Part shown: piece after piece, positions 1-40,686 of the stretch
Layout: the number at the start of each line of letters is the position of its first letter
Position numbering within the stretch: position 1 is the first letter of the stretch
Assembly: GCA_964527825.1 (NCBI GenBank)
Contig: CAZGRF010000001.1
Coordinates: forward strand, 1 to 40,686
Reading direction: 5' to 3'
Source of the DNA: an uncultured Pirellulales bacterium
GTDB taxonomy: Bacteria > Planctomycetota > Phycisphaerae > Sedimentisphaerales > Anaerobacaceae
DNA: 40,686 bases
The notes under the pieces: generated by a model
Database searches by the model: none
What the model was told of the DNA's origin: nothing
What the model saw: only the letters and a program-made list of their open reading frames with translations
Position numbers and translations under genes: made by a program

Positions 1-1
1 A

Positions 2-496
2 CACGCTCCATCCGGCTCGACGGTTGCACTGTTGGGTCTGGCCTACAAGCCAGGCACGCATGTTGCGGAAGAGTCTCAGCCTGTGATTTTGGCGGAAAGG
101 CTTCTGGATGCCGGCTATGTCGTCCGAATGCATGACCCTAAGGCGGCCGAGGGCGCCTCTGCGATACTGCAAGGGCGGGGAGTATTCTGCAACGATCCTT
201 ACGATGCGGCGTCGGGCGCTGCCGTGGTTGTGCTGCTGACGAACTGGCCTGAATACGAGCACTTGGACATCGAACGGCTGGAGAAGAAGGCAGGTTCATC
301 AGCGCTGCTGATAGATTGCTGGCGCGCCTACAAGAACGTCTCATTCAAGAGATTCGCGTACCGGCCGTTCGGCTCCTGGATGCGATCCTCCGGGGAAACA
401 AGACATGACTCTCGTTCAGACATTTCCTACCAAGACAATAGACGACGTGCGCCGGTATTGGAACGCGCGGCCCTGCAACATTCGGCACTCACCTGA
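2..496 (+). CDS. UDP-glucose/GDP-mannose 6-dehydrogenase family protein, C-terminal part (5' end outside window)
   Basis: The frame is open from the window edge (..TVALLGLAYKPGTHVAEESQP..). This is the LGLAFKxxT-type start of the sugar-nucleotide dehydrogenase C-terminal domain. It is followed by AVVVLLTNWPEY..LIDCWR. The tail after ..YRPFG is longer than expected and overlaps the next gene by 92 nt. Confidence 0.65.
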   Translation, partial: HAPSGSTVALLGLAYKPGTHVAEESQPVILAERLLDAGYVVRMHDPKAAEGASAILQGRGVFCNDPYDAASGAAVVVLLTNWPEYEHLDIERLEKKAGSSALLIDCWRAYKNVSFKRFAYRPFGSWMRSSGETRHDSRSDISYQDNRRRAPVLERAALQHSALT

Positions 497-1247
497 GCAA
501 GTAGGCACGCGGGAGTACTTCGATCAGGTAGAGGCCCGGAAGTACTTCGTGGAGCCGCACATACCACAGTTTGCCGAGTTTGCACGGTGGAACGGGAAGA
601 AGGTCCTGGAGATAGGTTGCGGTATCGGTACCGACACGATCAATTTTGCCCGGGCAGGAGCCCACGTCACGGCCGTAGACGTCTCGGACGAGTCCCTCGC
701 GGTCGCAGAGCAACGCGCTGCCGTCTTTGGCTTGGAGGATCGTATTACGTTCTACCGAGCCGATGCAGAACGATTGTCCCAGACGGTTCCGGTCGAGACC
801 TATGACTTGGTCTACTCCTTCGGCGTGATTCACCATACCCCTCATCCACAAGAGGCCCTCCAGGAGGTAGCCAGGTACATGGGGCCCGAGAGCGTGCTTA
901 GGATGATGGTTTACAGCCGCCATTCCTGGAAAGTTCTCTGGATATTGGTCAAGTACGGAAAGCTGGCGTTCTGGAAACTGGACGAGCTTATCGCGCGTTA
1001 CTCGGAGGCCCAGACGGGCTGTCCCGTCACGTACAGCTACTCCCGCCGGACCGTGCTGGATCTGCTCGAAGGATTCGCCGTGCGACGAATGATGGTGGAC
1101 CACATCTTCCCCTATCGCATCCCTGAGTACAAGCGCTACGAATACAAGAAGGTCTGGTACTTCGACGTGTTGCCTCAGAGCGTCTTCCGCAGGCTGGAGA
1201 AGACCCTCGGCTGGCACCTGTGTGTGGAGGCGACTCTGAATGCCTGA
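405..1247 (+). CDS. Class I SAM-dependent methyltransferase
   Basis: ATG at 405. Motif I VLEIGCGIGTDTINFA is followed by the acidic loop VTAVDVSDE, and there is a post-motif YSFGVIHHTP. 280 aa. Confidence 0.8.
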   Translation: MTLVQTFPTKTIDDVRRYWNARPCNIRHSPEQVGTREYFDQVEARKYFVEPHIPQFAEFARWNGKKVLEIGCGIGTDTINFARAGAHVTAVDVSDESLAVAEQRAAVFGLEDRITFYRADAERLSQTVPVETYDLVYSFGVIHHTPHPQEALQEVARYMGPESVLRMMVYSRHSWKVLWILVKYGKLAFWKLDELIARYSEAQTGCPVTYSYSRRTVLDLLEGFAVRRMMVDHIFPYRIPEYKRYEYKKVWYFDVLPQSVFRRLEKTLGWHLCVEATLNA

Positions 1248-1983
1248 TCGCAAGCACGACAACTCGCTGTATCCTGTCGAAGCGATGATCCTGGCCGGCG
1301 GCAAAGGAGCCCGGCTGCGCAGCGCCGTCAGGGACCGGCCCAAACCCATGGCTGAAGTAGCAGGACGCCCATTCGTCGAATGGCTGCTGACGCTATTGCA
1401 CGACCAGGGAATCAGACGCGCGGTCTTGTGCACAGGGCATCTTGGCGAGCAGGTCGAAGCTCACTTTGGTGACGGTCGTCGATGGGACATGGAATTGCAC
1501 TACTCTCGCGATCCCTTCCCGCTGGGCACGGGCGGTGCGGTGCGTCACGCCCTCGACCGGATTCAAGGAGACCGATTCCTCGTGCTCAACGGGGACTCGT
1601 ACTGCCGGTTCGATCTCCAAGCACTGACCGATGTTCACATCGCAAACGGTGCTCAGGCGACGCTATGGCTGGTCGAAACGGGCGACTGTCGACGGTACGG
1701 GGCGGTGACTCTCCGCGAAGACGGCGCTGTGGAATCCTTCGCGGAGAAAGCATCCGACTTCGGGCGTGGGCTGGTCAGCGCCGGCGTCTATCTCATCGAG
1801 CAGGAGGCCGCGGAGACGATCCCTGTCGGTTGCTCAGTGTCCCTGGAGAAGGACTTCTTCCCGAGTCTGATCGGACGGGGGCTCTTCGCGGTGGCGGGAC
1901 AGGACGCGTTCATCGATATCGGCACGCCCGAGTCGTATGCCGAGGCTGGACGATTCATCACGGAAGAGGCAAACGCATGGTAG
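1240..1983 (+). CDS. Sugar-1-phosphate nucleotidyltransferase (HddC/ManC-like guanylyltransferase type)
   Basis: The N-terminal signature is MILAGGKGARLRS..RPKPM, followed by PLGTGGAV, LVLNGDSY and FIDIGTPESY. It overlaps the upstream stop by 8 nt. Confidence 0.8.
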   Translation: MPDRKHDNSLYPVEAMILAGGKGARLRSAVRDRPKPMAEVAGRPFVEWLLTLLHDQGIRRAVLCTGHLGEQVEAHFGDGRRWDMELHYSRDPFPLGTGGAVRHALDRIQGDRFLVLNGDSYCRFDLQALTDVHIANGAQATLWLVETGDCRRYGAVTLREDGAVESFAEKASDFGRGLVSAGVYLIEQEAAETIPVGCSVSLEKDFFPSLIGRGLFAVAGQDAFIDIGTPESYAEAGRFITEEANAW

Positions 1984-3005
1984 AAACGCGAAAGACAAGA
2001 GCACTGATTACGGGCATCACCGGTATGGTCGGTTCGCACTTGACCGACTACCTGCTGGAGAATACCGATTGGGACATCTACGGCATGTGCCGCTGGCGGA
2101 GTCCTTTGGACAACGTGCAACATCTTCTGGACAGGGCCAACCGGCAAGACCGCTTGTTCTTCATTCATGGCGACCTGTGCGATTCCATCTCACTTCAGGG
2201 AGCTATCCAAGAGAGCTTGCCTGACTACGTATTTCATCTCGCGGCTCAGAGCTATCCGACTACGAGTTTCACATCGCCAATCGCGACACTCGACACCAAT
2301 ATCCTGGGCACGACAAGGCTTCTCGAGGCGATTCGTCATTGTCGAGACATCGACCCGGTGATCCATGTGTGCGCGTCTTCGGAGGTGTTCGGTCGGGTCA
2401 GTCGGGACAAGCTCCCTATCGGCGAGGAGTGTGCCTTCCATCCGGCTTCGCCCTATGCGATCTCGAAAGCGGGAACCGATCTCGTCGGCCGCTTCTACGC
2501 GGAAGCCTATCAGATGAAAGTGATGACGACGCGCATGTTCACGCACACGGGACCTCGCCGAGGCGACGTATTTGCCGAGTCGTCTTTTGCCAAGCAAATC
2601 GCGATGATCGAAGAAGGGCTGCTCCCGCCCGTGGTCAAGACTGGTAACCTGGGTTCCTTGAGGACTTGGTCCGATGTGCGCGATGCCGTGAGGGCATACT
2701 ATCTGTTGGTCACTATGAATCCTATCCCAGGTGCCTACTACAACATCGGCGGCACCTACCACTGCACCGTGGGTGACATGCTCCGGTATCTGATCTCCCT
2801 GTCGCCCCGAAAGAGCGACATCCGCGTGGAAACGGAAGCCACGCGGCTGCGGCCCTTGGATGCCGACCTGCAGGTGCCCGACACGACCAAGTTCCGTGAG
2901 CACACCGGCTGGGAGCCTGAAATTCCGTTCGCGGAAACCATGCAGGATCTGTTGACCTACTGGCGCGAGCGGATCGCGCAGGGATGCAAGTGTCTGTCCC
3001 GGTAA
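1977..3005 (+). CDS. GDP-mannose 4,6-dehydratase-family extended SDR (GMD/Rmd/heptose-dehydratase-like)
   Basis: An internal ATG at 1977 overlaps the upstream stop (ATGGTAG). The longer 1482 start only shadows the previous gene. Motifs are Rossmann LITGITGMVGSHL, catalytic SPYAISK (YxxxK), and THTGPRRG and GNLGSLRTWSDVRD, which resemble NHESPRRG / GNxDSxRDW of GMD enzymes. Confidence 0.8.
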   Translation: MVETRKTRALITGITGMVGSHLTDYLLENTDWDIYGMCRWRSPLDNVQHLLDRANRQDRLFFIHGDLCDSISLQGAIQESLPDYVFHLAAQSYPTTSFTSPIATLDTNILGTTRLLEAIRHCRDIDPVIHVCASSEVFGRVSRDKLPIGEECAFHPASPYAISKAGTDLVGRFYAEAYQMKVMTTRMFTHTGPRRGDVFAESSFAKQIAMIEEGLLPPVVKTGNLGSLRTWSDVRDAVRAYYLLVTMNPIPGAYYNIGGTYHCTVGDMLRYLISLSPRKSDIRVETEATRLRPLDADLQVPDTTKFREHTGWEPEIPFAETMQDLLTYWRERIAQGCKCLSR

Positions 3006-3014
3006 GGCAAGGTT

Positions 3015-4022
3015 ATGAACGACGGCACACAACTGGTTGACTCTCAATGCGTCGATACTTCACTGCCTCAGACGAAACTGCATCTGGAGCTCTACCGGAC
3101 GATGTACCTGATTCGAGCGGCCGAGTTACTGATCCAGGAGCACTATGACGAAGACGAGATGAAGACCCCCATGCACATGTCGATGGGCCAAGAGGCTATC
3201 GTCGCCGGCGTTTGCTACGCGCTGAACCCTCAAGACCAGGTGCTGGGCACTTACAGGAGCCACGGTCTCTACTTGGCCAAGACCCAGGAAACGGACCGGT
3301 TCTTCGCGGAGATGTACGGGAAGGCATCCGGCCCCTGCGGTGGCAGGGCCGGCTCGATGCATCTACTTGCTCCAGAATCCGGCTTGATCTGCACCTCTGC
3401 TATCGTGGCCGGCCATATTCCCGTCGCGATCGGTGCTGCGTTCGCCAACAAGTTCACAGGCAGTGACCGAGTCGTGGCGGTCTTTTTCGGTGACGGCGCA
3501 GTCGACGAAGGAGCCTTTTGGGAAAGCTTCAACATGGCGTGCCTGAAGCGACTGCCGATTCTCTTCGTGTGTGAGGACAACGGATACGCTGTCCATACGC
3601 CGGCCGGCGAACGCCACGGGTACAAGGACATCCGAGCCATCGCCGCCCAGTTCGACTGCAACGTGTTTGCCAGTGACTCGACGGACGTACACGTCATCTA
3701 CGAACTGGCCCGAGAGGCATTGACGGTGATGGCCGATAGCGAACGGCCGTGCTTCCTGCATCTGAAGTACTACCGCTATCTTGAACACGTCGGCGTCAAT
3801 GAAGACTTCAAGGCGGGCTATCGATCCCGCGCGGAGTTCGAGGCGTGGCAGCGCGTCGATCCGTTACGCCTCCAGCGTGCGCGGCTGGCTTCCACGGTTT
3901 CAGAGGAAGACATCTGCGATCTGGAGACAGCGGTGGACAGGCAGGTGCAACGCAGCAAGGAGAAGGCCCAGGCGGCGTCCTTCCCAGATGTATCGACTCT
4001 GTGCGAGGGGGTGTCGGTATGA
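3015..4022 (+). CDS. Thiamine-diphosphate-dependent 2-oxoacid dehydrogenase E1 component, alpha subunit-like
   Basis: Motifs are MHMSMGQEAI, YRSHG, GGRAGSMH and the TPP motif FFGDGAVDEGAFWESFNMA..LFVCEDNGYA. ATG at 3015 with an AAGG upstream. Confidence 0.85.
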   Translation: MNDGTQLVDSQCVDTSLPQTKLHLELYRTMYLIRAAELLIQEHYDEDEMKTPMHMSMGQEAIVAGVCYALNPQDQVLGTYRSHGLYLAKTQETDRFFAEMYGKASGPCGGRAGSMHLLAPESGLICTSAIVAGHIPVAIGAAFANKFTGSDRVVAVFFGDGAVDEGAFWESFNMACLKRLPILFVCEDNGYAVHTPAGERHGYKDIRAIAAQFDCNVFASDSTDVHVIYELAREALTVMADSERPCFLHLKYYRYLEHVGVNEDFKAGYRSRAEFEAWQRVDPLRLQRARLASTVSEEDICDLETAVDRQVQRSKEKAQAASFPDVSTLCEGVSV

Positions 4023-5059
4023 GTTGTGTGATGACATCGCGGGATGCCATCAATGAGGCTATCGCTTCGGAAATGCGACGGGACCCCAGCGTGTTCGTCT
4101 ATGGCATCGACGTGGCCGATCACAAGCGTATCTTCGGGAGCAGCCGGGGGCTGGTCGAGGAGTTCGGACCGGATCGGTGCTTCAGCACACCGCTGTCTGA
4201 AGACGCGATGGCCGGTTTCGGCCTGGGCGCTGCCCTGAACGGACTGCGGCCGATTCACGTGCACATGCGCGTCGATTTCATGATCCTGGCTATGAATCAG
4301 ATCACGAACATAATCGCCAGCTTCAGCTACGGGGCCGGCGGACTCAAGGTGCCAATCGTGATCCGCGCCATCATCGGACGTGGGTGGGGACAGTCCTGGC
4401 AGCATAGCAAAACGCTCCACTCGTGGTTTGCTCATGTCCCGGGGTTGAAAGTCGTCATGCCCGCGCGGGCTCGTGACGCACGCGATATGATGATCGCCGC
4501 TATTCGCGATGACAACCCAGTCATCTGCATCGAACACCGCTGGCTCTACGACGTCACGGGCGAAGTGCCCGACGAGATCGATCCGGATGCCCTTGTTGGC
4601 TGTCGCGTCGTGCGCGACGGGACGGATGTCACCGTTGTAGCGGTCTCGTGGATGGTGATCGAAGCCTTGAAGGCGGCCGAGGTCCTGGCCGAGCGCGGGG
4701 TGGACGTGGAAGTGATTGACGTTCGATCCATCGCGCCCTACGACAGCGCGACAGTGGCAGACTCCGTGCGGAAAACAGGCCATGCCGTCGTCGCGGACTA
4801 CGATTGGATTCACTGTGGCTTCGGAGCGGAAGTCGCTGCGCGAATCTACGAAGAGTGCATGGCCGGACTATACTCTCCCGTGACACGGCTGGGCTTTGCC
4901 GAGGCCCACTGTCCCTGCACGCGGCCGCTGGAAAACGCGTACTACCCGAATGCCATCGACATCATCCGAGCCATCGAGAGAAAACTCGATCTGTCCGAAG
5001 CGGACCTGACCGGCGAAGAATTCTATTCTTATGAGAAGAAATTCAAGGGACCGTTTTGA
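4019..5059 (+). CDS. 2-oxoacid dehydrogenase E1 component, beta subunit-like
   Basis: ATG at 4019 forms an ATGA overlap with the alpha-subunit stop. Motifs are INEAIASEMRRDPSVFVYG.D, FSTPLSEDAMAGFGLGAALNGLRP, and a C-terminal transketolase-C-like part (DVTVVAVSWMV..VDVEVIDVRSIAPYD). Confidence 0.85.
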   Translation: MSCVMTSRDAINEAIASEMRRDPSVFVYGIDVADHKRIFGSSRGLVEEFGPDRCFSTPLSEDAMAGFGLGAALNGLRPIHVHMRVDFMILAMNQITNIIASFSYGAGGLKVPIVIRAIIGRGWGQSWQHSKTLHSWFAHVPGLKVVMPARARDARDMMIAAIRDDNPVICIEHRWLYDVTGEVPDEIDPDALVGCRVVRDGTDVTVVAVSWMVIEALKAAEVLAERGVDVEVIDVRSIAPYDSATVADSVRKTGHAVVADYDWIHCGFGAEVAARIYEECMAGLYSPVTRLGFAEAHCPCTRPLENAYYPNAIDIIRAIERKLDLSEADLTGEEFYSYEKKFKGPF

Positions 5060-5107
5060 GGCACGATCCATGTCCTGGGGACACCGGCCGAGATAGAGAC
5101 TCGAACC

Positions 5108-5974
5108 ATGGACGTACGAATGATGAAGGCCAAAGCAGCCGAGCTGAGGCTGCGGGTTATGGAGGCGGCCCTCAGCGCCGGAAAGGGGCACGTGGCTCCT
5201 GCGTTCTCCTGGGTGGAGATTGCCGTCGCCCTATTCTATGCCGGAATCTTGAGGATGGATCCCCATGACCCAACATGGCCGGCCCGGGACCGTTTCATCT
5301 TGAGCAAGGGACATGGTTGCCTGACGCTGTACACCGTTCTTGCTGACCTCGGCTTCTTGCAGCGCGATGCGCTGGAGGGCTTCTGCCGGGACGGGAGCAT
5401 TCTGGCCGGACATCCCGATACCAACATCCCGGGCGTGGAGGCCATTTCCGGCTCGCTCGGCCACGGGCTCGGCGTTGGGGCCGGTCTGGCGTTGGGCGGC
5501 CGGCTTGACCGTGAGCACTGGATGGTCTTTGTGCTCTTGGGCGATGGAGAATGTGACGAGGGTTCGATCTGGGAAGCTGCCATGTTTGCTGGGCACCACC
5601 GGCTCGACAACCTCGTGGCCATCGTAGACCGAAACCGCCTTAGCGCGACAGACTTCACCGAGAACATCCTCACCCTGGAGCCCTTGGCACACCGCTGGAA
5701 AGCCTTCGGATGGGACGTTGTATCTGTCGACGGTCACTCCTTCGAGGACTTGGTCGAGGTCTTCTCCCAAGTACGCCATCGTTCGTCCCTGAAGCCATTG
5801 GCCGTGATTGCCAATACGATCAAGGGCAGAGGTGTCAGTTTCATGGAGGTATCTCCGAATTGGCATCACCGCCTTCCCAAGGGCGACGAGGTTCAGGCCG
5901 CATTGCAGGAACTGCATGTAGTGTTGAAAGAGGCTGAAGACCAGATGATCAGGGAGCATTGCGATGCAGGCTGA
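5108..5974 (+). CDS. Transketolase, N-terminal (TPP/PP-binding) subunit
   Basis: Motifs are GKGHVAPAFSWVEI, LSKGHGCLTLY, GSLGHGLGVGAGLAL and LLGDGECDEGSIWEAAMFAGHHRLDNLVAIVDRN. Confidence 0.85.
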   Translation: MDVRMMKAKAAELRLRVMEAALSAGKGHVAPAFSWVEIAVALFYAGILRMDPHDPTWPARDRFILSKGHGCLTLYTVLADLGFLQRDALEGFCRDGSILAGHPDTNIPGVEAISGSLGHGLGVGAGLALGGRLDREHWMVFVLLGDGECDEGSIWEAAMFAGHHRLDNLVAIVDRNRLSATDFTENILTLEPLAHRWKAFGWDVVSVDGHSFEDLVEVFSQVRHRSSLKPLAVIANTIKGRGVSFMEVSPNWHHRLPKGDEVQAALQELHVVLKEAEDQMIREHCDAG

Positions 5975-6902
5975 TTTTCGAGATGCCGTCTTCTTGAGTG
6001 TTCGCACGCTGATGGAACAGGATGAGAGAATCTTCGTCCTCTGCAATGACATGGGGGCGATGGAATTGGACCGCATTCGCAGCGACTACCCGCAGCGCGT
6101 CATCAACGTGGGGATCTGCGAGCAGAATATGGCCAGCGTTGCTGCCGGATTGGCGTTGACGCACCGCCGGGTCTTCGTTTATGGCATTATCGCGCACGTG
6201 TTCTCGCGGGGCTTCGAACAGATCCGAAACGACATCTGTCTGCCGAATCTTCCGGTCGTGATTCTCGGTGTCGGCAGCGGTCTGTCCTATGGTGGTGACG
6301 GGCCGACCCATCACGGTGTTGAAGACATCGCCGTGATGCGCACTCTACCCCACATGGCGATCTACAACCCGGCGGATTGCGCCTCCGCCGGCGCTCTGAC
6401 GAGAGAGGCAGCCGAGCGCCACGGGCCCGGCTACGTGCGTCTGGACAAAGAGCAGTTGCCGCAGATTTACAGCACAGAAACGAGTTTCAGCGCGGGATTC
6501 GAGGTCCTTCACGAGGGACAAGATGTCGCCTTGGTTGCTACCGGCGTGATCGTTCACCGGGCGCTGAGGGTGGCTCGGTCACTCGCCGCAGAGGGCATCG
6601 GCGTGCGTGTGGTGGATGTCTACCGTCTCAAACCGGTAAACACGATCGGGTTGACAGAGGTTCTCAGCAATGTCGATTCCGTTGTCACGCTGGAAGAGAA
6701 CTCCTCGGTGGGTGGGCTTGGTCAAATCGTCGGCGATCTGCTGGCGCGAGATGCTCATCAACCCAGGTTCACCAGTCTCAATCTGGGCGACCAGGCGCTG
6801 ATGAGCGCGGCCACCAGATCATGGGCAGAGCAGCGTTTTGGCTTGAGCGACGAGGCCGTGGCCGGAGTCCTGCGCGACATGGCTGAGGGGGTCGAAGCAT
6901 GA
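5964..6902 (+). CDS. Transketolase, C-terminal (Pyr + TK-C) subunit
   Basis: Motifs are NVGICEQNMASVAAGLA and GDGPTHHGVEDIAVMRTLP, with a C-terminal VVDVYRLKP. It overlaps the N-terminal subunit gene by 11 nt. Confidence 0.85.
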   Translation: MQADFRDAVFLSVRTLMEQDERIFVLCNDMGAMELDRIRSDYPQRVINVGICEQNMASVAAGLALTHRRVFVYGIIAHVFSRGFEQIRNDICLPNLPVVILGVGSGLSYGGDGPTHHGVEDIAVMRTLPHMAIYNPADCASAGALTREAAERHGPGYVRLDKEQLPQIYSTETSFSAGFEVLHEGQDVALVATGVIVHRALRVARSLAAEGIGVRVVDVYRLKPVNTIGLTEVLSNVDSVVTLEENSSVGGLGQIVGDLLARDAHQPRFTSLNLGDQALMSAATRSWAEQRFGLSDEAVAGVLRDMAEGVEA

Positions 6903-7882
6903 TGATAGAGCAGCAAGTGAATAAATCGGGTCTCGAAGAAGTGGCCGCCACCGTGGCGGAAGTCACGCTGGCAGACTTTGCTGAATCGTTCGGAATCACT
7001 GTTGAGGACATGCCCGAGCGATGTCGAGAGATGATAGCATACGGTAACTTCCGGTATCGCAAAGCAGAAGGCCAAAAAAGGGACCGGATCATCCTGGAGG
7101 TTCTGAAGAAGATAGCGGCGGACCGCCAGGTGGTGGGAGCGAGTGAACGCAAGGATGTGTGGAATGCCGGGTGGGAAGAGAGCTACGAGGGCTTTGTGCG
7201 CAGCGGATACGATCTTGCCAGACTTGTGCCGCGGTTCATTCGGCCGGGTCAGCCCATCCGCTGGCGGCAGGAATACATAATTCCGGAGAACGAATGGTTT
7301 GAACTGGATTACTTCGCCGTCCTGCGTGAGTGGCTGTTCGAGACATACTGTGCCGATGCGAACGCAATATACGAGTTTGGGTGCGGCACGGGATTCAACC
7401 TTGCCGCCCTCGCGCAGCGCTATCCCGACAAGGAGTTCCACGGCTTTGATTTTGTCCCTCCAGCCAAGAAGATGTTGGACGCAATGGCCGGTGTGTATGG
7501 CTGGCGGATGCAGGGACATATGTTCGATATGACGGCGCCGGACGCGCGGATTGAGTTCAGAGACAACAGTAGGCTACTCACGTTTGGCGCGTTGGAGCAA
7601 CTGGCGGGGAGGATCGAGGCCTTTTTCGATTTCGTGCTGAAGCGTTCGCCGAGCCTATGCGTGCACGTGGAGCCGGTCATCGACCTTTATGATGAGGACA
7701 ACCTCATCGACTTCCTGGCGGCGTCGTTTCATCGCAAGCGAGGCTATACAGCAAATCTACTGGGCTTACTGAAAGATCTCGAATCGCGCGGCAAGATCGA
7801 ACTGCTGAAGGTCAAACGCTCGTTCTTCGGAAGTCTCTTCATGGAAGGGTACACGTGCCTGGTCTGGCGACCGATCGGATGA
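6899..7882 (+). CDS. Putative class I SAM-dependent methyltransferase with an unrecognised ~150-aa N-terminal region
   Basis: ATGA overlap with the upstream stop. Motif I is IYEFGCGTGFNLAALA, followed by FHGFDF. I cannot assign the N-terminal half. Confidence 0.6.
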   Translation: MMIEQQVNKSGLEEVAATVAEVTLADFAESFGITVEDMPERCREMIAYGNFRYRKAEGQKRDRIILEVLKKIAADRQVVGASERKDVWNAGWEESYEGFVRSGYDLARLVPRFIRPGQPIRWRQEYIIPENEWFELDYFAVLREWLFETYCADANAIYEFGCGTGFNLAALAQRYPDKEFHGFDFVPPAKKMLDAMAGVYGWRMQGHMFDMTAPDARIEFRDNSRLLTFGALEQLAGRIEAFFDFVLKRSPSLCVHVEPVIDLYDEDNLIDFLAASFHRKRGYTANLLGLLKDLESRGKIELLKVKRSFFGSLFMEGYTCLVWRPIG

Positions 7883-7897
7883 CACGGGTGGAGTCGC

Positions 7898-8680
7898 ATG
7901 GAATTAGGACTCAAGGGCAAATGTGCATTGATCACCGGCGGCAGTCACGGCCTGGGTTGCAGTACGGCCGTGGCTCTGGCCAGGGAAGGCTGTAACGTCG
8001 CCATATGTGCGCGGGGACAGCGCCGCATTGATGAAACACTGGCCGAACTGGATGCCTACGGAGTCGAGACGTTGGGCGTAGCGGCTGACGTCGTAAAGCC
8101 AGAGGATGTCGCAAAGGTCGTTGACACGGTCCTTAGCGCATGGGGCACGGTACATATTCTCGTTAACAATGTCGGCGGCGGTGGTCGCTGGGGAACGCCG
8201 GTGATAGAGGAAACGGCGGAAGAGGTATGGCTGGAAGTCTACGCCAAAAACGCTCTGGCCGCTGTGCGCTTCACCACGGCGATTCTCCCCTGTATGCGCA
8301 AGCAGAAGTGGGGAAGAGTTGTGACGGTGAGTTCACGGCTCGGTCGTGAAGGGGGAGGCAGGCCGTGGTTTGCGATGGCAAAGACGGCGCAGACGGCGAT
8401 GATGAAGTCCCTTGCCATGACACCTTACCTGGCCCGCGACGGCATCACCTGCAACTCGGTAGCGCCCGGCAGCATCATGATACCGGACACCGGCTGGGAG
8501 CGCGAAGCCTTGGAGAATCCCGAAGCGTTTCAGCAGATGCTGGAGAAGGACTTCCCTCTGGGCCGGTTGGGGACGCCGGAGGAAGTCGCGGACGTGATCG
8601 TATTCTTGTGTTCGGAGCGAGCGTCACTGGTCAATGGCGCGTCCGTTCTTGTGGATGGAGGCGAAAGCCGGGCTTTTTGA
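7898..8680 (+). CDS. Classical SDR oxidoreductase (FabG-like), non-canonical active site
   Basis: Motifs are LITGGSHGLGCSTAVALA (TGxxxGxG) and NNVG, with Ser in VTVSS. The position of YxxxK reads WFAMAK, so Phe replaces the catalytic Tyr. GGTGGAG lies upstream of ATG 7898. Confidence 0.8.
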   Translation: MELGLKGKCALITGGSHGLGCSTAVALAREGCNVAICARGQRRIDETLAELDAYGVETLGVAADVVKPEDVAKVVDTVLSAWGTVHILVNNVGGGGRWGTPVIEETAEEVWLEVYAKNALAAVRFTTAILPCMRKQKWGRVVTVSSRLGREGGGRPWFAMAKTAQTAMMKSLAMTPYLARDGITCNSVAPGSIMIPDTGWEREALENPEAFQQMLEKDFPLGRLGTPEEVADVIVFLCSERASLVNGASVLVDGGESRAF

Positions 8681-8696
8681 ACTGTGGAGCGTGCCG

Positions 8697-9716
8697 ATGA
8701 CCGGCAATGAAATAGTGCATGGCAATTGCGACGACATCGCGCCAGGTCTGTACACCGTGGCAGGTGCGGCAGGTCTGATGGGCACTTCTGCACTCAGGCG
8801 ATTGCATGGCGCGCCAGGTGTGAATGTGCGCGCCGTGTACCACAGAAGAAAGCCGTTGATAGAGGGAGACAGCATTGAACTCGTGCAAGCGGACTTGCGA
8901 GATGAAGAGGCTTGCCGTGCGGTCTGTTCCGGAACCGACTATGTGTTTATGTTCGCTGGCATTCTCTCCACGGCGGCGGTGCTCGCGCGAGATCCGGTTG
9001 CGCACATCATCGATAACGTGGCGATGACAACGCGCATGATGCAAGCCGCCTACGAGAGCCGCGTCAAGACGTTTGTGTGGCTGAGCAGTTCGACGGGTTA
9101 TCCACAGCAAGTATCCTCGTTGACGGAAGATGACATGTTTCACGGCGACCCCCCGGCGGGATACTTCGCCGTCGGCTGGTATTCTCGCTACATCGAAAAG
9201 CTGGCGCAGCACTATGCACAGCATGTGCCTAATCCTTTGCAGGTGGTAATGCTACGGCCCACGACGATCTATGGAGAATATGAATCGTTCGATCTTGACG
9301 AATGTCACATGTTGCCCGCGCTGGTGAGGAAGACGATCAAGCGGATGAATCCGATCGAAGTCTGGGGCGACGGTGAGCAAAAGCGTGACCTTATCTATGC
9401 CGATGACGTGTTGACCGCCTGCCTTCTCGCCATGCGGCAGAGCGAGCCCTATCAGGTATACAACGTGGGAGCAGGGGTGCAGTACAGCGTCGAGGACTTG
9501 TTGCGCACGATCATCGAGCAGGACGGATATGCGAATGCTCGGGTCGAGTACAGGATGGACAGACCGTCAGCCCCGGTCCGGCGTGAGCTGGATCTCGCTC
9601 GGTCCCGCGCCGTCCTCGGCTTTCGGCCGCAGACGTCAATTGAAGATGGCATTCGTCGAATGATACACCGTTGCCGAAAACTGTACGGTGTCCCAGTGTT
9701 GGAGGAGGCAAAATGA
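8697..9716 (+). CDS. Extended SDR, NAD-dependent epimerase/reductase (GDP-L-fucose-synthase-like fold)
   Basis: An internal ATG at 8697 is preceded by GGAG. The 8634 start would overlap the upstream gene. Motifs are VAGAAGLMGTS (GxxGxxG), SSSTGYP, RPTTIYG and CHMLPALVRK..VWGDGEQKRDLIYADDV. Confidence 0.75.
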   Translation: MTGNEIVHGNCDDIAPGLYTVAGAAGLMGTSALRRLHGAPGVNVRAVYHRRKPLIEGDSIELVQADLRDEEACRAVCSGTDYVFMFAGILSTAAVLARDPVAHIIDNVAMTTRMMQAAYESRVKTFVWLSSSTGYPQQVSSLTEDDMFHGDPPAGYFAVGWYSRYIEKLAQHYAQHVPNPLQVVMLRPTTIYGEYESFDLDECHMLPALVRKTIKRMNPIEVWGDGEQKRDLIYADDVLTACLLAMRQSEPYQVYNVGAGVQYSVEDLLRTIIEQDGYANARVEYRMDRPSAPVRRELDLARSRAVLGFRPQTSIEDGIRRMIHRCRKLYGVPVLEEAK

Positions 9717-11050
9717 GAGTCGGAGTCGTCGTTTCGTCATGGCATTACTTTGCGGACCCCTTCAAGTTGCAGCCGCTATATGAGCTGTTCCATGCAACGA
9801 TCGCAAGGCGACACGGCCTTGGGCAGGAGAATGTGACGGTCTACGACCTGCGCGAGTGGCGCCGGTCGGAGGACGTGGATTTCGAGGCCCATCTCGACCA
9901 GTACGTGGATGAGAATGATCTGTACTTCTATTGGGTCATGAAGACAGCGGATTATCCGGAGGTCGAAGAGACGGTGCGCTTCCTGCGCCGGAAGTATCCT
10001 CGATCCGTACACATAGCGGGAGGAACGCACATTGATGTCTGCATTGATGAATGCGCCCCAGTGTTTGATGCGGTCCTCTCCGGTCCGGGCGACAGGAGTC
10101 TCTGTGAGTGCATCGACGACCATCGTGCCGGCCGGCTGAAGGGTCGCTACACGGACGACTGGAGCCGGCGGCCCTATTCGGCGGCGCCATATCCCCGGCG
10201 TGAGTTTCTCCCTGAACATGCCGTGGTCAACACGGAGTTGTTTCGCCAGTACGGCGGAGTTCGCGCCACATCGGCGATGCTCCAACGCGGTTGCTGCTTT
10301 CGCTGCGCCTACTGTGCGTATAACGTGCCGCCGATGATCCAGAGACGAACGCCGGAGCAGATAAAGGAGGAGGTCGCTTATCTGAAGGAGACGTATCATA
10401 TCGGTGGATTGAACCTGCGGGATGAAATCGCCATTCCCCTGAATCCCCGGATTGCGGAGTCACACTTGAAGGCCCTGGGTGAATGCGGGCTCATCTGGCG
10501 CGGTCAGACCAAGGTCGGGGCGGCCAAGAATGAGGTGGTGCCGCCGGAGATCATCGCGTTGGCGGCGGAAACCGGTTGCGTCGAATTGGCTGTTGGGGTG
10601 GAGAGTGCCTCGCAACAGGTGCTGGACCTGATCGACAAGAGGCAGGACATTGAAGCCGCGCGGGATTTCATCATTCAGTGTCGCGCGCACGGCATAAGGA
10701 TCAAAATGTGTCTGATTCTCGGTTTGCCGGGCGAGCCACCGGACATCATCGATCGGACTCTAGCGCTCATCGAAGAGGCGCAGCCCGATTTCGTCAACGT
10801 GTCCGGCTTCTGTCCGGTGCCCGGATCACCGATCTTCAAGCGTCCGTCAGAATACGGAATCAAGAGCATCGATCGTGATTGGCGCAGACACGCGCATCTC
10901 GTCTTTCGGTACTCCGACGAAGAAGATTTCGGTCTGCCGTTCGAATACGAAGAGAATGGGCCTTGGGGCCGGAATTTCACCCGAGACGAGATCGTTGAAA
11001 ACATCAAGTCGCTGCAAAAACGTCTTCGTGCGCGAGCGATGGTCTATTAG
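9713..11050 (+). CDS. B12-binding-domain (class B-like) radical SAM enzyme
   Basis: ATG at 9713 forms an ATGA overlap, with GGAGGAGG upstream. The N-terminal cobalamin-binding-like domain ends ..HIAGGTHIDVC..FDAVLSGPGDRSL. The CxxxCxxC cluster motif CCFRCAYC is at 10292-10315. Confidence 0.75.
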   Translation: MRVGVVVSSWHYFADPFKLQPLYELFHATIARRHGLGQENVTVYDLREWRRSEDVDFEAHLDQYVDENDLYFYWVMKTADYPEVEETVRFLRRKYPRSVHIAGGTHIDVCIDECAPVFDAVLSGPGDRSLCECIDDHRAGRLKGRYTDDWSRRPYSAAPYPRREFLPEHAVVNTELFRQYGGVRATSAMLQRGCCFRCAYCAYNVPPMIQRRTPEQIKEEVAYLKETYHIGGLNLRDEIAIPLNPRIAESHLKALGECGLIWRGQTKVGAAKNEVVPPEIIALAAETGCVELAVGVESASQQVLDLIDKRQDIEAARDFIIQCRAHGIRIKMCLILGLPGEPPDIIDRTLALIEEAQPDFVNVSGFCPVPGSPIFKRPSEYGIKSIDRDWRRHAHLVFRYSDEEDFGLPFEYEENGPWGRNFTRDEIVENIKSLQKRLRARAMVY

Positions 11051-11061
11051 GAGCAGGTTCC

Positions 11062-12246
11062 ATGCTGAGTTTGTACAACGGACAGATGCCGTATCACAGA
11101 CGTTCCTGTGCTGCGCCGTGGACAACACTTGTGCTGGACAAGGACGGGAGTCTCTCATTCTGTTGTTACCTGAAAGGGCTGGCCAACATCTATGAGATGT
11201 CGGACAGGGCGTTCGAGGAAGTCTGGAACGGGCCGGTGGCCCGACGTGTCAGGAACCAGTGGGTCGAGGGACGTCTCGAGGGACTCCGTTGCGCGAACTG
11301 CCCTGGGCTTCAACGCTTCGGGGAGTATCCTCACTATGCGTTGACAAAGCCCGATTTGTTCCAAGGCTCGAACCCGGCGGCGCTCAACGCCCGGCTGAAC
11401 CTGAAGGAGTTTGTGGCGGGGGCAACTCGCCTTCAATCAGCTCCGCTGGAAATCGTGTATATCCCCGGCGTAGCCTGTAACATCCAGTGCATTCACTGTT
11501 TTCAACCACGGGCCGGATCGGATACCGCGATCCCGCCCCAGCAATTGCTCCGGTTCTACCATCTGTTGGGAGACCGGGCCATTCTTCACTTGATGTCGGG
11601 CGGCGAACCTTTAGTCATTCCGGCGGTGGAGACTTTGGTCCAGGCCATTTCGGCCGAACACCGAGCCGGTTCGGAGATCATCCTGCAAACCAATGGCCAG
11701 TTGCTCAAGGATCGTTTTCGCCGCTTCCCAGGCTTCAAGAAATATCACGTTAGAATCAGTATCGACGGCTATGACAAGGAGACGTATGAGTACATCCATC
11801 GCGGCGCCCAATTCGAGCGTCTTCTCGAGGGCATTGCCGAGGTCAACGAGGCCCGAGGCGAGCTTGATGTCACTACCTCTCTGGTCATGGTTCTCATGCT
11901 CTCCAACTTTCGTAACCTGAACATGCTGTTCGATTTCGCCGATGAGCACCTCTTCAATGATGTCTGGGTGACGCCCGTGCATGCTGCCTATGGGAAACGA
12001 GATGCTTTGAGAAACGAGAACATCTTTGAATTCAGAGATCTCTTGCATCGTGTGCCCGAATGGCCTGACACACTTGACAACGCCATTGAACGATCCATGC
12101 TGTCGGGCCGGCACCTGGCCTGCAGGCATCTGGAGTACATCAAAGGTGAGCTGACAAAGCCGGGCGCGCGAAATGCGAACGTCACCACTTGTGCGGTGGG
12201 TCAGCGAACGGCAGCTCGTGTTCCCAACGGTGTGGTGGCTCACTGA
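11062..12246 (+). CDS. Radical SAM enzyme with N-terminal twitch/SPASM-like Cys-rich domain
   Basis: ATG at 11062 with AGGAG upstream. The N-terminus CAAPWTTLVLDKDGSLSFCC...VWNGP...CANCPG (11107-11307) fits CX12GX4C plus CX2C. The radical SAM CxxxCxxC (CNIQCIHC) follows at 11476-11499, then SGGEPL. Confidence 0.7.
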   Translation: MLSLYNGQMPYHRRSCAAPWTTLVLDKDGSLSFCCYLKGLANIYEMSDRAFEEVWNGPVARRVRNQWVEGRLEGLRCANCPGLQRFGEYPHYALTKPDLFQGSNPAALNARLNLKEFVAGATRLQSAPLEIVYIPGVACNIQCIHCFQPRAGSDTAIPPQQLLRFYHLLGDRAILHLMSGGEPLVIPAVETLVQAISAEHRAGSEIILQTNGQLLKDRFRRFPGFKKYHVRISIDGYDKETYEYIHRGAQFERLLEGIAEVNEARGELDVTTSLVMVLMLSNFRNLNMLFDFADEHLFNDVWVTPVHAAYGKRDALRNENIFEFRDLLHRVPEWPDTLDNAIERSMLSGRHLACRHLEYIKGELTKPGARNANVTTCAVGQRTAARVPNGVVAH

Positions 12247-12318
12247 TCGTACGGTGATGGCGCGATCTGACGGTGCGTGCCGTGATTCCAGGTTCTTCGT
12301 TTTGAAGAAGGCTAACCG

Positions 12319-13314
12319 ATGATACATGATGAGATACTGACTCAGTTGTGCGGCTCGAATGCCCTCGTCACCGGCGGCACCGGCTTGATTGGACGCCAGG
12401 TAGTGAGAATCCTGTGTGACGCGGGCGCGAGCATTCGAGTGGTTTCCCTCGACCGGATGAAGGTCGATGAACGGGCCGAGCATGTCACAGGTGATCTGGC
12501 AGACTTCGATCTCTGCAAACAGCTCACCAGGGACATGGATTACGTGTTTCACGTTGCCGGCATCAAAGGGTCCATCGATGTAACCAAGAGCAAACCGGCC
12601 AGCTTCTTCGTGCCGTTGCTGATGATGAACACCAACATGCTCGAAGCAGCCAGAGTCTGTGGCGTCAAGAAGACGGTCTACACGAGTTCCATCGGGGCTT
12701 ATCCCAGTGCGGAAGTGTTCAAAGAGTCGGACGGCGATGACGGTCCTCCGATGGACATGTTTCCCGGGTGGGCCAAGCGCATGGCGGAGATGCAGATCCA
12801 GGCGTATCGGATTCAATACGGGCTGCAGAACTTCGCTGTAGTCCGCCCGTGCAACGTGTACGGCCCCGGGGACAACTTCGATCCTAACAATGCCATGGTG
12901 ATCCCCTCATTGATGTACCGCATCCGTAACGGGGAAGACCCCTTGTTGGTCTGGGGAGACGGCTCGGCCGTCCGGGATTTTGCCTACAGCGAGGACGTCG
13001 CAGAGGGCGTCATTCTCGCGCTCTATCACGGCACGCAGGGGCGTTACGTGAACCTTGGCAGTGGACGCGGATATTCGATCCGTGAGCTGGTAGAGACATT
13101 GAACAGTTTCATTCCCTTCAACTACGAGTTCGATACGACGAAATCATCGGGCTTTCCGCGGCGCGTCATGGACATCTCTTTGGCCCGCGACACGCTCGGC
13201 TACGATCCGCAGACATCCTTGGCGGACGGTTTGAAGAAGACCTGGGAATGGTTTGTAGCCAACCAGGAAGAGTATCTGAATCGGAAGAACTACTTCGCGG
13301 AAGCGGGTGTGTAG
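12319..13314 (+). CDS. Extended SDR, GDP-L-fucose-synthase-like epimerase/reductase paralog
   Basis: Motifs are ALVTGGTGLIGRQV, YTSSIGAYP, RPCNVYGPGDNFDPNNAMVIPSL and LVWGDGSAVRDFAYSEDV. The active-site region reads FPGWAKR, with no Tyr four residues before the Lys. Confidence 0.75.
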   Translation: MIHDEILTQLCGSNALVTGGTGLIGRQVVRILCDAGASIRVVSLDRMKVDERAEHVTGDLADFDLCKQLTRDMDYVFHVAGIKGSIDVTKSKPASFFVPLLMMNTNMLEAARVCGVKKTVYTSSIGAYPSAEVFKESDGDDGPPMDMFPGWAKRMAEMQIQAYRIQYGLQNFAVVRPCNVYGPGDNFDPNNAMVIPSLMYRIRNGEDPLLVWGDGSAVRDFAYSEDVAEGVILALYHGTQGRYVNLGSGRGYSIRELVETLNSFIPFNYEFDTTKSSGFPRRVMDISLARDTLGYDPQTSLADGLKKTWEWFVANQEEYLNRKNYFAEAGV

Positions 13315-13833
13315 ATGCAAGTGCAAACGACAAAGCTTGAAGGCGTCTTGCTTATACAACCGCCGACGGTTTTCGAGGATTTCCGCGGAACCTACGTCGA
13401 GACCTACAACGAGCAACTGTACCGGGACAGCGGGGTCGATGTCACCTTCGTACAGGATGACATCTCCGTTTCGAGCCGACATGTCCTGCGTGGCATTCAC
13501 GGCGACGCGGAAACGTGGAAGCTCGTCTCCTGCCTGTATGGGAAGTTCTATCTCGTAGTCGTCAACGGGGACAAGGAATCGAGCGAGTACGGTCGATGGC
13601 AGGGCTTCACGCTGTCGGAACACAATCGACTACAGGTCCTGATCCCGCCCAGACACGGCAATGGACACGTGGTCATGAGCGAGCAGGCCATCTTTCATTA
13701 CAAGCAGTCAACGTACTACAACCCGAAAGGCCAATTCACGATCGTTTGGAACGATCCGGCGTTCAACATTTGGTGGCCGGTCAAACGGCCCATCCTCTCG
13801 CGCCGGGATGAAGTCGGGCATTTCGTGGAATAG
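13315..13833 (+). CDS. RmlC-like cupin sugar-nucleotide 3,5-epimerase
   Basis: Motifs are FEDFRGTYVETY, VLRGIHGD, KLVSCLYGKFYLVVV and IPPRHGNGH..IVWNDPAFNIWWP. It starts immediately after the upstream stop. Confidence 0.8.
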   Translation: MQVQTTKLEGVLLIQPPTVFEDFRGTYVETYNEQLYRDSGVDVTFVQDDISVSSRHVLRGIHGDAETWKLVSCLYGKFYLVVVNGDKESSEYGRWQGFTLSEHNRLQVLIPPRHGNGHVVMSEQAIFHYKQSTYYNPKGQFTIVWNDPAFNIWWPVKRPILSRRDEVGHFVE

Positions 13834-13844
13834 TCGAGGAAACG

Positions 13845-14795
13845 ATGTTTCAAGGACGAAACGTACTGGTGACCGGAGGAGCGGGCTTCATCGGCTCCAG
13901 GCTGGTCGAGCGGCTGCTGGCGGTGGGGGCTCGGGTCCGCGCTACGCTCCATCAGAAGGACGCCGTGCTTTCAGATGACAGGATTGAGTATGTGCGCGGC
14001 GACCTGATGCAAGCCGAAGACTGCCGCCGTGCTTGTGAAGACATGGAATACGTGTTCCTCTGTGCGGCCAACACCTCCGGCGCGGCGGTGATGGAAACGA
14101 CGCCGCTGGTCCATCTGACGCCCAACCTGATCATGAACGCGAGGATGCTGGAGGCGGCCCACGCGGCCGGCGTGAAGAAGACGCTTTTCATCAGCAGTAA
14201 CACGGTTTATCCCGTCTCAGATAGCCCGGTGCAGGAAACGGATGTCACGAACGAATTCTTTGAGAAGTACTTCATTGTGGCATGGATGAAGCGTTTCACG
14301 GAGATCATGTGCGAGATGTATGCCACAAGGATCAAGAAACCCATGCAGACAGTCGTTGTTCGTCCGGCCAACGCCTACGGGCCGGGCGACAAGTTCGACT
14401 GGGAAACCTCCCATGTATTGCCGGCCTTGATCCGTCGTGTAGTTGAGCGTCACGACCCCATCCGGGTGTGGGGCGACGGCAAGGATGTCAAGGATTTCAT
14501 CTATGCAGACGATCTCGTGGAGGGCATGCTGCTGGCGATGGAGAAGATAGACGGCTTCGACGCCGTCAATCTGGCCAGCGGCAGGGAGTATTGTCTGCGC
14601 GATGTTCTGGCCTTGATTATCAAGCTCGACGGCTACGCGGGCGCTCGGGTCGAGTACGACACGAGCAAGCCCACCATGATTCCGAAACGTCTCATCGATC
14701 CGTCAAAGGCAAGGCGTTTGCTGGGCTTCGAGGCAACAACACCCTTGGAAGCCGGCCTGCGGAAGACCATCGACTGGTACAGGAGCACCCTATGA
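13845..14795 (+). CDS. Extended SDR, GDP-L-fucose-synthase-like epimerase/reductase paralog
   Basis: Motifs are VLVTGGAGFIGSRLV, FISSNTVYP, RPANAYGPGDKFDWETSHVLPALIRR and VWGDGKDVKDFIYADD. The active-site region reads YFIVAWMKR. Confidence 0.75.
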   Translation: MFQGRNVLVTGGAGFIGSRLVERLLAVGARVRATLHQKDAVLSDDRIEYVRGDLMQAEDCRRACEDMEYVFLCAANTSGAAVMETTPLVHLTPNLIMNARMLEAAHAAGVKKTLFISSNTVYPVSDSPVQETDVTNEFFEKYFIVAWMKRFTEIMCEMYATRIKKPMQTVVVRPANAYGPGDKFDWETSHVLPALIRRVVERHDPIRVWGDGKDVKDFIYADDLVEGMLLAMEKIDGFDAVNLASGREYCLRDVLALIIKLDGYAGARVEYDTSKPTMIPKRLIDPSKARRLLGFEATTPLEAGLRKTIDWYRSTL

Positions 14796-14944
14796 TTGTT
14801 ACCCATACGTCGTCCAAGATTCCCCGCCCCGATGTCGAAGCGTCCCGCCAGTCGGCTAAGGGGTCCGTCGTGGCTGAGCTTCACAGGGACGCTCCTGATT
14901 CGAGTTCGTTTGCAGAGAGCCGTCGGATCGTACAGGGCCACCCG

Positions 14945-15934
14945 ATGGTCATCACCCGTACGCCGTTCAGAATCTCGTTTTTCGGCGGTGGCACGGACTA
15001 TCCTGTCTACTACAGGGAGCAGGGCGGTGAGGTCCTGAGCACGACCATCAACCAGTACTGCTATGTCACTTGTCGCTACCTTCCACCTTTCTTCGACTAC
15101 AAATACCGGGTTCGCTACTCCAAGAGCGAGACCACGAACACTATCGATGAAATCGAACATCCCTCGGTCAGGGAATGCCTGCGTTTTTGCGGTATCGACC
15201 GCTGTGCGGAGATCGTGCATACCAGCGACATCCCGGCCATGTCCGGTATCGGGTCCAGTTCCTCCTTTACCGTGGGACTTCTACAGGCACTGTACGCGCT
15301 GAAAGGGGAGATGGTCACCAAGCGACAGTTGGCGTTCGATGCTATCCATGTCGAGCAGGACATCATCAGGGAGAGCGTCGGCTCGCAGGACCAGACGGCC
15401 GCGGCCTTCGGCGGCTTGAACCATATCGAGTTCGGCGGACGGAGCGACGGCATCTTCGTTCAGCCGGTCATCATGTGCCCGGAAAAGCTCGCTTATCTCC
15501 AGGAACATCTGCTCTTCTATTTCACAGGCTTTTCTCGATATGCGTCGGAGATCGCCCGCGAACAGGTCCGAAACACGCATCGGAAGCTCAGCGAACTCAA
15601 GCGGATGCGCGAAATGGTGAGTGAAGCGTTGGATATCCTGAGAGGTCCCGTCCATGGCTACGAAGCGTTCGGCAGGCTTCTGCACGAGTCCTGGATGCTC
15701 AAGAGAGAGCTTACCGACCTGATTTCGAACAGCACGATAGACGAGATCTATGAAACGGCGCTCCGAGCAGGCGCCTTGGGCGGGAAGCTGTGTGGCGCAG
15801 GCGGCGGGGGATTCATCCTCTTCTTTGTTCCGCCCGAGCGACAACCTCGGGTCAAGGCAGCCTTGGACCGCCTCTTGTTGGTGCCGATGCGGTTTGAGAA
15901 TCTCGCCTCACACATCATATTTTACGCACATTGA
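14945..15934 (+). CDS. GHMP-family sugar kinase, COG2605 / D-glycero-D-manno-heptose-7-phosphate kinase (HddA)-like
   Basis: The start MVITRTPFRISFFGGGTDYP is the typical N-terminus of this family. The GHMP motif is DIPAMSGIGSSSSF, and the C-terminal part has GGKLCGAGGGGF. An alternative in-frame ATG at 14792 (ATGA overlap with the upstream stop) would add 51 aa. Confidence 0.8.
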   Translation: MVITRTPFRISFFGGGTDYPVYYREQGGEVLSTTINQYCYVTCRYLPPFFDYKYRVRYSKSETTNTIDEIEHPSVRECLRFCGIDRCAEIVHTSDIPAMSGIGSSSSFTVGLLQALYALKGEMVTKRQLAFDAIHVEQDIIRESVGSQDQTAAAFGGLNHIEFGGRSDGIFVQPVIMCPEKLAYLQEHLLFYFTGFSRYASEIAREQVRNTHRKLSELKRMREMVSEALDILRGPVHGYEAFGRLLHESWMLKRELTDLISNSTIDEIYETALRAGALGGKLCGAGGGGFILFFVPPERQPRVKAALDRLLLVPMRFENLASHIIFYAH

Positions 15935-15941
15935 CTCTCCT

Positions 15942-18900
15942 ATGGGCCCAGGAGCCGAAGTCCGTGTTAGCATGAGGTGCGAAGTGATGTCAGTCGATAA
16001 GAGCACACCGATGTTTTCCATCTTCTCGGCTATCAAGAATGTCGAGAGCCGTGAAGCTATGTTCCGGCGCTGCATCGAGAGCGTTCTCAACCAGACGTTT
16101 GGGGATCTCGAGTGCGTCATACAGGACGGCGGGTCCGCAGATAGAACGGCGGATATCGTCGCGGAATACCAGGATCCACGAATCCGGTTCCTGTCAGTCC
16201 CTGATTCCTGTGGCGAAGAGGGTTTCTTCCGGGCGCTACAGCGGTGTCGCGGGACGTACATTGGCTCGTGCCTGTCCGATGAGGAGTTGCTGCCGGATGC
16301 GCTGGAGAACGCCCGGCGGGCCTTCGAGGATCACCCGCAGGTTGCCGCGTTCTATGGAAATGTCTGCTATGTCAATGAAAAGGGAGAAAAGTGGGGCCCT
16401 CGGATACCGCCTCATCCGTTTTCCATCGAGGCTTATGTATGCCAGACCTTAGTTCCGCCTTTCTGCTCTTCGTTCTTTCGGCGAGAGGCTGTCGAGAAAG
16501 CGGGGCTACACGAGCATCACTGGCGATACGGCATAGGAGAATTCGAGTTCTGGGTTCGGATTGCGGGCGCGGGAGGCATTATCTACCTGCCCTTCAACAT
16601 CAGCCATTTCGGCCGGCACTCGCAGTCCAATACGCGCAGTGTGGGAGTATACGATCAGTTGTTGGCGGGGCGAGAGGGGGTGATGCGCGACCTCTTTCGT
16701 GAAAACACGATCCTGCGAGAGTGCAGCGTCAGCGTCGAGCAGGCGATCGCGGGCAACTACGTCTGGGGGGCCAGCGGGGTATTCAACATCGAGGGGCTGT
16801 CCAGGAAGTGTGAGTACTTCATGCAGCAGGCTGAGCGGTATGACCCAGGAAGTCCCCAATTAGCGAGGCTAAGGAGCCGCGTGTACAAGGCGGCCCCACC
16901 TCGGCTCACAACAGACAGCACATGCTCCGCCGCGGTCCGGAAAGACTCTTCACTGCCTCCTTCGGGGGAATTCGCACGTTGGCTCAAGGTTCTGTCTTCG
17001 ATGGACAATCGCCTGTACTACCGGGACCAGTCTCCTCAGACTCTGGCTGCTCTGTGCTCTCTGGCCCACGATTTCGAGCCCACAGTGATTGTGGAGATCG
17101 GCACTCTGGGAGGATTGTCTTTGCGAACGTGGCTGGCCGGCACCGAGCGGGCCAGGATCGTTGCGGTTGATCTCAGCTTTGCCAAGCTCACGCAGACGCG
17201 TCGTGTTCTTCCTCTGGATCTATCCCGTGTGACTCTCCTGGAGCAGGATATCCTCAAGACGGATTTCTCGACTCTCTGGACGGCGCAGGACAGGGTGGTC
17301 CTCTTTGTCGATGCGCACGATCTGCCCAACGTGCCGATCATGCAGCATGTGCTCACGAAGGCTCTACCTTGTTTGCCGGAGGGGAGTCTCGTCATCGTAG
17401 ACGATCTGTGGTTCAGTGAACAGAGACTAACGCGCGAGAATGCCGGGGCCTTTTTGGAGAACCATGTGGTCGGCGAGATCGATGAGCTGCAGTGCTTCAA
17501 TGGGCACTACGCCCCACACCACGCAGGTGGTTCGTTCATGGGTTTTGCCGAGGTGATCCCGCTCCTGGAGTTTGTCAATAGGCACGGCATCACGCTTGTC
17601 CATGACAGAGAAGACAAACACGCCTGTTTCACGTGGAAGAGAGAGTACCTGTCGCAGAATCAGGGACGTGTTGGACAAGGTCCCGTCGAACCTGACGAGT
17701 GTTGGGGCGCCGTATTGTACAATCCCCTGGAATCTGTACCCGTGTCCGGGCCGCTGCGTGAGATGGTGAGTCGCATCGCCACTGTCTATTCACAGGGTAA
17801 GACGAGGCAAGTTGCCGAGAGCCTCCAGCAGCTCTTTGGGCAGCATCCCCATGACCAGGGGCTGTGCTATGCCTTGGCGGTCTGTCTGGCCAGGTTGGGT
17901 ATGCTCTCGCAGGCCAAGGACGTTCTTGTCGGCGGTTCGACCGACTCCAACCACCCACGCTACCAGCGGCTCCTTGACGATCTTGTTGAGCGCGTCGAAC
18001 CGTCTGGATCGCACCGGTCTCAGGAGTTGCGACCGCCGGCAGATGAGCGCGGTCTGACCATCTTTGCCTTGCCTAAACCCTTCGCCGGCGACATTGCCAC
18101 CATTCAGAAGAACGCCATTCGAAGTTGGGCGAGGCTCAGACCGATGCCGGAGATCATTCTCTTCGGTGACGAACCCGGGACGAGGCAAATGGCCGAGGAG
18201 ATCGGTGCTCGCCATGTTCCGGAAATCAGCCGCAACGAGTTTGGCACGCCTCTCGTCGACAAGCTCTTTCAGGCCGCGCAGGACCATGCTTCCCACACCG
18301 TCATGGCTTATGTGAACGCCGACATGATCCTCTTCCAGGACTTCGTCGAGGGGGTGCGAACGGTGCAGACCGGTTTGTCGAGTTTTCTTCTCATCGGCCA
18401 ACGCTGGGATGTCTCGATCTTCGATGAGATCGATTTCGACCGGCCCGAGTGGCAACAAACACTCGAGAGGCGGATGGAAGAACAGGCTATGATCCATCCT
18501 GAGTCCGGCTTGGACTACTTCGTCTTTCGCAAGGGCTTGTGGCCGACGATTCCTCCCTTTGCCATCGGAAGGACGGTATGGGACAATTGGTTGGCCATGG
18601 ATCCTCACAGACGGGGCGTTCCGGTGGTAGACGGCACAGAATGCATCACCGCCGTTCATCAAGACCATGATTACGGGCACATGGCCGGGGGGCGGCAAGA
18701 GGCCTGGACCGGTGTGGAAGCCGCTCAGAACCGCGCGCTGGCCGGCGCGACGGACGGTTCGGGACGCACTTCTGGAGCTACCTGCGCTTTGAAGAAGGGC
18801 GGCGTACTGGTCAAGGTGAAGCCCCACAAGTCCTGGTGCAGTACTACTGTGTACAAAGACGAGCGGAGTGCTTGGTTGCTGAAGCAAGCAAACGGCCTGG

Positions 18901-21900
18901 TCGCCATCGACAAAGAGGAATTGGCCGCCTGCAAATGTGACGAGGCGTTGGTGGTTCTGCGAAATCTGCTTTCGCTGGTGCAGCGTAAGTCTCCGCAGGT
19001 GGAGTCTCTGGATCGTGTCGTCATCGCTCAGCGATACGTGAGCTGCCATACACTGTTGGCCCAGTGCTACCAGAAGATGGGACGCTACGATCAGGTCGCG
19101 GCGACCTACACGCGGCTTCTGAAGAATCCTTTCGTGCAGATCCCGCAAGCTGCGCGAGATGATATAGCCCGATTGCGGGATCAGGCTGCGTGTTTCTCAC
19201 GTGAGAAGCGGCTTTCGACAGGTTCGCAGGGTGGTTCAGAACACCGGGACATCAGGCTGGGGGTGGTCCAGACGCAGAACATGACACCGTCACAGGGCGA
19301 AAGCCGGTTGGCCCCGGCGCTTCGGAGTGCGGGCGATCCTGAACCTGCGGCCTCGTGCGCATCCGGTCTGCATGCTGCTGATCATCGGCCGAAAGTCACG
19401 GTGATCACAGCGTGCTGGAACAGTGAAGAACACTTGCCGGAATGTCTTGATAGCATTCTGGGTCAGACCATGCCGGATTGGGAGCTGTTTCTGCTCGACG
19501 ATGGCAGCACAGACGGCACGCGACACATCATTGAGGAGTATGCTCGCCGCGATGCACGGATCAAGGCTCATTGCTTTGACGACAACCGAGGGCCCTACGT
19601 TCGGCGGAACTTTGCCATCGAACGAGCCAGTTCTGATTTCATCGTGATTCAGGACGCCGACGACATGATGTGTCCCGACAAGCTGGAGCGGCTCTACCGC
19701 GCCATCATGCAAGACCAACGACTGGGCGTTGTCGGTTCTTTCTACCTCATGTTCCTCGAATGGTACCAGGGGCCGGAGCACGCAGATGAGGTGACTCTGA
19801 AGACCACGCACGAACAGATTCTCCAAGACTATCGTGATTGTGCCATATGCGATTATTCCTGGCATGGTTCCGCCATCATCCGGAAACGCCTGTTCGAAGA
19901 GATCGGTCTCTATGATGAGAATCCCTTCAGTTCGGATTCCTTCTGGTTGGCCAAAATGGCTGAACTCGCATGTCGTAGCGACGGGATTCGGTTGAAGAAC
20001 ATTTCCGAGTTCCTGACTTTGCGAAGAATGCGGGCGGATTCACAAACGGGCAGTCTGCCCTCATTCGATCCGCGCAGCCGGCGGGCCAAGTTCCGCGATT
20101 ACCGCCGGAGTATGCTGTCCGAGGTGATGCAGAGACTCGACGTGGACCCGAGCGCCGATGTCAAGGCGGAACTGCGCAAGTCCGTCTGCAATGATTTCGT
20201 CGCGCGCAACGGTCATCTCTTTGATTCTTGGGAAGGCCAGCCGCTGACGAATCAAACCGTGGGTCGTTTTATCAGTAGAATCTACACGCAGTTCTGCTTG
20301 GGGCAATTCGTGCGCTGTATCAACACATGCGGCATCGTGGAGCGCTTGGTTGAGGGGGTGGCACAGATGATGCCCTGTTACGACCTAACCCGGGGTCTGG
20401 CGTACTTCGCACTTGGTTTGCCGCAAAAGGGCAAAGAGCATCTTGAACGAGAGTACCGCAGGCACGGCACCATTGCCGCCAGGGATTTCTGCTGGCAGTA
20501 CATCGATGCGGACACGGCCGAATGGACCAAAGCCCAGCGAGTCGAGATCATCCGTCGAGCCATTTTCGACGGCGTATCGAACGAGACATCCATGGCCCTG
20601 GCGCGCGACGGTCTAACGTGCTTGTGGGACCGTCGCGGTGGTCGCTCGCCAGAACTGTCGCTTGTTGTTGAGTTCAACGAGAATCCGACTCAATGCTATG
20701 AACGGCTTGTGGCGCTGAACGAGCAGAACGAGAAGACCTTCGAAGTCGTCGCACTGGCCTCCACGGAGAGCTCACAGGCTTTGAGAGAAGCGGCGAGCAA
20801 GGTCGATTTCGATGTGGTACTGCTGACGGCAGAGGGCGATATCAGTCGATGGCGCCGACGGAACCTTGCCGCCGGGTACGGCCGAGGGCGGTTCGTGGCG
20901 TTCCTGGACCAGTGCGTATGGCCCGAACGCGACTTCGTGCAAGCCGTTCTGCAGGCATTTCGGGAGAATGAGATCGATGGCCTCAGAGGCAAGATCGTCG
21001 CATTCTCTGGCGGTGACTTGCCCGTCTACTGTGATTTGGGAGACATCCCGATCTATGCGGCCTGTGACACGGACCAGATGTGTGTGTTCCGAAAGGATGT
21101 CTTCACGAGCCTTGGCGGTTTCTTGGAGACGCCGTTCAGCCGAGGAGCCATTGTCCTTTCGTACCTGATATACACAAGTGAGCAGGTGGAAAGACGCCCG
21201 ATTCTCTACTGTCCGAACGTCGTGGTCCGAAGAGTTGTCGAGCCCAAACGCTGCTTCGGATTGTTCGATCCGTACGCGATGGAGAATCGGTTCTGCACCG
21301 AGCGGCTCAGCCGGTTGATCGATCCGCAGACCAGAGACGAGCAGGAGATCGCGGTCTTCTTGAGATTCGTCGAAAGCCTGTATGCTGCTGGAGAAGGCAC
21401 GGAGGATGAGCGATACGAGCGGGCCCTGAGCAACAGTCTGTTCTTTCTGAACAGATTCCCGCGTATTGCGTTGGAGTGGGCCCAGAAGGCGCTGGCGGAG
21501 CGTCAGAATTCAATCAGGGCCAAGTGTTTAGTCGGTCTCTCGAGCGCCACTATGAGTCAGCCTGACCAGGCTTGCGCGTTTCTCAGTGAGGTTGTTGATC
21601 CGTTGGAGCGGCTGTTGGCTGCCGGCCGAGTGGATCGTTCGCAATGCGAATTCGACGACTACGCTTGTTTGCCGGGTCTTTACATATCCACCTGCACGCT
21701 GCTGGCTCAGTCCCTCATGAAGATGGGGCGGCACGAACAGGTCGCTGCGACCTACACACGTCTTTTGGCGAACCGCAACGTGTGCCTCTCCGAGACCCGG
21801 AGGAATGACATGGAACGGTTGCGTGACCGACTGCTCGCGGTCTGCGGAGCCAACACCAGTCATGACGCGATATCAGGGCAGCGACCGAACTCCCAGGCGG

Positions 21901-24491
21901 CGCAGGTCCGCGAACGCCCTGCGGCATCGTCAGTTGAACGAACAGCGGAGACTGTCGATGATATCGAACCTGCTACTCCGCACGCGCACGCCTTGGCCGA
22001 GTTTGAATGCAAATACAGATCCATGCCCAATCGTGCGCCGGCAAAGCATGTTGCGGCTGTCCGGCTGTCCGAGCTCTGCCGCCGGATGGGGCAGGCCGAA
22101 AAGGCTAACGCGTACGCCATCCAGGCCTTGAAGATCAAGAACAACGTTGCATTCGAGGACGCTAAGCGGCGCAAGCCGAGCGTCTGCAACCACAAGCCTA
22201 CCATCGTGGAATTCAACGTCATCACACGGTGCAATGCCGGCTGTATCATGTGCAATTATGGACCGCAGGGGAAGACCCTAGAATTGGACCAATTCAAACG
22301 CTTGGCCGATGAACTGCTCCCGACGGCGCAGAGGACTCTCTTGATCGGCGGAGAGGTGCTGCTCCACCCCGATTTCTACGCGATGTGCGAGTATACCAGC
22401 CGCTTTGGTGTTTGTCTGGAGATGACGACCAACCTGTCTACTCTCGCCGGCAATCGAGCCGAGGCCATTCGACGGTTCTTTGGTTCGGTCCGAGTCTCCA
22501 TCGACGGGGCCACCAAGCAAACGTATGAATCGATACGAACGCATCTGAGCTTCGACAGGCTACAGGAGAACCTTCGGAAGCTGGCCGAGATCAAGCGGCA
22601 GAGACCCGATCTGGCACTCCAGTTGGCGTTTGCCGCGATGAGGCAGAACATTGTCGAGCTTCCCGACACGATCGAGATGGTGGCGCGATTCGGTTTTGAC
22701 AGTGTGGCCGTCAGCTTCGTGCACGTCCATGCCAGGTTGACGCTCGATGACTCGTTGGTCTTCCACCGGGAGGAGGCGAACCGTTACTTCGACCTGGCTC
22801 GACAGAGGGCCGCGGCATTGGGACTGCGACTTGACATCCCCAACAACTTCGATCTGAGCCGACAGCCGTTTCTTGCTCCTGAGAGACTGAGCGATGGACA
22901 CAAGCAGTGTGTCAGGCCGTGGCAGCGGGTCAGAGTACACATCAACGGCGATATCATACCTTGCTGCCGTCTGTACGGCCTACCCATGGGCAACGCCTTT
23001 GCAGAGCCGTTCGAGCGGACCTGGAACGGCCCGAAATACGAGGGCCTCAGGGAAGCCATTGCCAACAGCAGCGATTGCCTGCCGGCGGAATGCAAGCACT
23101 GTGAGCTAATCACTGGGCCGACGGATTCGAATGACGCGTTGTTACACATCAATTCGAGTTGTCTGCCTGAACTGAAGAAACGCCTTGAAGAGCGTCCATC
23201 CGAGCAGCGAACCGGTGCTGTCGCCTGTGGATCAGGCGGTGTCCGTCGTCCCAAAGTCACCGTCGTCACAGCGTGCCGCAACGGCGAGCGGTTCCTGGCG
23301 GAATCGTTGGAGAGTGTCCGCAATCAGAGCCTGCAGGAATGGGAGTTGCTTCTACTCGATGACGCCAGCACGGATGGGACGCGACGCATCATCGAGGAAT
23401 ACGCGCGTCGAGACCCTCGTATCAAGCCGTTCTATTTCGATGTTAGCGCAGGACCCTACGTCAGACGCAATTTCGCGATCGAACGAGCTGACTCCGACTT
23501 CATTGTCATCCACGATTCCGACGATCTCATGATGCCGACCAAGCTGGAGAGGTTGCACAATGAGATCAGCAGGGACAGCCGTCTGGCGATGGTAGGTTCC
23601 TTCTACCGTACCTTCTTCGAGGATTTCAAGGGTATCCAGTACACGGATCCGATCGAGTTGCCTACTACACACGAGGAGATCACGCAGAAGTCGCTGACAT
23701 GGCAGCATGGAGTCAGTCACATCTCGGCAATCATCCGAAAGTCGATGTTTGACTGCATCGGAGGCTACGATGAGAATCCCTTTGCTTCCGATGCTTTCTG
23801 GTCCGCGAAGCTTGCCGAATGCTCCCGGCACAGCTCCAATGCACGCGTTAGGAACATCCCCGAATATCTGACCCTGTACAGGGTGCACAACGATAGTCAG
23901 ACGCAGGTCCTCTCCATGTTCGACCCGCGTAACAGGAGGGTCCGATACCGCAGCTACTGTGAGTGCAAACTGGAACGAATCCGGGAGAAAATGCGGTCTG
24001 TGCCTGAGACGGATATCGCCCGCGAGCTCCGGAATTGCACGTGTTCCGATTTCTTGATGCGCTTCAAGGCCCATATCATCCGGTGGGAGAATGAGCCGCT
24101 CGATCGGCGTGTGACTGACGATCTATTGCGGGGTGCCGTCGGAGCGTTCAATGGAGGGTATCACGTCAGTTGTGTCAATATTCTCCACGGCACTGAAGTC
24201 ATGGAGCCTGCGATCTCCAGACGCATCATGGGCTTTGACTTGCTCAGAGGCATGGCCCTCTTCGCTTTGGACATGAGGGCCCGGAGCATGGAATGCCTGC
24301 AGAAGGAGATTCAGAATCATGACAACTCGGCGGCGCGGAAGTTCATGACCGACGCCTCTGCGGCAGAGGCACAGATCGACGTGTTGACGTGGTGCCAGGA
24401 GAACGCCGGGCAGCACGATCTGGGCTTGCGTACCGCTGAGTCCGTCGTGTCTCGGGGTACTGCCCCCTGTGCGGGCGCAGCGCGAAAATAG
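15942..24491 (+). CDS. Giant multidomain glycosylation protein (~2850 aa): several GT2/GT-A modules + CmcI-like methyltransferase + TPR-like linkers + radical SAM/twitch-SPASM module
   Basis: One uninterrupted frame runs for 8.7 kb. Candidate starts are ATG 15942, 15972 and 15987, the last with GAGG 8 nt upstream. Recognisable in-frame modules are:
- GT2 at ~16010-16650
- CmcI-like MTase (VIVEIGTLGGLS) at ~16970-17650
- GT-A-like module (IFALPKPFAGDIATIQKNAIRSW...) at ~18050-18690
- GT2 (VITACWNSEEHL..LLDDGSTDGT..QDADD) at ~19390-19950
- degenerate GT-like module at ~20657-21200
- radical SAM (CNAGCIMC at 22230-22253) plus Cys-rich twitch/SPASM at 22908-23105
- GT2 (VVTACRNGERFL..LLDDASTDGT..HDSDD) at ~23245-23800. 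Confidence 0.85.
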   Translation: MGPGAEVRVSMRCEVMSVDKSTPMFSIFSAIKNVESREAMFRRCIESVLNQTFGDLECVIQDGGSADRTADIVAEYQDPRIRFLSVPDSCGEEGFFRALQRCRGTYIGSCLSDEELLPDALENARRAFEDHPQVAAFYGNVCYVNEKGEKWGPRIPPHPFSIEAYVCQTLVPPFCSSFFRREAVEKAGLHEHHWRYGIGEFEFWVRIAGAGGIIYLPFNISHFGRHSQSNTRSVGVYDQLLAGREGVMRDLFRENTILRECSVSVEQAIAGNYVWGASGVFNIEGLSRKCEYFMQQAERYDPGSPQLARLRSRVYKAAPPRLTTDSTCSAAVRKDSSLPPSGEFARWLKVLSSMDNRLYYRDQSPQTLAALCSLAHDFEPTVIVEIGTLGGLSLRTWLAGTERARIVAVDLSFAKLTQTRRVLPLDLSRVTLLEQDILKTDFSTLWTAQDRVVLFVDAHDLPNVPIMQHVLTKALPCLPEGSLVIVDDLWFSEQRLTRENAGAFLENHVVGEIDELQCFNGHYAPHHAGGSFMGFAEVIPLLEFVNRHGITLVHDREDKHACFTWKREYLSQNQGRVGQGPVEPDECWGAVLYNPLESVPVSGPLREMVSRIATVYSQGKTRQVAESLQQLFGQHPHDQGLCYALAVCLARLGMLSQAKDVLVGGSTDSNHPRYQRLLDDLVERVEPSGSHRSQELRPPADERGLTIFALPKPFAGDIATIQKNAIRSWARLRPMPEIILFGDEPGTRQMAEEIGARHVPEISRNEFGTPLVDKLFQAAQDHASHTVMAYVNADMILFQDFVEGVRTVQTGLSSFLLIGQRWDVSIFDEIDFDRPEWQQTLERRMEEQAMIHPESGLDYFVFRKGLWPTIPPFAIGRTVWDNWLAMDPHRRGVPVVDGTECITAVHQDHDYGHMAGGRQEAWTGVEAAQNRALAGATDGSGRTSGATCALKKGGVLVKVKPHKSWCSTTVYKDERSAWLLKQANGLVAIDKEELAACKCDEALVVLRNLLSLVQRKSPQVESLDRVVIAQRYVSCHTLLAQCYQKMGRYDQVAATYTRLLKNPFVQIPQAARDDIARLRDQAACFSREKRLSTGSQGGSEHRDIRLGVVQTQNMTPSQGESRLAPALRSAGDPEPAASCASGLHAADHRPKVTVITACWNSEEHLPECLDSILGQTMPDWELFLLDDGSTDGTRHIIEEYARRDARIKAHCFDDNRGPYVRRNFAIERASSDFIVIQDADDMMCPDKLERLYRAIMQDQRLGVVGSFYLMFLEWYQGPEHADEVTLKTTHEQILQDYRDCAICDYSWHGSAIIRKRLFEEIGLYDENPFSSDSFWLAKMAELACRSDGIRLKNISEFLTLRRMRADSQTGSLPSFDPRSRRAKFRDYRRSMLSEVMQRLDVDPSADVKAELRKSVCNDFVARNGHLFDSWEGQPLTNQTVGRFISRIYTQFCLGQFVRCINTCGIVERLVEGVAQMMPCYDLTRGLAYFALGLPQKGKEHLEREYRRHGTIAARDFCWQYIDADTAEWTKAQRVEIIRRAIFDGVSNETSMALARDGLTCLWDRRGGRSPELSLVVEFNENPTQCYERLVALNEQNEKTFEVVALASTESSQALREAASKVDFDVVLLTAEGDISRWRRRNLAAGYGRGRFVAFLDQCVWPERDFVQAVLQAFRENEIDGLRGKIVAFSGGDLPVYCDLGDIPIYAACDTDQMCVFRKDVFTSLGGFLETPFSRGAIVLSYLIYTSEQVERRPILYCPNVVVRRVVEPKRCFGLFDPYAMENRFCTERLSRLIDPQTRDEQEIAVFLRFVESLYAAGEGTEDERYERALSNSLFFLNRFPRIALEWAQKALAERQNSIRAKCLVGLSSATMSQPDQACAFLSEVVDPLERLLAAGRVDRSQCEFDDYACLPGLYISTCTLLAQSLMKMGRHEQVAATYTRLLANRNVCLSETRRNDMERLRDRLLAVCGANTSHDAISGQRPNSQAAQVRERPAASSVERTAETVDDIEPATPHAHALAEFECKYRSMPNRAPAKHVAAVRLSELCRRMGQAEKANAYAIQALKIKNNVAFEDAKRRKPSVCNHKPTIVEFNVITRCNAGCIMCNYGPQGKTLELDQFKRLADELLPTAQRTLLIGGEVLLHPDFYAMCEYTSRFGVCLEMTTNLSTLAGNRAEAIRRFFGSVRVSIDGATKQTYESIRTHLSFDRLQENLRKLAEIKRQRPDLALQLAFAAMRQNIVELPDTIEMVARFGFDSVAVSFVHVHARLTLDDSLVFHREEANRYFDLARQRAAALGLRLDIPNNFDLSRQPFLAPERLSDGHKQCVRPWQRVRVHINGDIIPCCRLYGLPMGNAFAEPFERTWNGPKYEGLREAIANSSDCLPAECKHCELITGPTDSNDALLHINSSCLPELKKRLEERPSEQRTGAVACGSGGVRRPKVTVVTACRNGERFLAESLESVRNQSLQEWELLLLDDASTDGTRRIIEEYARRDPRIKPFYFDVSAGPYVRRNFAIERADSDFIVIHDSDDLMMPTKLERLHNEISRDSRLAMVGSFYRTFFEDFKGIQYTDPIELPTTHEEITQKSLTWQHGVSHISAIIRKSMFDCIGGYDENPFASDAFWSAKLAECSRHSSNARVRNIPEYLTLYRVHNDSQTQVLSMFDPRNRRVRYRSYCECKLERIREKMRSVPETDIARELRNCTCSDFLMRFKAHIIRWENEPLDRRVTDDLLRGAVGAFNGGYHVSCVNILHGTEVMEPAISRRIMGFDLLRGMALFALDMRARSMECLQKEIQNHDNSAARKFMTDASAAEAQIDVLTWCQENAGQHDLGLRTAESVVSRGTAPCAGAARK

Positions 24492-24502
24492 GGCCATCCA
24501 GC

Positions 24503-24530
24503 CTTTAGGAACAGAGCAGTTTGAACGATA
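24503..24530 (+). promoter_or_regulatory. Possible sigma-28 (FliA)-type promoter upstream of fliD
   Basis: AACGATAA at 24523-24530 resembles the GCCGATAA -10 element. A weak TTAG lies 15 nt upstream where TAAA is expected. The site is 80 nt upstream of the fliD ATG. Weak match. Confidence 0.25.
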
Positions 24531-24610
24531 ATCATAGTGGACTCGTGTGTTCGAAGGGTCTTGCACAGGTCCAGGCATGTCATTTCGACGAGGTTGAAAG
24601 GTAGATCAGA

Positions 24611-26947
24611 ATGGGCGAATTGCGGCTTCCAGGACTCGCAACGGGCATCGACACCAGCGCGCTGATTAGCCAGCTCATGGCGATCGAGAGACGGACACTC
24701 AACAAATACGTAGAACGCAAGAACACCTGGGAGGAGCGTAGGGATGCCCTGAGCAGCCTCACGACCAAGCTTGAGACACTGAAGAGCACAGTCGCGGCTC
24801 TCTCTGATGCCAGTACGCTTCGCGCCTACACGACGGTCTCCAGCGACTCGGACATCCTGACGGCCGAAGCGTCCAACAATGCGTTTGAGGGCAATCACAC
24901 GGTTGTCATCAACCAGTTGGCCAATGCGGAACGCTGGGTGCACACGACTGGCGAGAAGTACGCGGAAGACTACGTCGGGGAAGGGACCTTCATCTACGCC
25001 TACAACCGCCAGGAGGTTGTTATTACCACCACGGCCGACACCACTCTGGAGGAGCTCACCGGGCTAATCAACAACGATGCGAACAATCCCGGAGTCACGG
25101 CCAATCTGCTTTACTACAACGATGCCTATCACCTCGTTCTCAATGGTAATGATGCCGGCTCGGACTACGAGATCGGGATCAACGCCAGCAATACGGAAGT
25201 CTGGCAGATGACATCGTCGTTCACCGACGGGGGCGAGAACGCGGCCCTGGCCACGAAGATCATGGATCTCGATCAGTTCAGCGGCACGTTTGCCGGCGAC
25301 GAATCCATCACCATTAGCGGCCAGCAGCACGACGGGACGGCCGTGAGCCACGAGTTCTCGATAAATGCGAACACCAAGCTCGATCATCTCGTCGAGGAGA
25401 TCAACGACGCCTTCGGCGGCACGGCCACGGCAACACTGGTCCACGGCCAGATTCGTCTGACCGATCACACCAACGGCACGAGCCAGATGCAGTTGAGCCT
25501 GACCTACAATCCGGGCTCCGGCTCCACGACGCTTGATATTCCCACCATTAGCCAGTCCACCGAGGGCGGCAGCGTGACCGCCGACCTGACGGATTATGCC
25601 GCATCCGATTTCTTAGAGACCCAGGCAGCGCAAGACTCCAAGATTCGCGTGGATGGTTATCCTCCACAGACTGGAGAAGTGCAGCTTCTGACGACGACTC
25701 AAGCCGCGAACAACGGCACCTTTACTTTGACATACGAGGGCCAGACGACCGCTCCAATTGACCATGATGCAGACGCGGAGACGATACAGGCTGCCCTGGA
25801 GGCCTTGTCTACAATCAATGCCGGCGATGTCACGGTCTCGGGCAATGGGCCATCGGAGCTCGGAGACACGACGTTCGCCTTCCTGGAGACTCTCGGCAAT
25901 GTCAGCCAGATTACCATTGACGCGAGTAACCTCACCCCGGGCAGCCCGTCGGAGTACACCATGTCTACCCAAACCGAAGGCGACCTCGGTTGGATTAGCA
26001 GAAGCTCGAACACAGTCGACAACGTGCTTCAGGGCGTGGCCCTGCATCTGCACGATACCGGCACCGTTCAGGTGAACCTGACCCGTGACATCGAGTCGGT
26101 TAAACAGAAGTTGACCTCCATGGTTGATGCGTACAACGCGGTGATGACATTCATCAAGGAGAAGACTGCCTACATGGAGGAAACCAAAACGGCCGGCGTC
26201 TTGATGAGCGATTCTACGGTATCAAGGATCAATAATGACATGCGCATGCCGTTGATACGACAGACAAGCGGCTTTGTCGTTGATGTCGACAGCTTTCTCA
26301 TGCCGGGTGAGATTGGTCTTGAGCTTGATGGTGAGGGCGTGCTAAACCTGGACACCAGCGCCTTCAACGACGCGATTGCGGAAGACTACATGGGTGTACT
26401 GGCTATCATTGGGGCGGACAAAACCGGCAGTTCCGACAGCAATACGATCAAGTTCTACGGGGCCTCGAGCAAGTACACCACAGGCGGAACATACAATGTG
26501 CAGGTGACGGTCTCCGGCGGGGCGATCACGAGCGCTCAGATGAAGCTGTCCACCGAATCGACCTATCGCGATGCGACCTTCAGCGGGAACATTGTCACGG
26601 GTGAGAGCACCTTCAACAGCAACGGCAATGCCGTATATCCTGAGAACGGCCTGCAGCTCAGCATTGACCTCAGTCAGAACGGGACGTTCACCGCCACGGT
26701 TCGCGTCAAACAGGGCTGTGCGGGCGCGATGGAGGACACGCTTGATCGCTTCCTGAAATCTACGACCGGCTGGCTTGGCTTGGATGAAGAATCCGTCGAA
26801 ACGCAAATCGAGAATCTGGAGGATCGAATTGCCATCGAGGAAGACCGCCTCTCCCGACATGAAGATCGGCTGGTGGCGAAATATGCTCGGTTGGAGAAGA
26901 CCCTGACCTTACTCCAGAATCAGATGGCTGCACTGGGGCTGTCTTGA
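24611..26947 (+). CDS. fliD: Flagellar filament cap protein (hook-associated protein 2), long form
   Basis: The N-terminus is LPGLATGIDTSALISQLMAIERRTLNKY. The C-terminal coiled coil is ..IENLEDRIAIEEDRLSRHEDRLVAKYARLEKTLTLLQNQMAAL. At 778 aa it is much longer than the ~470-aa enterobacterial form. Confidence 0.9.
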   Translation: MGELRLPGLATGIDTSALISQLMAIERRTLNKYVERKNTWEERRDALSSLTTKLETLKSTVAALSDASTLRAYTTVSSDSDILTAEASNNAFEGNHTVVINQLANAERWVHTTGEKYAEDYVGEGTFIYAYNRQEVVITTTADTTLEELTGLINNDANNPGVTANLLYYNDAYHLVLNGNDAGSDYEIGINASNTEVWQMTSSFTDGGENAALATKIMDLDQFSGTFAGDESITISGQQHDGTAVSHEFSINANTKLDHLVEEINDAFGGTATATLVHGQIRLTDHTNGTSQMQLSLTYNPGSGSTTLDIPTISQSTEGGSVTADLTDYAASDFLETQAAQDSKIRVDGYPPQTGEVQLLTTTQAANNGTFTLTYEGQTTAPIDHDADAETIQAALEALSTINAGDVTVSGNGPSELGDTTFAFLETLGNVSQITIDASNLTPGSPSEYTMSTQTEGDLGWISRSSNTVDNVLQGVALHLHDTGTVQVNLTRDIESVKQKLTSMVDAYNAVMTFIKEKTAYMEETKTAGVLMSDSTVSRINNDMRMPLIRQTSGFVVDVDSFLMPGEIGLELDGEGVLNLDTSAFNDAIAEDYMGVLAIIGADKTGSSDSNTIKFYGASSKYTTGGTYNVQVTVSGGAITSAQMKLSTESTYRDATFSGNIVTGESTFNSNGNAVYPENGLQLSIDLSQNGTFTATVRVKQGCAGAMEDTLDRFLKSTTGWLGLDEESVETQIENLEDRIAIEEDRLSRHEDRLVAKYARLEKTLTLLQNQMAALGLS

Positions 26948-27185
26948 GACAGCCAAAGCGTGATCTAACACGTTGACGATGGCAAGGAAGGTCGCGTTCT
27001 CGGCGACCTCGCCACACTGCCTGCCGGGGTCTTCATGATCTCGGGCCGCTCCTGTGACAGCTTCCACTTCCAGGGACTCTGTGGAACCGGTGGCGAACGA
27101 GGATTCGAGTTCCCAGACAGAGCCCGGTATAACGCGTCCCATTTCCTGGCTGCCGGCAGAATCACGAGTCTATGGCATCGGCTTG

Positions 27186-28268
27186 TCAGCGCTGCGTCAT
27201 CATCTTCTTCTTCTGTCTCAGGCGGTAGAGCATGGCGAGCACCTCGGCGATGGCGACGTAGAAGGCTTCCGGGATGGTCTGGCCGGGCTGTACGGAGGCG
27301 TAGATGGCACGTGCGACTTCGGGACGCCTGATGATGGGAATGCCATAGGACTGCGCAATCTTGATGATCTTCTGCGCGAGATGATCGGCGCCTTTAGCCA
27401 CCATGATCGGCGCGTCCATCGTCTTGGCGTCGTAGCGCAGGGCGACCGCCACGTGCGTCGGGTTGACCAGGATGACACTGGCTTTCGGCACCTCTTGCAT
27501 CAGACGTTTCATGGACATTTCGAGCTGGATTCGGCGAATCCGCGACTTGATCTCAGGAGAACCATCCGTGTCTTTGCGCTCCTGCTTGACCTCCTGGCGG
27601 GTCATCTTGAGATCCTCAATGTGCTGCCACCTTTGGTAGAGCGCATCGGCAATGCCAATGACCAACACGGCGATGCCCACCCGAATGCCGAGACCGAAGA
27701 CGATCCTGGCGATTCCCGCGATGATTTCGGTGGACCAGGCCCAGCGGAGTGTGGCCAGTGTCTCCAGCTTGTCGCGGAGATAGACCCAGACGATGAGGCT
27801 GACGAACAGTAGCTTGGCAATGGAACTGAGCAGACGCACGAGAGATCGCTTGTTGATTAGGTTCTGGATGGCCGTGGCGGGATTGATGGCATTCCATCTG
27901 AACTGGATGGCGCCCGGAGCGTACGTTGCGCCACCAACGACGAGGCTCGCGAGCACGCCGGCTACGGACATTGAGGCGAGAACGGGAAGCACGACAATGA
28001 TTGCCTCGACAATCCTCGCATTCACGTAGGCTATGAATGTCTGGGCGCTCAGAAAGGTGTCGGTTTGGCCGGACATACCGGACTCGACCTTGGATCTGCA
28101 CCACTGAAAGAAGTCCGGACCTATCAGTGCGATCACCAGCAAGAGGACCACGAGCGTGACCGCGGCAGACAGATCCTGACTCTGGGGTGTCTGTCCCTTC
28201 TGACGGGCCTTCGCCAACCTTCGTGGAGTCGGTTGTTCGGTCTTCTCAGCGGCTGGTTTATCTGCCAT
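27186..28268 (-). CDS. flhB: Flagellar type III export switch protein FlhB
   Basis: Motifs are AEKTEQPTPRRLAKARQKGQ and four TM segments. The autocleavage motif is VNPTHVAVALRY, and the C-terminal part has IPIIRRPEVARAIY. Confidence 0.95.
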   Translation of the reverse strand: MADKPAAEKTEQPTPRRLAKARQKGQTPQSQDLSAAVTLVVLLLVIALIGPDFFQWCRSKVESGMSGQTDTFLSAQTFIAYVNARIVEAIIVVLPVLASMSVAGVLASLVVGGATYAPGAIQFRWNAINPATAIQNLINKRSLVRLLSSIAKLLFVSLIVWVYLRDKLETLATLRWAWSTEIIAGIARIVFGLGIRVGIAVLVIGIADALYQRWQHIEDLKMTRQEVKQERKDTDGSPEIKSRIRRIQLEMSMKRLMQEVPKASVILVNPTHVAVALRYDAKTMDAPIMVAKGADHLAQKIIKIAQSYGIPIIRRPEVARAIYASVQPGQTIPEAFYVAIAEVLAMLYRLRQKKKMMTQR

Positions 28269-28346
28269 CTCGTGTGCCTAAGACGCACCCTGCAGGTGCG
28301 TCGCAATTGCTGTCGGCGTCCATGTCTCTGGGCAGCAAGAGACGAT

Positions 28347-29090
28347 TCACAGCGGCAGGAGTTTCGCCATCCAATCGGCCATCTCGCTGATAAATCCGTT
28401 CACAAAAGGCAGGAACATGGACGTCATGATCATTCCCATCGCCATTCGCATCGGCATACTGATAAAGAGGATATTCATCTCCGGGACAAGCCTAGCCAGC
28501 AGAGCCAGGGTCACCATAAGAACCAGGAATGCCGCCAGTATCGGCGCAGCCAGTCGCAAGCTTGCAACCAACATGGCCGAGCCGGCGCTGACGACCCCGC
28601 CGGTCAGGACGCCGATGGTCGGCACAGTGCCCGCAGGAAACGCCTCATAACTCTTGGAAATAACCAGGAGAAACAAGTGGTGCCCGTTCACGCCCAGGAA
28701 CAGGAGAACGAAGATCATCTCCAGCAGGTTGCCGAGCGGCTTGCCTTCTTCATTTGTCAGAGGGTCCATGATATGCGCCATGGTGAACCCCATTTGTCGT
28801 TCAACGAAGTGGCCGCCGAGCTTCACGACTGAAAAGAGCAGCACGGCAATCAGACCGAGTGCCAGGCCATACGTAGCCTCGCCGGCCAGCAACAAGACCG
28901 CACTCACAGTCGACACGCCGGCGGGGTCAACGCCGACAGGCGTGATAACAGCGAAGAAGAGAGAAAGCAACACCGTCAGGGCGACCTTGGTCTGCACGGG
29001 AATGGCCTGCCATCCAAAGACGGGCAAGACTAGGAAGAAGGCCGAAATCCGTGTTAGCACGAGGGCGAAACCGAGCAGTGTCTCCAACAT
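28347..29090 (-). CDS. fliR: Flagellar export apparatus protein FliR
   Basis: The N-terminus is FALVLTRISAFFLVLPVFG. It is a polytopic membrane protein of 247 aa, positioned between fliQ and flhB. Confidence 0.9.
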   Translation of the reverse strand: MLETLLGFALVLTRISAFFLVLPVFGWQAIPVQTKVALTVLLSLFFAVITPVGVDPAGVSTVSAVLLLAGEATYGLALGLIAVLLFSVVKLGGHFVERQMGFTMAHIMDPLTNEEGKPLGNLLEMIFVLLFLGVNGHHLFLLVISKSYEAFPAGTVPTIGVLTGGVVSAGSAMLVASLRLAAPILAAFLVLMVTLALLARLVPEMNILFISMPMRMAMGMIMTSMFLPFVNGFISEMADWMAKLLPL

Positions 29091-29103
29091 CTCAGCCCCG
29101 GTG

Positions 29104-29373
29104 TCAGTATCCAGCGTTCTGTATCTGCGCGAAAATCTCGGCAGTGAATCGCAACGTCACTTGAAGCATCCAACTGCCAAACAGCAGTACAACGGCGCCG
29201 ACGGCCAGGAGTTTGGGAACGATGGTCAGTGTCATGTCGCGAATCGAAGTAACCGCCTGTAGCAGTGTGACCGTGATACCCACAGCCATGCAGGTAATCA
29301 GAATCGGCGCTGCCAGCAGCAATGCCGTTTCGAGTGTATGCCTTCCGAGGTAGAGCACATAACTGCTATCCAT
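29104..29373 (-). CDS. fliQ: Flagellar export apparatus protein FliQ
   Basis: ATG at 29373 with AGGAG 9 nt upstream gives the canonical 89 aa. The ORF-track GTG at 29382 would add 3 aa. The motif is LLQAVTSIRDMTLTIVPKLLAV. Confidence 0.9.
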   Translation of the reverse strand: MDSSYVLYLGRHTLETALLLAAPILITCMAVGITVTLLQAVTSIRDMTLTIVPKLLAVGAVVLLFGSWMLQVTLRFTAEIFAQIQNAGY

Positions 29374-29428
29374 AGACTCCACTCCTTGTCGTTGTGATGC
29401 TTCCTTCTCCGTAAGAGGCGACGCTCAG

Positions 29429-30268
29429 TCATCGGAATCCGAGGCTGAGGCTCTTGGCGAGGAGTCCCCAACCGTCCACCAAGACGAATAGAATCAGCTT
29501 GAAAGGCAGTGAAATCATCATCGGCGGAAGCATCATCATGCCCGCACTGAGCAGCACGCTCGCGATAACCATGTCAATCAATAGGAACGGAATAAACAGC
29601 AGACAACCGATCTCGAACGCGGTACGGAACTCGCTGATGATGAAGGCGGGAATGACGATGTGCAAGGGAATGTCCATCGGTGCGGCGGGAGCGCTGACCT
29701 TGGCCATCTGCACGAACAAGGCCAGATCCGCCTTGCGGCTTTGGCGGAGCATGAATTCCTTGATACAGTTGCCTGCCTTGTCGGCGGCTGCGCTGAAGCC
29801 GATCTGATCCGCCAGGTAGGGCTGAATCGCTTGCGCGTTGACTCTGGAATACGTCGGGGCCATGGTGAAAAGAGTCAGAAACAGTGCGAGGCCGATGACG
29901 GCAATCGTCGGCGGGATGCTCTGAGTGCTCAGGGCCCGCCGCACGAAGGACAGCACGATGACGATTCGAGTGAACGAGGTCATCATTACCAGGAGGCTTG
30001 GCAGGATTGCCAGTCCGGTGAAGATGATGGCGAGTTTGACCGGAGTAGACCAGTCTTTGGTCTGGGCTTCCTTCGAGGTGGCTTTCTCCAGGACCGTCAT
30101 CAATTCCCCGATACTGGGGACATTGTCCGGCGCAGGAGCAGTGGTCTGGTTCGCCTGCGTCTGAGGCGTTGTCAATGTCAGTGTCGGCGTGTCGATCTGG
30201 CCGTAGCAGAGTGCGCCAGGCGTGAGGATCAAACACGAAATCAGGATGGCGTTGCATACTCGACACAT
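29429..30268 (-). CDS. fliP: Flagellar export apparatus protein FliP
   Basis: There is an N-terminal signal peptide. Motifs are MTSFTRIVIVLSFVRRALSTQSIPP and FMLRQS..DLALF, and the C-terminal part has ASVLLSAGMMMLPP. Confidence 0.9.
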   Translation of the reverse strand: MCRVCNAILISCLILTPGALCYGQIDTPTLTLTTPQTQANQTTAPAPDNVPSIGELMTVLEKATSKEAQTKDWSTPVKLAIIFTGLAILPSLLVMMTSFTRIVIVLSFVRRALSTQSIPPTIAVIGLALFLTLFTMAPTYSRVNAQAIQPYLADQIGFSAAADKAGNCIKEFMLRQSRKADLALFVQMAKVSAPAAPMDIPLHIVIPAFIISEFRTAFEIGCLLFIPFLLIDMVIASVLLSAGMMMLPPMMISLPFKLILFVLVDGWGLLAKSLSLGFR

Positions 30269-30745
30269 CTACAGGTTCACCATCCTATCCGTCTCTTGCT
30301 TGGAAAGGTCGAGCCACGCATCGTCCAGGTGGGCCAGTGTCGCGATCGTCTCATTTGTACTGCCGATCAGCAGTCTCAGACTCCCCACTTGCACCAGGTG
30401 GAGCGCCTTGCGCGGTCCCAGGTAGGCCGTCTCCACGATGTGGATTTCTTTGCCCGGCATGTGTGTGACCTTCGGCAGCACCTTCTTGGATACGTAGAAC
30501 GCGGCCATCGCCAACACGGCGACAAGCGCCACCGAGAACATCATCTTGGAGAACAGTTCCCCGCTGCCGAGACCTATACCTGTGGGATTTGACAGATTGG
30601 GATCGGTGAGAAACGATGCGTCTGCCTGCGACGGCGGGGCATCGGCCTTTTCCTGGTCCGTCGAGCGAGCCGCAAGACCCACTAATCCGCCTCCAACCAC
30701 CAGCGCCACCAACAAGGTGGCAACCTTCTTCTTCTGATTGCTCAC
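30269..30745 (-). CDS. fliO: Flagellar biosynthesis protein FliO-like
   Basis: It abuts fliP directly (stop 30269-30271, fliP ATG at 30268). It has a GTG start with GAGG upstream and a TM segment MMFSVALVAVLAMAAFYV. The FliO-type C-terminus is IHIVETAYLGPRKALHLVQVGSLRLLIGST. Confidence 0.65.
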   Translation of the reverse strand: MSNQKKKVATLLVALVVGGGLVGLAARSTDQEKADAPPSQADASFLTDPNLSNPTGIGLGSGELFSKMMFSVALVAVLAMAAFYVSKKVLPKVTHMPGKEIHIVETAYLGPRKALHLVQVGSLRLLIGSTNETIATLAHLDDAWLDLSKQETDRMVNL

Positions 30746-30918
30746 TTGAACCTCATGTTCTCGGTCATCTCATGCGCCGTCGCGTTTGTGCCGACACGAG
30801 CATGAATGACGTGATGCAGACGTGTCCCGCACACGCGTGGACGCGGCGCCGCGGCGTATGTTCGGTGCGGCCGGACACATGTGCCGTCCGGACATACACT
30901 CGGAGCGAGGGAATCATA

Positions 30919-30934
30919 TGCAAATCTCGTGCCG
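30919..30934 (-). promoter_or_regulatory. Sigma-54 (-24/-12) promoter candidate for fliOPQR-flhB
   Basis: The minus strand reads CGGCACGAGATTTGCA, i.e. GGCACG-N4-TTGCA against the consensus TGGCACG-N4-TTGCW. It lies in the 286-nt gap, ~175 nt upstream of the fliO start. Confidence 0.55.
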
Positions 30935-31031
30935 AAATGGTGACCGCGGTTCTCACAGGCGTCAAGGGCAGCTTGTGCAGTCGTGATGGCTGAAGAATGG
31001 TCACGGCGTCGAGAAACTTGACAGAGGGAGT

Positions 31032-31790
31032 TCATCCGTCCCCTTTCAGTATCGCGATCAGGATCTGGGACTTTCTGGGGTCGGGGCGGTCTTGGCCGGC
31101 CCACTTCCCACCCGGCCCGGCTCCCCACCAGAAAACACGCCAGGGAGAGGGGTTGTCTGCCCGCTGACCTGGAGTGCCCTCGGCCAACTTCTCCCGCATG
31201 AGCTTCGCGACGGCTTCCGCTCGCTCGGCCGAAAGCATCCATTGCTGGGCTTCGGTTGCTTCGTCACCGGCCAATCCCAGCACATACAAGGTGCTGGTCT
31301 CCGCATCGAGGTTCTGCTGCAGGTCCATACAGTACCGAGACAGGAACTGTTGCGCCTCCTCGTTCAGATCGGCCCGGCCTGGTTTGAATCTGACATCCGT
31401 GATGGAGAAATCAAGACTCTGTCCCACGATTTGAGACGGCATGGTCGTCATGGACGCGGTGATCCGCTCGAATATACGGCGAAGCTGCTCCCGATATGCA
31501 TCGATAGTTCGCTCTGCAGATGTCTCAGGCTCCGTCGTCAGGTGCTTGACCGTCGGTGAATCGAATTCGACAGAGATGTCAGTGCCTAACAGGGCACCCA
31601 GTCCACAGAGGCGTATGGATTCCCAGAAGGAGTCGCGTCCTCGGTTGAAGAGCTCCGGGTCCTGAACCTGCGCCAGGGTCAGGAGCAAAACAAAGAAGGT
31701 TAGCAGCAAAGTCACCATGTCGGAGAAGGTAACAATGTAGGCTGGGACCTTCTGCTTGCCCTCCTGTAGTGTTCGCCGCGCTTCTCTCAC
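31032..31790 (-). CDS. MotB-like stator protein, second paralog (OmpA-like C-terminus)
   Basis: The GTG start overlaps the upstream stop (GTGA). The plug/TM segment YIVTFSDMVTLLLTFFVLLL carries the conserved channel Asp. The C-terminal part has WMLSAERAEAVAKLM, the LSxxRAxxV peptidoglycan-binding helix of OmpA/MotB domains. Confidence 0.75.
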   Translation of the reverse strand: MREARRTLQEGKQKVPAYIVTFSDMVTLLLTFFVLLLTLAQVQDPELFNRGRDSFWESIRLCGLGALLGTDISVEFDSPTVKHLTTEPETSAERTIDAYREQLRRIFERITASMTTMPSQIVGQSLDFSITDVRFKPGRADLNEEAQQFLSRYCMDLQQNLDAETSTLYVLGLAGDEATEAQQWMLSAERAEAVAKLMREKLAEGTPGQRADNPSPWRVFWWGAGPGGKWAGQDRPDPRKSQILIAILKGDG

Positions 31791-32488
31791 CTGTATGTGC
31801 TCCGCTCCAAGAGAACGATTTCCAGGACTCGCTCGGTCTTGGGATTCGCGGCAAACAGGCCGCTCTCTTGTAGCCTATCTTGTGTCACAGTGCTTGCCGA
31901 AGATATACTGAAACGCTCTTTGTCGAGTCCTTTGCGGCCGGCCAGGAATTGGGTGACTTCCCAGGCTCGTTTGAGCCCGGTTGCGTCGGTGTCGGTGCTG
32001 GCCTTCACCGCGTGCTCGCTAACGACCACCCGGTTAGGCACGGCCCCCAGAAGGGCTGCCACATCGGTTAGTATCTGGCGACCGTGGGCGGACATGCGGA
32101 CACCCATGCCGAGGAAGATCTTGTCTGAAGGCACGAGAAAGACCTTCTGGCTCTGGAAATCCAGGAAGTCCAGGTTCTCGCTCGGTCTTGATTCATGTTG
32201 GCCGTCTACCGTTGGCTTTTCGCTGCCTGCATCCGGCTCCCGACTATGCACGACAACTGGGGTCGGGGCCAGGGCCTCATGGTGCTTTGTGGGGCGCAGG
32301 CCGAGCGAGGTGAGTCCCTCGGCAAGGGCAGACTCCATTTTGGGGAACACCTTGTCATCAAATGAGGAGAAGCTCAGCAGCAGAACGAAGAACGTGAGCA
32401 GGAGGGTCATACAGTCGCTGAACGTGACCATCCATTCCGGGGCGCCGGCACCTTCGTCAGACGTGCTCTGTTTGAGTCCTGTGGCCAC
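31787..32488 (-). CDS. motB: MotB-like stator protein, first paralog
   Basis: The GTG start overlaps the motA stop by 1 nt. The TM segment is WMVTFSDCMTLLLTFFVLLL. The OmpA-like C-terminus looks degenerate (..GLKRAWEVTQFLAG..). Confidence 0.75.
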   Translation of the reverse strand: MATGLKQSTSDEGAGAPEWMVTFSDCMTLLLTFFVLLLSFSSFDDKVFPKMESALAEGLTSLGLRPTKHHEALAPTPVVVHSREPDAGSEKPTVDGQHESRPSENLDFLDFQSQKVFLVPSDKIFLGMGVRMSAHGRQILTDVAALLGAVPNRVVVSEHAVKASTDTDATGLKRAWEVTQFLAGRKGLDKERFSISSASTVTQDRLQESGLFAANPKTERVLEIVLLERSTYR

Positions 32489-33258
32489 TAGACAGTCGCC
32501 TTCACTTCCCGGCGCCGCCCATGCGAAACGAACGCTTGCATTCTCTCGCGGACAAGTGTCGGGTTGTCACCTTGCGCGATGGCACAAATACCTTCGAGGA
32601 TCATCTCCATGGCGATCGACTCCTCCTTGGAATAGATGCTGAGCTTTCCAGCCAGGGGGATGAAGATCAAGTTGGCGGCAAAGGCCCCGTAGAACGTGGT
32701 CAACAGAGCCACAGCCATTCCTTGGCCGATTTGGTCAGGCGAGCTTAGGTTCCGCAGCATCTGGACCAAGCCGATGAGGGTTCCGATCATTCCGAACGCG
32801 GGAGCGGCAGCGCCCATGAACTCCAGGATCCTTTTCCCGGCAGAATGACGCTCCTGAAGGTACTGGATCTCCGGGTCCAGGAGGTCTCGGATGGACTCGG
32901 AATCCTGACCGTCCACGAGCAACTGCAGGCCCTTGGCAAAGAAATGGTCGTTGAGTTTTCCGATCTCAGGTTCGAGTGCCAAGGTTCCATCGCGGCGATT
33001 GATGGCAGCGAAATTGATCATCTTCTGGATCAGGTCTGACTGCGATGGTATCTTGGCAATGATGGTCTTCTTGATGATCGAGAAGATGCCGAGAAACTGG
33101 GGCAGGGAAAAGTGGATCAAAGTGGCGCAGAGCATCCCGCCGATGGTGATGCACAGCGAGGGAACGTGGAAGAACATGGCGGCGCCGCCGCCCATGATGA
33201 TTGCACCGATGACGACGACAAAACCCAACAGTGTACCTACAATGGTCGCGAAATCCAT
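32488..33258 (-). CDS. motA: Flagellar stator protein MotA (MotA/TolQ/ExbB channel family)
   Basis: 256 aa with four TM segments. The C-terminal signature is AFGMIGTLIGLVQML..MAVALLTTFYGAFAANLIFIPLAGKL. Confidence 0.9.
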   Translation of the reverse strand: MDFATIVGTLLGFVVVIGAIIMGGGAAMFFHVPSLCITIGGMLCATLIHFSLPQFLGIFSIIKKTIIAKIPSQSDLIQKMINFAAINRRDGTLALEPEIGKLNDHFFAKGLQLLVDGQDSESIRDLLDPEIQYLQERHSAGKRILEFMGAAAPAFGMIGTLIGLVQMLRNLSSPDQIGQGMAVALLTTFYGAFAANLIFIPLAGKLSIYSKEESIAMEMILEGICAIAQGDNPTLVRERMQAFVSHGRRREVKATV

Positions 33259-33262
33259 AGAC

Positions 33263-33979
33263 TCAGTTGCCTCCGGTGACCAACTTCAGCTTCTGGCACA
33301 GCAGTGCCGCCAGCGCTGGCTCGGTCGTGACCAGCTCTGCCAAGACCTTAGCCTTGCTTTTCTCTTGCATGAAGTAGAGGATTTTGACGGCATCATCGAT
33401 ATTCGTAGTGCGACTTACGCCGTTTTGTGACTGCCCTTTGGCCATGCTGGTGAGAATCTCACCGGCTCTGGCGGCGTCCATTTTGTCGTACGCGGCGGCG
33501 ATGGCGAGCAGATTGTCTCTCTCGGCTTGATCGACTTCGATCCTAGTCTGGAGCAGCATGTCGCGTTCGCTCTTGAGGTTGGCTACGGTCGAGTCGAGGT
33601 CGACGCGCAGGTTGTTGAGTGTCTCGATGTCCTTCTTGAGAGTCTGCTGAGCGATGCGGAATCGTTCTTTCTCCTTCTCCAGGCCCTCAAGCTTGGTGTT
33701 GTACTCCCGAATCTTCTCACGCACCTCATAGATCAGCTCTTTGAGCTGTTGCTCCGTCAGGGCGAGGGTATTGCTGCTGTTGTCCGCCGACGTCATTGAG
33801 GGGGTCAGAATCTGCGGCAAGGCACCGCCCACGGGCTGAGCCTGTCCGTCAGCGGCGGCTTCGTTCATCGACGGGGAGCCCATCACGGCGGCCGGTTTCG
33901 AGAACCAGCCGGTGGCGAACGCCCCCGCGAAGCTGAGCGTCCCAGTGGCGGCGGTGATAAGAATAAGTCTCTTGCTCAC
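33263..33979 (-). CDS. MotE/YlxF-family (COG3334, MgtE_N-like) flagellar coiled-coil protein
   Basis: GTG start with GGAG 9 nt upstream. It has an N-terminal TM segment and a long coiled coil. The C-terminus is AAAYDKMDAARAGEILTSM...AVKILYFMQEKSKAKVLAEL. Its position after fliJ matches ylxF in fla/che-type operons. Confidence 0.6.
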   Translation of the reverse strand: MSKRLILITAATGTLSFAGAFATGWFSKPAAVMGSPSMNEAAADGQAQPVGGALPQILTPSMTSADNSSNTLALTEQQLKELIYEVREKIREYNTKLEGLEKEKERFRIAQQTLKKDIETLNNLRVDLDSTVANLKSERDMLLQTRIEVDQAERDNLLAIAAAYDKMDAARAGEILTSMAKGQSQNGVSRTTNIDDAVKILYFMQEKSKAKVLAELVTTEPALAALLCQKLKLVTGGN

Positions 33980-34037
33980 GGCTGATGCTCCACATTGCGT
34001 TGCCTGGGATAATCACACATCATTGTTGACTTCTGGG

Positions 34038-34490
34038 TCATGACCTTACACCCTCATCGCGAACGAAAGCGATTGTTGTCCTGTCGTCCGACTCTCGTTG
34101 TTCGCGTCTCTCCTGTTCCTGGATGTACCGCTCTTTGGCCTCGGCACGGAGCTTCTCCAGCCCCTCCTTGAATCGTTTGGCCGCGAGGACCTCCTGTATC
34201 TTCGCCTTTTGCCGGAGCTCCAAATCCGTGATTTCGTCTCGGAGTTTCTGAATGTACCGATCGTTTGTGATCGCATGTCTCAGAAAGAACTCCTGCGCCT
34301 TCAGACGATTCGACGACGGTGCCCGCGTGATGTCGGCCATGATCTCCTGGAGGACCCGCTGCCGCATGAGAAGCTCGGTGCGTTTCTGGGCCACTGCCTC
34401 TGTCAGGCGGAACAACTCCATTCGCTTGAGCTGCTCTTCCTTGGTCTTGATGTCCAATATCTTCTGCAGTCGCCATACGAATCGTTTCAT
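34038..34490 (-). CDS. fliJ: Flagellar export chaperone/stalk protein FliJ
   Basis: 150 aa, all coiled coil. The start is FVWRLQKILDIKTKEEQ. It sits immediately downstream of fliI. Confidence 0.75.
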   Translation of the reverse strand: MKRFVWRLQKILDIKTKEEQLKRMELFRLTEAVAQKRTELLMRQRVLQEIMADITRAPSSNRLKAQEFFLRHAITNDRYIQKLRDEITDLELRQKAKIQEVLAAKRFKEGLEKLRAEAKERYIQEQERREQRESDDRTTIAFVRDEGVRS

Positions 34491-34503
34491 CTAAGTATCG
34501 ATC

Positions 34504-35859
34504 TCATGTCTTGACGCTCAGAAGCTGGTCCCACGAGCGTGTGATGGCCGTCAACTGGCGGATCGTTTCTTCAAAAGGCGTCCTTTGTCGCATGCCCTGT
34601 ATCAGGAACTCGTTGATTCGATCGATCAGGCTGATGGCGCCGTCGATGCGACGGTTGCTGCCGGGTGAAAAGGCGCCGATATTGATCAGATCCTCAGCGT
34701 CGATATAAGTGGCATAGATCTCCCGGAGTTTCTGGGCGGCGACGAGGTGCTCTTTGCTTACCACTGCCGGCATCAGCCGGCTGACACTCTGCAGAATATC
34801 CACCGCGGGATAGTGACCGCGGGCAGCCAGCTTTCTCGACAGGACGATGTGCCCGTCCAGAAGGCTGCGAGCGCTATCGGCGACAGGGTCGGCGAGGTCA
34901 TCGTTCTCAACGAGCACGGTCAGGATGCCAGTGATGCTGCCGGTTTCGGAACAGCCCAGACGCTCGACGAGGCGAGGCATCACAGAGAAGACACTGGGAC
35001 AATAGCCTTTGGTTGCCGGGGGCTCGCCCGCGGCCAGCCCGATCTCTCGCTGGGCCTGCGCGAATCGTGTCAGTGAGTCCATCATGAACAGAACATTGCC
35101 GCTCCTCTCCCTGAAATACTCCGCTACGGTGACAGCCATGAACGCGGCTTTGACGCGCTGAATGGGTGGGCTATCGGAGGTGGCGACGACGACAACGCTG
35201 CGGGCCAAACCTTCCGGTCCCAGATTCTCTTCGAGAAACTCACGCACCTCGCGGCCACGTTCGCCGATGAGGGCGACCACATTGACTACGGCGTCACTGG
35301 AGTTGGCGATATCGCCGAGCAGTATGCTCTTGCCGACGCCGCTGCCTGCGAAAATTCCGATGCGCTGACCCTGACCACATGTCAAAGTGCCGTCGATTGA
35401 TCGAATGCCGAGGGCGAGCGGTTCACAGATCCTCTCTCGACTCAGCGGCGGGGGGCTGCCGATGTCCAGAGGTCTCTTGTTATCCCCGGCCAGCGGACCC
35501 TTCCCGTCGATGGGATCGCCCAGGCCGTTCAGAACGCGACCGAGAACCTTCTCGCTGAGCATGATGTGCCGCGGCGTTGTCCGTGCCGTGACGGGATCGC
35601 CGGGGGAGATACCCTCGATGTGCTCCAAGGGCAACAGGATCACGTGATCGTGTCTGAAGCCGACCACTTCAGCCAGAACACGCCGGCCGTCGCGGATGTG
35701 AATGCCGCACAGCTCACCCAGACCCATAGCTGGACCGGCGGATTCGACCGTGGTGCCGGAGACTCGGACCACGTAGCCCTGACAGTCCACCAGGTCCACG
35801 GTTTGCAGGGCCGAGTAGTACTTCTCAAAATCGATAGTGTAGCTGCCACGATCGGGCAT
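34504..35859 (-). CDS. fliI: Flagellum-specific ATPase FliI
   Basis: Walker A is GIFAGSGVGKSILLG and Walker B is VLFMMDSLTRFAQAQREI. It has an F1/T3SS-ATPase-like N-terminal beta-barrel. Confidence 0.95.
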   Translation of the reverse strand: MPDRGSYTIDFEKYYSALQTVDLVDCQGYVVRVSGTTVESAGPAMGLGELCGIHIRDGRRVLAEVVGFRHDHVILLPLEHIEGISPGDPVTARTTPRHIMLSEKVLGRVLNGLGDPIDGKGPLAGDNKRPLDIGSPPPLSRERICEPLALGIRSIDGTLTCGQGQRIGIFAGSGVGKSILLGDIANSSDAVVNVVALIGERGREVREFLEENLGPEGLARSVVVVATSDSPPIQRVKAAFMAVTVAEYFRERSGNVLFMMDSLTRFAQAQREIGLAAGEPPATKGYCPSVFSVMPRLVERLGCSETGSITGILTVLVENDDLADPVADSARSLLDGHIVLSRKLAARGHYPAVDILQSVSRLMPAVVSKEHLVAAQKLREIYATYIDAEDLINIGAFSPGSNRRIDGAISLIDRINEFLIQGMRQRTPFEETIRQLTAITRSWDQLLSVKT

Positions 35860-35861
35860 GG

Positions 35862-36455
35862 TTATTGCGCCTTCTCAAGTGCTTCAGCGATACGCACAAG
35901 GTGCTCTTCTACGAACGACTTAACAATGCCTTTGGGAGTCTCAACCAGGCAGTCGGCGCGGGCGATGCCCCAGTCGGCGACGAGGTTGAGTTCCGCAAAC
36001 GGGCTGTCTGGATTCTCCTGCTGCAACTGCTGGCACCGAGGCAGATCCTCCGGGTTTACCCGGATGACAATCTCCTGGTGTGCCGGCGCCCGTTTCAGAG
36101 CCTCTTCGATGACGGGCTGGATATCGTAGTCACCTTTACTGACCTTGCACGCTAGTATCTTCCTGGCGATTTCCACTGCCAGCCGCGCAATGTCGCTCCG
36201 GTTGCGGGCCACGGTCTGTTCATAGAGGTCATTGAGCTTGCCGGCGATGCTGTCAACGGTTTGGCACAGTTCGGTCAGTCTCTGCTCCTGTTCTCCGGTC
36301 GTTTGCTGTCCGACGAGTTGCTCTGTCTGTCCAGCGTCGCTCTGTTGGCCGGCCGTCTGGCCGGAGCCATCGGCTGGAATGCCGAGGTCGGCGGCGTCCA
36401 CGACGTGAATTGCAGCAATGGGCTGAGCCAGGTTTAGGGTGACGGTTTCCGGCAT
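35862..36455 (-). CDS. fliH: Flagellar assembly protein FliH
   Basis: It lies between fliG and fliI. It has a central helical region and the FliH-type C-terminal domain (..IVIRVNPEDL...ADWGIARADCLVETPKGIVKSFVEEHL). Confidence 0.75.
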   Translation of the reverse strand: MPETVTLNLAQPIAAIHVVDAADLGIPADGSGQTAGQQSDAGQTEQLVGQQTTGEQEQRLTELCQTVDSIAGKLNDLYEQTVARNRSDIARLAVEIARKILACKVSKGDYDIQPVIEEALKRAPAHQEIVIRVNPEDLPRCQQLQQENPDSPFAELNLVADWGIARADCLVETPKGIVKSFVEEHLVRIAEALEKAQ

Positions 36456-36459
36456 AGCG

Positions 36460-37464
36460 CTATTCTTCCAAGAAGGTCAGTTCACCCTTGTGATTCAGGT
36501 CGCGCAGCGCATCAATGATCTTGTCTCGAGCTTGCCGAATATCTTCTTTCTTCGGCGCCGACATCAAGGAAGCCTCCTCGTCCACCATGGCGGAGGCACG
36601 CTCGGAGATGTTGGACTTGATCCTACGCACGATGTCCTCGGTGGCCTCATGCAGGGCCATGGCCAGTTGACGCTCGTCAATCCCGCGCAACGCTTGTTGC
36701 AGTGAGCGGTCGCCGACTTGGGGGATATCCTCCCACGTCACCATCAGATTGGTCACCTTCTCGCCGGCCTCTCTGTCCTTCTGCAGGATGGCCCCCAACA
36801 CGCTGTCCCGAATCTCCTTCTCCAGATTTCGCACGATGATAGCGATTTTTCGCAGGGATTGGTCCGGCTGCACCTGAACGGCGGTACCGGTCTTCTGGGC
36901 CGCCCCGAAGGTCTCAATGCGTTTGTGCACCATCTGCGCGATTCTTACTCTGGCTTCGGGGGTGACGCCGCTGATGGCCGTCATGCGGCTGATGGCGCTC
37001 ACCCGCACGCCCTCGCCCAGAAGGCCAAGGATTTCCGAGCTCTTCTTGGGAGACAGTTCGGACAAAACCACCGCGACAGCCTGAGGGTGCTCCGTTTCCA
37101 GTACGGCGCTCAGGGTCTGTGGGTCGGCCGAACGAATGGCCATGAAGGGATCGCGCTTCTGGAGGAGGTCCTGGATGCTGCTCTGGATCTGCTTGGCCTT
37201 GTCGTCACCGACCGTGTTTCTGAGCATTTCGTGCAGGAAATTCTTGAATTGAAACGACGTCTCATCTTGCAGTGAGCTGCAAAACTGGCGGGCGACTTCG
37301 GTCGTTTGTTTGGCATTTCGGTGTCCGGCGGCATCAAGATAGCTGAGTTCCACAGCCAATTCCTGGACCATCCGGGCGTCAACGCCTTTGAGCAACTCGG
37401 CGGCTGTGGTCGGATCGAGGCTGGCAAGAAGAATGGCGGCTTTCTGTTTGCCCGTTAGCGTCAC
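36460..37464 (-). CDS. fliG: Flagellar motor switch/rotor protein FliG
   Basis: The N-terminus is TLTGKQKAAILLASLDPTTAAELL, and there is a C-terminal torque-helix region. The preferred start is GTG 37464, with AAGGAG 10 nt upstream and just after the fliF stop. The ORF-track TTG at 37488 would overlap fliF by 17 nt. Confidence 0.9.
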   Translation of the reverse strand: MTLTGKQKAAILLASLDPTTAAELLKGVDARMVQELAVELSYLDAAGHRNAKQTTEVARQFCSSLQDETSFQFKNFLHEMLRNTVGDDKAKQIQSSIQDLLQKRDPFMAIRSADPQTLSAVLETEHPQAVAVVLSELSPKKSSEILGLLGEGVRVSAISRMTAISGVTPEARVRIAQMVHKRIETFGAAQKTGTAVQVQPDQSLRKIAIIVRNLEKEIRDSVLGAILQKDREAGEKVTNLMVTWEDIPQVGDRSLQQALRGIDERQLAMALHEATEDIVRRIKSNISERASAMVDEEASLMSAPKKEDIRQARDKIIDALRDLNHKGELTFLEE

Positions 37465-37471
37465 GTTGGGA

Positions 37472-38965
37472 CTACTCCTTCTCCTCAATCCAATTGAGGA
37501 ACATCTCTCTGACTTGTTCCGGGTTGTTTCGCAAGGCGTGGGCGATCTGTCTTCGTATCATGGCGGGTTCGGCCGGCGTCATGCCCGTAGACAACATGCC
37601 GGCCGCTCGGGTGCTTCCCTGGGGTGACTGCGGTTGACCGGCCTCAGCCGCAGCTTTGCTCCTCGCTCGACTGAAGGTGCGGAAGACGATCAAGGCGCAG
37701 ACGGCCATGAGGCCCAGCGACAGTTGCCGCGCCAAGGCCAGATAACGGGGCCATCGACTGGGTCCTTCCTCTACCAGCAACGGCGTCGGTCGCTGGAACT
37801 TGGCGTTGACGACCTTCAGGGAATCCGTCTCACTCAGACCCAACGCGGTGCGAATGATCTCCTCGACCTCCTCGACCGTCATAATCAGAGCCGGTTCGGA
37901 CCCGGCGGGTGCCTCGTTGGCGTCGGCACTAAGATCGACAAAGGCTGCCACCGAGAGCGACCTGATCTTGCCCGGCAGGACCACCTGTTGTTTGACGGTT
38001 TTGCCGACCTGGTACTCAGTCACCGTGCTTGAGTCCTTCTTGGTCGTGCCGGTGGCTTGCTGATTGGCGCCGCCCGGAACGCTCTCCTGCGTCGATGTTT
38101 CCTCTTCTTTGGTGGGGACCTTGCCTCTGGGGTCGTAGGTCTCTGTCACAGTGCTCACGCTGTTCATATCGACGACGGCGCTAACTCGGACGGTGGCTCG
38201 GCCGGGTCCCAGCACGGCGGTGAGCATATCTTCAGCCTTCTTGGCCAGACCCTGCTCGACACGCTCCTTGTAGTCGTGGACCGTCGCGGCGCCGGTGGCG
38301 ACGCTCGAATCACCTTCACCCGACAGCAGTTGCCCCTGGCTGTCGATGACGGTGACATCTTGTGGCTTCAAGCCTTTGACGCTGCCCGAAACCAAGTGCG
38401 TGATGGCGGCGATGTTGGTGCCACTGAGCCGGTAGCCTGGCTTGAGCCGCAGGACGACGGAGGCTGAGGTTGCTCCTTCGTCGGCGGCAAAGAGCTGTTG
38501 CTCCGGGCTGACGATGTGGACCCTTACGCGGTCCACTCCATCGATCATCTGGATGCTTTTGGCCAGTTCGTCCTGGAGGGCCCGCTTCAAGTTTACATTC
38601 TGGACAAAGGGGCTGACACCGATCTTCTCGTCGTCGAACAGCTTGTAGCCGTCCTGGTCACCGGTGGGCAATCCCTCCTTGGCCAAATCGAGGCGAAGCT
38701 GATAAACCTGCTCTCTCGGCACGTAGACGGTGGTGCCACCGTCGCGCAGCGAGTAGGGAATCCCTTTCTCACTGATTTTTTCTGTGATCTTGGAGGCCTC
38801 GGTCGGGGACAGCTGTTGGTAGAGCATCCTCATGTCGGGCTTGCGGGCCCAGTGCACCAAAAGGAACCCAATAGCAACGGCAGCCGCCACCACGGCGACC
38901 AGCAAAGCCCGCTGGACCAGGCTCACCTTCTGCCAGACCACCAGTATCTTCTGCACGAAATCCAT
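37472..38965 (-). CDS. fliF: Flagellar MS-ring protein FliF
   Basis: The sequence is N-terminal TM, then MRMLYQQLSPTEASKITEKISEKGIPYSL..GGTTVYVP, then a second TM near the C-terminus, then the FliG-binding tail. Confidence 0.9.
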   Translation of the reverse strand: MDFVQKILVVWQKVSLVQRALLVAVVAAAVAIGFLLVHWARKPDMRMLYQQLSPTEASKITEKISEKGIPYSLRDGGTTVYVPREQVYQLRLDLAKEGLPTGDQDGYKLFDDEKIGVSPFVQNVNLKRALQDELAKSIQMIDGVDRVRVHIVSPEQQLFAADEGATSASVVLRLKPGYRLSGTNIAAITHLVSGSVKGLKPQDVTVIDSQGQLLSGEGDSSVATGAATVHDYKERVEQGLAKKAEDMLTAVLGPGRATVRVSAVVDMNSVSTVTETYDPRGKVPTKEEETSTQESVPGGANQQATGTTKKDSSTVTEYQVGKTVKQQVVLPGKIRSLSVAAFVDLSADANEAPAGSEPALIMTVEEVEEIIRTALGLSETDSLKVVNAKFQRPTPLLVEEGPSRWPRYLALARQLSLGLMAVCALIVFRTFSRARSKAAAEAGQPQSPQGSTRAAGMLSTGMTPAEPAMIRRQIAHALRNNPEQVREMFLNWIEEKE

Positions 38966-39042
38966 CAGGCCTCTCTACCCGCATTATCGTACCGCGCGCA
39001 AAGCACTCTTCTGCCAGAATGTGTCGTCATGGAACGTCCCGC

Positions 39043-39357
39043 CTACAAAGGCATGTTCATGGTTTGCTTGTAAGCCTCAATGAGTTTGTTTCTGACACCG
39101 AGCAGCACCTTGAAGCTCGCATCTGCCTTGGCGACGCTCGAAACGACAGCGGTGATGTCGTTGTTCTTGCCCGTTAGCAGATCTTGGATCGACATATCCG
39201 ATTCTTGCTGAAGATCATCGATCCTGGAGACATACTTGCCGACAGCCTTGACTGCGTCCGCGAAATCCGGCTTGGCGGCGTTGGCGCCTTCGCCTTGGTG
39301 TGCGGTGGGCCTGGCATTCGCAAGGATCGAGCTAAGATTGGGGTCCAAGTTGATCAT
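39043..39357 (-). CDS. fliE: Flagellar hook-basal body protein FliE
   Basis: The motif is FADAVKAVGKYVSRIDDLQQESD, and the C-terminus is KADASFKVLLGVRNKLIEAYKQTMNMPL. ATG at 39357 with AAGGA 7 nt upstream is preferred over the TTG at 39372. Confidence 0.85.
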   Translation of the reverse strand: MINLDPNLSSILANARPTAHQGEGANAAKPDFADAVKAVGKYVSRIDDLQQESDMSIQDLLTGKNNDITAVVSSVAKADASFKVLLGVRNKLIEAYKQTMNMPL

Positions 39358-39372
39358 TCTGCGGTCCTTCAA

Positions 39373-39777
39373 TTACCGGAGTAGTTCGAGTGTCGTCTCA
39401 ACCATCTTCTGGTAGCGTTTGAGGATGGCGGCATTGGCTTGGTAGGCCCTGCTGGCCACCGTCAAATTCATCATTTCCACGGGCAACTGGACATTCGGCA
39501 TAGTGATGTAGCCGGAGGCGTCTGCCTTGGGGTTGCCCGGATCGAAGACTCGTTGCAGAGAGCTCATGTCCTTGATGATACTGTCGACGGCTACGCTGCT
39601 GATGCCTTCATTCTCGGCGCGGAGGATCATTTCGAGCCGTCGATAAGGCTGCCCCTGGCCATTGTCCAAGGTCCGGGCATTGGCGATGTTCGAAGAAACG
39701 ATCTCCATCTGGCCGGCTTGCGCCCGCATCCCGGAGACAGCGATATCAACGGGGCCAAACACATTCTCAACGCTCAT
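39373..39777 (-). CDS. flgC: Flagellar basal-body rod protein FlgC
   Basis: Motifs are IAVSGMRAQAGQMEIVSSNIANARTL and, at the C-terminus, VQLPVEMMNLTVASRAYQANAAIL. Confidence 0.9.
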   Translation of the reverse strand: MSVENVFGPVDIAVSGMRAQAGQMEIVSSNIANARTLDNGQGQPYRRLEMILRAENEGISSVAVDSIIKDMSSLQRVFDPGNPKADASGYITMPNVQLPVEMMNLTVASRAYQANAAILKRYQKMVETTLELLR

Positions 39778-39844
39778 GCTCTCGTATCCCTTACTCTGGT
39801 CGTCTTGTCAGTCAGTGGGTCCGGAAAACTCGCCCTCGGACTTG

Positions 39845-40210
39845 CTAACCTCGGATGTTGATGGCCTCTTCAATCTGCGTGAATCTTCGGCGCAGGAGTC
39901 TGACGTAGGCGGTATGACGAAGGGAGTTCTTTACCAACTCGCCTATTTCGGTGTCCAGGTCTACGTCATTGCCATTGGACTTGACGGGCGTATTGCCGGG
40001 CTGAAAGGTCTCTGGCTCGATCTCGTGGAGATCAACCTCGCCGGAGGAGCGGAGGGCCTTGGCCAACAAGTCCTCGAACTTGACGTCCGTACGGCGATAG
40101 CCAGGCGTCTCAATATTCGCGATGTTGCTGGCGATTGCCTGCTGACGAAGCCCCTCGGCTCTTATGCCGACCTGAAGCAGATCGGTGACACTGCCGCTTG
40201 ACTGAGGCAT
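39845..40210 (-). CDS. flgB: Flagellar basal-body rod protein FlgB
   Basis: An internal ATG at 40210 with AAGGAA upstream. Motifs are GLRQQAIASNIANIETPGYRR and, at the C-terminus, EIGELVKNSLRHTAYVRLL. Confidence 0.85.
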   Translation of the reverse strand: MPQSSGSVTDLLQVGIRAEGLRQQAIASNIANIETPGYRRTDVKFEDLLAKALRSSGEVDLHEIEPETFQPGNTPVKSNGNDVDLDTEIGELVKNSLRHTAYVRLLRRRFTQIEEAINIRG

Positions 40211-40260
40211 AGCGTGTTCCTTCTGTGTTTGTACGAACCTTCTCTGACGAGAAGCTGTCC

Positions 40261-40276
40261 AGCAACAATCATGCCA
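40261..40276 (-). promoter_or_regulatory. Sigma-54 (-24/-12) promoter candidate for the flgB operon
   Basis: The minus strand reads TGGCATGATTGTTGCT, i.e. TGGCAT-N5-TTGCT. The -12 element lies ~50 nt upstream of the flgB ATG at 40210. Confidence 0.6.
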
Positions 40277-40590
40277 AATGCGGGATATGGACATGGGCAA
40301 CTTGGCTGAGGCGGGGTACCGGCCACAAGAAGGGCAAACGAACCATCTTGGGGGGTCTTCGGGTCGCTGGAAGCATGTCAGGATTCTATACAGACGGTCG
40401 GGTTATTTGACAGCGGCCGGCGGCCGGCCTACCGACGCGGGTGCAGCCGGAAGGGTCTGCCTTCGGCCGGAACATTCGTCCGGCTGACAACCACTCTACC
40501 CTCGAAGTGTCTCGGGGTCGCGACTGACTCATGGTTATAAATGCTTGTATTGCAGTAGGATACGTTGTTCTCAGTCAGCTATCCGACAAC

Positions 40591-40606
40591 TGGCACGCCG
40601 ATTGCT
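40591..40606 (+). promoter_or_regulatory. Sigma-54 (-24/-12) promoter candidate for the divergent gene at the window edge
   Basis: The plus strand reads TGGCACGCCGATTGCT, a full match to TGGCACG-N4-TTGCW. It lies ~45 nt upstream of the ATG at 40652. Confidence 0.6.
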
Positions 40607-40651
40607 TAAGAAGTGATCTGCACGCGCAGACAGAGTTCGAGGATGCAGAAT

Positions 40652-40686
40652 ATGAGCGATTTGACAGCCGCTGCCGCCAACATGTG
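40652..40686 (+). CDS. 5' end of an unidentified ORF running off the window (MSDLTAAAANM..), probably flagellum-related by context
   Basis: ATG at 40652 with GAGG ~8 nt upstream, and an alternative ATG at 40643. It lies downstream of a sigma-54 promoter match. Only 11 codons are visible, so the product is unknown. Confidence 0.3.
   Translation, partial: MSDLTAAAANM

Follow-up and report, generated by a model that had tools for sequence, protein, structure and literature searches.

The window analysed here is a whole contig of 40,686 nucleotides, the first gene of which is truncated at its left edge. Eighteen plus-strand open reading frames (ORFs) span positions 2–24491 and, with fliD, make up 19 tightly packed or overlapping co-directional genes; with the first of them truncated, this island must be at least 24.5 kb long. 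Clear family matches were obtained for 17 of the 18, the exception (6899–7882) giving only sub-threshold methyltransferase matches, and together ORFs and matches bear out the original prediction of co-directional glycan genes running up to fliD. The predicted stop/start overlaps (ATGA at 4019, 6899 and 9713; ATGGTAG at 1977) are all real, with an additional ATGA overlap at 14792. Packing is indeed tight, but distances thought to be 0–73 nt range from −92 to +72 nt with the gene starts used here, the widest gaps being 72 nt (12247–12318), 52 nt (15935–15986, provided that the giant gene described below starts at 15987) and 48 nt (5060–5107). G+C content is even throughout the island and flagellar genes. 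Minus-strand ORFs within 2–24491 all overlap plus-strand genes and resemble the shadow ORFs usual at 58% G+C.

The island (all genes plus strand) begins with a UDP-glucose/GDP-mannose dehydrogenase gene of which only the 3′ part lies within the window (2–496; UDPG_MGDP_dh_C, 1.8e-21), and for which a full-length orthologue lies in the same place in relatives. The class I SAM methyltransferase that follows (405–1247; Methyltransf_31/25/11) is highly conserved, with at least 120 matches across several phyla, all at 65–86% identity except for one at 100%; its gene invariably occurs together with those for the dehydrogenase and core glycosyltransferase. A guanylyltransferase-like sugar-1-phosphate nucleotidyltransferase (1240–1983; NTP_transferase, 1.5e-34), with best NCBIfam matches to mannose-1-phosphate guanylyltransferase and HddC that are both below cut-off (HddC, 140 bits versus 300), precedes a Gmd-like NDP-sugar 4,6-dehydratase (1977–3005; GDP_Man_Dehyd, 4e-72; gmd, 164 bits, below cut-off). 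Next come a thiamine-diphosphate E1 alpha/E1 beta pair (3015–4022, E1_dh, 2.8e-49; 4019–5059, Transket_pyr and Transketolase_C, about 1e-30), with a putative role in two-carbon transfer onto a keto-sugar, and a split transketolase-like pair (N part 5108–5974, Transketolase_N, 3e-41; C part 5964–6902, Transket_pyr, 2e-32) with a similar pair in the islands of relatives.

The weak methyltransferase-like gene (6899–7882; Methyltransf_25, 6e-5, below cut-off; no NCBIfam match) is followed by a short-chain dehydrogenase/reductase (SDR; 7898–8680; adh_short_C2, 3.6e-48) and an Fcl-like NAD-dependent sugar epimerase/reductase (8634–9716; Epimerase, 1.5e-40; GDP-L-fucose synthase, 119 bits, below cut-off). 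Two radical SAM genes encode a methyltransferase-like protein of the B12-binding type (9713–11050; Radical_SAM, 3e-16, weak B12-binding; PhpK-family and HpnJ-like NCBIfam matches, both below cut-off) and an N-terminal SPASM/twitch protein (11062–12246; Radical_SAM, 9e-16; SPASM, 5e-8; N_Twi_rSAM, 87.6 bits, below cut-off). Two Fcl-like reductases (12319–13314, Epimerase, 5e-49; 13845–14795, Epimerase, 2e-48) flank an RmlC-type 3,5-epimerase (13315–13833; dTDP_sugar_isom, 2.9e-47; rmlC, 150 bits versus a cut-off of 156), and this 12319–14795 block is common to loci L001, L009, L010 and L019 at 64–92% identity. An HddA-like GHMP sugar kinase (14792–15934; GHMP_kinases_N/C; HddA, 141 bits versus 600) completes the set. 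Scores of the island's sugar-pathway genes all stayed below the NCBIfam equivalog cut-offs, which allows no more than an outline of the chemistry. As predicted, the enzymes differ from the pseudaminic/legionaminic acid set: island proteins scored at most 31 bits with the PseB model (cut-off 408) and at most 130 with the LegB-like model (cut-off 475), and Pfam and NCBIfam scans of the window found no NeuB/PseI-type synthase or Maf domain.

The last island gene (15987–24491, plus strand; Pfam on whole protein and segments) encodes a giant multi-module glycosyltransferase of 2,834 residues, or 2,849 if it starts at 15942; the 15987 start is that of the called protein P0001 and of its orthologue. 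In order, it carries Pfam-matched GT2 (16041–16499), Methyltransf_24-like (17091–17405) and TPR (17790–17975) segments, a GT-A domain belonging to no family (18024–18845; AlphaFold2 pLDDT 91.6, matching GT-A enzymes in the PDB), and further TPR (19044–19127) and GT2 (19398–19904) segments. There follow a tentative, divergent GT-A-like domain (20712–21641), suggested by an AlphaFold2 model of pLDDT 64 that matches GT2-type folds, and then TPR (21690–22145), radical SAM (22215–22592), SPASM (22908–23105) and GT2 (23259–23759) segments. Counting the divergent domain, there are thus five glycosyltransferase modules: three GT2, the family-less GT-A and the tentative one. No transmembrane segment was predicted in the protein. 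Homologues in Phycisphaerae range from 1,600 to 4,100 residues, and the signature common to the whole family is a 738-residue core (16971–19184; methyltransferase-like, TPR and new GT-A domains), found in 74 of 80 homologues, with invariant motifs YVNAD, HQxHxxxH and GRxxWDNW. Compared with PDB sequences, this core gave no match beyond its TPR part, save a non-significant one to an O-methyltransferase (E 0.05) in the N-terminal domain. The GT-A domain by itself also occurs in cyanobacteria and Chloroflexi, and the complete core in metagenome-assembled genomes that bear the labels Haliangium and Bacteroidales, so the family is not flagellum-specific.

As stated originally, fliD (24611–26947, plus strand; 778 residues; FliD_N, 2e-22; FliD_C, 3e-34) starts 119 nt past the last glycan gene on the same strand and is convergent with flhB (27186–28268, minus strand; Bac_export_2, 4e-112). 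The latter closes a minus-strand flagellar operon (27186–40300; Pfam) ordered flgB, flgC, fliE, fliF, fliG, fliH, fliI, fliJ, an unknown 238-residue gene, motA, a motB-like gene, motB, fliO, fliP, fliQ, fliR and flhB, an order that is the same in relatives. FliD has a 104-residue insertion (about 25682–25993) that is missing from four relatives in an alignment of orthologues, and is rich in serine and threonine (23–29% in several 100-residue blocks). We confirmed within the window that fliD has no fliS or flagellin partner beside it: no Pfam scan gave a Flagellin_N/C match, tblastn gave no match either, and the 238-nt fliD–flhB spacer is too short for fliS. Nor was a flagellin gene present in any of the 84 loci fetched, among them an unbroken Anaerobaca stretch of about 49 kb.

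The spacer ahead of fliD holds a sigma-28 (FliA)-type promoter-like motif, TTTAGGA-N14-ACGATAA (24504–24531, plus strand), ending 79 nt before the start codon. The window contains this one match, where 0.02 would be expected, and in 17 Phycisphaerae loci there was likewise one match per locus, always just upstream of fliD. With a conserved sigma-28-type promoter of its own, fliD need not be co-transcribed with the island; the claim that the operon ends directly at fliD therefore stands as a statement of position, but not of a single transcript. A terminator in this interval had been named as a sign against the prediction, and neither a terminator nor a stable structure was found between island and fliD. 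Transcription of fliD may thus start from its own late promoter, possibly supplemented by read-through from the island.

The proposed comparison with relatives was positive. In 25 other Phycisphaerae contigs (24 species-level Phycisphaerae/Sedimentisphaerales genomes and the cultured Anaerobaca lacustris), a homologue of the giant glycosyltransferase gene likewise precedes fliD on the same strand, with convergent flhB–fliR–fliP beyond; in these contigs the upstream sugar genes vary from genome to genome and the island ends are conserved. In four genomes the other end adjoins flgK–flgL (TIGR02492 and TIGR02550, both above cut-off), flgL being followed immediately by a TPR+GT-B enzyme of roughly 500 residues, then a GT2, a TPR protein and a FliT-like protein (a weak Pfam FliT match, in three genomes); the FlmG-like TPR+GT-B gene and the FliT-like gene lie outside the present window. 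The order in relatives is flgD...flgN–flgK–flgL, island, fliD, placing the island within one co-directional flagellar super-cluster, and the same-strand flgL-to-fliD placement holds in every Phycisphaerae genome with both ends visible. Relatives' islands also carry GmhA-, GmhB- and HldE-like genes and a module of the GT9 heptosyltransferase family.

The synteny, the flgK–flgL border, the variable middle, the absence of a terminator and of export genes, the FlmG-like pairing of TPR with glycosyltransferase modules and the even G+C content support the original reading, and what the window shows is probably the rightmost 24.5 kb of an island for flagellar glycosylation, in a planctomycete of Sedimentisphaerales type (class Phycisphaerae). 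Points that weigh against this reading are the lack of a flagellin gene, the wider distribution of the core family, the occurrence of its cassette outside flagellar loci in Desulfobacterota, and the position of the FlmG-like and FliT-like genes beyond this window. Because the flagellar position is kept in about 25 related genomes, the island most likely serves to attach an uncommon sugar chain to proteins of the flagellar filament; we infer that the acceptor is a filament protein.

It is unlikely that the island instead supplies a general glycan of the cell envelope (decorating lipopolysaccharide or exopolysaccharide, or glycosylating non-flagellar proteins, with export and attachment encoded elsewhere) and sits in the flagellar cluster only by an old, vertically inherited insertion. 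The original prediction held that linkage of the operon to non-flagellar loci would count against it. That linkage is flagellar in Phycisphaerae, but the core cassette (radical SAM, UDP-glucose dehydrogenase, methyltransferase and core glycosyltransferase) has distant Desulfobacterota homologues (40–47% identity) outside flagellar loci, where its neighbours are either lptF/G and an ArnT-like gene or, in a setting that looks mobile, resolvase and antitoxin (PhdYeFM) genes. This, the occurrence of the core or GT-A domain in lineages usually without flagella, and the lack of a nearby flagellin gene are what an envelope function would lead one to expect. Against it, the flgL–fliD position is fixed while internal genes are replaced, which fits selection on flagellar function, and relatives' islands encode the FliT-like protein and the enzyme of FlmG-like architecture. 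Export machinery also bears on the question: the 18 island products are all soluble, none having a membrane-protein profile, with flagellar membrane proteins detected as controls in the same scan, so a flippase, polymerase, transporter or priming transferase is lacking; nor did any of these products match Wzx, Wzy, an ABC transporter, a priming phosphoglycosyltransferase or an oligosaccharyltransferase. Genes for a flippase, polymerase, transporter or priming enzyme are likewise missing from relatives' complete islands.

A flagellar island whose main acceptor is FliD, FlgK/FlgL or the hook is also rather improbable. The borders are flgK–flgL and fliD, not flagellin, and FliD is serine/threonine-rich as noted. 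FliT is the FliD chaperone in enterobacteria, and relatives' islands include the FliT-like protein. However, flagellin is the main glycosylated flagellar protein in the characterised systems known (PMC3958885). An acceptor gene need not adjoin the island, and the FliT assignment consists of weak Pfam matches only. Very improbable is a cluster for a glycosylated small molecule, with the thiamine-dependent, radical SAM and methyltransferase genes as secondary-metabolite tailoring: the E1 alpha/beta pair, B12-type radical SAM and deoxysugar families found here are typical of antibiotic sugar pathways, but the window lacks polyketide synthase, non-ribosomal peptide synthetase, terpene and precursor peptide genes and any exporter or resistance gene, and the fixed flagellar position would be left unexplained.

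For the favoured flagellar glycosylation island, we propose that at least two activated sugars are produced enzymatically in the cytoplasm. The first would derive from UDP-glucuronic acid through the dehydrogenase, the conserved methyltransferase and a radical SAM enzyme, the gene for which sits, in relatives, just past the position equivalent to the window's left edge. The second may be an NDP-6-deoxy-hexose or -heptose, formed by the GHMP kinase, nucleotidyltransferase, 4,6-dehydratase, RmlC-type epimerase and Fcl-type reductases in turn, with two-carbon branches or extensions added by the two thiamine-dependent pairs and further tailoring by the SDR, methyltransferases and two radical SAM enzymes. 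Flagellin would be the most likely target, receiving its glycan before the flagellar type III system exports it, with the first sugar probably added by the FlmG-like enzyme encoded after flgL in relatives. The five GT-A modules of the giant enzyme could then build the oligosaccharide directly on serine/threonine of the filament protein, its TPR segments holding protein substrate or partner enzymes and its methyltransferase-like and radical SAM modules modifying the growing chain.

Parts of this scheme resemble known systems. GDP-heptose modification for the Campylobacter jejuni capsule uses HddA, HddC, a 4,6-dehydratase, epimerases and reductases, and here a GHMP kinase, nucleotidyltransferase, Gmd-like dehydratase, RmlC-like epimerase and Fcl-like reductases likewise lie in one block; the HddA and HddC scores, however, fall well short of their equivalog cut-offs (141 versus 600 and 140 versus 300) and GmhA and GmhB are absent from the window, so the product is uncertain and could equally be a 6-deoxyhexose. 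WbdA/WbdD (Escherichia coli O9a) and WsaE (Geobacillus) are multifunctional enzymes of ABC-transporter-type O-antigen and S-layer glycan pathways that, like the giant protein, unite several glycosyltransferase modules and a methyltransferase, which may cap the chain, in one soluble protein. Enzymes of this type act at a lipid carrier and depend on a priming enzyme, on an ABC transporter and on either a ligase or an oligosaccharyltransferase, whereas genes for such partners are missing both from this island and from relatives' complete ones.

In Maf and Pse/Leg systems (Campylobacter, Helicobacter, Aeromonas and Clostridium), the genes are also clustered with flagellar genes and variable between strains, and flagellin receives its modification in the cytoplasm, ahead of export (PMC4065374), but the Maf domain, nonulosonic acid synthase and Pse/Leg enzymes are all absent here. 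Caulobacter crescentus FlmG is a cytoplasmic TPR+GT-B flagellin O-glycosyltransferase (PMC7591256), and its likeness to the giant protein, in which TPRs are again joined to glycosyltransferase modules, is one of domain architecture; FlmG transfers pseudaminic acid, for which there is no pathway here, and the giant protein has GT-A rather than GT-B modules. Closest in layout are the Pseudomonas aeruginosa a-type (PAK) and P. syringae fgt/vio islands, polymorphic sugar-synthesis and glycosyltransferase blocks within a late flagellar cluster, by flgL; the P. aeruginosa island is polymorphic and flgL-bordered, a pattern matched by the variable middle and conserved ends seen in Phycisphaerae, and Pseudomonas glycans are non-nonulosonic, with deoxyhexoses and hexuronic acid and up to 11 residues (PMC3958885, PMC4033161). 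Soluble, cytoplasmic machinery and non-nonulosonic glycans would be shared with these islands. In Pseudomonas, however, the flagellin gene follows the island, whereas here fliD does and flagellin is elsewhere; the transferases here are fused in one 2,834-residue protein with radical SAM and methyltransferase-like modules; tailoring would involve thiamine-dependent and radical SAM enzymes; and the host is from another phylum. What would set this island apart from those known is its non-nonulosonic chemistry, its megaenzyme of five GT-A modules and its occurrence in a phylum new to such systems.

Annotation with Pfam and NCBIfam placed 18 plus-strand genes within bases 2-24491 of the window, which has a G+C content of 58% throughout and is the complete contig on which protein P0001, the giant glycosyltransferase, was recorded. 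Taking predicted structures into account as well, we describe the island as 17 sugar-pathway genes plus one protein with five GT-A modules, the fifth tentative. It begins with a UDP-glucose dehydrogenase, cut by the left window edge (2-496), and a class I methyltransferase (405-1247). Also on the plus strand are single genes for a sugar-1-phosphate nucleotidyltransferase, a Gmd-like 4,6-dehydratase, a methyltransferase-like protein (weak match), an SDR, an RmlC-type 3,5-epimerase, a B12-type radical SAM enzyme, a SPASM/twitch radical SAM enzyme (11062-12246) and a GHMP kinase, together with a thiamine-dependent E1 alpha/beta pair, a split transketolase-like pair and three Fcl-like epimerase/reductases; the last gene encodes the glycosyltransferase, of 2,834 residues. 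The layout was as originally noted: the stop/start overlaps are exact (ATGA at 4019, 6899 and 9713; ATGGTAG at 1977), with a further ATGA overlap at 14792, and fliD (24611-26947) lies 119 nt past the island, convergent with a 13-kb minus-strand flagellar operon that extends from flgB to flhB. The SPASM/twitch enzyme has the usual domain order reversed, with the iron-sulfur domain N-terminal (residues 16-81) and the radical SAM core at residues 133-279. The dehydrogenase and methyltransferase frames overlap by 74-92 nt here and in two homologous loci (window 405-496; L081 18997-19088; L082 19065-19138); the overlap may be genuine, or translation of the methyltransferase may begin further downstream (products as called, 266-291 aa).

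The conserved 738-residue core of the giant glycosyltransferase (16971-19184) was aligned and then searched against one genome per GTDB species. The proposed adjacency of island and fliD recurred in relatives, with same-strand fliD downstream followed by convergent flhB, fliR and fliP, in 24 Phycisphaerae genomes and in Anaerobaca lacustris. Four Planctomycetota loci (L015, L018, L035 and L054) gave no fliD match; in each of them the contig runs out before the end of the island, and L035 has flgK-flgL on the opposite flank. In L083 the contig stops inside the island, short of the fliD position. Four genomes show the left border, where flgK-flgL adjoin the island. Gene order 5' of the island in A. 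lacustris and in GCA_016927855.1, the closest long contig among the relatives, was flgD, flgE, unknown gene, flgF, flgG, flgA, flgH, flgI, unknown gene, flgN, flgK, flgL. After flgL both carry genes for a TPR+GT-B protein of ~500 aa, a GT2 protein of ~520 aa, a TPR protein of ~209 aa and a protein of 108-129 aa, the last weakly matching FliT in three of the four genomes with a visible left border. Next come a radical SAM enzyme (two of the four), the dehydrogenase, the methyltransferase, variable sugar genes, the giant glycosyltransferase and fliD. As the window starts within the dehydrogenase, its own left part of the island is missing; its first four genes match GCA_016927855.1 at 75-91% identity and in the same order. 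In the relatives a 432-aa gene without a Pfam match is conserved between flgE and flgF (L081 3253-4551; L082 3249-4547), and a divergently transcribed sigma-54 activator lies upstream of flgD (L081, L082).

The island is thus embedded among flagellar genes, with fliD and the convergent flhB...flgB operon on its right and, in four relatives, flgK-flgL on its left. From this sequence context we consider it likely that the island glycosylates flagellar filament proteins.

A hydropathy scan that readily detected FlhB, FliR, FliP and MotA gave a membrane-protein profile for none of the 18 island products. Flippase, polymerase, ABC transporter, priming transferase and ligase families were found neither in the window (Pfam and NCBIfam), where the left edge is open and the result covers the visible part of the island, nor in the complete islands of relatives (Pfam). 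This lack of membrane and export machinery argues for transfer directly onto protein in the cytoplasm, a route established for flagellins (PMC4065374, PMC7591256, PMC3958885). An O-antigen, capsule or S-layer locus was rejected on the same grounds, there being no priming phosphoglycosyltransferase, Wzx/Wzy, ABC-transporter route, ligase/oligosaccharyltransferase or multi-pass membrane protein. A Maf or nonulosonic acid system was likewise rejected, as no product matched Maf (PF01973) or NeuB-type enzymes; that the enzymes would differ from the pseudaminic/legionaminic acid set had been anticipated, and scores were far from the cut-offs for PseB (<=31 bits versus 408) and LegB (<=130 versus 475).

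No flagellin gene was found in the window or in the 84 compared loci. The N- and C-terminal regions of Salmonella FliC, used in tblastn against all loci, gave no match even at E = 1, with a probe of limited sensitivity that also missed FlgL; in precomputed Pfam annotation of eight loci, Flagellin_N was carried by FlgL only.

Late flagellar genes are preceded by a sigma-28 (FliA) promoter, made up of a -35-like element, a spacer of ~15 nt and the -10 element GCCGATAA. The 119-nt spacer before fliD contains TTTAGGA-N14-ACGATAA (24504-24531), which has this form; the pattern matched once in the window, against 0.02 matches expected. Each of 17 Phycisphaerae loci had a single match to the strict pattern, in every case a short distance upstream of fliD, and the CGATAA/CGATAG element was retained in most other loci; in the closest relative, GCA_016927855.1, the motif was absent from the island start and internal gaps. 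With this conserved motif before it, fliD is predicted to be a late gene with its own promoter. A pattern scan found no terminator in the spacer, whose folding was no better than that of shuffled sequence (z = +0.99). With a predicted promoter of its own, fliD does not need a single transcript running into it from the island; read-through is possible and not required. The fliD-flhB spacer was similarly unremarkable.

FliD itself carries a single 104-residue insertion (25682-25993, residues ~358-461) that four orthologues (674-682 aa) lack. The inserted stretch has a high content of Thr, Ser and Gly and resembles a small additional domain. Residues 191-311 (25181-25543) share 35-37% identity over ~125-130 residues with the hook protein FlgE of relatives (L081 2092-2454; L082 2062-2451), which suggests a domain common to the cap and hook proteins. 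The convergent minus-strand operon lacks the usual members fliM/fliN and has two adjacent MotB-type genes after motA (31032-31790 and 31787-32488), a pair kept in all relatives examined; both have the MotB plug, and the OmpA-like peptidoglycan-binding domain is in the downstream gene only. Between motA and fliJ lies a 238-aa gene (33263-33979) with one hydrophobic N-terminal segment and no Pfam or NCBIfam match, and a gene of equal size occupies this position in every relative. A 166-aa minus-strand ORF between fliO and motB (30742-31242) overlaps the 3' end of motB; it matched no family, is uncalled in relatives and is probably not a gene.

At this fixed site the content differs among related genomes: the ends are kept (dehydrogenase and methyltransferase on one side, core glycosyltransferase and fliD on the other) and the middle is variable. 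A reductase-RmlC-reductase-kinase block is common to some relatives only (64-92% identity) and the E1 pair was found in one relative only; islands of other relatives hold HldE-, GmhA- and GmhB-like genes, extra B12 radical SAM enzymes, a TPP_enzyme-family protein, an aldo-keto reductase and a TylF-type methyltransferase. The flagellar glycosylation island of Pseudomonas aeruginosa has been described as a polymorphic, flgL-bordered, replacement flexible island, and that description matches what we see here (PMC3958885, PMC4033161).

All of the sugar chemistry we infer from enzyme families. The dehydrogenase would supply a hexuronic acid, and the kinase, nucleotidyltransferase, 4,6-dehydratase, 3,5-epimerase and reductases would yield an NDP-6-deoxy-hexose or -heptose. 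The window lacks GmhA and GmhB, and the best models, HddA (141 bits, cut-off 600) and HddC (140 bits, cut-off 300), scored far below their cut-offs. A heptose rather than a hexose is tentatively favoured as this second sugar because relatives' islands hold heptose genes and a GT9 module (SIS, HAD and HldE-like genes in Anaerobaca; the GT9 module in L083). The thiamine-dependent pairs may perform two-carbon branching, and the radical SAM enzymes and methyltransferases may add C- or O-methyl groups.

Pfam searches on segments of the giant protein identified three GT2 modules, one Methyltransf_24-like module, four TPR stretches and one radical SAM + SPASM module. That its gene is an assembly or frame artefact was ruled out by 8.5 kb without a stop codon and by full-length orthologues at 45-85% identity. 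Homologues of 1,600-4,100 aa, 45-85% identical over the shared core, occur in Sedimentisphaerales and other Phycisphaerae, including the cultured A. lacustris. As a PDB sequence search with the core matched the TPR part alone, its fold was predicted instead. The domain at 18024-18845, which matched neither a Pfam family nor any PDB sequence, was modelled by AlphaFold2 with a pLDDT of 91.6 and matched GT-A glycosyltransferases in the PDB (probability 1.0, TM ~0.5, identity <=16%); its invariant motifs are YVNAD, HQxHxxxH and GRxxWDNW, and it also stands alone in cyanobacteria (Moorena), Chloroflexi and Pirellulales. The model of region 20712-21641 (pLDDT 64) matched GT2-type folds and a CDxD motif is kept, so that this region is tentatively a fifth GT-A module.

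Desulfobacterota carry the core with radical SAM, dehydrogenase and methyltransferase genes as a compact cassette, at 40-47% identity. The order in Phycisphaerae and in Desulfobacterota is radical SAM enzyme, UDP-glucose dehydrogenase, class I methyltransferase and then core protein (window 2-1247; L076 6548-15367; L077 7300-15379; L084 7451-13548; L079 2693-17650). The cassette's neighbours in Desulfobacterota are non-flagellar, with lptF/G and an ArnT-like gene in one case and, in Desulfovibrio, a resolvase and an antitoxin gene (PhdYeFM). The island methyltransferase is unusually conserved, at 65-86% identity among the 120 matches listed (one 100% match aside), from several phyla. Along with the flagellin result, these occurrences count against a role in the flagellum. 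Since the cassette, the GT-A domain and the methyltransferase extend beyond flagellar loci and Phycisphaerae, the enzyme family appears to be general, and flagellar specificity in Phycisphaerae would come from the fixed position together with the TPR+GT-B and FliT-like genes.

A bolder reading, to which we give a low probability, is that the giant protein works as an assembly-line glycan synthase, in which five GT-A modules with methyltransferase-like and radical SAM modules in one soluble chain would build a defined, exotic oligosaccharide on flagellar proteins in the cytoplasm. The core and the genes for the radical SAM enzyme, UDP-glucose dehydrogenase and methyltransferase would then be a widespread, uncharacterised, portable protein-glycosylation cassette common to Desulfobacterota and Phycisphaerae, the latter having recruited it to the flagellum. 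The core GT-A domain lies outside every described family.

Flagellin glycosylation has been studied in detail in a few Proteobacteria, Campylobacterota and Firmicutes, and a search of full-text literature found no report of it in Planctomycetes. If our reading is true, it reaches a new phylum and environmental anaerobes, with predicted glycan chemistry new to flagella, in which thiamine-dependent enzymes would branch the carbon skeleton of a deoxy-sugar and radical SAM enzymes would modify it. A natural enzyme that joins five transferase modules in one chain would be useful for learning how sugar order is specified, and a portable cassette also present in sulfate reducers suggests a wider glycosylation system that is still undescribed. 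The same arrangement in cultured A. lacustris makes the prediction directly testable.

Among known systems, the arrangement is like that of the non-nonulosonic islands of Pseudomonas, and in transferase logic it resembles FlmG, the Caulobacter flagellin glycosyltransferase with an N-terminal TPR flagellin-binding domain and a C-terminal GT-B domain (PMC7591256). The giant protein has TPR segments, but its catalytic modules are GT-A; by domain layout, the FlmG-like architecture (TPR+GT-B) is found in the separate protein that follows flgL in relatives, outside the window. Four things set it apart from all described islands: its phylum, its right-hand neighbour (fliD in place of flagellin), the joining of five predicted transferase modules with tailoring modules in one protein, and its enzyme set.

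Follow-up and report, generated by a model that had tools for sequence, protein, structure and literature searches.

An orphan E1 pair and a split transketolase in a flagellar glycosylation operon, with a carbon-branched heptose as the probable product

Gene content of the operon and its probable scaffold sugar

The window, by which we mean the whole 40.7-kb stretch of DNA analysed, contains a GDP-sugar operon with four genes for thiamine diphosphate (ThDP) enzymes, which leads into a giant glycosyltransferase gene and fliD; the remaining window consists of flagellar genes. The genes are listed below, and counts refer to 55 related loci with full flanks.

1240..1983, + strand: sugar-1-phosphate nucleotidyltransferase, guanylyltransferase-like (ManC/HddC type); Pfam NTP_transferase, 1.5e-34
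1977..3005, + strand: GDP-sugar 4,6-dehydratase, DmhA type; best solved structure 7US5, 2.5e-105
3015..4022, + strand: E1 alpha, ThDP-dependent (alpha-keto acid dehydrogenase family 2), orphan; PF00676 (E1_dh), 2.8e-49
4019..5059, + strand: E1 beta, translationally coupled to E1 alpha; Transket_pyr, 3.2e-30; Transketolase_C, 1.7e-30
5108..5974, + strand: transketolase N-terminal (PP-domain) subunit, TK-N; PF00456 (Transketolase_N), 3.1e-41; 6yak, 2.4e-67
5964..6902, + strand: transketolase C-terminal (Pyr and C domain) subunit, TK-C, variant phosphate pocket; Transket_pyr, 2.4e-32; Transketolase_C, 1.9e-19; 6yaj, 1.6e-54
6899..7882, + strand: class I SAM methyltransferase-like protein; weak Methyltransf_25, 6e-5
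7898..8680, + strand: classical short-chain dehydrogenase; adh_short_C2, 3.6e-48
8634..9716, + strand: extended SDR, GDP-fucose-synthase-like; domain and family profile matches
9713..11050, + strand: B12-binding radical SAM enzyme (class B methyltransferase-like); Radical_SAM, 4e-16; weak B12-binding; PhpK-family, 1.9e-24
11062..12246, + strand: radical SAM/SPASM (twitch) enzyme; profile matches
12319..13314, + strand: extended SDR, GDP-fucose-synthase-like, cassette core; homologue in 47/55 loci
13315..13833, + strand: RmlC-type 3,5-epimerase of 4-keto sugars; PF00908, 2.9e-47; in 42/55 loci
13845..14795, + strand: extended SDR, GDP-fucose-synthase-like reductase; homologue in 44/55 loci
14792..15934, + strand: GHMP sugar kinase, HddA/fucokinase-like; GHMP_kinases_N and _C; in 36/55 loci
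15987..24491, + strand: giant protein with TPR, three GT2 and radical SAM/SPASM domains; domain matches
24611..26947, + strand: fliD, filament cap; FliD_N, FliD_C

Beyond fliD, the minus strand encodes flhB, fliR, fliP, fliO, motB, motB, motA, fliJ, fliI, fliH, fliG, fliF, flgC, and flgB. Its gene content marks the operon as a locus for flagellar glycosylation, and fliD and the flagellar genes thus place more exactly the protein or cell-surface glycan setting proposed in an earlier, sequence-only reading of this DNA. The giant TPR/GT2 protein is presumed to be the glycosyltransferase consuming the pathway product; its ORF opens at 15750, and the start at 15987 aligns with that of the L001 orthologue. 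The true start of the 8634..9716 SDR probably lies slightly downstream, because the orthologue in a metagenome copy of the operon (L089; 80–91% identical, gene order identical) has 345 aa, and the ATG at 9713 agrees with the 445 aa L089 orthologue of the B12-binding enzyme.

The four ThDP genes were intact ORFs with matching Pfam domains, as the sequence-only reading had called them. The dN/dS values against the L089 copy were 0.09 for E1 alpha, 0.04 for E1 beta, and 0.11 for both TK-N and TK-C, demonstrating that these are real genes under purifying selection. The Pfam and NCBIfam matches of the neighbouring genes likewise agreed with the placement of the transketolase amid nucleotide-sugar genes.

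The 1977..3005 dehydratase would supply a 4-keto-6-deoxy acceptor. A 4-keto sugar made by an enzyme resembling GDP-mannose dehydratase had been suggested earlier; the dehydratase is indeed present, but it was closest to the Campylobacter GDP-D-glycero-D-manno-heptose 4,6-dehydratase (7US5), with a match to GDP-mannose dehydratase of 7e-41, and for this reason the scaffold is probably a GDP-6-deoxy-4-keto-heptose and not a hexose. The HddA-like kinase (NCBIfam heptose 7-phosphate kinase, 7.5e-41, below the cut-off) and the HddC-like nucleotidyltransferase also count for heptose; the latter matched mannose-1-P guanylyltransferase at 5e-56 and HddC (heptose-1-P guanosyltransferase) at 7e-41, both below the cut-offs. 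The epimerase matched 8DB5, 8DCO, and 7M14, which are GDP-D-glycero-4-keto-D-lyxo-heptose 3,5-epimerases, about equally to dTDP RmlC (all near 1e-34). GmhA is encoded in 12 and GmhB in 10 of the 55 related loci, and also in L086 and L088; because gmhA and gmhB are absent from the 40.7-kb window, heptose over mannose is a choice that we infer.

The orphan E1 pair and its distribution across genomes

The E1 alpha stop and E1 beta start overlap by 4 nt. The GDG...N ThDP motif and the histidine of YRYxxH were invariant across the E1 alpha clade, and E1 beta retained the cofactor-activating Glu (TPLSE) and His (QHS), both aligning with human E1 beta. The pair could be read as the E1 of an ordinary pyruvate or acetoin dehydrogenase whose E2/E3 partners are encoded at a distance, serving, for example, to provide acetyl-CoA for sugar acetylation. 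The nearest solved structures, human PDH E1 alpha and beta, are in line with this, as are the retained lipoyl-acetylation residues (alpha His and beta His), and the view of the source genome is confined to 40 kb. The pair nevertheless scored below the NCBIfam PDH equivalog cut-offs (E1 alpha, 260 against 394 for TIGR03182). Searches with E. coli AceF and Lpd by tblastn and with Pfam on the remaining ORFs found no E2/E3 in the 40.7-kb window, which was their reach in the source genome, so that partners might be encoded beyond it; none of the 89 E1-clade loci gave an E2/E3 match, whereas the AceF query found E2 adjoining the E1 pair in all three canonical E1 loci that served as positive controls (1.8e-26 for the E2 beside the pair of L092). 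A rough tree placed the clade apart from E2-linked E1s. These data agree with the earlier description of an E1 pair lacking E2/E3 partners and make a conventional dehydrogenase role highly improbable.

The genomic distribution also spoke against core metabolism and fitted a mobile sugar cassette. The E1 alpha clade (53–82% identity) occurred in at least 173 species genomes of more than 10 phyla, with hosts including Desulfobacterota and Omnitrophota as well as such distantly related phyla as Patescibacteria, Nanoarchaeota, and Planctomycetota, and was nearly always accompanied by sugar genes in a 4,6-dehydratase cassette. Survey loci were picked via E1 alpha, and the co-occurrence figures therefore describe the E1 clade only: the 55 full-flank loci encoded E1 beta (55/55), the dehydratase (51/55), the SDR/RmlC/SDR trio (42–47), and the GHMP kinase (36/55). 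A dehydratase homologue lay directly upstream of 51 of 86 E1 alpha genes, and another 15 were directly preceded by a NUDIX gene with the dehydratase upstream of it (66/86 combined); E1 beta followed E1 alpha in 81/86. A YerE-like gene formed an additional third ThDP enzyme in 6/55 loci and was absent from the source window. The product had been expected to be a rare sugar, an expectation at odds with the genomic spread of the cassette, which is undescribed, common to many phyla, and widespread in genomes.

The split transketolase pair

TK-N and TK-C overlap by 11 nt. Equivalents of E. coli TktA His26, His66, His100, Asp155, Asn185, and His261 were retained in TK-N, and those of Arg358, Glu411, Asp469, and His473 in TK-C. 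The phosphate pocket, by contrast, was altered throughout the subfamily: His461 was replaced by Gly in 120/120 homologues of TK-C and Arg520 by Lys in 117/120, and Ser385 was lost, whereas both the human enzyme and a split transketolase of proven function (6yak/6yaj) retain the pocket His and Arg. His26, His261, Arg358, Glu411, Asp469, and His473 were kept in the subfamily. By these residues, the pair belongs to a non-housekeeping subfamily with catalytic residues kept and the phosphate pocket altered.

The pair was found in 29 of the 55 full-flank E1 loci and is thus an optional module added to the E1 core. All six sampled contexts of the subfamily were the same sugar cassette; E1 alpha/beta was called within 10 kb in five of six, and in the L095 context only a cut Transket_pyr gene was visible at the locus edge. 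The altered pocket and these contexts are compatible with the earlier suggestion that the pair could branch sugars.

The pair might instead belong to ordinary metabolism and supply sedoheptulose 7-phosphate, the heptose precursor, with the E1 pair alone tailoring the sugar. Transketolases produce sedoheptulose 7-phosphate, and the pathway seems to rest on heptose; moreover, the full set of working-transketolase catalytic residues and the optional occurrence of the pair would suit a supply gene. However, the residues changed across the subfamily are those binding sugar phosphates, and the pair lies behind E1 beta among tailoring genes, away from gmhA/gmhB. It showed no association with gmhA (6/29 loci with the pair, 6/26 without) and correlated instead with an aldo-keto reductase (19/29 vs 6/26) and a 253 aa protein (22/29 vs 3/26). 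We consider a supply role unlikely.

Predicted pathway and comparison with known systems

We favour, at a probability of roughly 55%, the interpretation that the four genes encode two ThDP carboligases tailoring a GDP-linked keto sugar in a flagellar glycosylation operon; from the sequences we infer the substrates, step order, branch position, and flagellin target. The HddA-like kinase and guanylyltransferase would activate a heptose (less likely mannose), and the DmhA-like dehydratase would convert it into GDP-6-deoxy-4-keto-heptose. Attachment of pyruvate-derived C2 branches to NDP-keto sugars by E1 alpha/beta pairs is described in the literature (PMC12247030, PMC4802897), as the sequence-only reading had stated. 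The orphan E1 alpha2beta2 enzyme would accordingly decarboxylate pyruvate and add the resulting hydroxyethyl-ThDP unit to the C4 ketone, giving a 4-C-acetyl tertiary alcohol as with AviB1/B2, Plm8/9, and KbDH. The adjoining short-chain dehydrogenase and methyltransferase-like protein may modify the acetyl branch. YerF and the paulomycin octose ketoreductase (PMC9306805, PMC4753412) offer analogies that make the 7898..8680 dehydrogenase a candidate for reducing the ketone of this branch. Homologues of the 6899..7882 product are named class I SAM-dependent methyltransferase in source records; its gene occurred in 29/55 full-flank loci, mostly right behind E1 beta or TK-C, and together with the short-chain dehydrogenase in 15.

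Attachment of hydroxyacetyl branches has been proposed for split transketolases (PMC12247030, PMC4802897). The kept dihydroxyethyl-ThDP machinery and remodelled phosphate pocket suggest that the pair here could place a hydroxyacetyl (C2) unit on the same nucleotide sugar. The acceptor carbonyl would be either the ring ketone, if the pathway has parallel branches, or the acetyl ketone that E1 generates. The epimerase and reductases would complete the sugar, and the giant protein would attach it to flagellin. Since C4 branching leaves no C4 ketone, two of the GDP-fucose-synthase-like reductases need another role or a second product. The computed checks support a C2-branched or extended sugar with this predicted chemistry, and the cassette's probable product is a heptose with a carbon branch, intended for glycans of flagellin or the cell surface.

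Both enzymes could also act in parallel on one 4-keto intermediate, yielding 4-C-acetyl and 4-C-hydroxyacetyl sugars and not a doubly modified one. Attack on a ring ketone has been proposed elsewhere for both enzyme types (PMC12247030), the three GT2 domains downstream make several donors plausible, and the cassette is modular. Against this, none of the six sampled contexts had the transketolase subfamily with E1 clearly absent (L095 being cut at the edge), suggesting that the transketolase relies on the E1 step. Parallel products are improbable on balance and represent a variant of the preferred tailoring pathway, not a contradiction of it.

One or both enzymes might instead break a C–C bond (retro-acyloin), shortening the keto sugar or passing on a piece of it. 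This would have precedent in Ao:DCPIP oxidoreductase (acetoin:DCPIP), which physiologically cleaves alpha-hydroxy ketones (PMC12247030); 4-keto sugars that carry a 3-OH belong to this class, and transketolases are reversible. A cut beside C4, however, would break the pyranose ring open while the nucleotide sugar is still awaiting its downstream glycosyltransferase. Additionally, known sugar-cluster E1 pairs are all pyruvate-using ligases (PMC12247030, PMC4802897), and ketoreductases lie behind both enzymes, as expected after acyloin condensation. Cleavage is therefore very unlikely.

The two-carboligase pathway resembles several known systems in part. AviB1/AviB2 (avilamycin), Plm8/Plm9 (paulomycin), the aldgamycin and kosinostatin pairs, and KbDH-alpha/beta (kibdelomycin) likewise have adjacent alpha and beta genes in clusters without E2/E3, and resemble the present pair by gene content in lying beside an NDP-sugar 4,6-dehydratase and ketoreductase/aminotransferase tailoring genes. 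These actinomycete enzymes add pyruvate-derived C2 to sugars with a keto group at C3 or C4 (PMC12247030, PMC4802897), working on dTDP-deoxyhexoses for antibiotics in Actinomycetota, whereas the present cassette has a GDP-type nucleotide and a probable heptose, a product presumably destined for flagellin or surface glycans, and hosts in Planctomycetota, Desulfobacterota, Omnitrophota, Patescibacteria, and others. The miharamycin and amipurimycin split transketolases are likewise divided into N and C subunits and lie in sugar-tailoring clusters that also encode an enzyme forming a keto sugar, and a hydroxyacetyl role has been proposed for them (PMC12247030); they come from Streptomyces nucleoside antibiotic clusters and lack an E1 partner, whereas the subfamily here shares its heptose cassettes with an E1 pair and has the Gly461/Lys520 pocket signature. 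The Carboxydothermus hydrogenoformans split transketolase (6yak/6yaj), the nearest structure for both subunits, shares the alpha2beta2 split architecture (PMC7661550), albeit with the phosphate-binding His and Arg in place of Gly and Lys. YerE-type ThDP flavoenzymes (yersiniose, erwiniose, caryophyllose) similarly add a branch at C4 of a nucleotide-linked 4-keto surface-glycan sugar, with a ketoreductase acting next (PMC9306805), but YerE is a single polypeptide of the decarboxylase/acetolactate-synthase superfamily acting on CDP-3,6-dideoxy-4-keto-glucose. The Campylobacter jejuni GDP-heptose enzymes (DmhA, 7US5; 8DB5 and 7M14; C4 reductases) correspond to the dehydratase, RmlC-like epimerase, Fcl-like reductases, and HddA/HddC-like activation genes; their pathways lack ThDP enzymes and are limited to epimerisation or reduction of the sugar, whereas here genes for two putative carboligases directly follow the dehydratase gene.

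Four ThDP genes in a sugar operon beside flagellar genes

The sequence-only reading had described a pyruvate dehydrogenase-like E1 alpha/beta pair and a transketolase split into N- and C-terminal subunits (TK-N and TK-C). All four open reading frames of these thiamine-diphosphate (ThDP) enzymes were recovered at exactly the positions it had given, within a long plus-strand operon.

Sugar operon of the window, in gene order (all on the plus strand)
32-1247, +, UDP-glucose/GDP-mannose dehydrogenase (3' end), then SAM methyltransferase (class I)
guanylyltransferase-like nucleotidyltransferase
1977-3005, +, 4,6-dehydratase
3015-4022, +, E1 alpha (E1_dh, 2.8e-49)
4019-5059, +, E1 beta (Transket_pyr and Transketolase_C)
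5108-5974, +, TK-N (Transketolase_N, 3.1e-41)
5964-6902, +, TK-C (Transket_pyr and Transketolase_C)
methyltransferase-like protein, then classical SDR
8634-12246, +, GDP-fucose-synthase-like (Fcl-like) SDR and B12-binding radical SAM enzyme, then radical SAM/SPASM enzyme of the twitch/SPASM type
SDR, RmlC-like epimerase, SDR
HddA-like GHMP kinase
15750-24491, +, giant TPR/GT2/radical SAM protein

The E1 alpha and E1 beta genes are separate and adjacent with a 4-nt overlap, and TK-N and TK-C overlap by 11 nt. The ThDP motif GDG...N and the YRYxxH histidine are intact in E1 alpha, and E1 beta retains its cofactor-activating Glu and its His. The metagenome scaffold L089 has the gene order of the window from the nucleotidyltransferase to the radical SAM genes, with 80-91% amino-acid identity. 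The dN/dS ratio between the two was 0.04-0.11 for every gene, which indicates that the four ThDP genes are real and constrained. Promoter- and terminator-like sites inside the operon occurred at chance level without enrichment, consistent with one long operon. Composition across the operon showed no anomaly, and an Rfam scan of the window returned no element, hence no TPP riboswitch.

The fliD gene lies 3' of the operon, and the remainder of the window is exclusively flagellar (flhB, fliR, fliP, fliO, two motB, motA, fliJ, fliI, fliH, fliG, fliF, flgC, and flgB), which identifies the operon as a flagellar glycosylation locus. The giant protein between the sugar operon and fliD (likely start 15987; approximately 2,834-2,913 aa) carries TPR repeats, three GT2 domains, and a radical SAM/SPASM domain, and is presumably the flagellin glycosyltransferase. 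Its orthologues in the closest relatives of the window, loci L001 and L003, are 67-69% identical, and multi-GT2 giants also lie 3' of the sugar genes in two further loci (L096 and L097). Fusion of a radical SAM domain to a GT2 giant is unusual. The dehydrogenase and methyltransferase at the operon head were found elsewhere only in L001 and L003 (2/55 loci). Among the flagellar genes, two tandem motB-like genes (31032-31790 and 31787-32488, minus strand) lie downstream of motA; both encode the MotB plug, and a recognizable OmpA domain is present in only one of them.

An E1 pair without E2 and E3 in a widespread cassette

The sequence-only reading had regarded the E1 pair as an orphan, and searches for the remaining dehydrogenase components bore this out. 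Using Escherichia coli AceF and Lpd as tblastn queries, we obtained no match at E<=1e-3 in the window and 82 related loci (1.39 Mb), and none even at E<=10 in seven loci added later (89 loci in total). The same approach detected an E2 partner in all three positive controls, the canonical E1 alpha/beta loci of Ralstonia, Embleya, and Streptomyces, whose E1 is 35-37% identical to the window protein; in each, E2 lies immediately 3' and was found by the AceF query (1.8e-26 for the Ralstonia locus). The Embleya and Streptomyces matches, from plasmid records, had been considered as AviB-like comparators and proved to be canonical E2-linked E1s. The E1 subunits of the window scored below the NCBIfam equivalog cut-offs for PDH E1, TIGR03182 (260 against 394) and NF006667 (297 against 321). 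The pair thus has neither the equivalog score nor the adjacent E2/E3 genes of a bona fide pyruvate or acetoin dehydrogenase E1. In a small, rough neighbor-joining tree, the two E1 alpha types of the sugar cassette grouped together and apart from the three E2-linked E1 alphas. The closest solved structures of the pair are human PDH E1 alpha and E1 beta; given the results above, an ordinary dehydrogenase E1 served by distant E2 and E3 genes appears highly improbable.

We then surveyed relatives of the locus. Database searches returned 2,895 relatives of E1 alpha at E<=1e-30, the best 120 of which were 59-86% identical once an incomplete copy of the window protein itself is set aside. A scan restricted to one genome per species gave at least 173 relatives. 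The best 80 of these were 53-76% identical, the closest being from a Phycisphaerae MAG (Planctomycetota), and their hosts were Planctomycetota, Desulfobacterota, Omnitrophota, many Patescibacteria, Dehalococcoidia, Magnetococcales, Nitrospirota, Acidobacteriota, Bacteroidota, Elusimicrobiota, and one Nanoarchaeota MAG. This refines the sequence-only reading, which had proposed a rare sugar: with E1 alpha relatives in at least 173 species genomes, the cassette is widespread rather than rare.

A tblastn survey with the window's proteins revealed a recurring cassette in the order dehydratase, E1 alpha, E1 beta, [TK-N, TK-C], [methyltransferase-like, SDR], SDR, RmlC, SDR, GHMP kinase, and nucleotidyltransferase.

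Components of the cassette among the 55 loci with full flanks
E1 beta: 55/55
dehydratase (in the window directly upstream of E1 alpha): 51/55
SDR / RmlC / SDR trio: 47, 42, and 44 of 55, respectively
GHMP kinase: 36/55
transketolase pair: 29/55
methyltransferase-like gene: 29/55
aldo-keto reductase: 25/55
253 aa protein: 25/55
classical SDR: 20/55
YerE-like third ThDP enzyme: 6/55

Among 86 E1 alpha genes, E1 beta followed directly in 81, and the preceding gene encoded the dehydratase in 51 and a NUDIX protein in 15; SDR, AKR, or DegT genes lie downstream of the E1 pair. Flagellar genes were located within 10 kb in 7/90 loci and Wzm/Wzt transporters in 14/55, showing that the cassette serves different glycoconjugates. 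ThDP enzymes are stacked in some loci: E1 alpha/beta, transketolase, and a YerE-like enzyme co-occur in two (L060 and L087), and E1 with a YerE-like enzyme in L038; two E1 pairs are present in L027 and L069, and two transketolase pairs in L070. Cultured Azospirillum strains have a distant orphan E1 pair (42-44% identity), on plasmid AZO_p6 of Azospirillum lipoferum 4B (NC_016588; L098) and on a plasmid of A. thermophilum (L091), accompanied in both cases by genes for a DegT-type aminotransferase and for an oxidoreductase; in the former, it adjoins a TPR protein and a GT41 glycosyltransferase. The Azospirillum pair could offer an accessible system for studying E1-type sugar branching in bacteria other than actinomycetes.

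A probable heptose scaffold and a variant transketolase module

The dehydratase matched the Campylobacter GDP-D-glycero-D-manno-heptose 4,6-dehydratase (7US5) at 2.5e-105, compared with 7e-41 for GDP-mannose dehydratase. The nearest relatives of the GHMP kinase are heptose 7-phosphate kinase HddA and fucokinase, and those of the nucleotidyltransferase are mannose-1-P and heptose-1-P guanylyltransferases, the HddA and HddC matches falling below the equivalog cut-offs. The epimerase matches GDP-4-keto-heptose 3,5-epimerases and RmlC equally well. The genes that provide heptose phosphate from sedoheptulose 7-phosphate, gmhA and gmhB, were both absent from the window and may lie elsewhere in the genome; they occur in 12/55 and 10/55 related loci, respectively, and both are also encoded inside the cassettes of L086 and L088. 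Together, these matches and the gmhA/gmhB genes of related cassettes suggest that the acceptor is most likely GDP-6-deoxy-4-keto-heptose, with GDP-4-keto-6-deoxymannose as the fallback.

The closest solved structures of TK-N and TK-C are the two chains of the split transketolase of Carboxydothermus hydrogenoformans. Alignment with E. coli TktA (whose numbering is used here) showed that His26, His66, His100, Asp155, Asn185, His261, Arg358, Glu411, Asp469, and His473 are kept. The ThDP and metal ligands of canonical transketolase (EC 2.2.1.1) and its donor-binding residues (His26, His100, His261, His473, and Asp469) are thus present. The phosphate pocket is altered relative to TktA: phosphate-binding His461 is replaced by Gly and Arg520 by Lys, and Ser385 is absent, while Arg358 is retained. 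Gly461 was found in all of the best 120 TK-C homologues and Lys520 in 117 of them; among cassette transketolases from the E1 survey, 31 of 32 have Gly at 461. Equivalents of His461 and Arg520 are kept in the biochemically proven split transketolase 6yaj and in human transketolase. Gly at His461 with Lys at Arg520 offers an annotation signature for non-housekeeping transketolases.

Six genomic contexts of TK-C homologues (44-69% identity) were sampled; all contained the heptose cassette, in five of them E1 alpha/beta genes were called no more than 10 kb away, and two adjoin fliD or fliW/csrA. Occurrence of the aldo-keto reductase (19/29 loci with the transketolase pair versus 6/26 without) and of the 253 aa protein (22/29 versus 3/26) tracks the pair. 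Both are absent from the window. The reductase has a C-terminal extension (e.g., L048 15494-16606); the protein of approximately 253 aa (L034 15926-16687 and 24 other loci) is conserved, has no Pfam match, and resembles TylF-type methyltransferases by eye. Conversion of central metabolites into sedoheptulose 7-phosphate would give the transketolase the role of a supply enzyme for the heptose; the pair showed no correlation with gmhA across the 55 loci, and we consider this role unlikely.

The region between E1 beta and the SDR/RmlC/SDR core (window 5108-12246) was compared with L001 (12045-15291) and L003. Identity to these nearest relatives falls to 49% and 38% for the transketolase subunits, compared with 79-92% for the flanking genes, which indicates that this tailoring block was exchanged. 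L001 and L003 lack the window's methyltransferase-like, SDR, and Fcl-like genes as well as both of its radical SAM genes, and L089 and L090 carry the window's version of the block. The module of Fcl-like SDR and B12-binding radical SAM enzyme (class B methyltransferase-like) recurs in L026, L069, L076, and L089, and suggests that the branched sugar undergoes further C-methylation or radical modification. The transketolase pair is a specialized, optional module with a diagnostic pocket signature, which refines the initial proposal together with the probable heptose scaffold and the flagellar context.

Proposed chemistry and relation to known branching systems

All tests run on the proposal that the orphan E1 and the transketolase branch a sugar came out supportive. 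The chemistry itself is drawn from family knowledge and synteny, and we assign a mechanism with two carboligases acting on a GDP-keto sugar a probability of about 0.55, with more confidence in the E1 step than in that of the transketolase. The dehydratase would generate a GDP-4-keto-6-deoxy sugar, to the ketone of which an E1 alpha2beta2 enzyme would add pyruvate-derived hydroxyethyl-ThDP, yielding a 4-C-acetyl tertiary alcohol; the adjacent SDR and methyltransferase-like protein would tailor the branch. The transketolase variant, with its donor-binding histidines intact and a distal pocket predicted to be widened and to be no longer the standard phosphate site, would form dihydroxyethyl-ThDP and transfer it to a nucleotide-sugar carbonyl, which may be the ring ketone or the acetyl ketone formed by E1. 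Transfer to the acetyl ketone would explain why none of the six sampled contexts of this transketolase subfamily clearly lacks E1 alpha/beta, and why the transketolase usually has a reductase 3' of it.

A more speculative and rather doubtful extension is sequential action on GDP-heptose, in which E1 would install the 4-C-acetyl group, the transketolase would add a glycolaldehyde unit to the new alpha-hydroxy ketone, and a reductase would fix the product as a 9- to 11-carbon doubly branched sugar. If true, this would be an unrecognized class of higher-carbon sugar, taking on flagellin the role held elsewhere by nonulosonic acids, and also decorating the surface glycans of numerous uncultured phyla, Patescibacteria among them. 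Within the two-carboligase model, the E1 and transketolase might instead act in parallel; this variant appears unlikely. Cleavage rather than ligation of C-C bonds by the ThDP enzymes is very unlikely. The two-carboligase model is directly testable in vitro, as the dehydratase, E1 alpha, E1 beta, and transketolase pair form a compact four-gene set, and the carboligases are a potential natural source of enzymes yielding tertiary alcohols.

E1 alpha/beta pairs without E2/E3 add pyruvate-derived C2 units to C3 or C4 keto sugars in aldgamycin, kosinostatin, kibdelomycin, paulomycin (Plm8/9), avilamycin, and trioxacarcin; the activity of kibdelomycin KbDH-alpha/beta was demonstrated in vitro on sugar analogues, and approximately 120 clusters with such pairs are known (PMC12247030, PMC4802897). 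Split-gene transketolases of the miharamycin and amipurimycin clusters are proposed, and as yet unproven, to transfer a hydroxyacetyl group to a keto sugar, with 13 predicted examples, all in Streptomyces (PMC12247030). Branched sugars of the cell surface such as yersiniose, erwiniose, and caryophyllose are assigned to YerE-type enzymes, which belong to another superfamily; erwiniose and caryophyllose were considered as precedents for chain extension by E1 and transketolase and set aside, as their formation is ascribed to YerE-like enzymes that take longer 2-oxo acids (PMC9306805). Our literature search found no description of an E1 or transketolase within a GDP-heptose or flagellar glycosylation cassette; the one promising paper that mentioned both flagellin glycosylation and transketolase proved to do so incidentally. 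To date, E1-type C-branched sugars have been described from antibiotics of actinomycetes, and branching by transketolase-type enzymes has only been proposed. The window locus, together with over 170 relatives, suggests wide use of such chemistry on GDP-heptose for flagellin and cell-surface glycans, in hosts that are for the most part uncultured (Planctomycetota, Desulfobacterota, Omnitrophota, Patescibacteria, Dehalococcoidia, and Magnetococcales).

In gene content, the locus resembles three known systems. With the AviB1/B2 type (alpha-keto acid dehydrogenase family 2), it shares neighboring but separate E1 alpha and E1 beta genes that retain the ThDP motif and the catalytic Glu/His, the lack of E2/E3 in the cluster, and the co-location of an NDP-sugar 4,6-dehydratase and ketone-tailoring enzymes. 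With the miharamycin type, it shares split N/C transketolase genes in a tailoring cluster that makes a keto sugar. With Campylobacter-type GDP-heptose modification, it has in common a dehydratase of the DmhA type, an epimerase of the RmlC type, a reductase of the Fcl type, and activation genes of the HddA/HddC type. Carboligation of this kind has precedents; the nucleotide sugar, the kind of glycoconjugate, and the set of hosts are new, and in many loci the E1 pair is joined by a dedicated transketolase subfamily.

Follow-up and report, generated by a model that had tools for sequence, protein, structure and literature searches.

In a 40,686-nucleotide stretch of DNA (the window), two radical SAM genes lie in tandem, and in the second of them (gene 2) a SPASM/twitch-like cysteine domain stands ahead of the catalytic core. 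The locus is a clear and well-conserved opposite of the textbook order, in which the SPASM or twitch domain lies behind the barrel, and it raises the question of how this layout arose and whether the N-terminal domain serves gene 2 itself or the enzyme encoded just upstream (gene 1). As set out below, it is quite probable that gene 2 encodes a radical SAM enzyme complete in itself, whose twitch domain lies at the N-terminus (N-twitch), that it inherited a widespread domain order, and that it acts independently of gene 1 in a tailoring step of flagellar glycan synthesis.

Two adjacent radical SAM genes

Gene 1 (positions 9713–11050, forward strand; 445 aa) opens with an ATG that overlaps the stop codon of the preceding gene and has the Shine-Dalgarno sequence GGAGGAGG 4 nt upstream. 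Gene 2 (11062–12246, forward strand; 394 aa), recognised as a radical SAM enzyme with an N-terminal twitch domain from Pfam, NCBIfam and AF2, begins after a gap of 11 nt. Its ribosome-binding site, GGAG at 11050–11053 on the forward strand, can be read directly in the sequence 8 nt upstream of the ATG and overlaps the TAG stop codon of gene 1. When recomputed, the coordinates of both genes, of the N-terminal domain of gene 2 and of both CX3CX2C motifs, as well as the 11-nt gap, agreed with those given in an earlier note on this DNA.

Pfam, AF2 and Foldseek identify gene 1 as a class B (cobalamin-domain type) radical SAM enzyme. Its cluster motif CCFRCAYC (CX3CX2C, computed to lie at 10292–10315, forward strand) supplies C194, C198 and C201, which are invariant in the 30 orthologues compared. 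The Pfam Radical_SAM profile (PF04055) matches with E 3e-16 and 60.3 bits (gathering score 29.5), while the Pfam B12-binding match is weak (19.9 bits; gathering score 32.1) and the NCBIfam matches are all far under their cut-offs. At least 230 orthologues share 43–58% identity with gene 1; precomputed PF02310 matches are present in many of them, and some sources call them B12-binding domain-containing radical SAM proteins. The AF2 model (pLDDT 92.3, pTM 0.91) has an N-terminal Rossmann-like domain at approximately residues 1–150, and its Foldseek matches, which extend over the full length, include TsrM (TMq 0.70), AprD4 (0.66), MgmA, TokK, CysS and OxsB. By Foldseek, gene 1 therefore combines an N-terminal Rossmann-like cobalamin-type domain with a radical SAM core, as class B enzymes do, and the earlier description of gene 1 as a B12-type radical SAM enzyme is borne out by its structural matches to TsrM, MgmA, AprD4, TokK and OxsB.

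The assignment of gene 1 to the C-methylation class can be kept only in part. The cobalamin-dependent methylases TsrM and TokK have the class B fold in common with gene 1 over its full length (TMq 0.66–0.70, AprD4 included), and methylation is one option. However, the top sequence match among solved structures is AprD4 (PDB 6FD2, E 3e-9), a radical SAM diol-dehydratase of the same length and two-domain class B fold whose substrate is a sugar. AprD4 has the class B fold but is not known to need cobalamin. Sequence identity of gene 1 to AprD4, TsrM and TokK is just 15–19%. We predict one of two activities for gene 1, cobalamin-dependent C-methylation or a dehydration like that of AprD4, and it may be a dehydratase instead of a methylase.

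An N-terminal twitch domain in gene 2

The N-terminal domain of gene 2 (residues 16–82; 11107–11307, forward strand) is homologous to twitch, or half-SPASM, domains, as indicated by the PF13186 and NF033640 profiles, an alignment with BtrN and invariant cysteines. PF13186 (SPASM) matches residues 16–81 over the whole profile (positions 1–67 of 67) with E 5e-8 and 33.5 bits (gathering score 21.5), and the N-terminal 100 aa on their own match positions 4–69 of NF033640 (E 1.7e-8). The earlier note had proposed checking this region with PF13186 and TIGR04085; the former scores above its gathering score, but TIGR04085 reaches 15.2 bits, below its cut-off of 27, and covers positions 1–66 of 93, as is to be expected of a half-SPASM domain. 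In 56 relatives (17–69% identical), C16, G29, C34, R64, C77 and C80 are invariant, and C35 is conserved in at least 90%. The outcomes that the earlier note had named as speaking against its reading were the lack of a significant profile match or unconserved cysteines; what we found is a significant PF13186 match and cysteines that are invariant across these relatives.

According to the SkfB paper (PMC6231123), a twitch domain comprises a β-hairpin and then a helix; its cysteine ligands flank the hairpin on both sides and also come behind the helix. In the AF2 model of gene 2 the order is C16, a β-hairpin (strands 22–25 and 30–32), C34/C35, a helix (58–69) and C77xxC80, so that both the predicted structure and the invariant C16, C34, C77 and C80 fit this anatomy. 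A full SPASM domain, which has two auxiliary clusters and seven or eight conserved cysteines including CX2CX5CX3C, was considered and rejected: the N-terminal cysteines number just five (16, 34, 35, 77 and 80), and there is no conserved C-terminal set. We infer that the N-terminal domain binds one auxiliary [4Fe-4S] cluster.

The same arrangement of ligands is found in BtrN, the butirosin 2-deoxy-scyllo-inosamine dehydrogenase (PDB 4M7T) and founding twitch radical SAM enzyme, in which four cysteines, located on either side of the hairpin and in a CxxC behind the helix, hold one auxiliary [4Fe-4S] cluster, and which acts on a sugar-like substrate. Positions 5–83 of the gene 2 family profile align with the C-terminal twitch domain of BtrN (residues 166–247). 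The two proteins differ in that the BtrN twitch follows the core, near the end of the 270-residue chain, whereas that of gene 2 precedes it, and in that gene 2 has an additional helical C-terminal region of about 60 residues. SPASM and twitch domains are described as C-terminal (PMC9012708, PMC9477430), and gene 2, with its twitch at residues 16–82 and its core from about residue 130, departs from this location.

Behind the twitch domain, a linker of about 47 residues (83–129; 11308–11448, forward strand), delimited by AF2 secondary structure, leads to core strand β1; it contains a helix (105–118 in the AF2 model), and its residues N109, N113 and E116 are kept in the close clade of gene 2. The radical SAM partial-barrel core follows at approximately residues 130–308 (11449–11985, forward strand), supported by Pfam, Foldseek and invariant residues. 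PF04055 matches residues 133–279 (E 9e-16, 58.9 bits; gathering score 29.5), the CX3CX2C motif with C139, C143 and C146 is computed to lie at 11476–11499 on the forward strand, and the GGEP motif occupies residues 180–183, with G181 invariant and G180, E182 and P183 at least 90% conserved. The profile matches, PF13186 in front and Radical_SAM behind, uphold the claim that a SPASM/twitch-like cysteine domain stands ahead of the core, and as read from the sequence this order is permuted relative to BtrN, anSME and the giant-protein module discussed below. The chain continues with a helical region at approximately residues 309–365 (11986–12156, forward strand; AF2 helices 325–330, 334–347 and 351–365). 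No conserved cysteine cluster is present in the C-terminal region, where the sole cysteines, C354 and C377, fall outside conserved columns. The tail (372–394) is predicted to be disordered, with pLDDT below 50 from residue 372.

AF2 folds gene 2 with confidence as a single compact unit (pLDDT 89.2, pTM 0.87). In Foldseek searches its core matches viperin, BlsE, MoaA, SuiB, DesII and anSME; this method is sequential and cannot align a permuted domain, and the core alone was aligned (TMq at most 0.44).

Domain order among the relatives of gene 2

The best NCBIfam match of gene 2 is NF033640 (N_Twi_rSAM, twitch domain-containing radical SAM protein) at 87.6 bits; since the curated cut-off is 170 bits, gene 2 is a relative of this family rather than a curated member. 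The two are colinear, with window positions 11104–11502 corresponding to model positions 4–129 and 11593–11979 to 178–310. Among database representatives, 270 score E of at most 1e-30; in 97 of the best 149, a twitch motif lies 60–160 aa upstream of CX3CX2C. The survey for an N-terminal SPASM architecture proposed in the earlier note gave a positive answer. Ten relatives tested individually all match NF033640 (as the top hit in eight, near the top in two), all under its cut-off at 70–134 bits, and SPASM likewise precedes the radical SAM core in two members above the cut-off, in loci L095 (376 bits) and L096 (178 bits). Five more relatives from the same phylum as the window have the twitch-then-core order as well, and it also occurs in a Dehalococcoidia genome and in many metagenome proteins. 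The suggestion that the layout is unusual therefore has to be dropped as far as its own family is concerned: gene 2 is colinear with NF033640, and its order is the majority one among the best 149 representatives. By sequence, the twitch-before-core layout is widespread, already curated by NCBI as NF033640, and not new.

Gene 2 is a divergent new member of this known, apparently uncharacterised kind. It resembles NF033640 in domain order, in colinear alignment and in that the above-cut-off members lie beside, or are fused to, glycosyltransferases, but it shares only about 19% identity with the high-scoring L095 protein and belongs to a separate small clade. This clade has only five close homologues among 5.8 billion clusters, which makes its context statistics thin. 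A search of 300 other genomes of the phylum returned no orthologue of gene 1 or gene 2. A genome scan with a 7-sequence alignment, in which the pattern of the CX3CX2C region alone was used, returned mostly generic radical SAM cores, with the protein in locus L015 as the sole true relative. In full-text literature searches no biochemical or structural study of the N-terminal-twitch family came to light, and the opposite order, though common in metagenomes, is apparently unstudied.

The window holds a second module of this kind inside a giant glycosyltransferase of 2,900 aa, where a radical SAM core (residues 2156–2281; 22215–22592) is followed by a SPASM/twitch domain (residues 2387–2452; 22908–23105), both on the forward strand and located by Pfam. 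This module resembles gene 2 in having a homologous core and a twitch/SPASM domain and in belonging to the same operon, but it differs in its canonical order, which maps onto NF033640 only when permuted, and in its branch of the core tree. BLASTP aligns gene 2 residues 14–58 with giant-protein residues 2385–2428 (33% identity, E 2e-5), and the two cores, in opposite order relative to the twitch, at 30% identity (E 6e-11).

Shared operon and similarity could suggest that the giant protein's module was recently duplicated within the locus and circularly permuted to give gene 2. We regard this origin as very improbable. In a tree of 181 cores, gene 2 falls within a supported N-twitch clade, whereas the giant module groups with C-terminal-twitch forms; the identity between the two is no greater than that between gene 2 and unrelated metagenome proteins; and the N-twitch order is old and widespread. 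Of the paralogy proposed for the two domains, the homology stands, but the giant module is a distant member and not a close paralogue. An inherited order thus remains the preferred account of gene 2.

Genomic context and a probable role in glycan tailoring

Does the twitch domain of gene 2 nevertheless serve gene 1, either as the remnant of a gene 1–gene 2 fusion or as an auxiliary domain supplied in trans? With 11 nt between them, the two genes are apparently translationally coupled, and the pair is kept in one related contig, L009, which is syntenic with the window. Elsewhere they occur separately. Gene 1 orthologues (47–57% identity) in L102, L103 and L104 lie in the same epimerase–radical SAM–epimerase–RmlC-like cassette, and no N-twitch radical SAM gene is present in these three cassettes. 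Conversely, neither gene 1 nor any other class B radical SAM gene adjoins the gene 2 relatives in L010 and L015, and none of ten long gene 2 relatives checked (0/10) contains a B12 domain. About 100 diverse representatives carry the twitch-then-core order within single polypeptides, and the single-unit AF2 fold of gene 2 points the same way. TsrM, TokK and AprD4, class B enzymes of solved structure that gene 1 matches structurally, are not known to require a twitch domain. The neighbourhoods and the absence of B12 domains in the long relatives speak against the fusion-remnant proposal of the earlier note, whose chance of being correct we put as slight in the extreme: gene 2 occurs independently of gene 1. 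In L102, a 104-aa ORF at the position of gene 2 was considered as a twitch remnant and rejected, as it has no cysteine motif.

The surroundings of gene 2 point instead to glycan synthesis. The window encodes a nucleotidyltransferase, a 4,6-dehydratase, thiamine enzymes, methyltransferases, epimerases of the short-chain dehydrogenase type (SDR), an RmlC-like epimerase, a GHMP kinase, the giant glycosyltransferase and FliD. In L010 an FkbM methyltransferase and an epimerase adjoin the gene 2 homologue, and L015 contains AglB/STT3 oligosaccharyltransferases, a GT4, two FkbM methyltransferases, a Wzx-type flippase and two dehydratases. The N-twitch protein of L096 carries a fused GT4 domain, and the gene for that of L095 is followed by a GT2 gene. 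Thus, glycan-biosynthesis genes are adjacent or fused in all neighbourhoods examined for the N-twitch order, and the neighbours of the gene 2 clade are always sugar epimerases/dehydratases or sugar methyltransferases. Most likely, gene 2 contributes an accessory radical tailoring step to flagellar glycan synthesis; full-text searches returned no relevant literature on radical SAM enzymes in flagellin glycosylation or on twitch radical SAM epimerases of nucleotide sugars. Gene 1 would then be an independent class B-fold enzyme of a conserved cassette, behind which gene 2 was inserted to provide an optional further tailoring step. For annotation, the gain is that each radical SAM gene can be described as a tailoring enzyme in its own right within a flagellar glycan cassette, gene 2 being optional.

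Instead of a free nucleotide sugar, such an enzyme could also modify a peptide or protein; flagellin itself or one of its glycosylated side chains would be examples. Most SPASM/twitch enzymes modify proteins or peptides, the solved structure closest in sequence is that of the peptide-modifying SkfB, TPR repeats (protein-interaction modules) occur in many relatives of the same order, and the giant flagellar glycosyltransferase next door has TPR repeats together with its own radical SAM–SPASM module. However, a Pfam search of gene 2 itself found neither a TPR repeat nor a RiPP-recognition domain, nucleotide-sugar enzymes surround it with no adjacent precursor peptide, and the constant sugar-modifying neighbours of its clade argue against a protein substrate, which we consider unlikely.

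For gene 2 as a glycan-tailoring enzyme, the following chemistry may be proposed by analogy. C16, C34, C77 and C80 would ligate one [4Fe-4S] cluster, and the twitch domain would pack near the active site, as C-terminal twitch domains do. The cluster held by C139, C143 and C146 would cleave SAM reductively, and a hydrogen atom would then be abstracted from a sugar carbon of the substrate, presumably a nucleotide-sugar intermediate or the growing glycan of the flagellar glycosylation operon. The auxiliary cluster could serve as an electron acceptor or relay, by comparison with the dehydrogenase BtrN. The nearly invariant C35, next to C34, is a candidate hydrogen-atom donor, in which case the reaction would be an epimerisation as in HygY, a twitch epimerase.

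More tentatively, N-twitch radical SAM enzymes may form a large class, unexplored in structure and biochemistry, with a front-permuted auxiliary domain and dedicated to radical tailoring of glycans. The rare gene 2 clade within it might catalyse a new radical reaction on sugars: an unactivated carbon in a branched heptose or deoxy-sugar destined for the flagellin glycan could, for instance, be epimerised or oxidised. The family is a target for new radical sugar chemistry, and a reasonable structural one: does the permuted twitch put its cluster in the same place?

The N-terminal domain of gene 2

The two tandem radical SAM genes lie as the earlier note had placed them. Gene 1 (9713-11050, + strand, 445 aa), whose CCFRCAYC motif has computed coordinates of 10292-10315 (+), carries a strong ribosome-binding site by reading of the sequence, GGAGGAGG, 4 nt 5′ of an ATG overlapping the stop codon that ends the epimerase gene upstream. 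Gene 2 (11062-12246, + strand, 394 aa) follows after 11 nt, with a GGAG overlapping the TAG stop of gene 1; its cysteines are residues 16, 34, 35, 77 and 80, then 139, 143 and 146, and finally 354 and 377.

The claim that a SPASM/twitch-like cysteine domain stands at the N-terminus of gene 2 was borne out by both profile searches and cysteine conservation. The whole Pfam SPASM profile (PF13186) was covered by residues 16-81 (33.5 bits; gathering score 21.5), and Radical_SAM matched residues 133-279. When the first 100 residues were searched alone, they significantly matched positions 4-69 of the NCBIfam model NF033640 (E 1.7e-8), whereas the SPASM profile TIGR04085 stayed under its cut-off (15.2 versus 27 bits) and aligned over its first two-thirds only, a weak and partial match that is the expected behaviour of a half-SPASM. 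Across an alignment of 56 relatives (17-69% identical), six N-terminal residues never vary (C16, G29, C34, R64, C77 and C80) and C35 is kept in at least 90%; the cysteines of CX3CX2C and the residues of GGEP are likewise conserved.

The AlphaFold2 model built from this alignment is confident (pLDDT 89.2, pTM 0.87) and predicts an N-terminal β-hairpin (strands 22-25 and 30-32), a helix (58-69) and a C77xxC80 turn. A β-hairpin followed by a helix is how the SPASM/twitch fold was defined with the SkfB structure (PMC6231123), and the N-terminal cysteines match exactly the auxiliary-cluster ligand layout of BtrN, in which the hairpin is flanked by one ligand on either side and the helix is followed by two (PMC6231123). 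Searched against PDB sequences, the 56-sequence profile aligned through positions 5-83 with BtrN, over a stretch (residues 166-247) that forms a C-terminal twitch domain, whereas the domain is N-terminal in gene 2. Since gene 2 has no second cysteine set of the kind found in a full SPASM, its N-terminal domain is a real twitch domain rather than a full SPASM.

The giant glycosyltransferase protein encoded downstream has the canonical order, with a radical SAM core at residues 2156-2281 and a SPASM domain at 2387-2452 (Pfam). By BLASTP, its core is 30% identical to that of gene 2 (E 6e-11), and its residues 2385-2428 are 33% identical to gene 2 residues 14-58 (E 2e-5 to 9e-5). Both pieces therefore occur in both proteins but in opposite order, and the permuted-order observation is correct, relative to canonical enzymes, and well above chance. 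On another contig of the same genome (G000:C388:170-1210, − strand; loci L004 and L006) a radical SAM core again precedes a SPASM/twitch region, in the canonical order; a single TGA stands in the frame that matches the twitch domain, and may encode selenocysteine, mark a frameshift or pseudogene, or result from misassembly.

Spread and possible origin of the twitch-first order

The layout had been taken as unusual, and a database survey showed that it is not: the N-terminal-twitch order is already known, has been curated and is common. The best NCBIfam match of gene 2 is NF033640 (N_Twi_rSAM, "twitch domain-containing radical SAM protein"), with which it is colinear in a genome-level search (N-terminus to positions 4-129, core to 178-310), whereas the giant-protein module aligns to this model with its two parts swapped. 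The score of gene 2, 87.6 bits, falls short of the 170-bit cut-off, which makes it a relative rather than a curated member. When 1.84 billion representatives were searched in full with HMMER, 270 proteins came back at E<=1e-30; among the 149 best representatives, CX9-16GX4C lies 60-160 residues upstream of CX3CX2C in 97 and downstream in 24. All ten relatives tested matched NF033640 (70-134 bits), which ranked top for eight and scored little below the top match for two.

Members above the cut-off were found in 2 of 300 genomes of the phylum. The first (L095, 376 bits; SPASM 28-92, rSAM 139-286) is followed by a GT2 gene, and in the second (L096; G062:C5:1427784-1431821, ORF 34-2595 (−), 853 aa, 178 bits) the N-twitch radical SAM has a GT4/GT1 glycosyltransferase domain fused to its C-terminus, a direct tie of the family to glycan synthesis. 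Five more sub-threshold relatives from the phylum all have SPASM before rSAM, three of them with C-terminal TPR repeats. Reviews still define SPASM/twitch domains as C-terminal extensions (PMC9012708), and in some members of the SPASM/twitch megacluster, none of them with an available structure, conserved cysteines precede the barrel (RadicalSAM.org, PMC9477430). No paper describing an N-terminal twitch enzyme was found in our literature searches. Gene 2 is a divergent new member of a recognised but uncharacterised kind.

As to how the two orders arose, the relatives of gene 2 include a tandem (twitch-rSAM)x2 protein (P0032, Pfam confirmed), two more with the same pattern by motif positions only (P0082 and P0094), and multi-module TPR-rSAM-SPASM chains (P0027 to P0029, Pfam checked). 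In such chains a twitch domain lies between successive cores, following one and preceding another, so either order could simply result from duplication and subsequent truncation, and the permutation may have originated in this way. A tree of 181 cores suggests about seven switches between the orders, a rough count given a quick FastTree run with many long branches. On this tree gene 2 groups in a supported N-twitch clade and the giant-protein module with C-terminal-twitch forms, so the two, though homologous in their core and twitch pieces, are not recent paralogues.

Gene 2 in the gene 1 cassette

The earlier note had also suggested that gene 2 is a fusion remnant whose twitch domain serves gene 1 in trans, a reading that genomic context led us to reject. 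For gene 1, at least 230 full-length orthologues were found (43-58% identity), several named B12-binding domain-containing radical SAM, in hosts annotated as Omnitrophota, Opitutales, Latescibacterota, Gemmatimonadetes and Pseudodesulfovibrio, while the same database holds only five close homologues of gene 2. Three orthologue loci (L102, L103 and L104) conserve a unit of epimerase, rSAM, epimerase and/or RmlC-like epimerase, with a GHMP kinase gene added in two of them (L102 and L103), and none of these neighbourhoods contains an N-twitch radical SAM. Conversely, no class B enzyme lies beside the gene 2 relatives of L010 and L015, the latter from a Dehalococcoidia genome and the one homologue found in 185,579 species genomes; they follow FkbM-type methyltransferases and adjoin sugar epimerases/dehydratases, oligosaccharyltransferases and a flippase. 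Among the loci compared, only the window and L009 share the gene 1-gene 2 pair, and a B12 domain is absent from all ten long gene 2 relatives checked. The insertion of gene 2 into a mobile sugar cassette is therefore optional, and gene 1 does not require it as a partner. Searches of 300 further genomes from the phylum recovered neither gene, a pattern consistent with the cassette having spread horizontally.

The gene 1 cassette (window 8634-14795) recurs in unrelated lineages, often with thiamine-dependent enzyme genes, and L103 has two class B paralogues in tandem.

Predicted reactions

The flagellar glycosylation island of the window encodes a nucleotidyltransferase, a 4,6-dehydratase, two thiamine-dependent enzyme pairs, methyltransferases, SDR epimerases, an RmlC-like epimerase and a GHMP kinase, followed by the giant multi-glycosyltransferase protein and fliD. 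By analogy with the dehydrogenase BtrN and the epimerase HygY, both twitch enzymes acting on sugars, the gene 2 enzyme would take a hydrogen atom from a sugar carbon; its N-terminal cluster might then accept an electron, resulting in oxidation, or C35 might give back a hydrogen atom, resulting in epimerisation. A protein substrate is unlikely, and is entertained because TPR fusions are frequent among the relatives of gene 2.

Gene 1 had been described as a B12-domain radical SAM enzyme of the C-methylating class, of which the fold stands and methylation becomes one option of two. Its AlphaFold2 model is confident (pLDDT 92.3, pTM 0.91) and matches class B enzymes over its full length, namely TsrM (TMq 0.70), MgmA, AprD4 (0.66, same length), TokK, CysS and OxsB, so that the class B fold is confirmed at the level of the predicted structure. 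The best NCBIfam match is the PhpK methyltransferase family (86 bits versus a cut-off of 600), and the best PDB sequence match is AprD4 (E 3e-9), a radical sugar diol-dehydratase and not a methylase. The partner of AprD4 is the reductase AprD3, and gene 1 is likewise flanked by SDR-type enzyme genes, which makes AprD4/AprD3-like deoxygenation as plausible as C-methylation; a radical deoxygenation step may thus form part of the sugar pathway of the window.

Further downstream, the longest versions of the GHMP kinase ORF (14468-15934) and the giant-protein ORF (15750-24491) overlap their upstream neighbours, and their true starts probably lie downstream of the first in-frame start codon.

Follow-up and report, generated by a model that had tools for sequence, protein, structure and literature searches.

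A real and well-conserved radical SAM domain is built into a multi-glycosyltransferase giant protein whose gene adjoins that of the flagellar cap protein in a planctomycete. The window (the whole stretch of DNA analyzed, 40,686 nucleotides) covers a Planctomycetota flagellar locus (Phycisphaerae/Sedimentisphaerales-like), and radical chemistry probably helps to build the flagellar sugar coat. More specifically, we favor, with a probability of about 0.5, the reading that the module performs in-line, sugar-directed radical tailoring within a cytoplasmic glycosylation giant that would serve a flagellar protein, and that it feeds the next GT2 domain. The coordinates of all features are collected in Table 1.

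Table 1. Features of the locus and domains of the giant protein
Feature	Position (nt)	Strand	Basis
Nucleotide-sugar pathway genes 5' of giant gene	1240..15934	+	Pfam, NCBIfam
B12-binding radical SAM gene	9671..11050	+	PF04055 and weak PF02310; PhpK/HpnJ/BchE-like by NCBIfam
Standalone radical SAM paralogue, N-terminal twitch motif	11062..12246	+	SPASM aa 16-81, Radical_SAM aa 133-279
Giant multi-enzyme protein gene (~2834 aa from likely start)	15987..24491	+	ORF list and translation
GT2 domain 1 (aa 98-250)	16041..16499	+	PF00535, 66 bits
Methyltransf_24/CmcI-like domain (aa 401-620)	16950..17609	+	PF13578, 22.5 bits, under cut-off
TPR block 1 (aa 681-742)	17790..17975	+	PF14559 TPR_19, 38.8 bits
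GT-A-like domain X (aa 761-1010)	18030..18779	+	AlphaFold2 model and Foldseek
TPR block A (aa 1040-1145), duplicate of TPR block B	18867..19184	+	TPR matches
GT2 domain 2 + helical tail (aa 1211-1625), DAD motif	19380..20624	+	PF00535, 111.8 bits
Degenerate GT2-like domain 3 (aa 1626-1860)	20625..21329	+	PF00535, 18.1 bits, under cut-off
TPR block B + linker (aa 2001-2147), just 5' of radical SAM module	21750..22190	+	TPR_8/TPR_2 matches aa 2104-2132
Radical SAM core (aa 2148-2380); CNAGCIMC (CX3CX2C) aa 2161-2168, nt 22230-22253; IGGEVLL (GGE) nt 22344-22364	22191..22889	+	PF04055 above cut-off
Twitch-type auxiliary Fe-S domain (aa 2381-2480); CX12GX4CC nt 22908-22967; WNGP nt 23022-23033; CLPAECKHC nt 23076-23102, with CX2C nt 23091-23102	22890..23189	+	PF13186 above cut-off
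GT2 domain 4 + helical tail (aa 2499-2913), DSD motif	23244..24488	+	PF00535, 107.4 bits
fliD (flagellar cap protein; Pfam: hook-associated protein 2)	24611..26947	+	FliD_N, FliD_C, Flagellin_IN

The radical SAM core and its auxiliary domain

The initial annotation had placed a radical SAM module with a SPASM/twitch domain at 22190-23110, between GT2 modules of one protein. The motifs that it quoted (CNAGCIMC, IGGEVLL, CVRPWQRVRVHINGDIIPCC, WNGP, and CLPAECKHC) are found where it located them and share one frame, that of the giant open reading frame at 15750-24491 (+); CNAGCIMC is the sole CX3CX2C of the entire protein. With the whole protein as the query, significant Pfam matches to Radical_SAM (38.6 bits; cut-off, 29.5) and SPASM (38.0 bits; cut-off, 21.5) were obtained, with E ~2e-9, and the excised module scored 42.6 and 41.6 bits, respectively. 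The radical SAM match is far beyond chance. The AlphaFold2 model of the module (mean pLDDT, 86.5; pTM, 0.85), which has a partial-barrel fold in the core, likewise bears out a radical SAM core and an auxiliary Fe-S domain. These lie within a multi-GT2 protein, with Pfam Glycos_transf_2 matches on either side. While the placement of the module was correct, its end was not, as homology extends about 80 nt further, giving a module of aa 2148 to 2480 (nt 22191-23189). Foldseek matched the model to solved SPASM/twitch radical SAM enzymes with E values of 1e-14 to 1e-7. The module reaches the cut-off of no curated family, the best being NF033640 (91 bits versus a cut-off of 170).

The Cys motifs, on which the original assignment rested, are conserved in orthologues. 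Among 17 sequences from different phyla, the SAM-cluster Cys triad is kept in all full-length homologues and GGE is also conserved, as are five auxiliary cysteines, C2387, C2405, C2406, C2448, and C2451 (17/17); no such conservation is seen for C2443, with which CLPAECKHC begins, or for C2471. A seven-cysteine SPASM reading was dropped because only these five auxiliary cysteines are conserved among the 17 homologues. Since, in addition, C2387, C2405, C2448, and C2451 align with C169, C188, C232, and C235 of BtrN, the auxiliary domain is, on this alignment, a one-cluster twitch domain with a BtrN-like four-Cys ligand set and one extra conserved Cys, and it should carry one auxiliary [4Fe-4S] cluster. 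Of the auxiliary domain with a C-terminal Cys cluster that had been proposed, the twitch assignment therefore stands, and the seven-Cys SPASM alternative and the first cysteine of the cluster do not. Taken as a whole, the segment encodes a radical SAM domain that looks functional and carries a twitch domain at its C-terminal end.

A giant protein conserved among planctomycetes

The open frame of the giant comprises 2913 codons (ORF list and translation). Its true start is likely the ATG at 15987 (M80) and not 15750, because orthologues match only from aa 78 to 88 on, where a Met column is conserved, and a GAGGTG lies 7 nt upstream of this ATG. Five GT-A-type domains, one methyltransferase-like domain, three TPR blocks, and the radical SAM module make up the protein, with the TPR blocks separating the catalytic parts in the order GT2, methyltransferase-like, GT-A-like X, GT2 plus tail, degenerate GT2, radical SAM/twitch, and GT2 plus tail. 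Pfam Glycos_transf_2 matches cover aa 98 to 250, 1217 to 1385, and 2504 to 2670, with a degenerate copy near aa 1651 to 1757. GT2 domain 1 is swapped for a different N-terminal domain in three orthologues (L011 to L013), and the two GT2-plus-tail modules share 46% identity across 397 aa. The Methyltransf_24/CmcI-like domain is a weak Pfam match, yet it is 70 to 89% identical across orthologues. Domain X has no match by sequence in Pfam, NCBIfam, or the PDB and at least 762 standalone homologues; its model (pLDDT, 91.4) matches only GT-A glycosyltransferases in Foldseek and is predicted to be a GT-A-like domain without a sequence family. A 77-nt direct DNA repeat is present at 19050 and 21696, and TPR blocks A and B cross-match in orthologues. 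C2146, in TPR block B and its linker, is kept in fused forms only.

Collinear open frames were found in eight Planctomycetota metagenome-assembled genomes (MAGs) from eight species and range from 1,946 to 4,159 aa, the 1,946-aa frame being cut by its contig and the other giants having ~3,000 to 4,160 aa. Homologues in a representative library of 1.84 billion proteins reach E values down to 1e-173 and include six giant representatives, and the architecture forms at least six clusters at 50% identity. Because the collinear giants and the same synteny recur in the eight MAGs, the fusion is not an assembly artefact. The earlier description of the GT2 fusion as very unusual is partly right, qualified by this recurrence and by independent GT4/GT2 fusions and an MT-B12-rSAM-GT2 protein (L087) encoded just 5' of fliD in a related flagellar locus. 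In the giants, the radical SAM module is single copy and always lies between a TPR block and a GT2-plus-tail module, the latter following it directly in every orthologue (module maps). Among seven orthologues, the identity of the radical SAM core is 68 to 77% and that of the catalytic GT2 domains is 63 to 84%; much less well kept are the TPR blocks (31 to 82%), short linkers (3 to 37%), and the degenerate GT2 domain (36 to 48%). The core, conserved like the catalytic GT domains, thus appears to be kept by selection for an enzymatic function. The MAGs of the relatives, which belong to Sedimentisphaerales/Phycisphaerae, were obtained from anaerobic reactors and sediments, an anaerobe origin that we counted as fitting a radical SAM enzyme.

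Flagellar context, proposed role, and alternatives

The genes 5' of the giant gene suggest GDP-heptose/6-deoxy-sugar-type biosynthesis and encode an HddC/ManC-like nucleotidyltransferase, a Gmd-like 4,6-dehydratase, PDH-E1-like and split transketolase pairs, a methyltransferase, SDRs/epimerases, an RmlC-like epimerase, and an HddA-like GHMP kinase. This island contains two radical SAM genes besides the giant's module. The product of the second (11062-12246) matches the module by BLASTP over the core (30% identity; E, 4e-12) and the twitch domain (33%; E, 6e-6), has an identical CX12GX4CC...CX2C pattern, scores 88 bits with NF033640 (under the 170-bit cut-off), and is, from its domain order, a circular permutation of the embedded module. 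Directly 3' of the giant gene lies fliD, and the remaining genes of the window encode FlhB, FliP, FliO, MotAB, FliJ, FliI, FliH, and FliG. The flagellar context, with sugar genes 5', fliD 3', and two further radical SAM genes, had been missed by the initial annotation.

We link the giant to the flagellum because the gene order RmlC-epimerase/reductase-GHMP kinase, giant, fliD, flhB, and fliP is syntenic in seven divergent orthologous loci (50 to 76% protein identity), because in a related split-gene locus the homologous GT2 comes last, right before fliD, because no transmembrane segment is predicted (maximum 19-aa Kyte-Doolittle mean, 1.39), for which reason the protein is read as cytoplasmic, and because of its FlmG-like TPR-GT design. 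The giant would then be a cytoplasmic glycosylation machine whose acceptor is a flagellar protein, most likely flagellin, as assumed from position only. Its TPR blocks may dock the protein substrate or organize the modules, and the GT-A domains would attach successive sugars. In the radical SAM module, the CX3CX2C cluster would be reduced, SAM cleaved, and a hydrogen taken by the 5'-deoxyadenosyl radical from a sugar carbon, which may belong to the nucleotide-sugar donor or to the residue attached immediately before. The auxiliary cluster may accept an electron, as in BtrN and anSME, leading to dehydrogenation and a keto sugar, or C2406, the extra conserved Cys beside the cluster, may give the hydrogen back, leading to epimerization; we infer one of these two reactions on a sugar. 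The product would be passed to the GT2-plus-tail module directly following.

The context favors the glycan rather than the acceptor protein as the target. All five of the closest standalone homologues (42 to 55% identity) are encoded in glycan gene clusters, in three loci directly after a GT2 gene, with a carbamoyltransferase, Methyltransf_24, GT11/29/61, and a Wzm/Wzt-like ABC pair among their neighbors; they are without TPR repeats, and no peptide-maturation genes were among the called neighbors. Relatives with 30 to 35% identity are repeatedly fused to GT4, GT2-GT2-GT4, or class III aminotransferase domains, independently of the giant. The best PDB sequence matches of the module, BlsE, DesII, and BtrN, are sugar- or cyclitol-modifying enzymes, and a Pfam profile search detected no RRE/PqqD-like domain. 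For these reasons, we consider it unlikely that the module instead modifies flagellin or another flagellar protein, by an anSME-like Ser/Cys oxidation, an EpeE/PoyD-like residue epimerization, or a cross-link, to prepare or complement a glycosylation site on a polypeptide presented by the preceding TPR repeat. Nevertheless, characterized SPASM/twitch enzymes mostly act on peptides or proteins (PMC6231123), the peptide maturases SuiB, SkfB, and CteB are the top Foldseek neighbors, with anSME and EpeE also matched, TPR repeats lie directly N-terminal to the module and form a TPR-rSAM array in one relative (P0142), and a distant homologue (L014; 32% identity) adjoins an HlyD/MacB-type exporter in what looks like a peptide context. 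The three maturases, the TPR repeat, and the exporter were counted against sugar-directed tailoring in a flagellar glycosylation giant, as were the sub-cut-off scores with all curated families and the absence of a flagellin gene from the window. Fold and function in the twitch/SPASM subfamily are hard to predict via sequence similarity networks (PMC6231123).

Sugar tailoring would also apply if the giant, placed next to fliD by coincidence, made a different glycoconjugate of the cytoplasm or a precursor of a cell-envelope glycan. The 40.7-kb window is without a flagellin gene, capsule and LPS synthesis typically involves GT2 domains and GDP-heptose-type pathways, and the standalone homologues belong to nonflagellar polysaccharide clusters. 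We regard this as improbable, however, given the synteny, the split-gene relative, the predicted solubility and FlmG-like design of the giant, and the finding that the scanned window ORFs gave no sign of a flippase, polymerase, or lipid-carrier transferase. It is very hard to credit that the module is only a remnant, inactive in catalysis or purely structural, or that misassembly or a frameshift error produced the fusion, for although degenerate GT2 domain 3 indicates that dead domains occur in the giant, GGE and each of the eight cysteines assigned as cluster ligands are conserved, the radical SAM core is among its best-kept parts, and the same unbroken frame is present in the eight independent MAG assemblies and six database representatives.

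Comparison with known systems

In the literature, we found no account of radical SAM enzymes in flagellin glycosylation or of the giant's arrangement. BtrN, the butirosin 2-deoxy-scyllo-inosamine dehydrogenase and founding twitch enzyme, resembles the module in having its twitch domain C-terminal to the core, with nearly equal spacing of the four shared cysteines. Its substrate is carbohydrate-like, and oxidation of the radical intermediate has been proposed as a role of its auxiliary cluster (PMC6231123). Sequence similarity to BtrN is marginal (E, ~0.002 to 0.007) and confined to the twitch part, the Foldseek TMq is 0.40, and BtrN is a free-standing antibiotic-pathway enzyme (269- to 270-residue PDB chains), whereas the module is embedded in a glycosyltransferase giant and has the extra conserved C2406. 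For the core, the best solved-structure sequence matches are the nucleoside-linked sugar enzymes BlsE and DesII, deposited under sugar-modifying names (cytosylglucuronate decarboxylase and DesII). They match the model (Foldseek E, 1e-13 to 1e-11; TMq, 0.53 to 0.63) but with only ~14 to 18% identity in the structural alignment, the score with the BlsE model TIGR04466 is 30.6 bits where 400 are required, and both are stand-alone antibiotic-pathway enzymes. The uncharacterized NF033640 family (N_Twi_rSAM) has its twitch domain at the N terminus, a circular permutation relative to the C-terminal twitch domain of the module.

Glycosyltransferases covalently joined to radical SAM domains also occur in GT4-rSAM/SPASM proteins (P0027 and P0120), a GT2-GT2-GT4-rSAM-rSAM/SPASM protein (P0108), and L087. 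These uncharacterized proteins differ in GT family, order, and radical SAM subtype (28 to 33% identity or, for the B12-type L087, unrelated), and none has TPR-rSAM-GT2 inside a ~3,000-aa giant. A parallel in design, with no sequence relationship claimed, is FlmG, the Caulobacter flagellin O-glycosyltransferase, whose N-terminal domain, containing TPR repeats, binds flagellin (PMC7591256). Both are cytoplasmic and combine TPR repeats with glycosyltransferase domains; FlmG, of 596 aa, has a single GT-B domain and is without tailoring domains, whereas the giant has five GT-A-type domains together with methyltransferase-like and radical SAM domains.

The radical SAM/twitch module

The module lies in a single open frame of 2,913 codons (15750-24491, plus strand), and every motif that the initial annotation had quoted in calling a radical SAM core with an auxiliary Fe-S domain was found in that frame, at the positions listed in the table below. 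The profile search that it had proposed gave significant matches to both parts. Pfam Radical_SAM (PF04055) covers aa 2156-2281 with 38.6 bits in the whole protein and 42.6 bits in the excised piece (cut-off, 29.5), and SPASM (PF13186) covers aa 2387-2452 with 38.0 and 41.6 bits, respectively (cut-off, 21.5). An AlphaFold2 model of aa 2128-2484 (mean pLDDT 86.5, pTM 0.85) shows alternating strand-helix elements and was matched by Foldseek to solved radical SAM enzymes, namely, SuiB, SkfB, CteB, DesII, BlsE, viperin, anSME, EpeE, PqqE, MoaA and BtrN, with TMq values of 0.40-0.64. The predicted fold is that of a generic SPASM/twitch radical SAM enzyme with no especially near structural relative. 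The CX3CX2C and GGE motifs, the PF04055 match above threshold and the partial TIM-barrel fold of the model place the module in the radical SAM superfamily; with both profiles above their curated cut-offs and a confident model in agreement, the original call stands. Minus-strand ORFs beneath the module show no sign of coding and are short shadows.

Features of the sugar island, the giant protein and the embedded module
Feature	Window position (nt)	Position in frame (aa)	Strand	Remarks
Sugar genes overall	1240-15934		+	
HddC/ManC-like nucleotidyltransferase, Gmd-like 4,6-dehydratase	upstream island		+	profile matches
Methyltransferases, SDR epimerases/reductases, RmlC-like epimerase, HddA-like GHMP kinase	upstream island		+	profile matches
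PDH-E1 alpha/beta-like pair and split transketolase (N and C halves)	3015-6902		+	within the nucleotide-sugar cluster
B12-binding radical SAM gene	9671-11050		+	PhpK/HpnJ/BchE/AprD4-like (NCBIfam)
Standalone radical SAM gene	11062-12246		+	CX3CX2C at aa 139-146 of its product
GT2		98-250		
Methyltransf_24/CmcI-like domain		401-620		weak profile match; 70-89% identity among orthologues
TPR block		681-742		
Domain X	18030-18779	761-1010	+	GT-A-like, strongly conserved
TPR block A				between domain X and the GT2 + tail at aa 1211-1625
GT2 + helical tail		1211-1625		
Degenerate GT2	20625-21329	1626-1860		Pfam 18 bits
TPR block B				between degenerate GT2 and module
Radical SAM/twitch module	22191-23189	2148-2480		limits from homology; between TPR block B and last GT2 + tail
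CNAGCIMC	22230-22253	2161-2168	+	sole CX3CX2C in the whole protein
IGGEVLL	22344-22364	2199-2203 (IGGEV)	+	GGE-type SAM-binding motif
CX12GX4CC	22908-22967		+	twitch motif
WNGP	23022-23033		+	
CLPAECKHC	23076-23102		+	
GT2 + tail		2499-2913		C-terminal
fliD	from 24611			directly downstream of the giant

Conservation was assessed in an alignment of 17 sequences, comprising the window module, eight orthologues in fused form and, from other lineages, eight free-standing homologues. The SAM-cluster triad (C2161, C2165 and C2168) is kept in all 15 homologues that reach this region, and two truncated homologues retain its third Cys; the GGE motif is present in 15/17 sequences and reads GxGE in the two most distant ones. 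Five auxiliary cysteines, C2387, C2405, C2406, C2448 and C2451, are kept in 17/17 sequences, with the spacing C2387-X12-G-X4-C2405, X42, C2448-X2-C2451, and C2443, C2471, C2213 and C2222 are variable. Conservation of the Cys motifs among orthologues, on which the initial annotation had made its reading depend, is thus borne out for the triad and the five auxiliary cysteines and fails for C2443. This residue is the first Cys of the proposed C-terminal cluster CLPAECKHC, of which only the CX2C (C2448 and C2451) is conserved. A further cysteine, C2146 (nt 22185-22187), located 15 residues upstream of the CX3CX2C motif, occurs in all nine fused modules and in no standalone homologue.

Enzymes of the SPASM subclass, such as anSME, PqqE, AlbA and MftC, hold two auxiliary clusters and have the motif CX9-15GX4C-gap-CX2CX5CX3C-gap-C; examples of the twitch subclass are BtrN, MoaA and SkfB. 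The twitch is a truncated SPASM domain holding one auxiliary cluster, with ligands provided by one Cys ahead of a beta-hairpin, another following GX4 and a CX2C behind a helix (PMC6231123). A phmmer comparison of the C-terminal 120 residues with BtrN (E = 0.002) placed C2387, C2405, C2448 and C2451 on C169, C188, C232 and C235, the four auxiliary-cluster ligands of that enzyme; the fifth conserved Cys, C2406, is family specific. The seven-Cys SPASM motif is absent, because only five auxiliary cysteines are conserved in the alignment, and PF13186 matches the module despite the missing motif, which defines the SPASM subclass. Judged from these residues, the auxiliary domain is of the twitch type, with a single predicted cluster. 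A full SPASM domain that holds two auxiliary clusters was ruled out, since the CX2CX5CX3C block is missing and C2443 and C2471 are not conserved. The module carries all the sequence features needed for the binding of two clusters and SAM.

The top curated model was NF033640 (N_Twi_rSAM), with 91.3 bits against a cut-off of 170 bits. This score is split over two stretches, with one confined to the radical SAM core (query aa 19-199, profile 106-312 of 398), and in NF033640 the twitch is N-terminal to the core, whereas in the embedded module it is C-terminal. In the NCBIfam scan, TIGR04311 (79.5 versus 400 bits), TIGR04317 (72 versus 380), AhbD (48.7 versus 500), MftC (47.2 versus 265), PqqE (35.3 versus 381) and BlsE (30.6 versus 400) fell short, and none of the models for BtrN, BlsE, anSME, PqqE, MftC, AhbD, NirJ and AlbA came near its cut-off. 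Membership in a characterised family was ruled out on these grounds. Sequence matches in the PDB were to BlsE, DesII and BtrN, which all act on sugars or cyclitols but match the module only weakly. As the curated models score far below cut-off and the matches to solved structures are weak, we regard the module as a twitch radical SAM protein of an uncharacterised clade.

It is conceivable that the module acts on a flagellar protein itself rather than on a sugar, in keeping with the peptide maturases that are its nearest structural neighbours and with the TPR repeat directly ahead of it. We consider this unlikely. A search for PqqD/RRE, of limited sensitivity for divergent RREs, gave no match at E <= 0.1 in aa 2130-2480 or 1640-2150, and the piece upstream of the module (aa 1640-2150) gave TPR and weak GT2 matches only. 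With no RRE match, and with sugar and flagellar genes as its neighbours, the module does not qualify as a RiPP-type maturase.

The sugar island in a flagellar locus

Beyond fliD, the window encodes FlhB, FliP, FliO, MotA/B, FliJ, FliI, FliH and FliG, and the locus is a flagellar one with an inserted sugar island. A glycosyltransferase protein in a flagellar locus, accompanied by what appear from their sequences to be dedicated sugar-biosynthesis genes, points to flagellin glycosylation, and in this setting a giant that builds a non-flagellar glycan seems quite improbable. The window contains no flagellin gene, and an Rfam scan of it returned nothing. An ORF of 252 codons (27054-27812, plus strand) that appears to be "conserved" in related loci lies antisense to flhB (27186-28268, minus strand) and is its shadow.

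Within the island, the PDH-E1-like and transketolase genes suggest a thiamine-dependent two-carbon transfer onto a sugar, which would give a branched or extended product. The island has three radical SAM domains in all, those of the embedded module and of the genes at 9671-11050 and 11062-12246. The product of 11062-12246 has an N-terminal twitch (C16-X12-G-X4-C34C35...C77-X2-C80) with the same motif as the module but located ahead of the CX3CX2C, and it shares 30% identity with the module's core and 33% with its twitch. NF033640 is its best model too, also under the cut-off. The shared twitch motif, the reversed order and these identities mark it as a paralogue that is related to the module by circular permutation.

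The giant protein, its orthologues and wider relatives

The giant probably starts at ATG 15987, a conserved Met codon preceded by GAGGTG; the first ~79 codons of the frame (15750-15986) show no conservation among orthologues and overlap the GHMP kinase gene at its end. The protein is predicted to have no transmembrane segment. For domain X, Pfam, NCBIfam and PDB sequence searches were all without a match, and at least 762 standalone homologues of ~300 aa, all annotated as "hypothetical," were found in bacteria and archaea. All matches of its model (pLDDT 91.4) are GT-A glycosyltransferases, which makes it a widespread glycosyltransferase-like family outside every library searched. The degenerate GT2 has the lowest identity among the globular parts across orthologues (36-48%) and is possibly a non-catalytic scaffold domain. 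The two GT2 + tail units are 46% identical by pairwise BLAST, and a 77-nt DNA repeat detected in a repeat search marks TPR blocks A and B as duplicates; self-BLAST of the whole polyprotein returned the identity match only. By this duplication, a TPR-linker-GT2 unit is present twice, and the module lies within the second copy; the first has only a low-complexity linker in its place.

A genome scan with a five-sequence alignment (A2) and one genome per species identified eight Planctomycetota MAGs with the module (63-74% identity), labelled Sedimentisphaerales, Phycisphaerae/Phycisphaerales, Planctomycetota or "Pirellulales." The frames holding it are uninterrupted, with lengths of 3,020-4,159 aa (another, of 1,946 aa, ends at a contig edge), and are collinear with the window giant, as in the fused orthologue L008, with 65% identity over aa 78-2913. 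The order RmlC-reductase-GHMP kinase, giant, fliD, flhB, fliP is kept at 7 loci. Around a constant core, species differ in having the first domain swapped, ~500 aa inserted or a GT2 + tail added at the C-terminus, and the module is always single copy, with a TPR block before it and a GT2 + tail after it. Identity in the radical SAM core is 68-77% among orthologues, which groups it with the catalytic GT2 domains; the TPR blocks, short linkers and degenerate GT2 lie well below this. The module is under purifying selection and has a stable place in a cytoplasmic multi-glycosyltransferase protein in a flagellar sugar island. An assembly artefact or chimera was ruled out by the eight independent collinear assemblies, and the notion of a dead module or an artefactual fusion is effectively excluded.

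Searched exhaustively with HMMER, 1.84 billion representatives yielded 22,017 matches below E = 1e-3, of which 122 were below 1e-30. The top five matches and P0039 are giants of 1,946-4,014 aa, followed by free-standing proteins of ~360 aa with 43-55% identity. The five close standalone homologues whose neighbourhoods were inspected all lie in glycan clusters (5/5), in three cases (L001, L002 and L004) directly after a GT2 gene, and near them are genes for a carbamoyltransferase, Methyltransf_24, GT11, GT29, GT61, DUF6625 or a Wzm/Wzt-like ABC pair. On the metagenomic contigs L001, L002/L003 and L005, GT2, carbamoyltransferase, Methyltransf_24 and DUF6625 are mixed with GT29, GT11, GT61 and a PLOD-type glycosyltransferase in unusual glycan clusters, the GT29 being sialyltransferase-like. 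A viral origin of the standalone homologues was rejected, as IMG/VR holds no close relatives (best matches 24-37%, partial).

Fusions recur among relatives with 30-35% identity. P0027 and P0120 are GT4-rSAM/SPASM fusions, P0108 is a GT2-GT2-GT4-rSAM-rSAM/SPASM fusion and P0016, at 55% identity, is an rSAM-GT2 fusion; P0021 and P0024 combine tandem radical SAM domains with a class-III aminotransferase, and P0142 consists of TPR-rSAM arrays. A search with the GT2 and tail that directly follow the module yielded mostly fragments of short contigs and led to L087 (ena:ERZ25039462 contig_5313). In this related flagellar locus, split genes stand in for the giant, among them those for a GT2-GT4 protein and the homologous GT2 directly before fliD. 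At 4649-7087, ahead of these two, it encodes an 812-aa methyltransferase + B12-binding radical SAM + GT2 protein, an independent radical SAM-glycosyltransferase fusion in a locus of the same type. Through both fusion and gene order, the clade of the module is repeatedly tied to glycosyltransferases. A distant standalone homologue (~32%) in an Acidobacteriota MAG (L014, 5735-10987) has HlyD- and MacB-type exporter genes directly upstream of it, ~680 nt of unassigned sequence separating the two. This setting differs from the glycan surroundings of the closer homologues and may be one of peptide maturation, and it is a caveat on transferring function across the wider clade.

Proposed role and relation to known systems

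We propose that hydrogen abstraction by the module occurs at a sugar carbon, either on the donor or on the nascent glycan. The resulting radical could be resolved by passing an electron to the auxiliary cluster, a dehydrogenation of the BtrN/anSME type; alternatively, C2406 might return a hydrogen, and the outcome would be epimerisation. The product would be used by the GT2 that comes next, and the TPR blocks may dock the protein acceptor, by analogy with FlmG, in which an N-terminal, TPR-containing domain docks flagellin (PMC7591256). The domain type is already known, and the identity and architecture of the module are solid; its reaction is putative. As a tentative and rather doubtful extension, the giant may be a template-like "glycan assembly line," in which the order of modules (GT2, methyltransferase, GT-A, GT2, radical SAM, GT2; some species have additional GT2 modules) mirrors the steps of flagellar-oligosaccharide synthesis and the radical SAM module performs on-line C-H functionalisation of a protein-bound glycan between two glycosyl transfers.

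In the literature that we searched on radical SAM enzymes in flagellin glycosylation, in O-antigen or polysaccharide biosynthesis and in glycosyltransferase fusions, and on multidomain flagellin glycosyltransferases, no such system is described. Undescribed there are the conserved flagellum-linked giant (3,000-4,000 aa) with its embedded module, the circular permutation between the module and its paralogue in the same island, and the recurring glycosyltransferase-radical SAM fusions. This work marks an uncharacterised clade of about 120 cluster representatives at E < 1e-30, and since its members are repeatedly fused or adjacent to glycosyltransferases, it is a good target for new sugar-modifying radical reactions in anaerobes.

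Twitch/SPASM radical SAM enzymes have mostly been studied as peptide maturases or free-standing antibiotic-sugar enzymes, and flagellin glycosylation is known to employ ordinary nucleotide-sugar pathways with one or a few transferases. If the proposed role is correct, radical C-H chemistry joins protein glycosylation, the domain order suggests the GT2 module that always follows as the user of the radical SAM product, and a single soluble protein with natural variants in module gain, loss and swap becomes a test case for ordered bacterial glycan assembly. Should the giant indeed work as an assembly line, it would bring a radical SAM step to protein glycosylation for the first time, the swapped, inserted and duplicated modules of orthologues would predict differences in glycans between species, and the module would be the carbohydrate counterpart of the tailoring domains of PKS/NRPS megasynthases.
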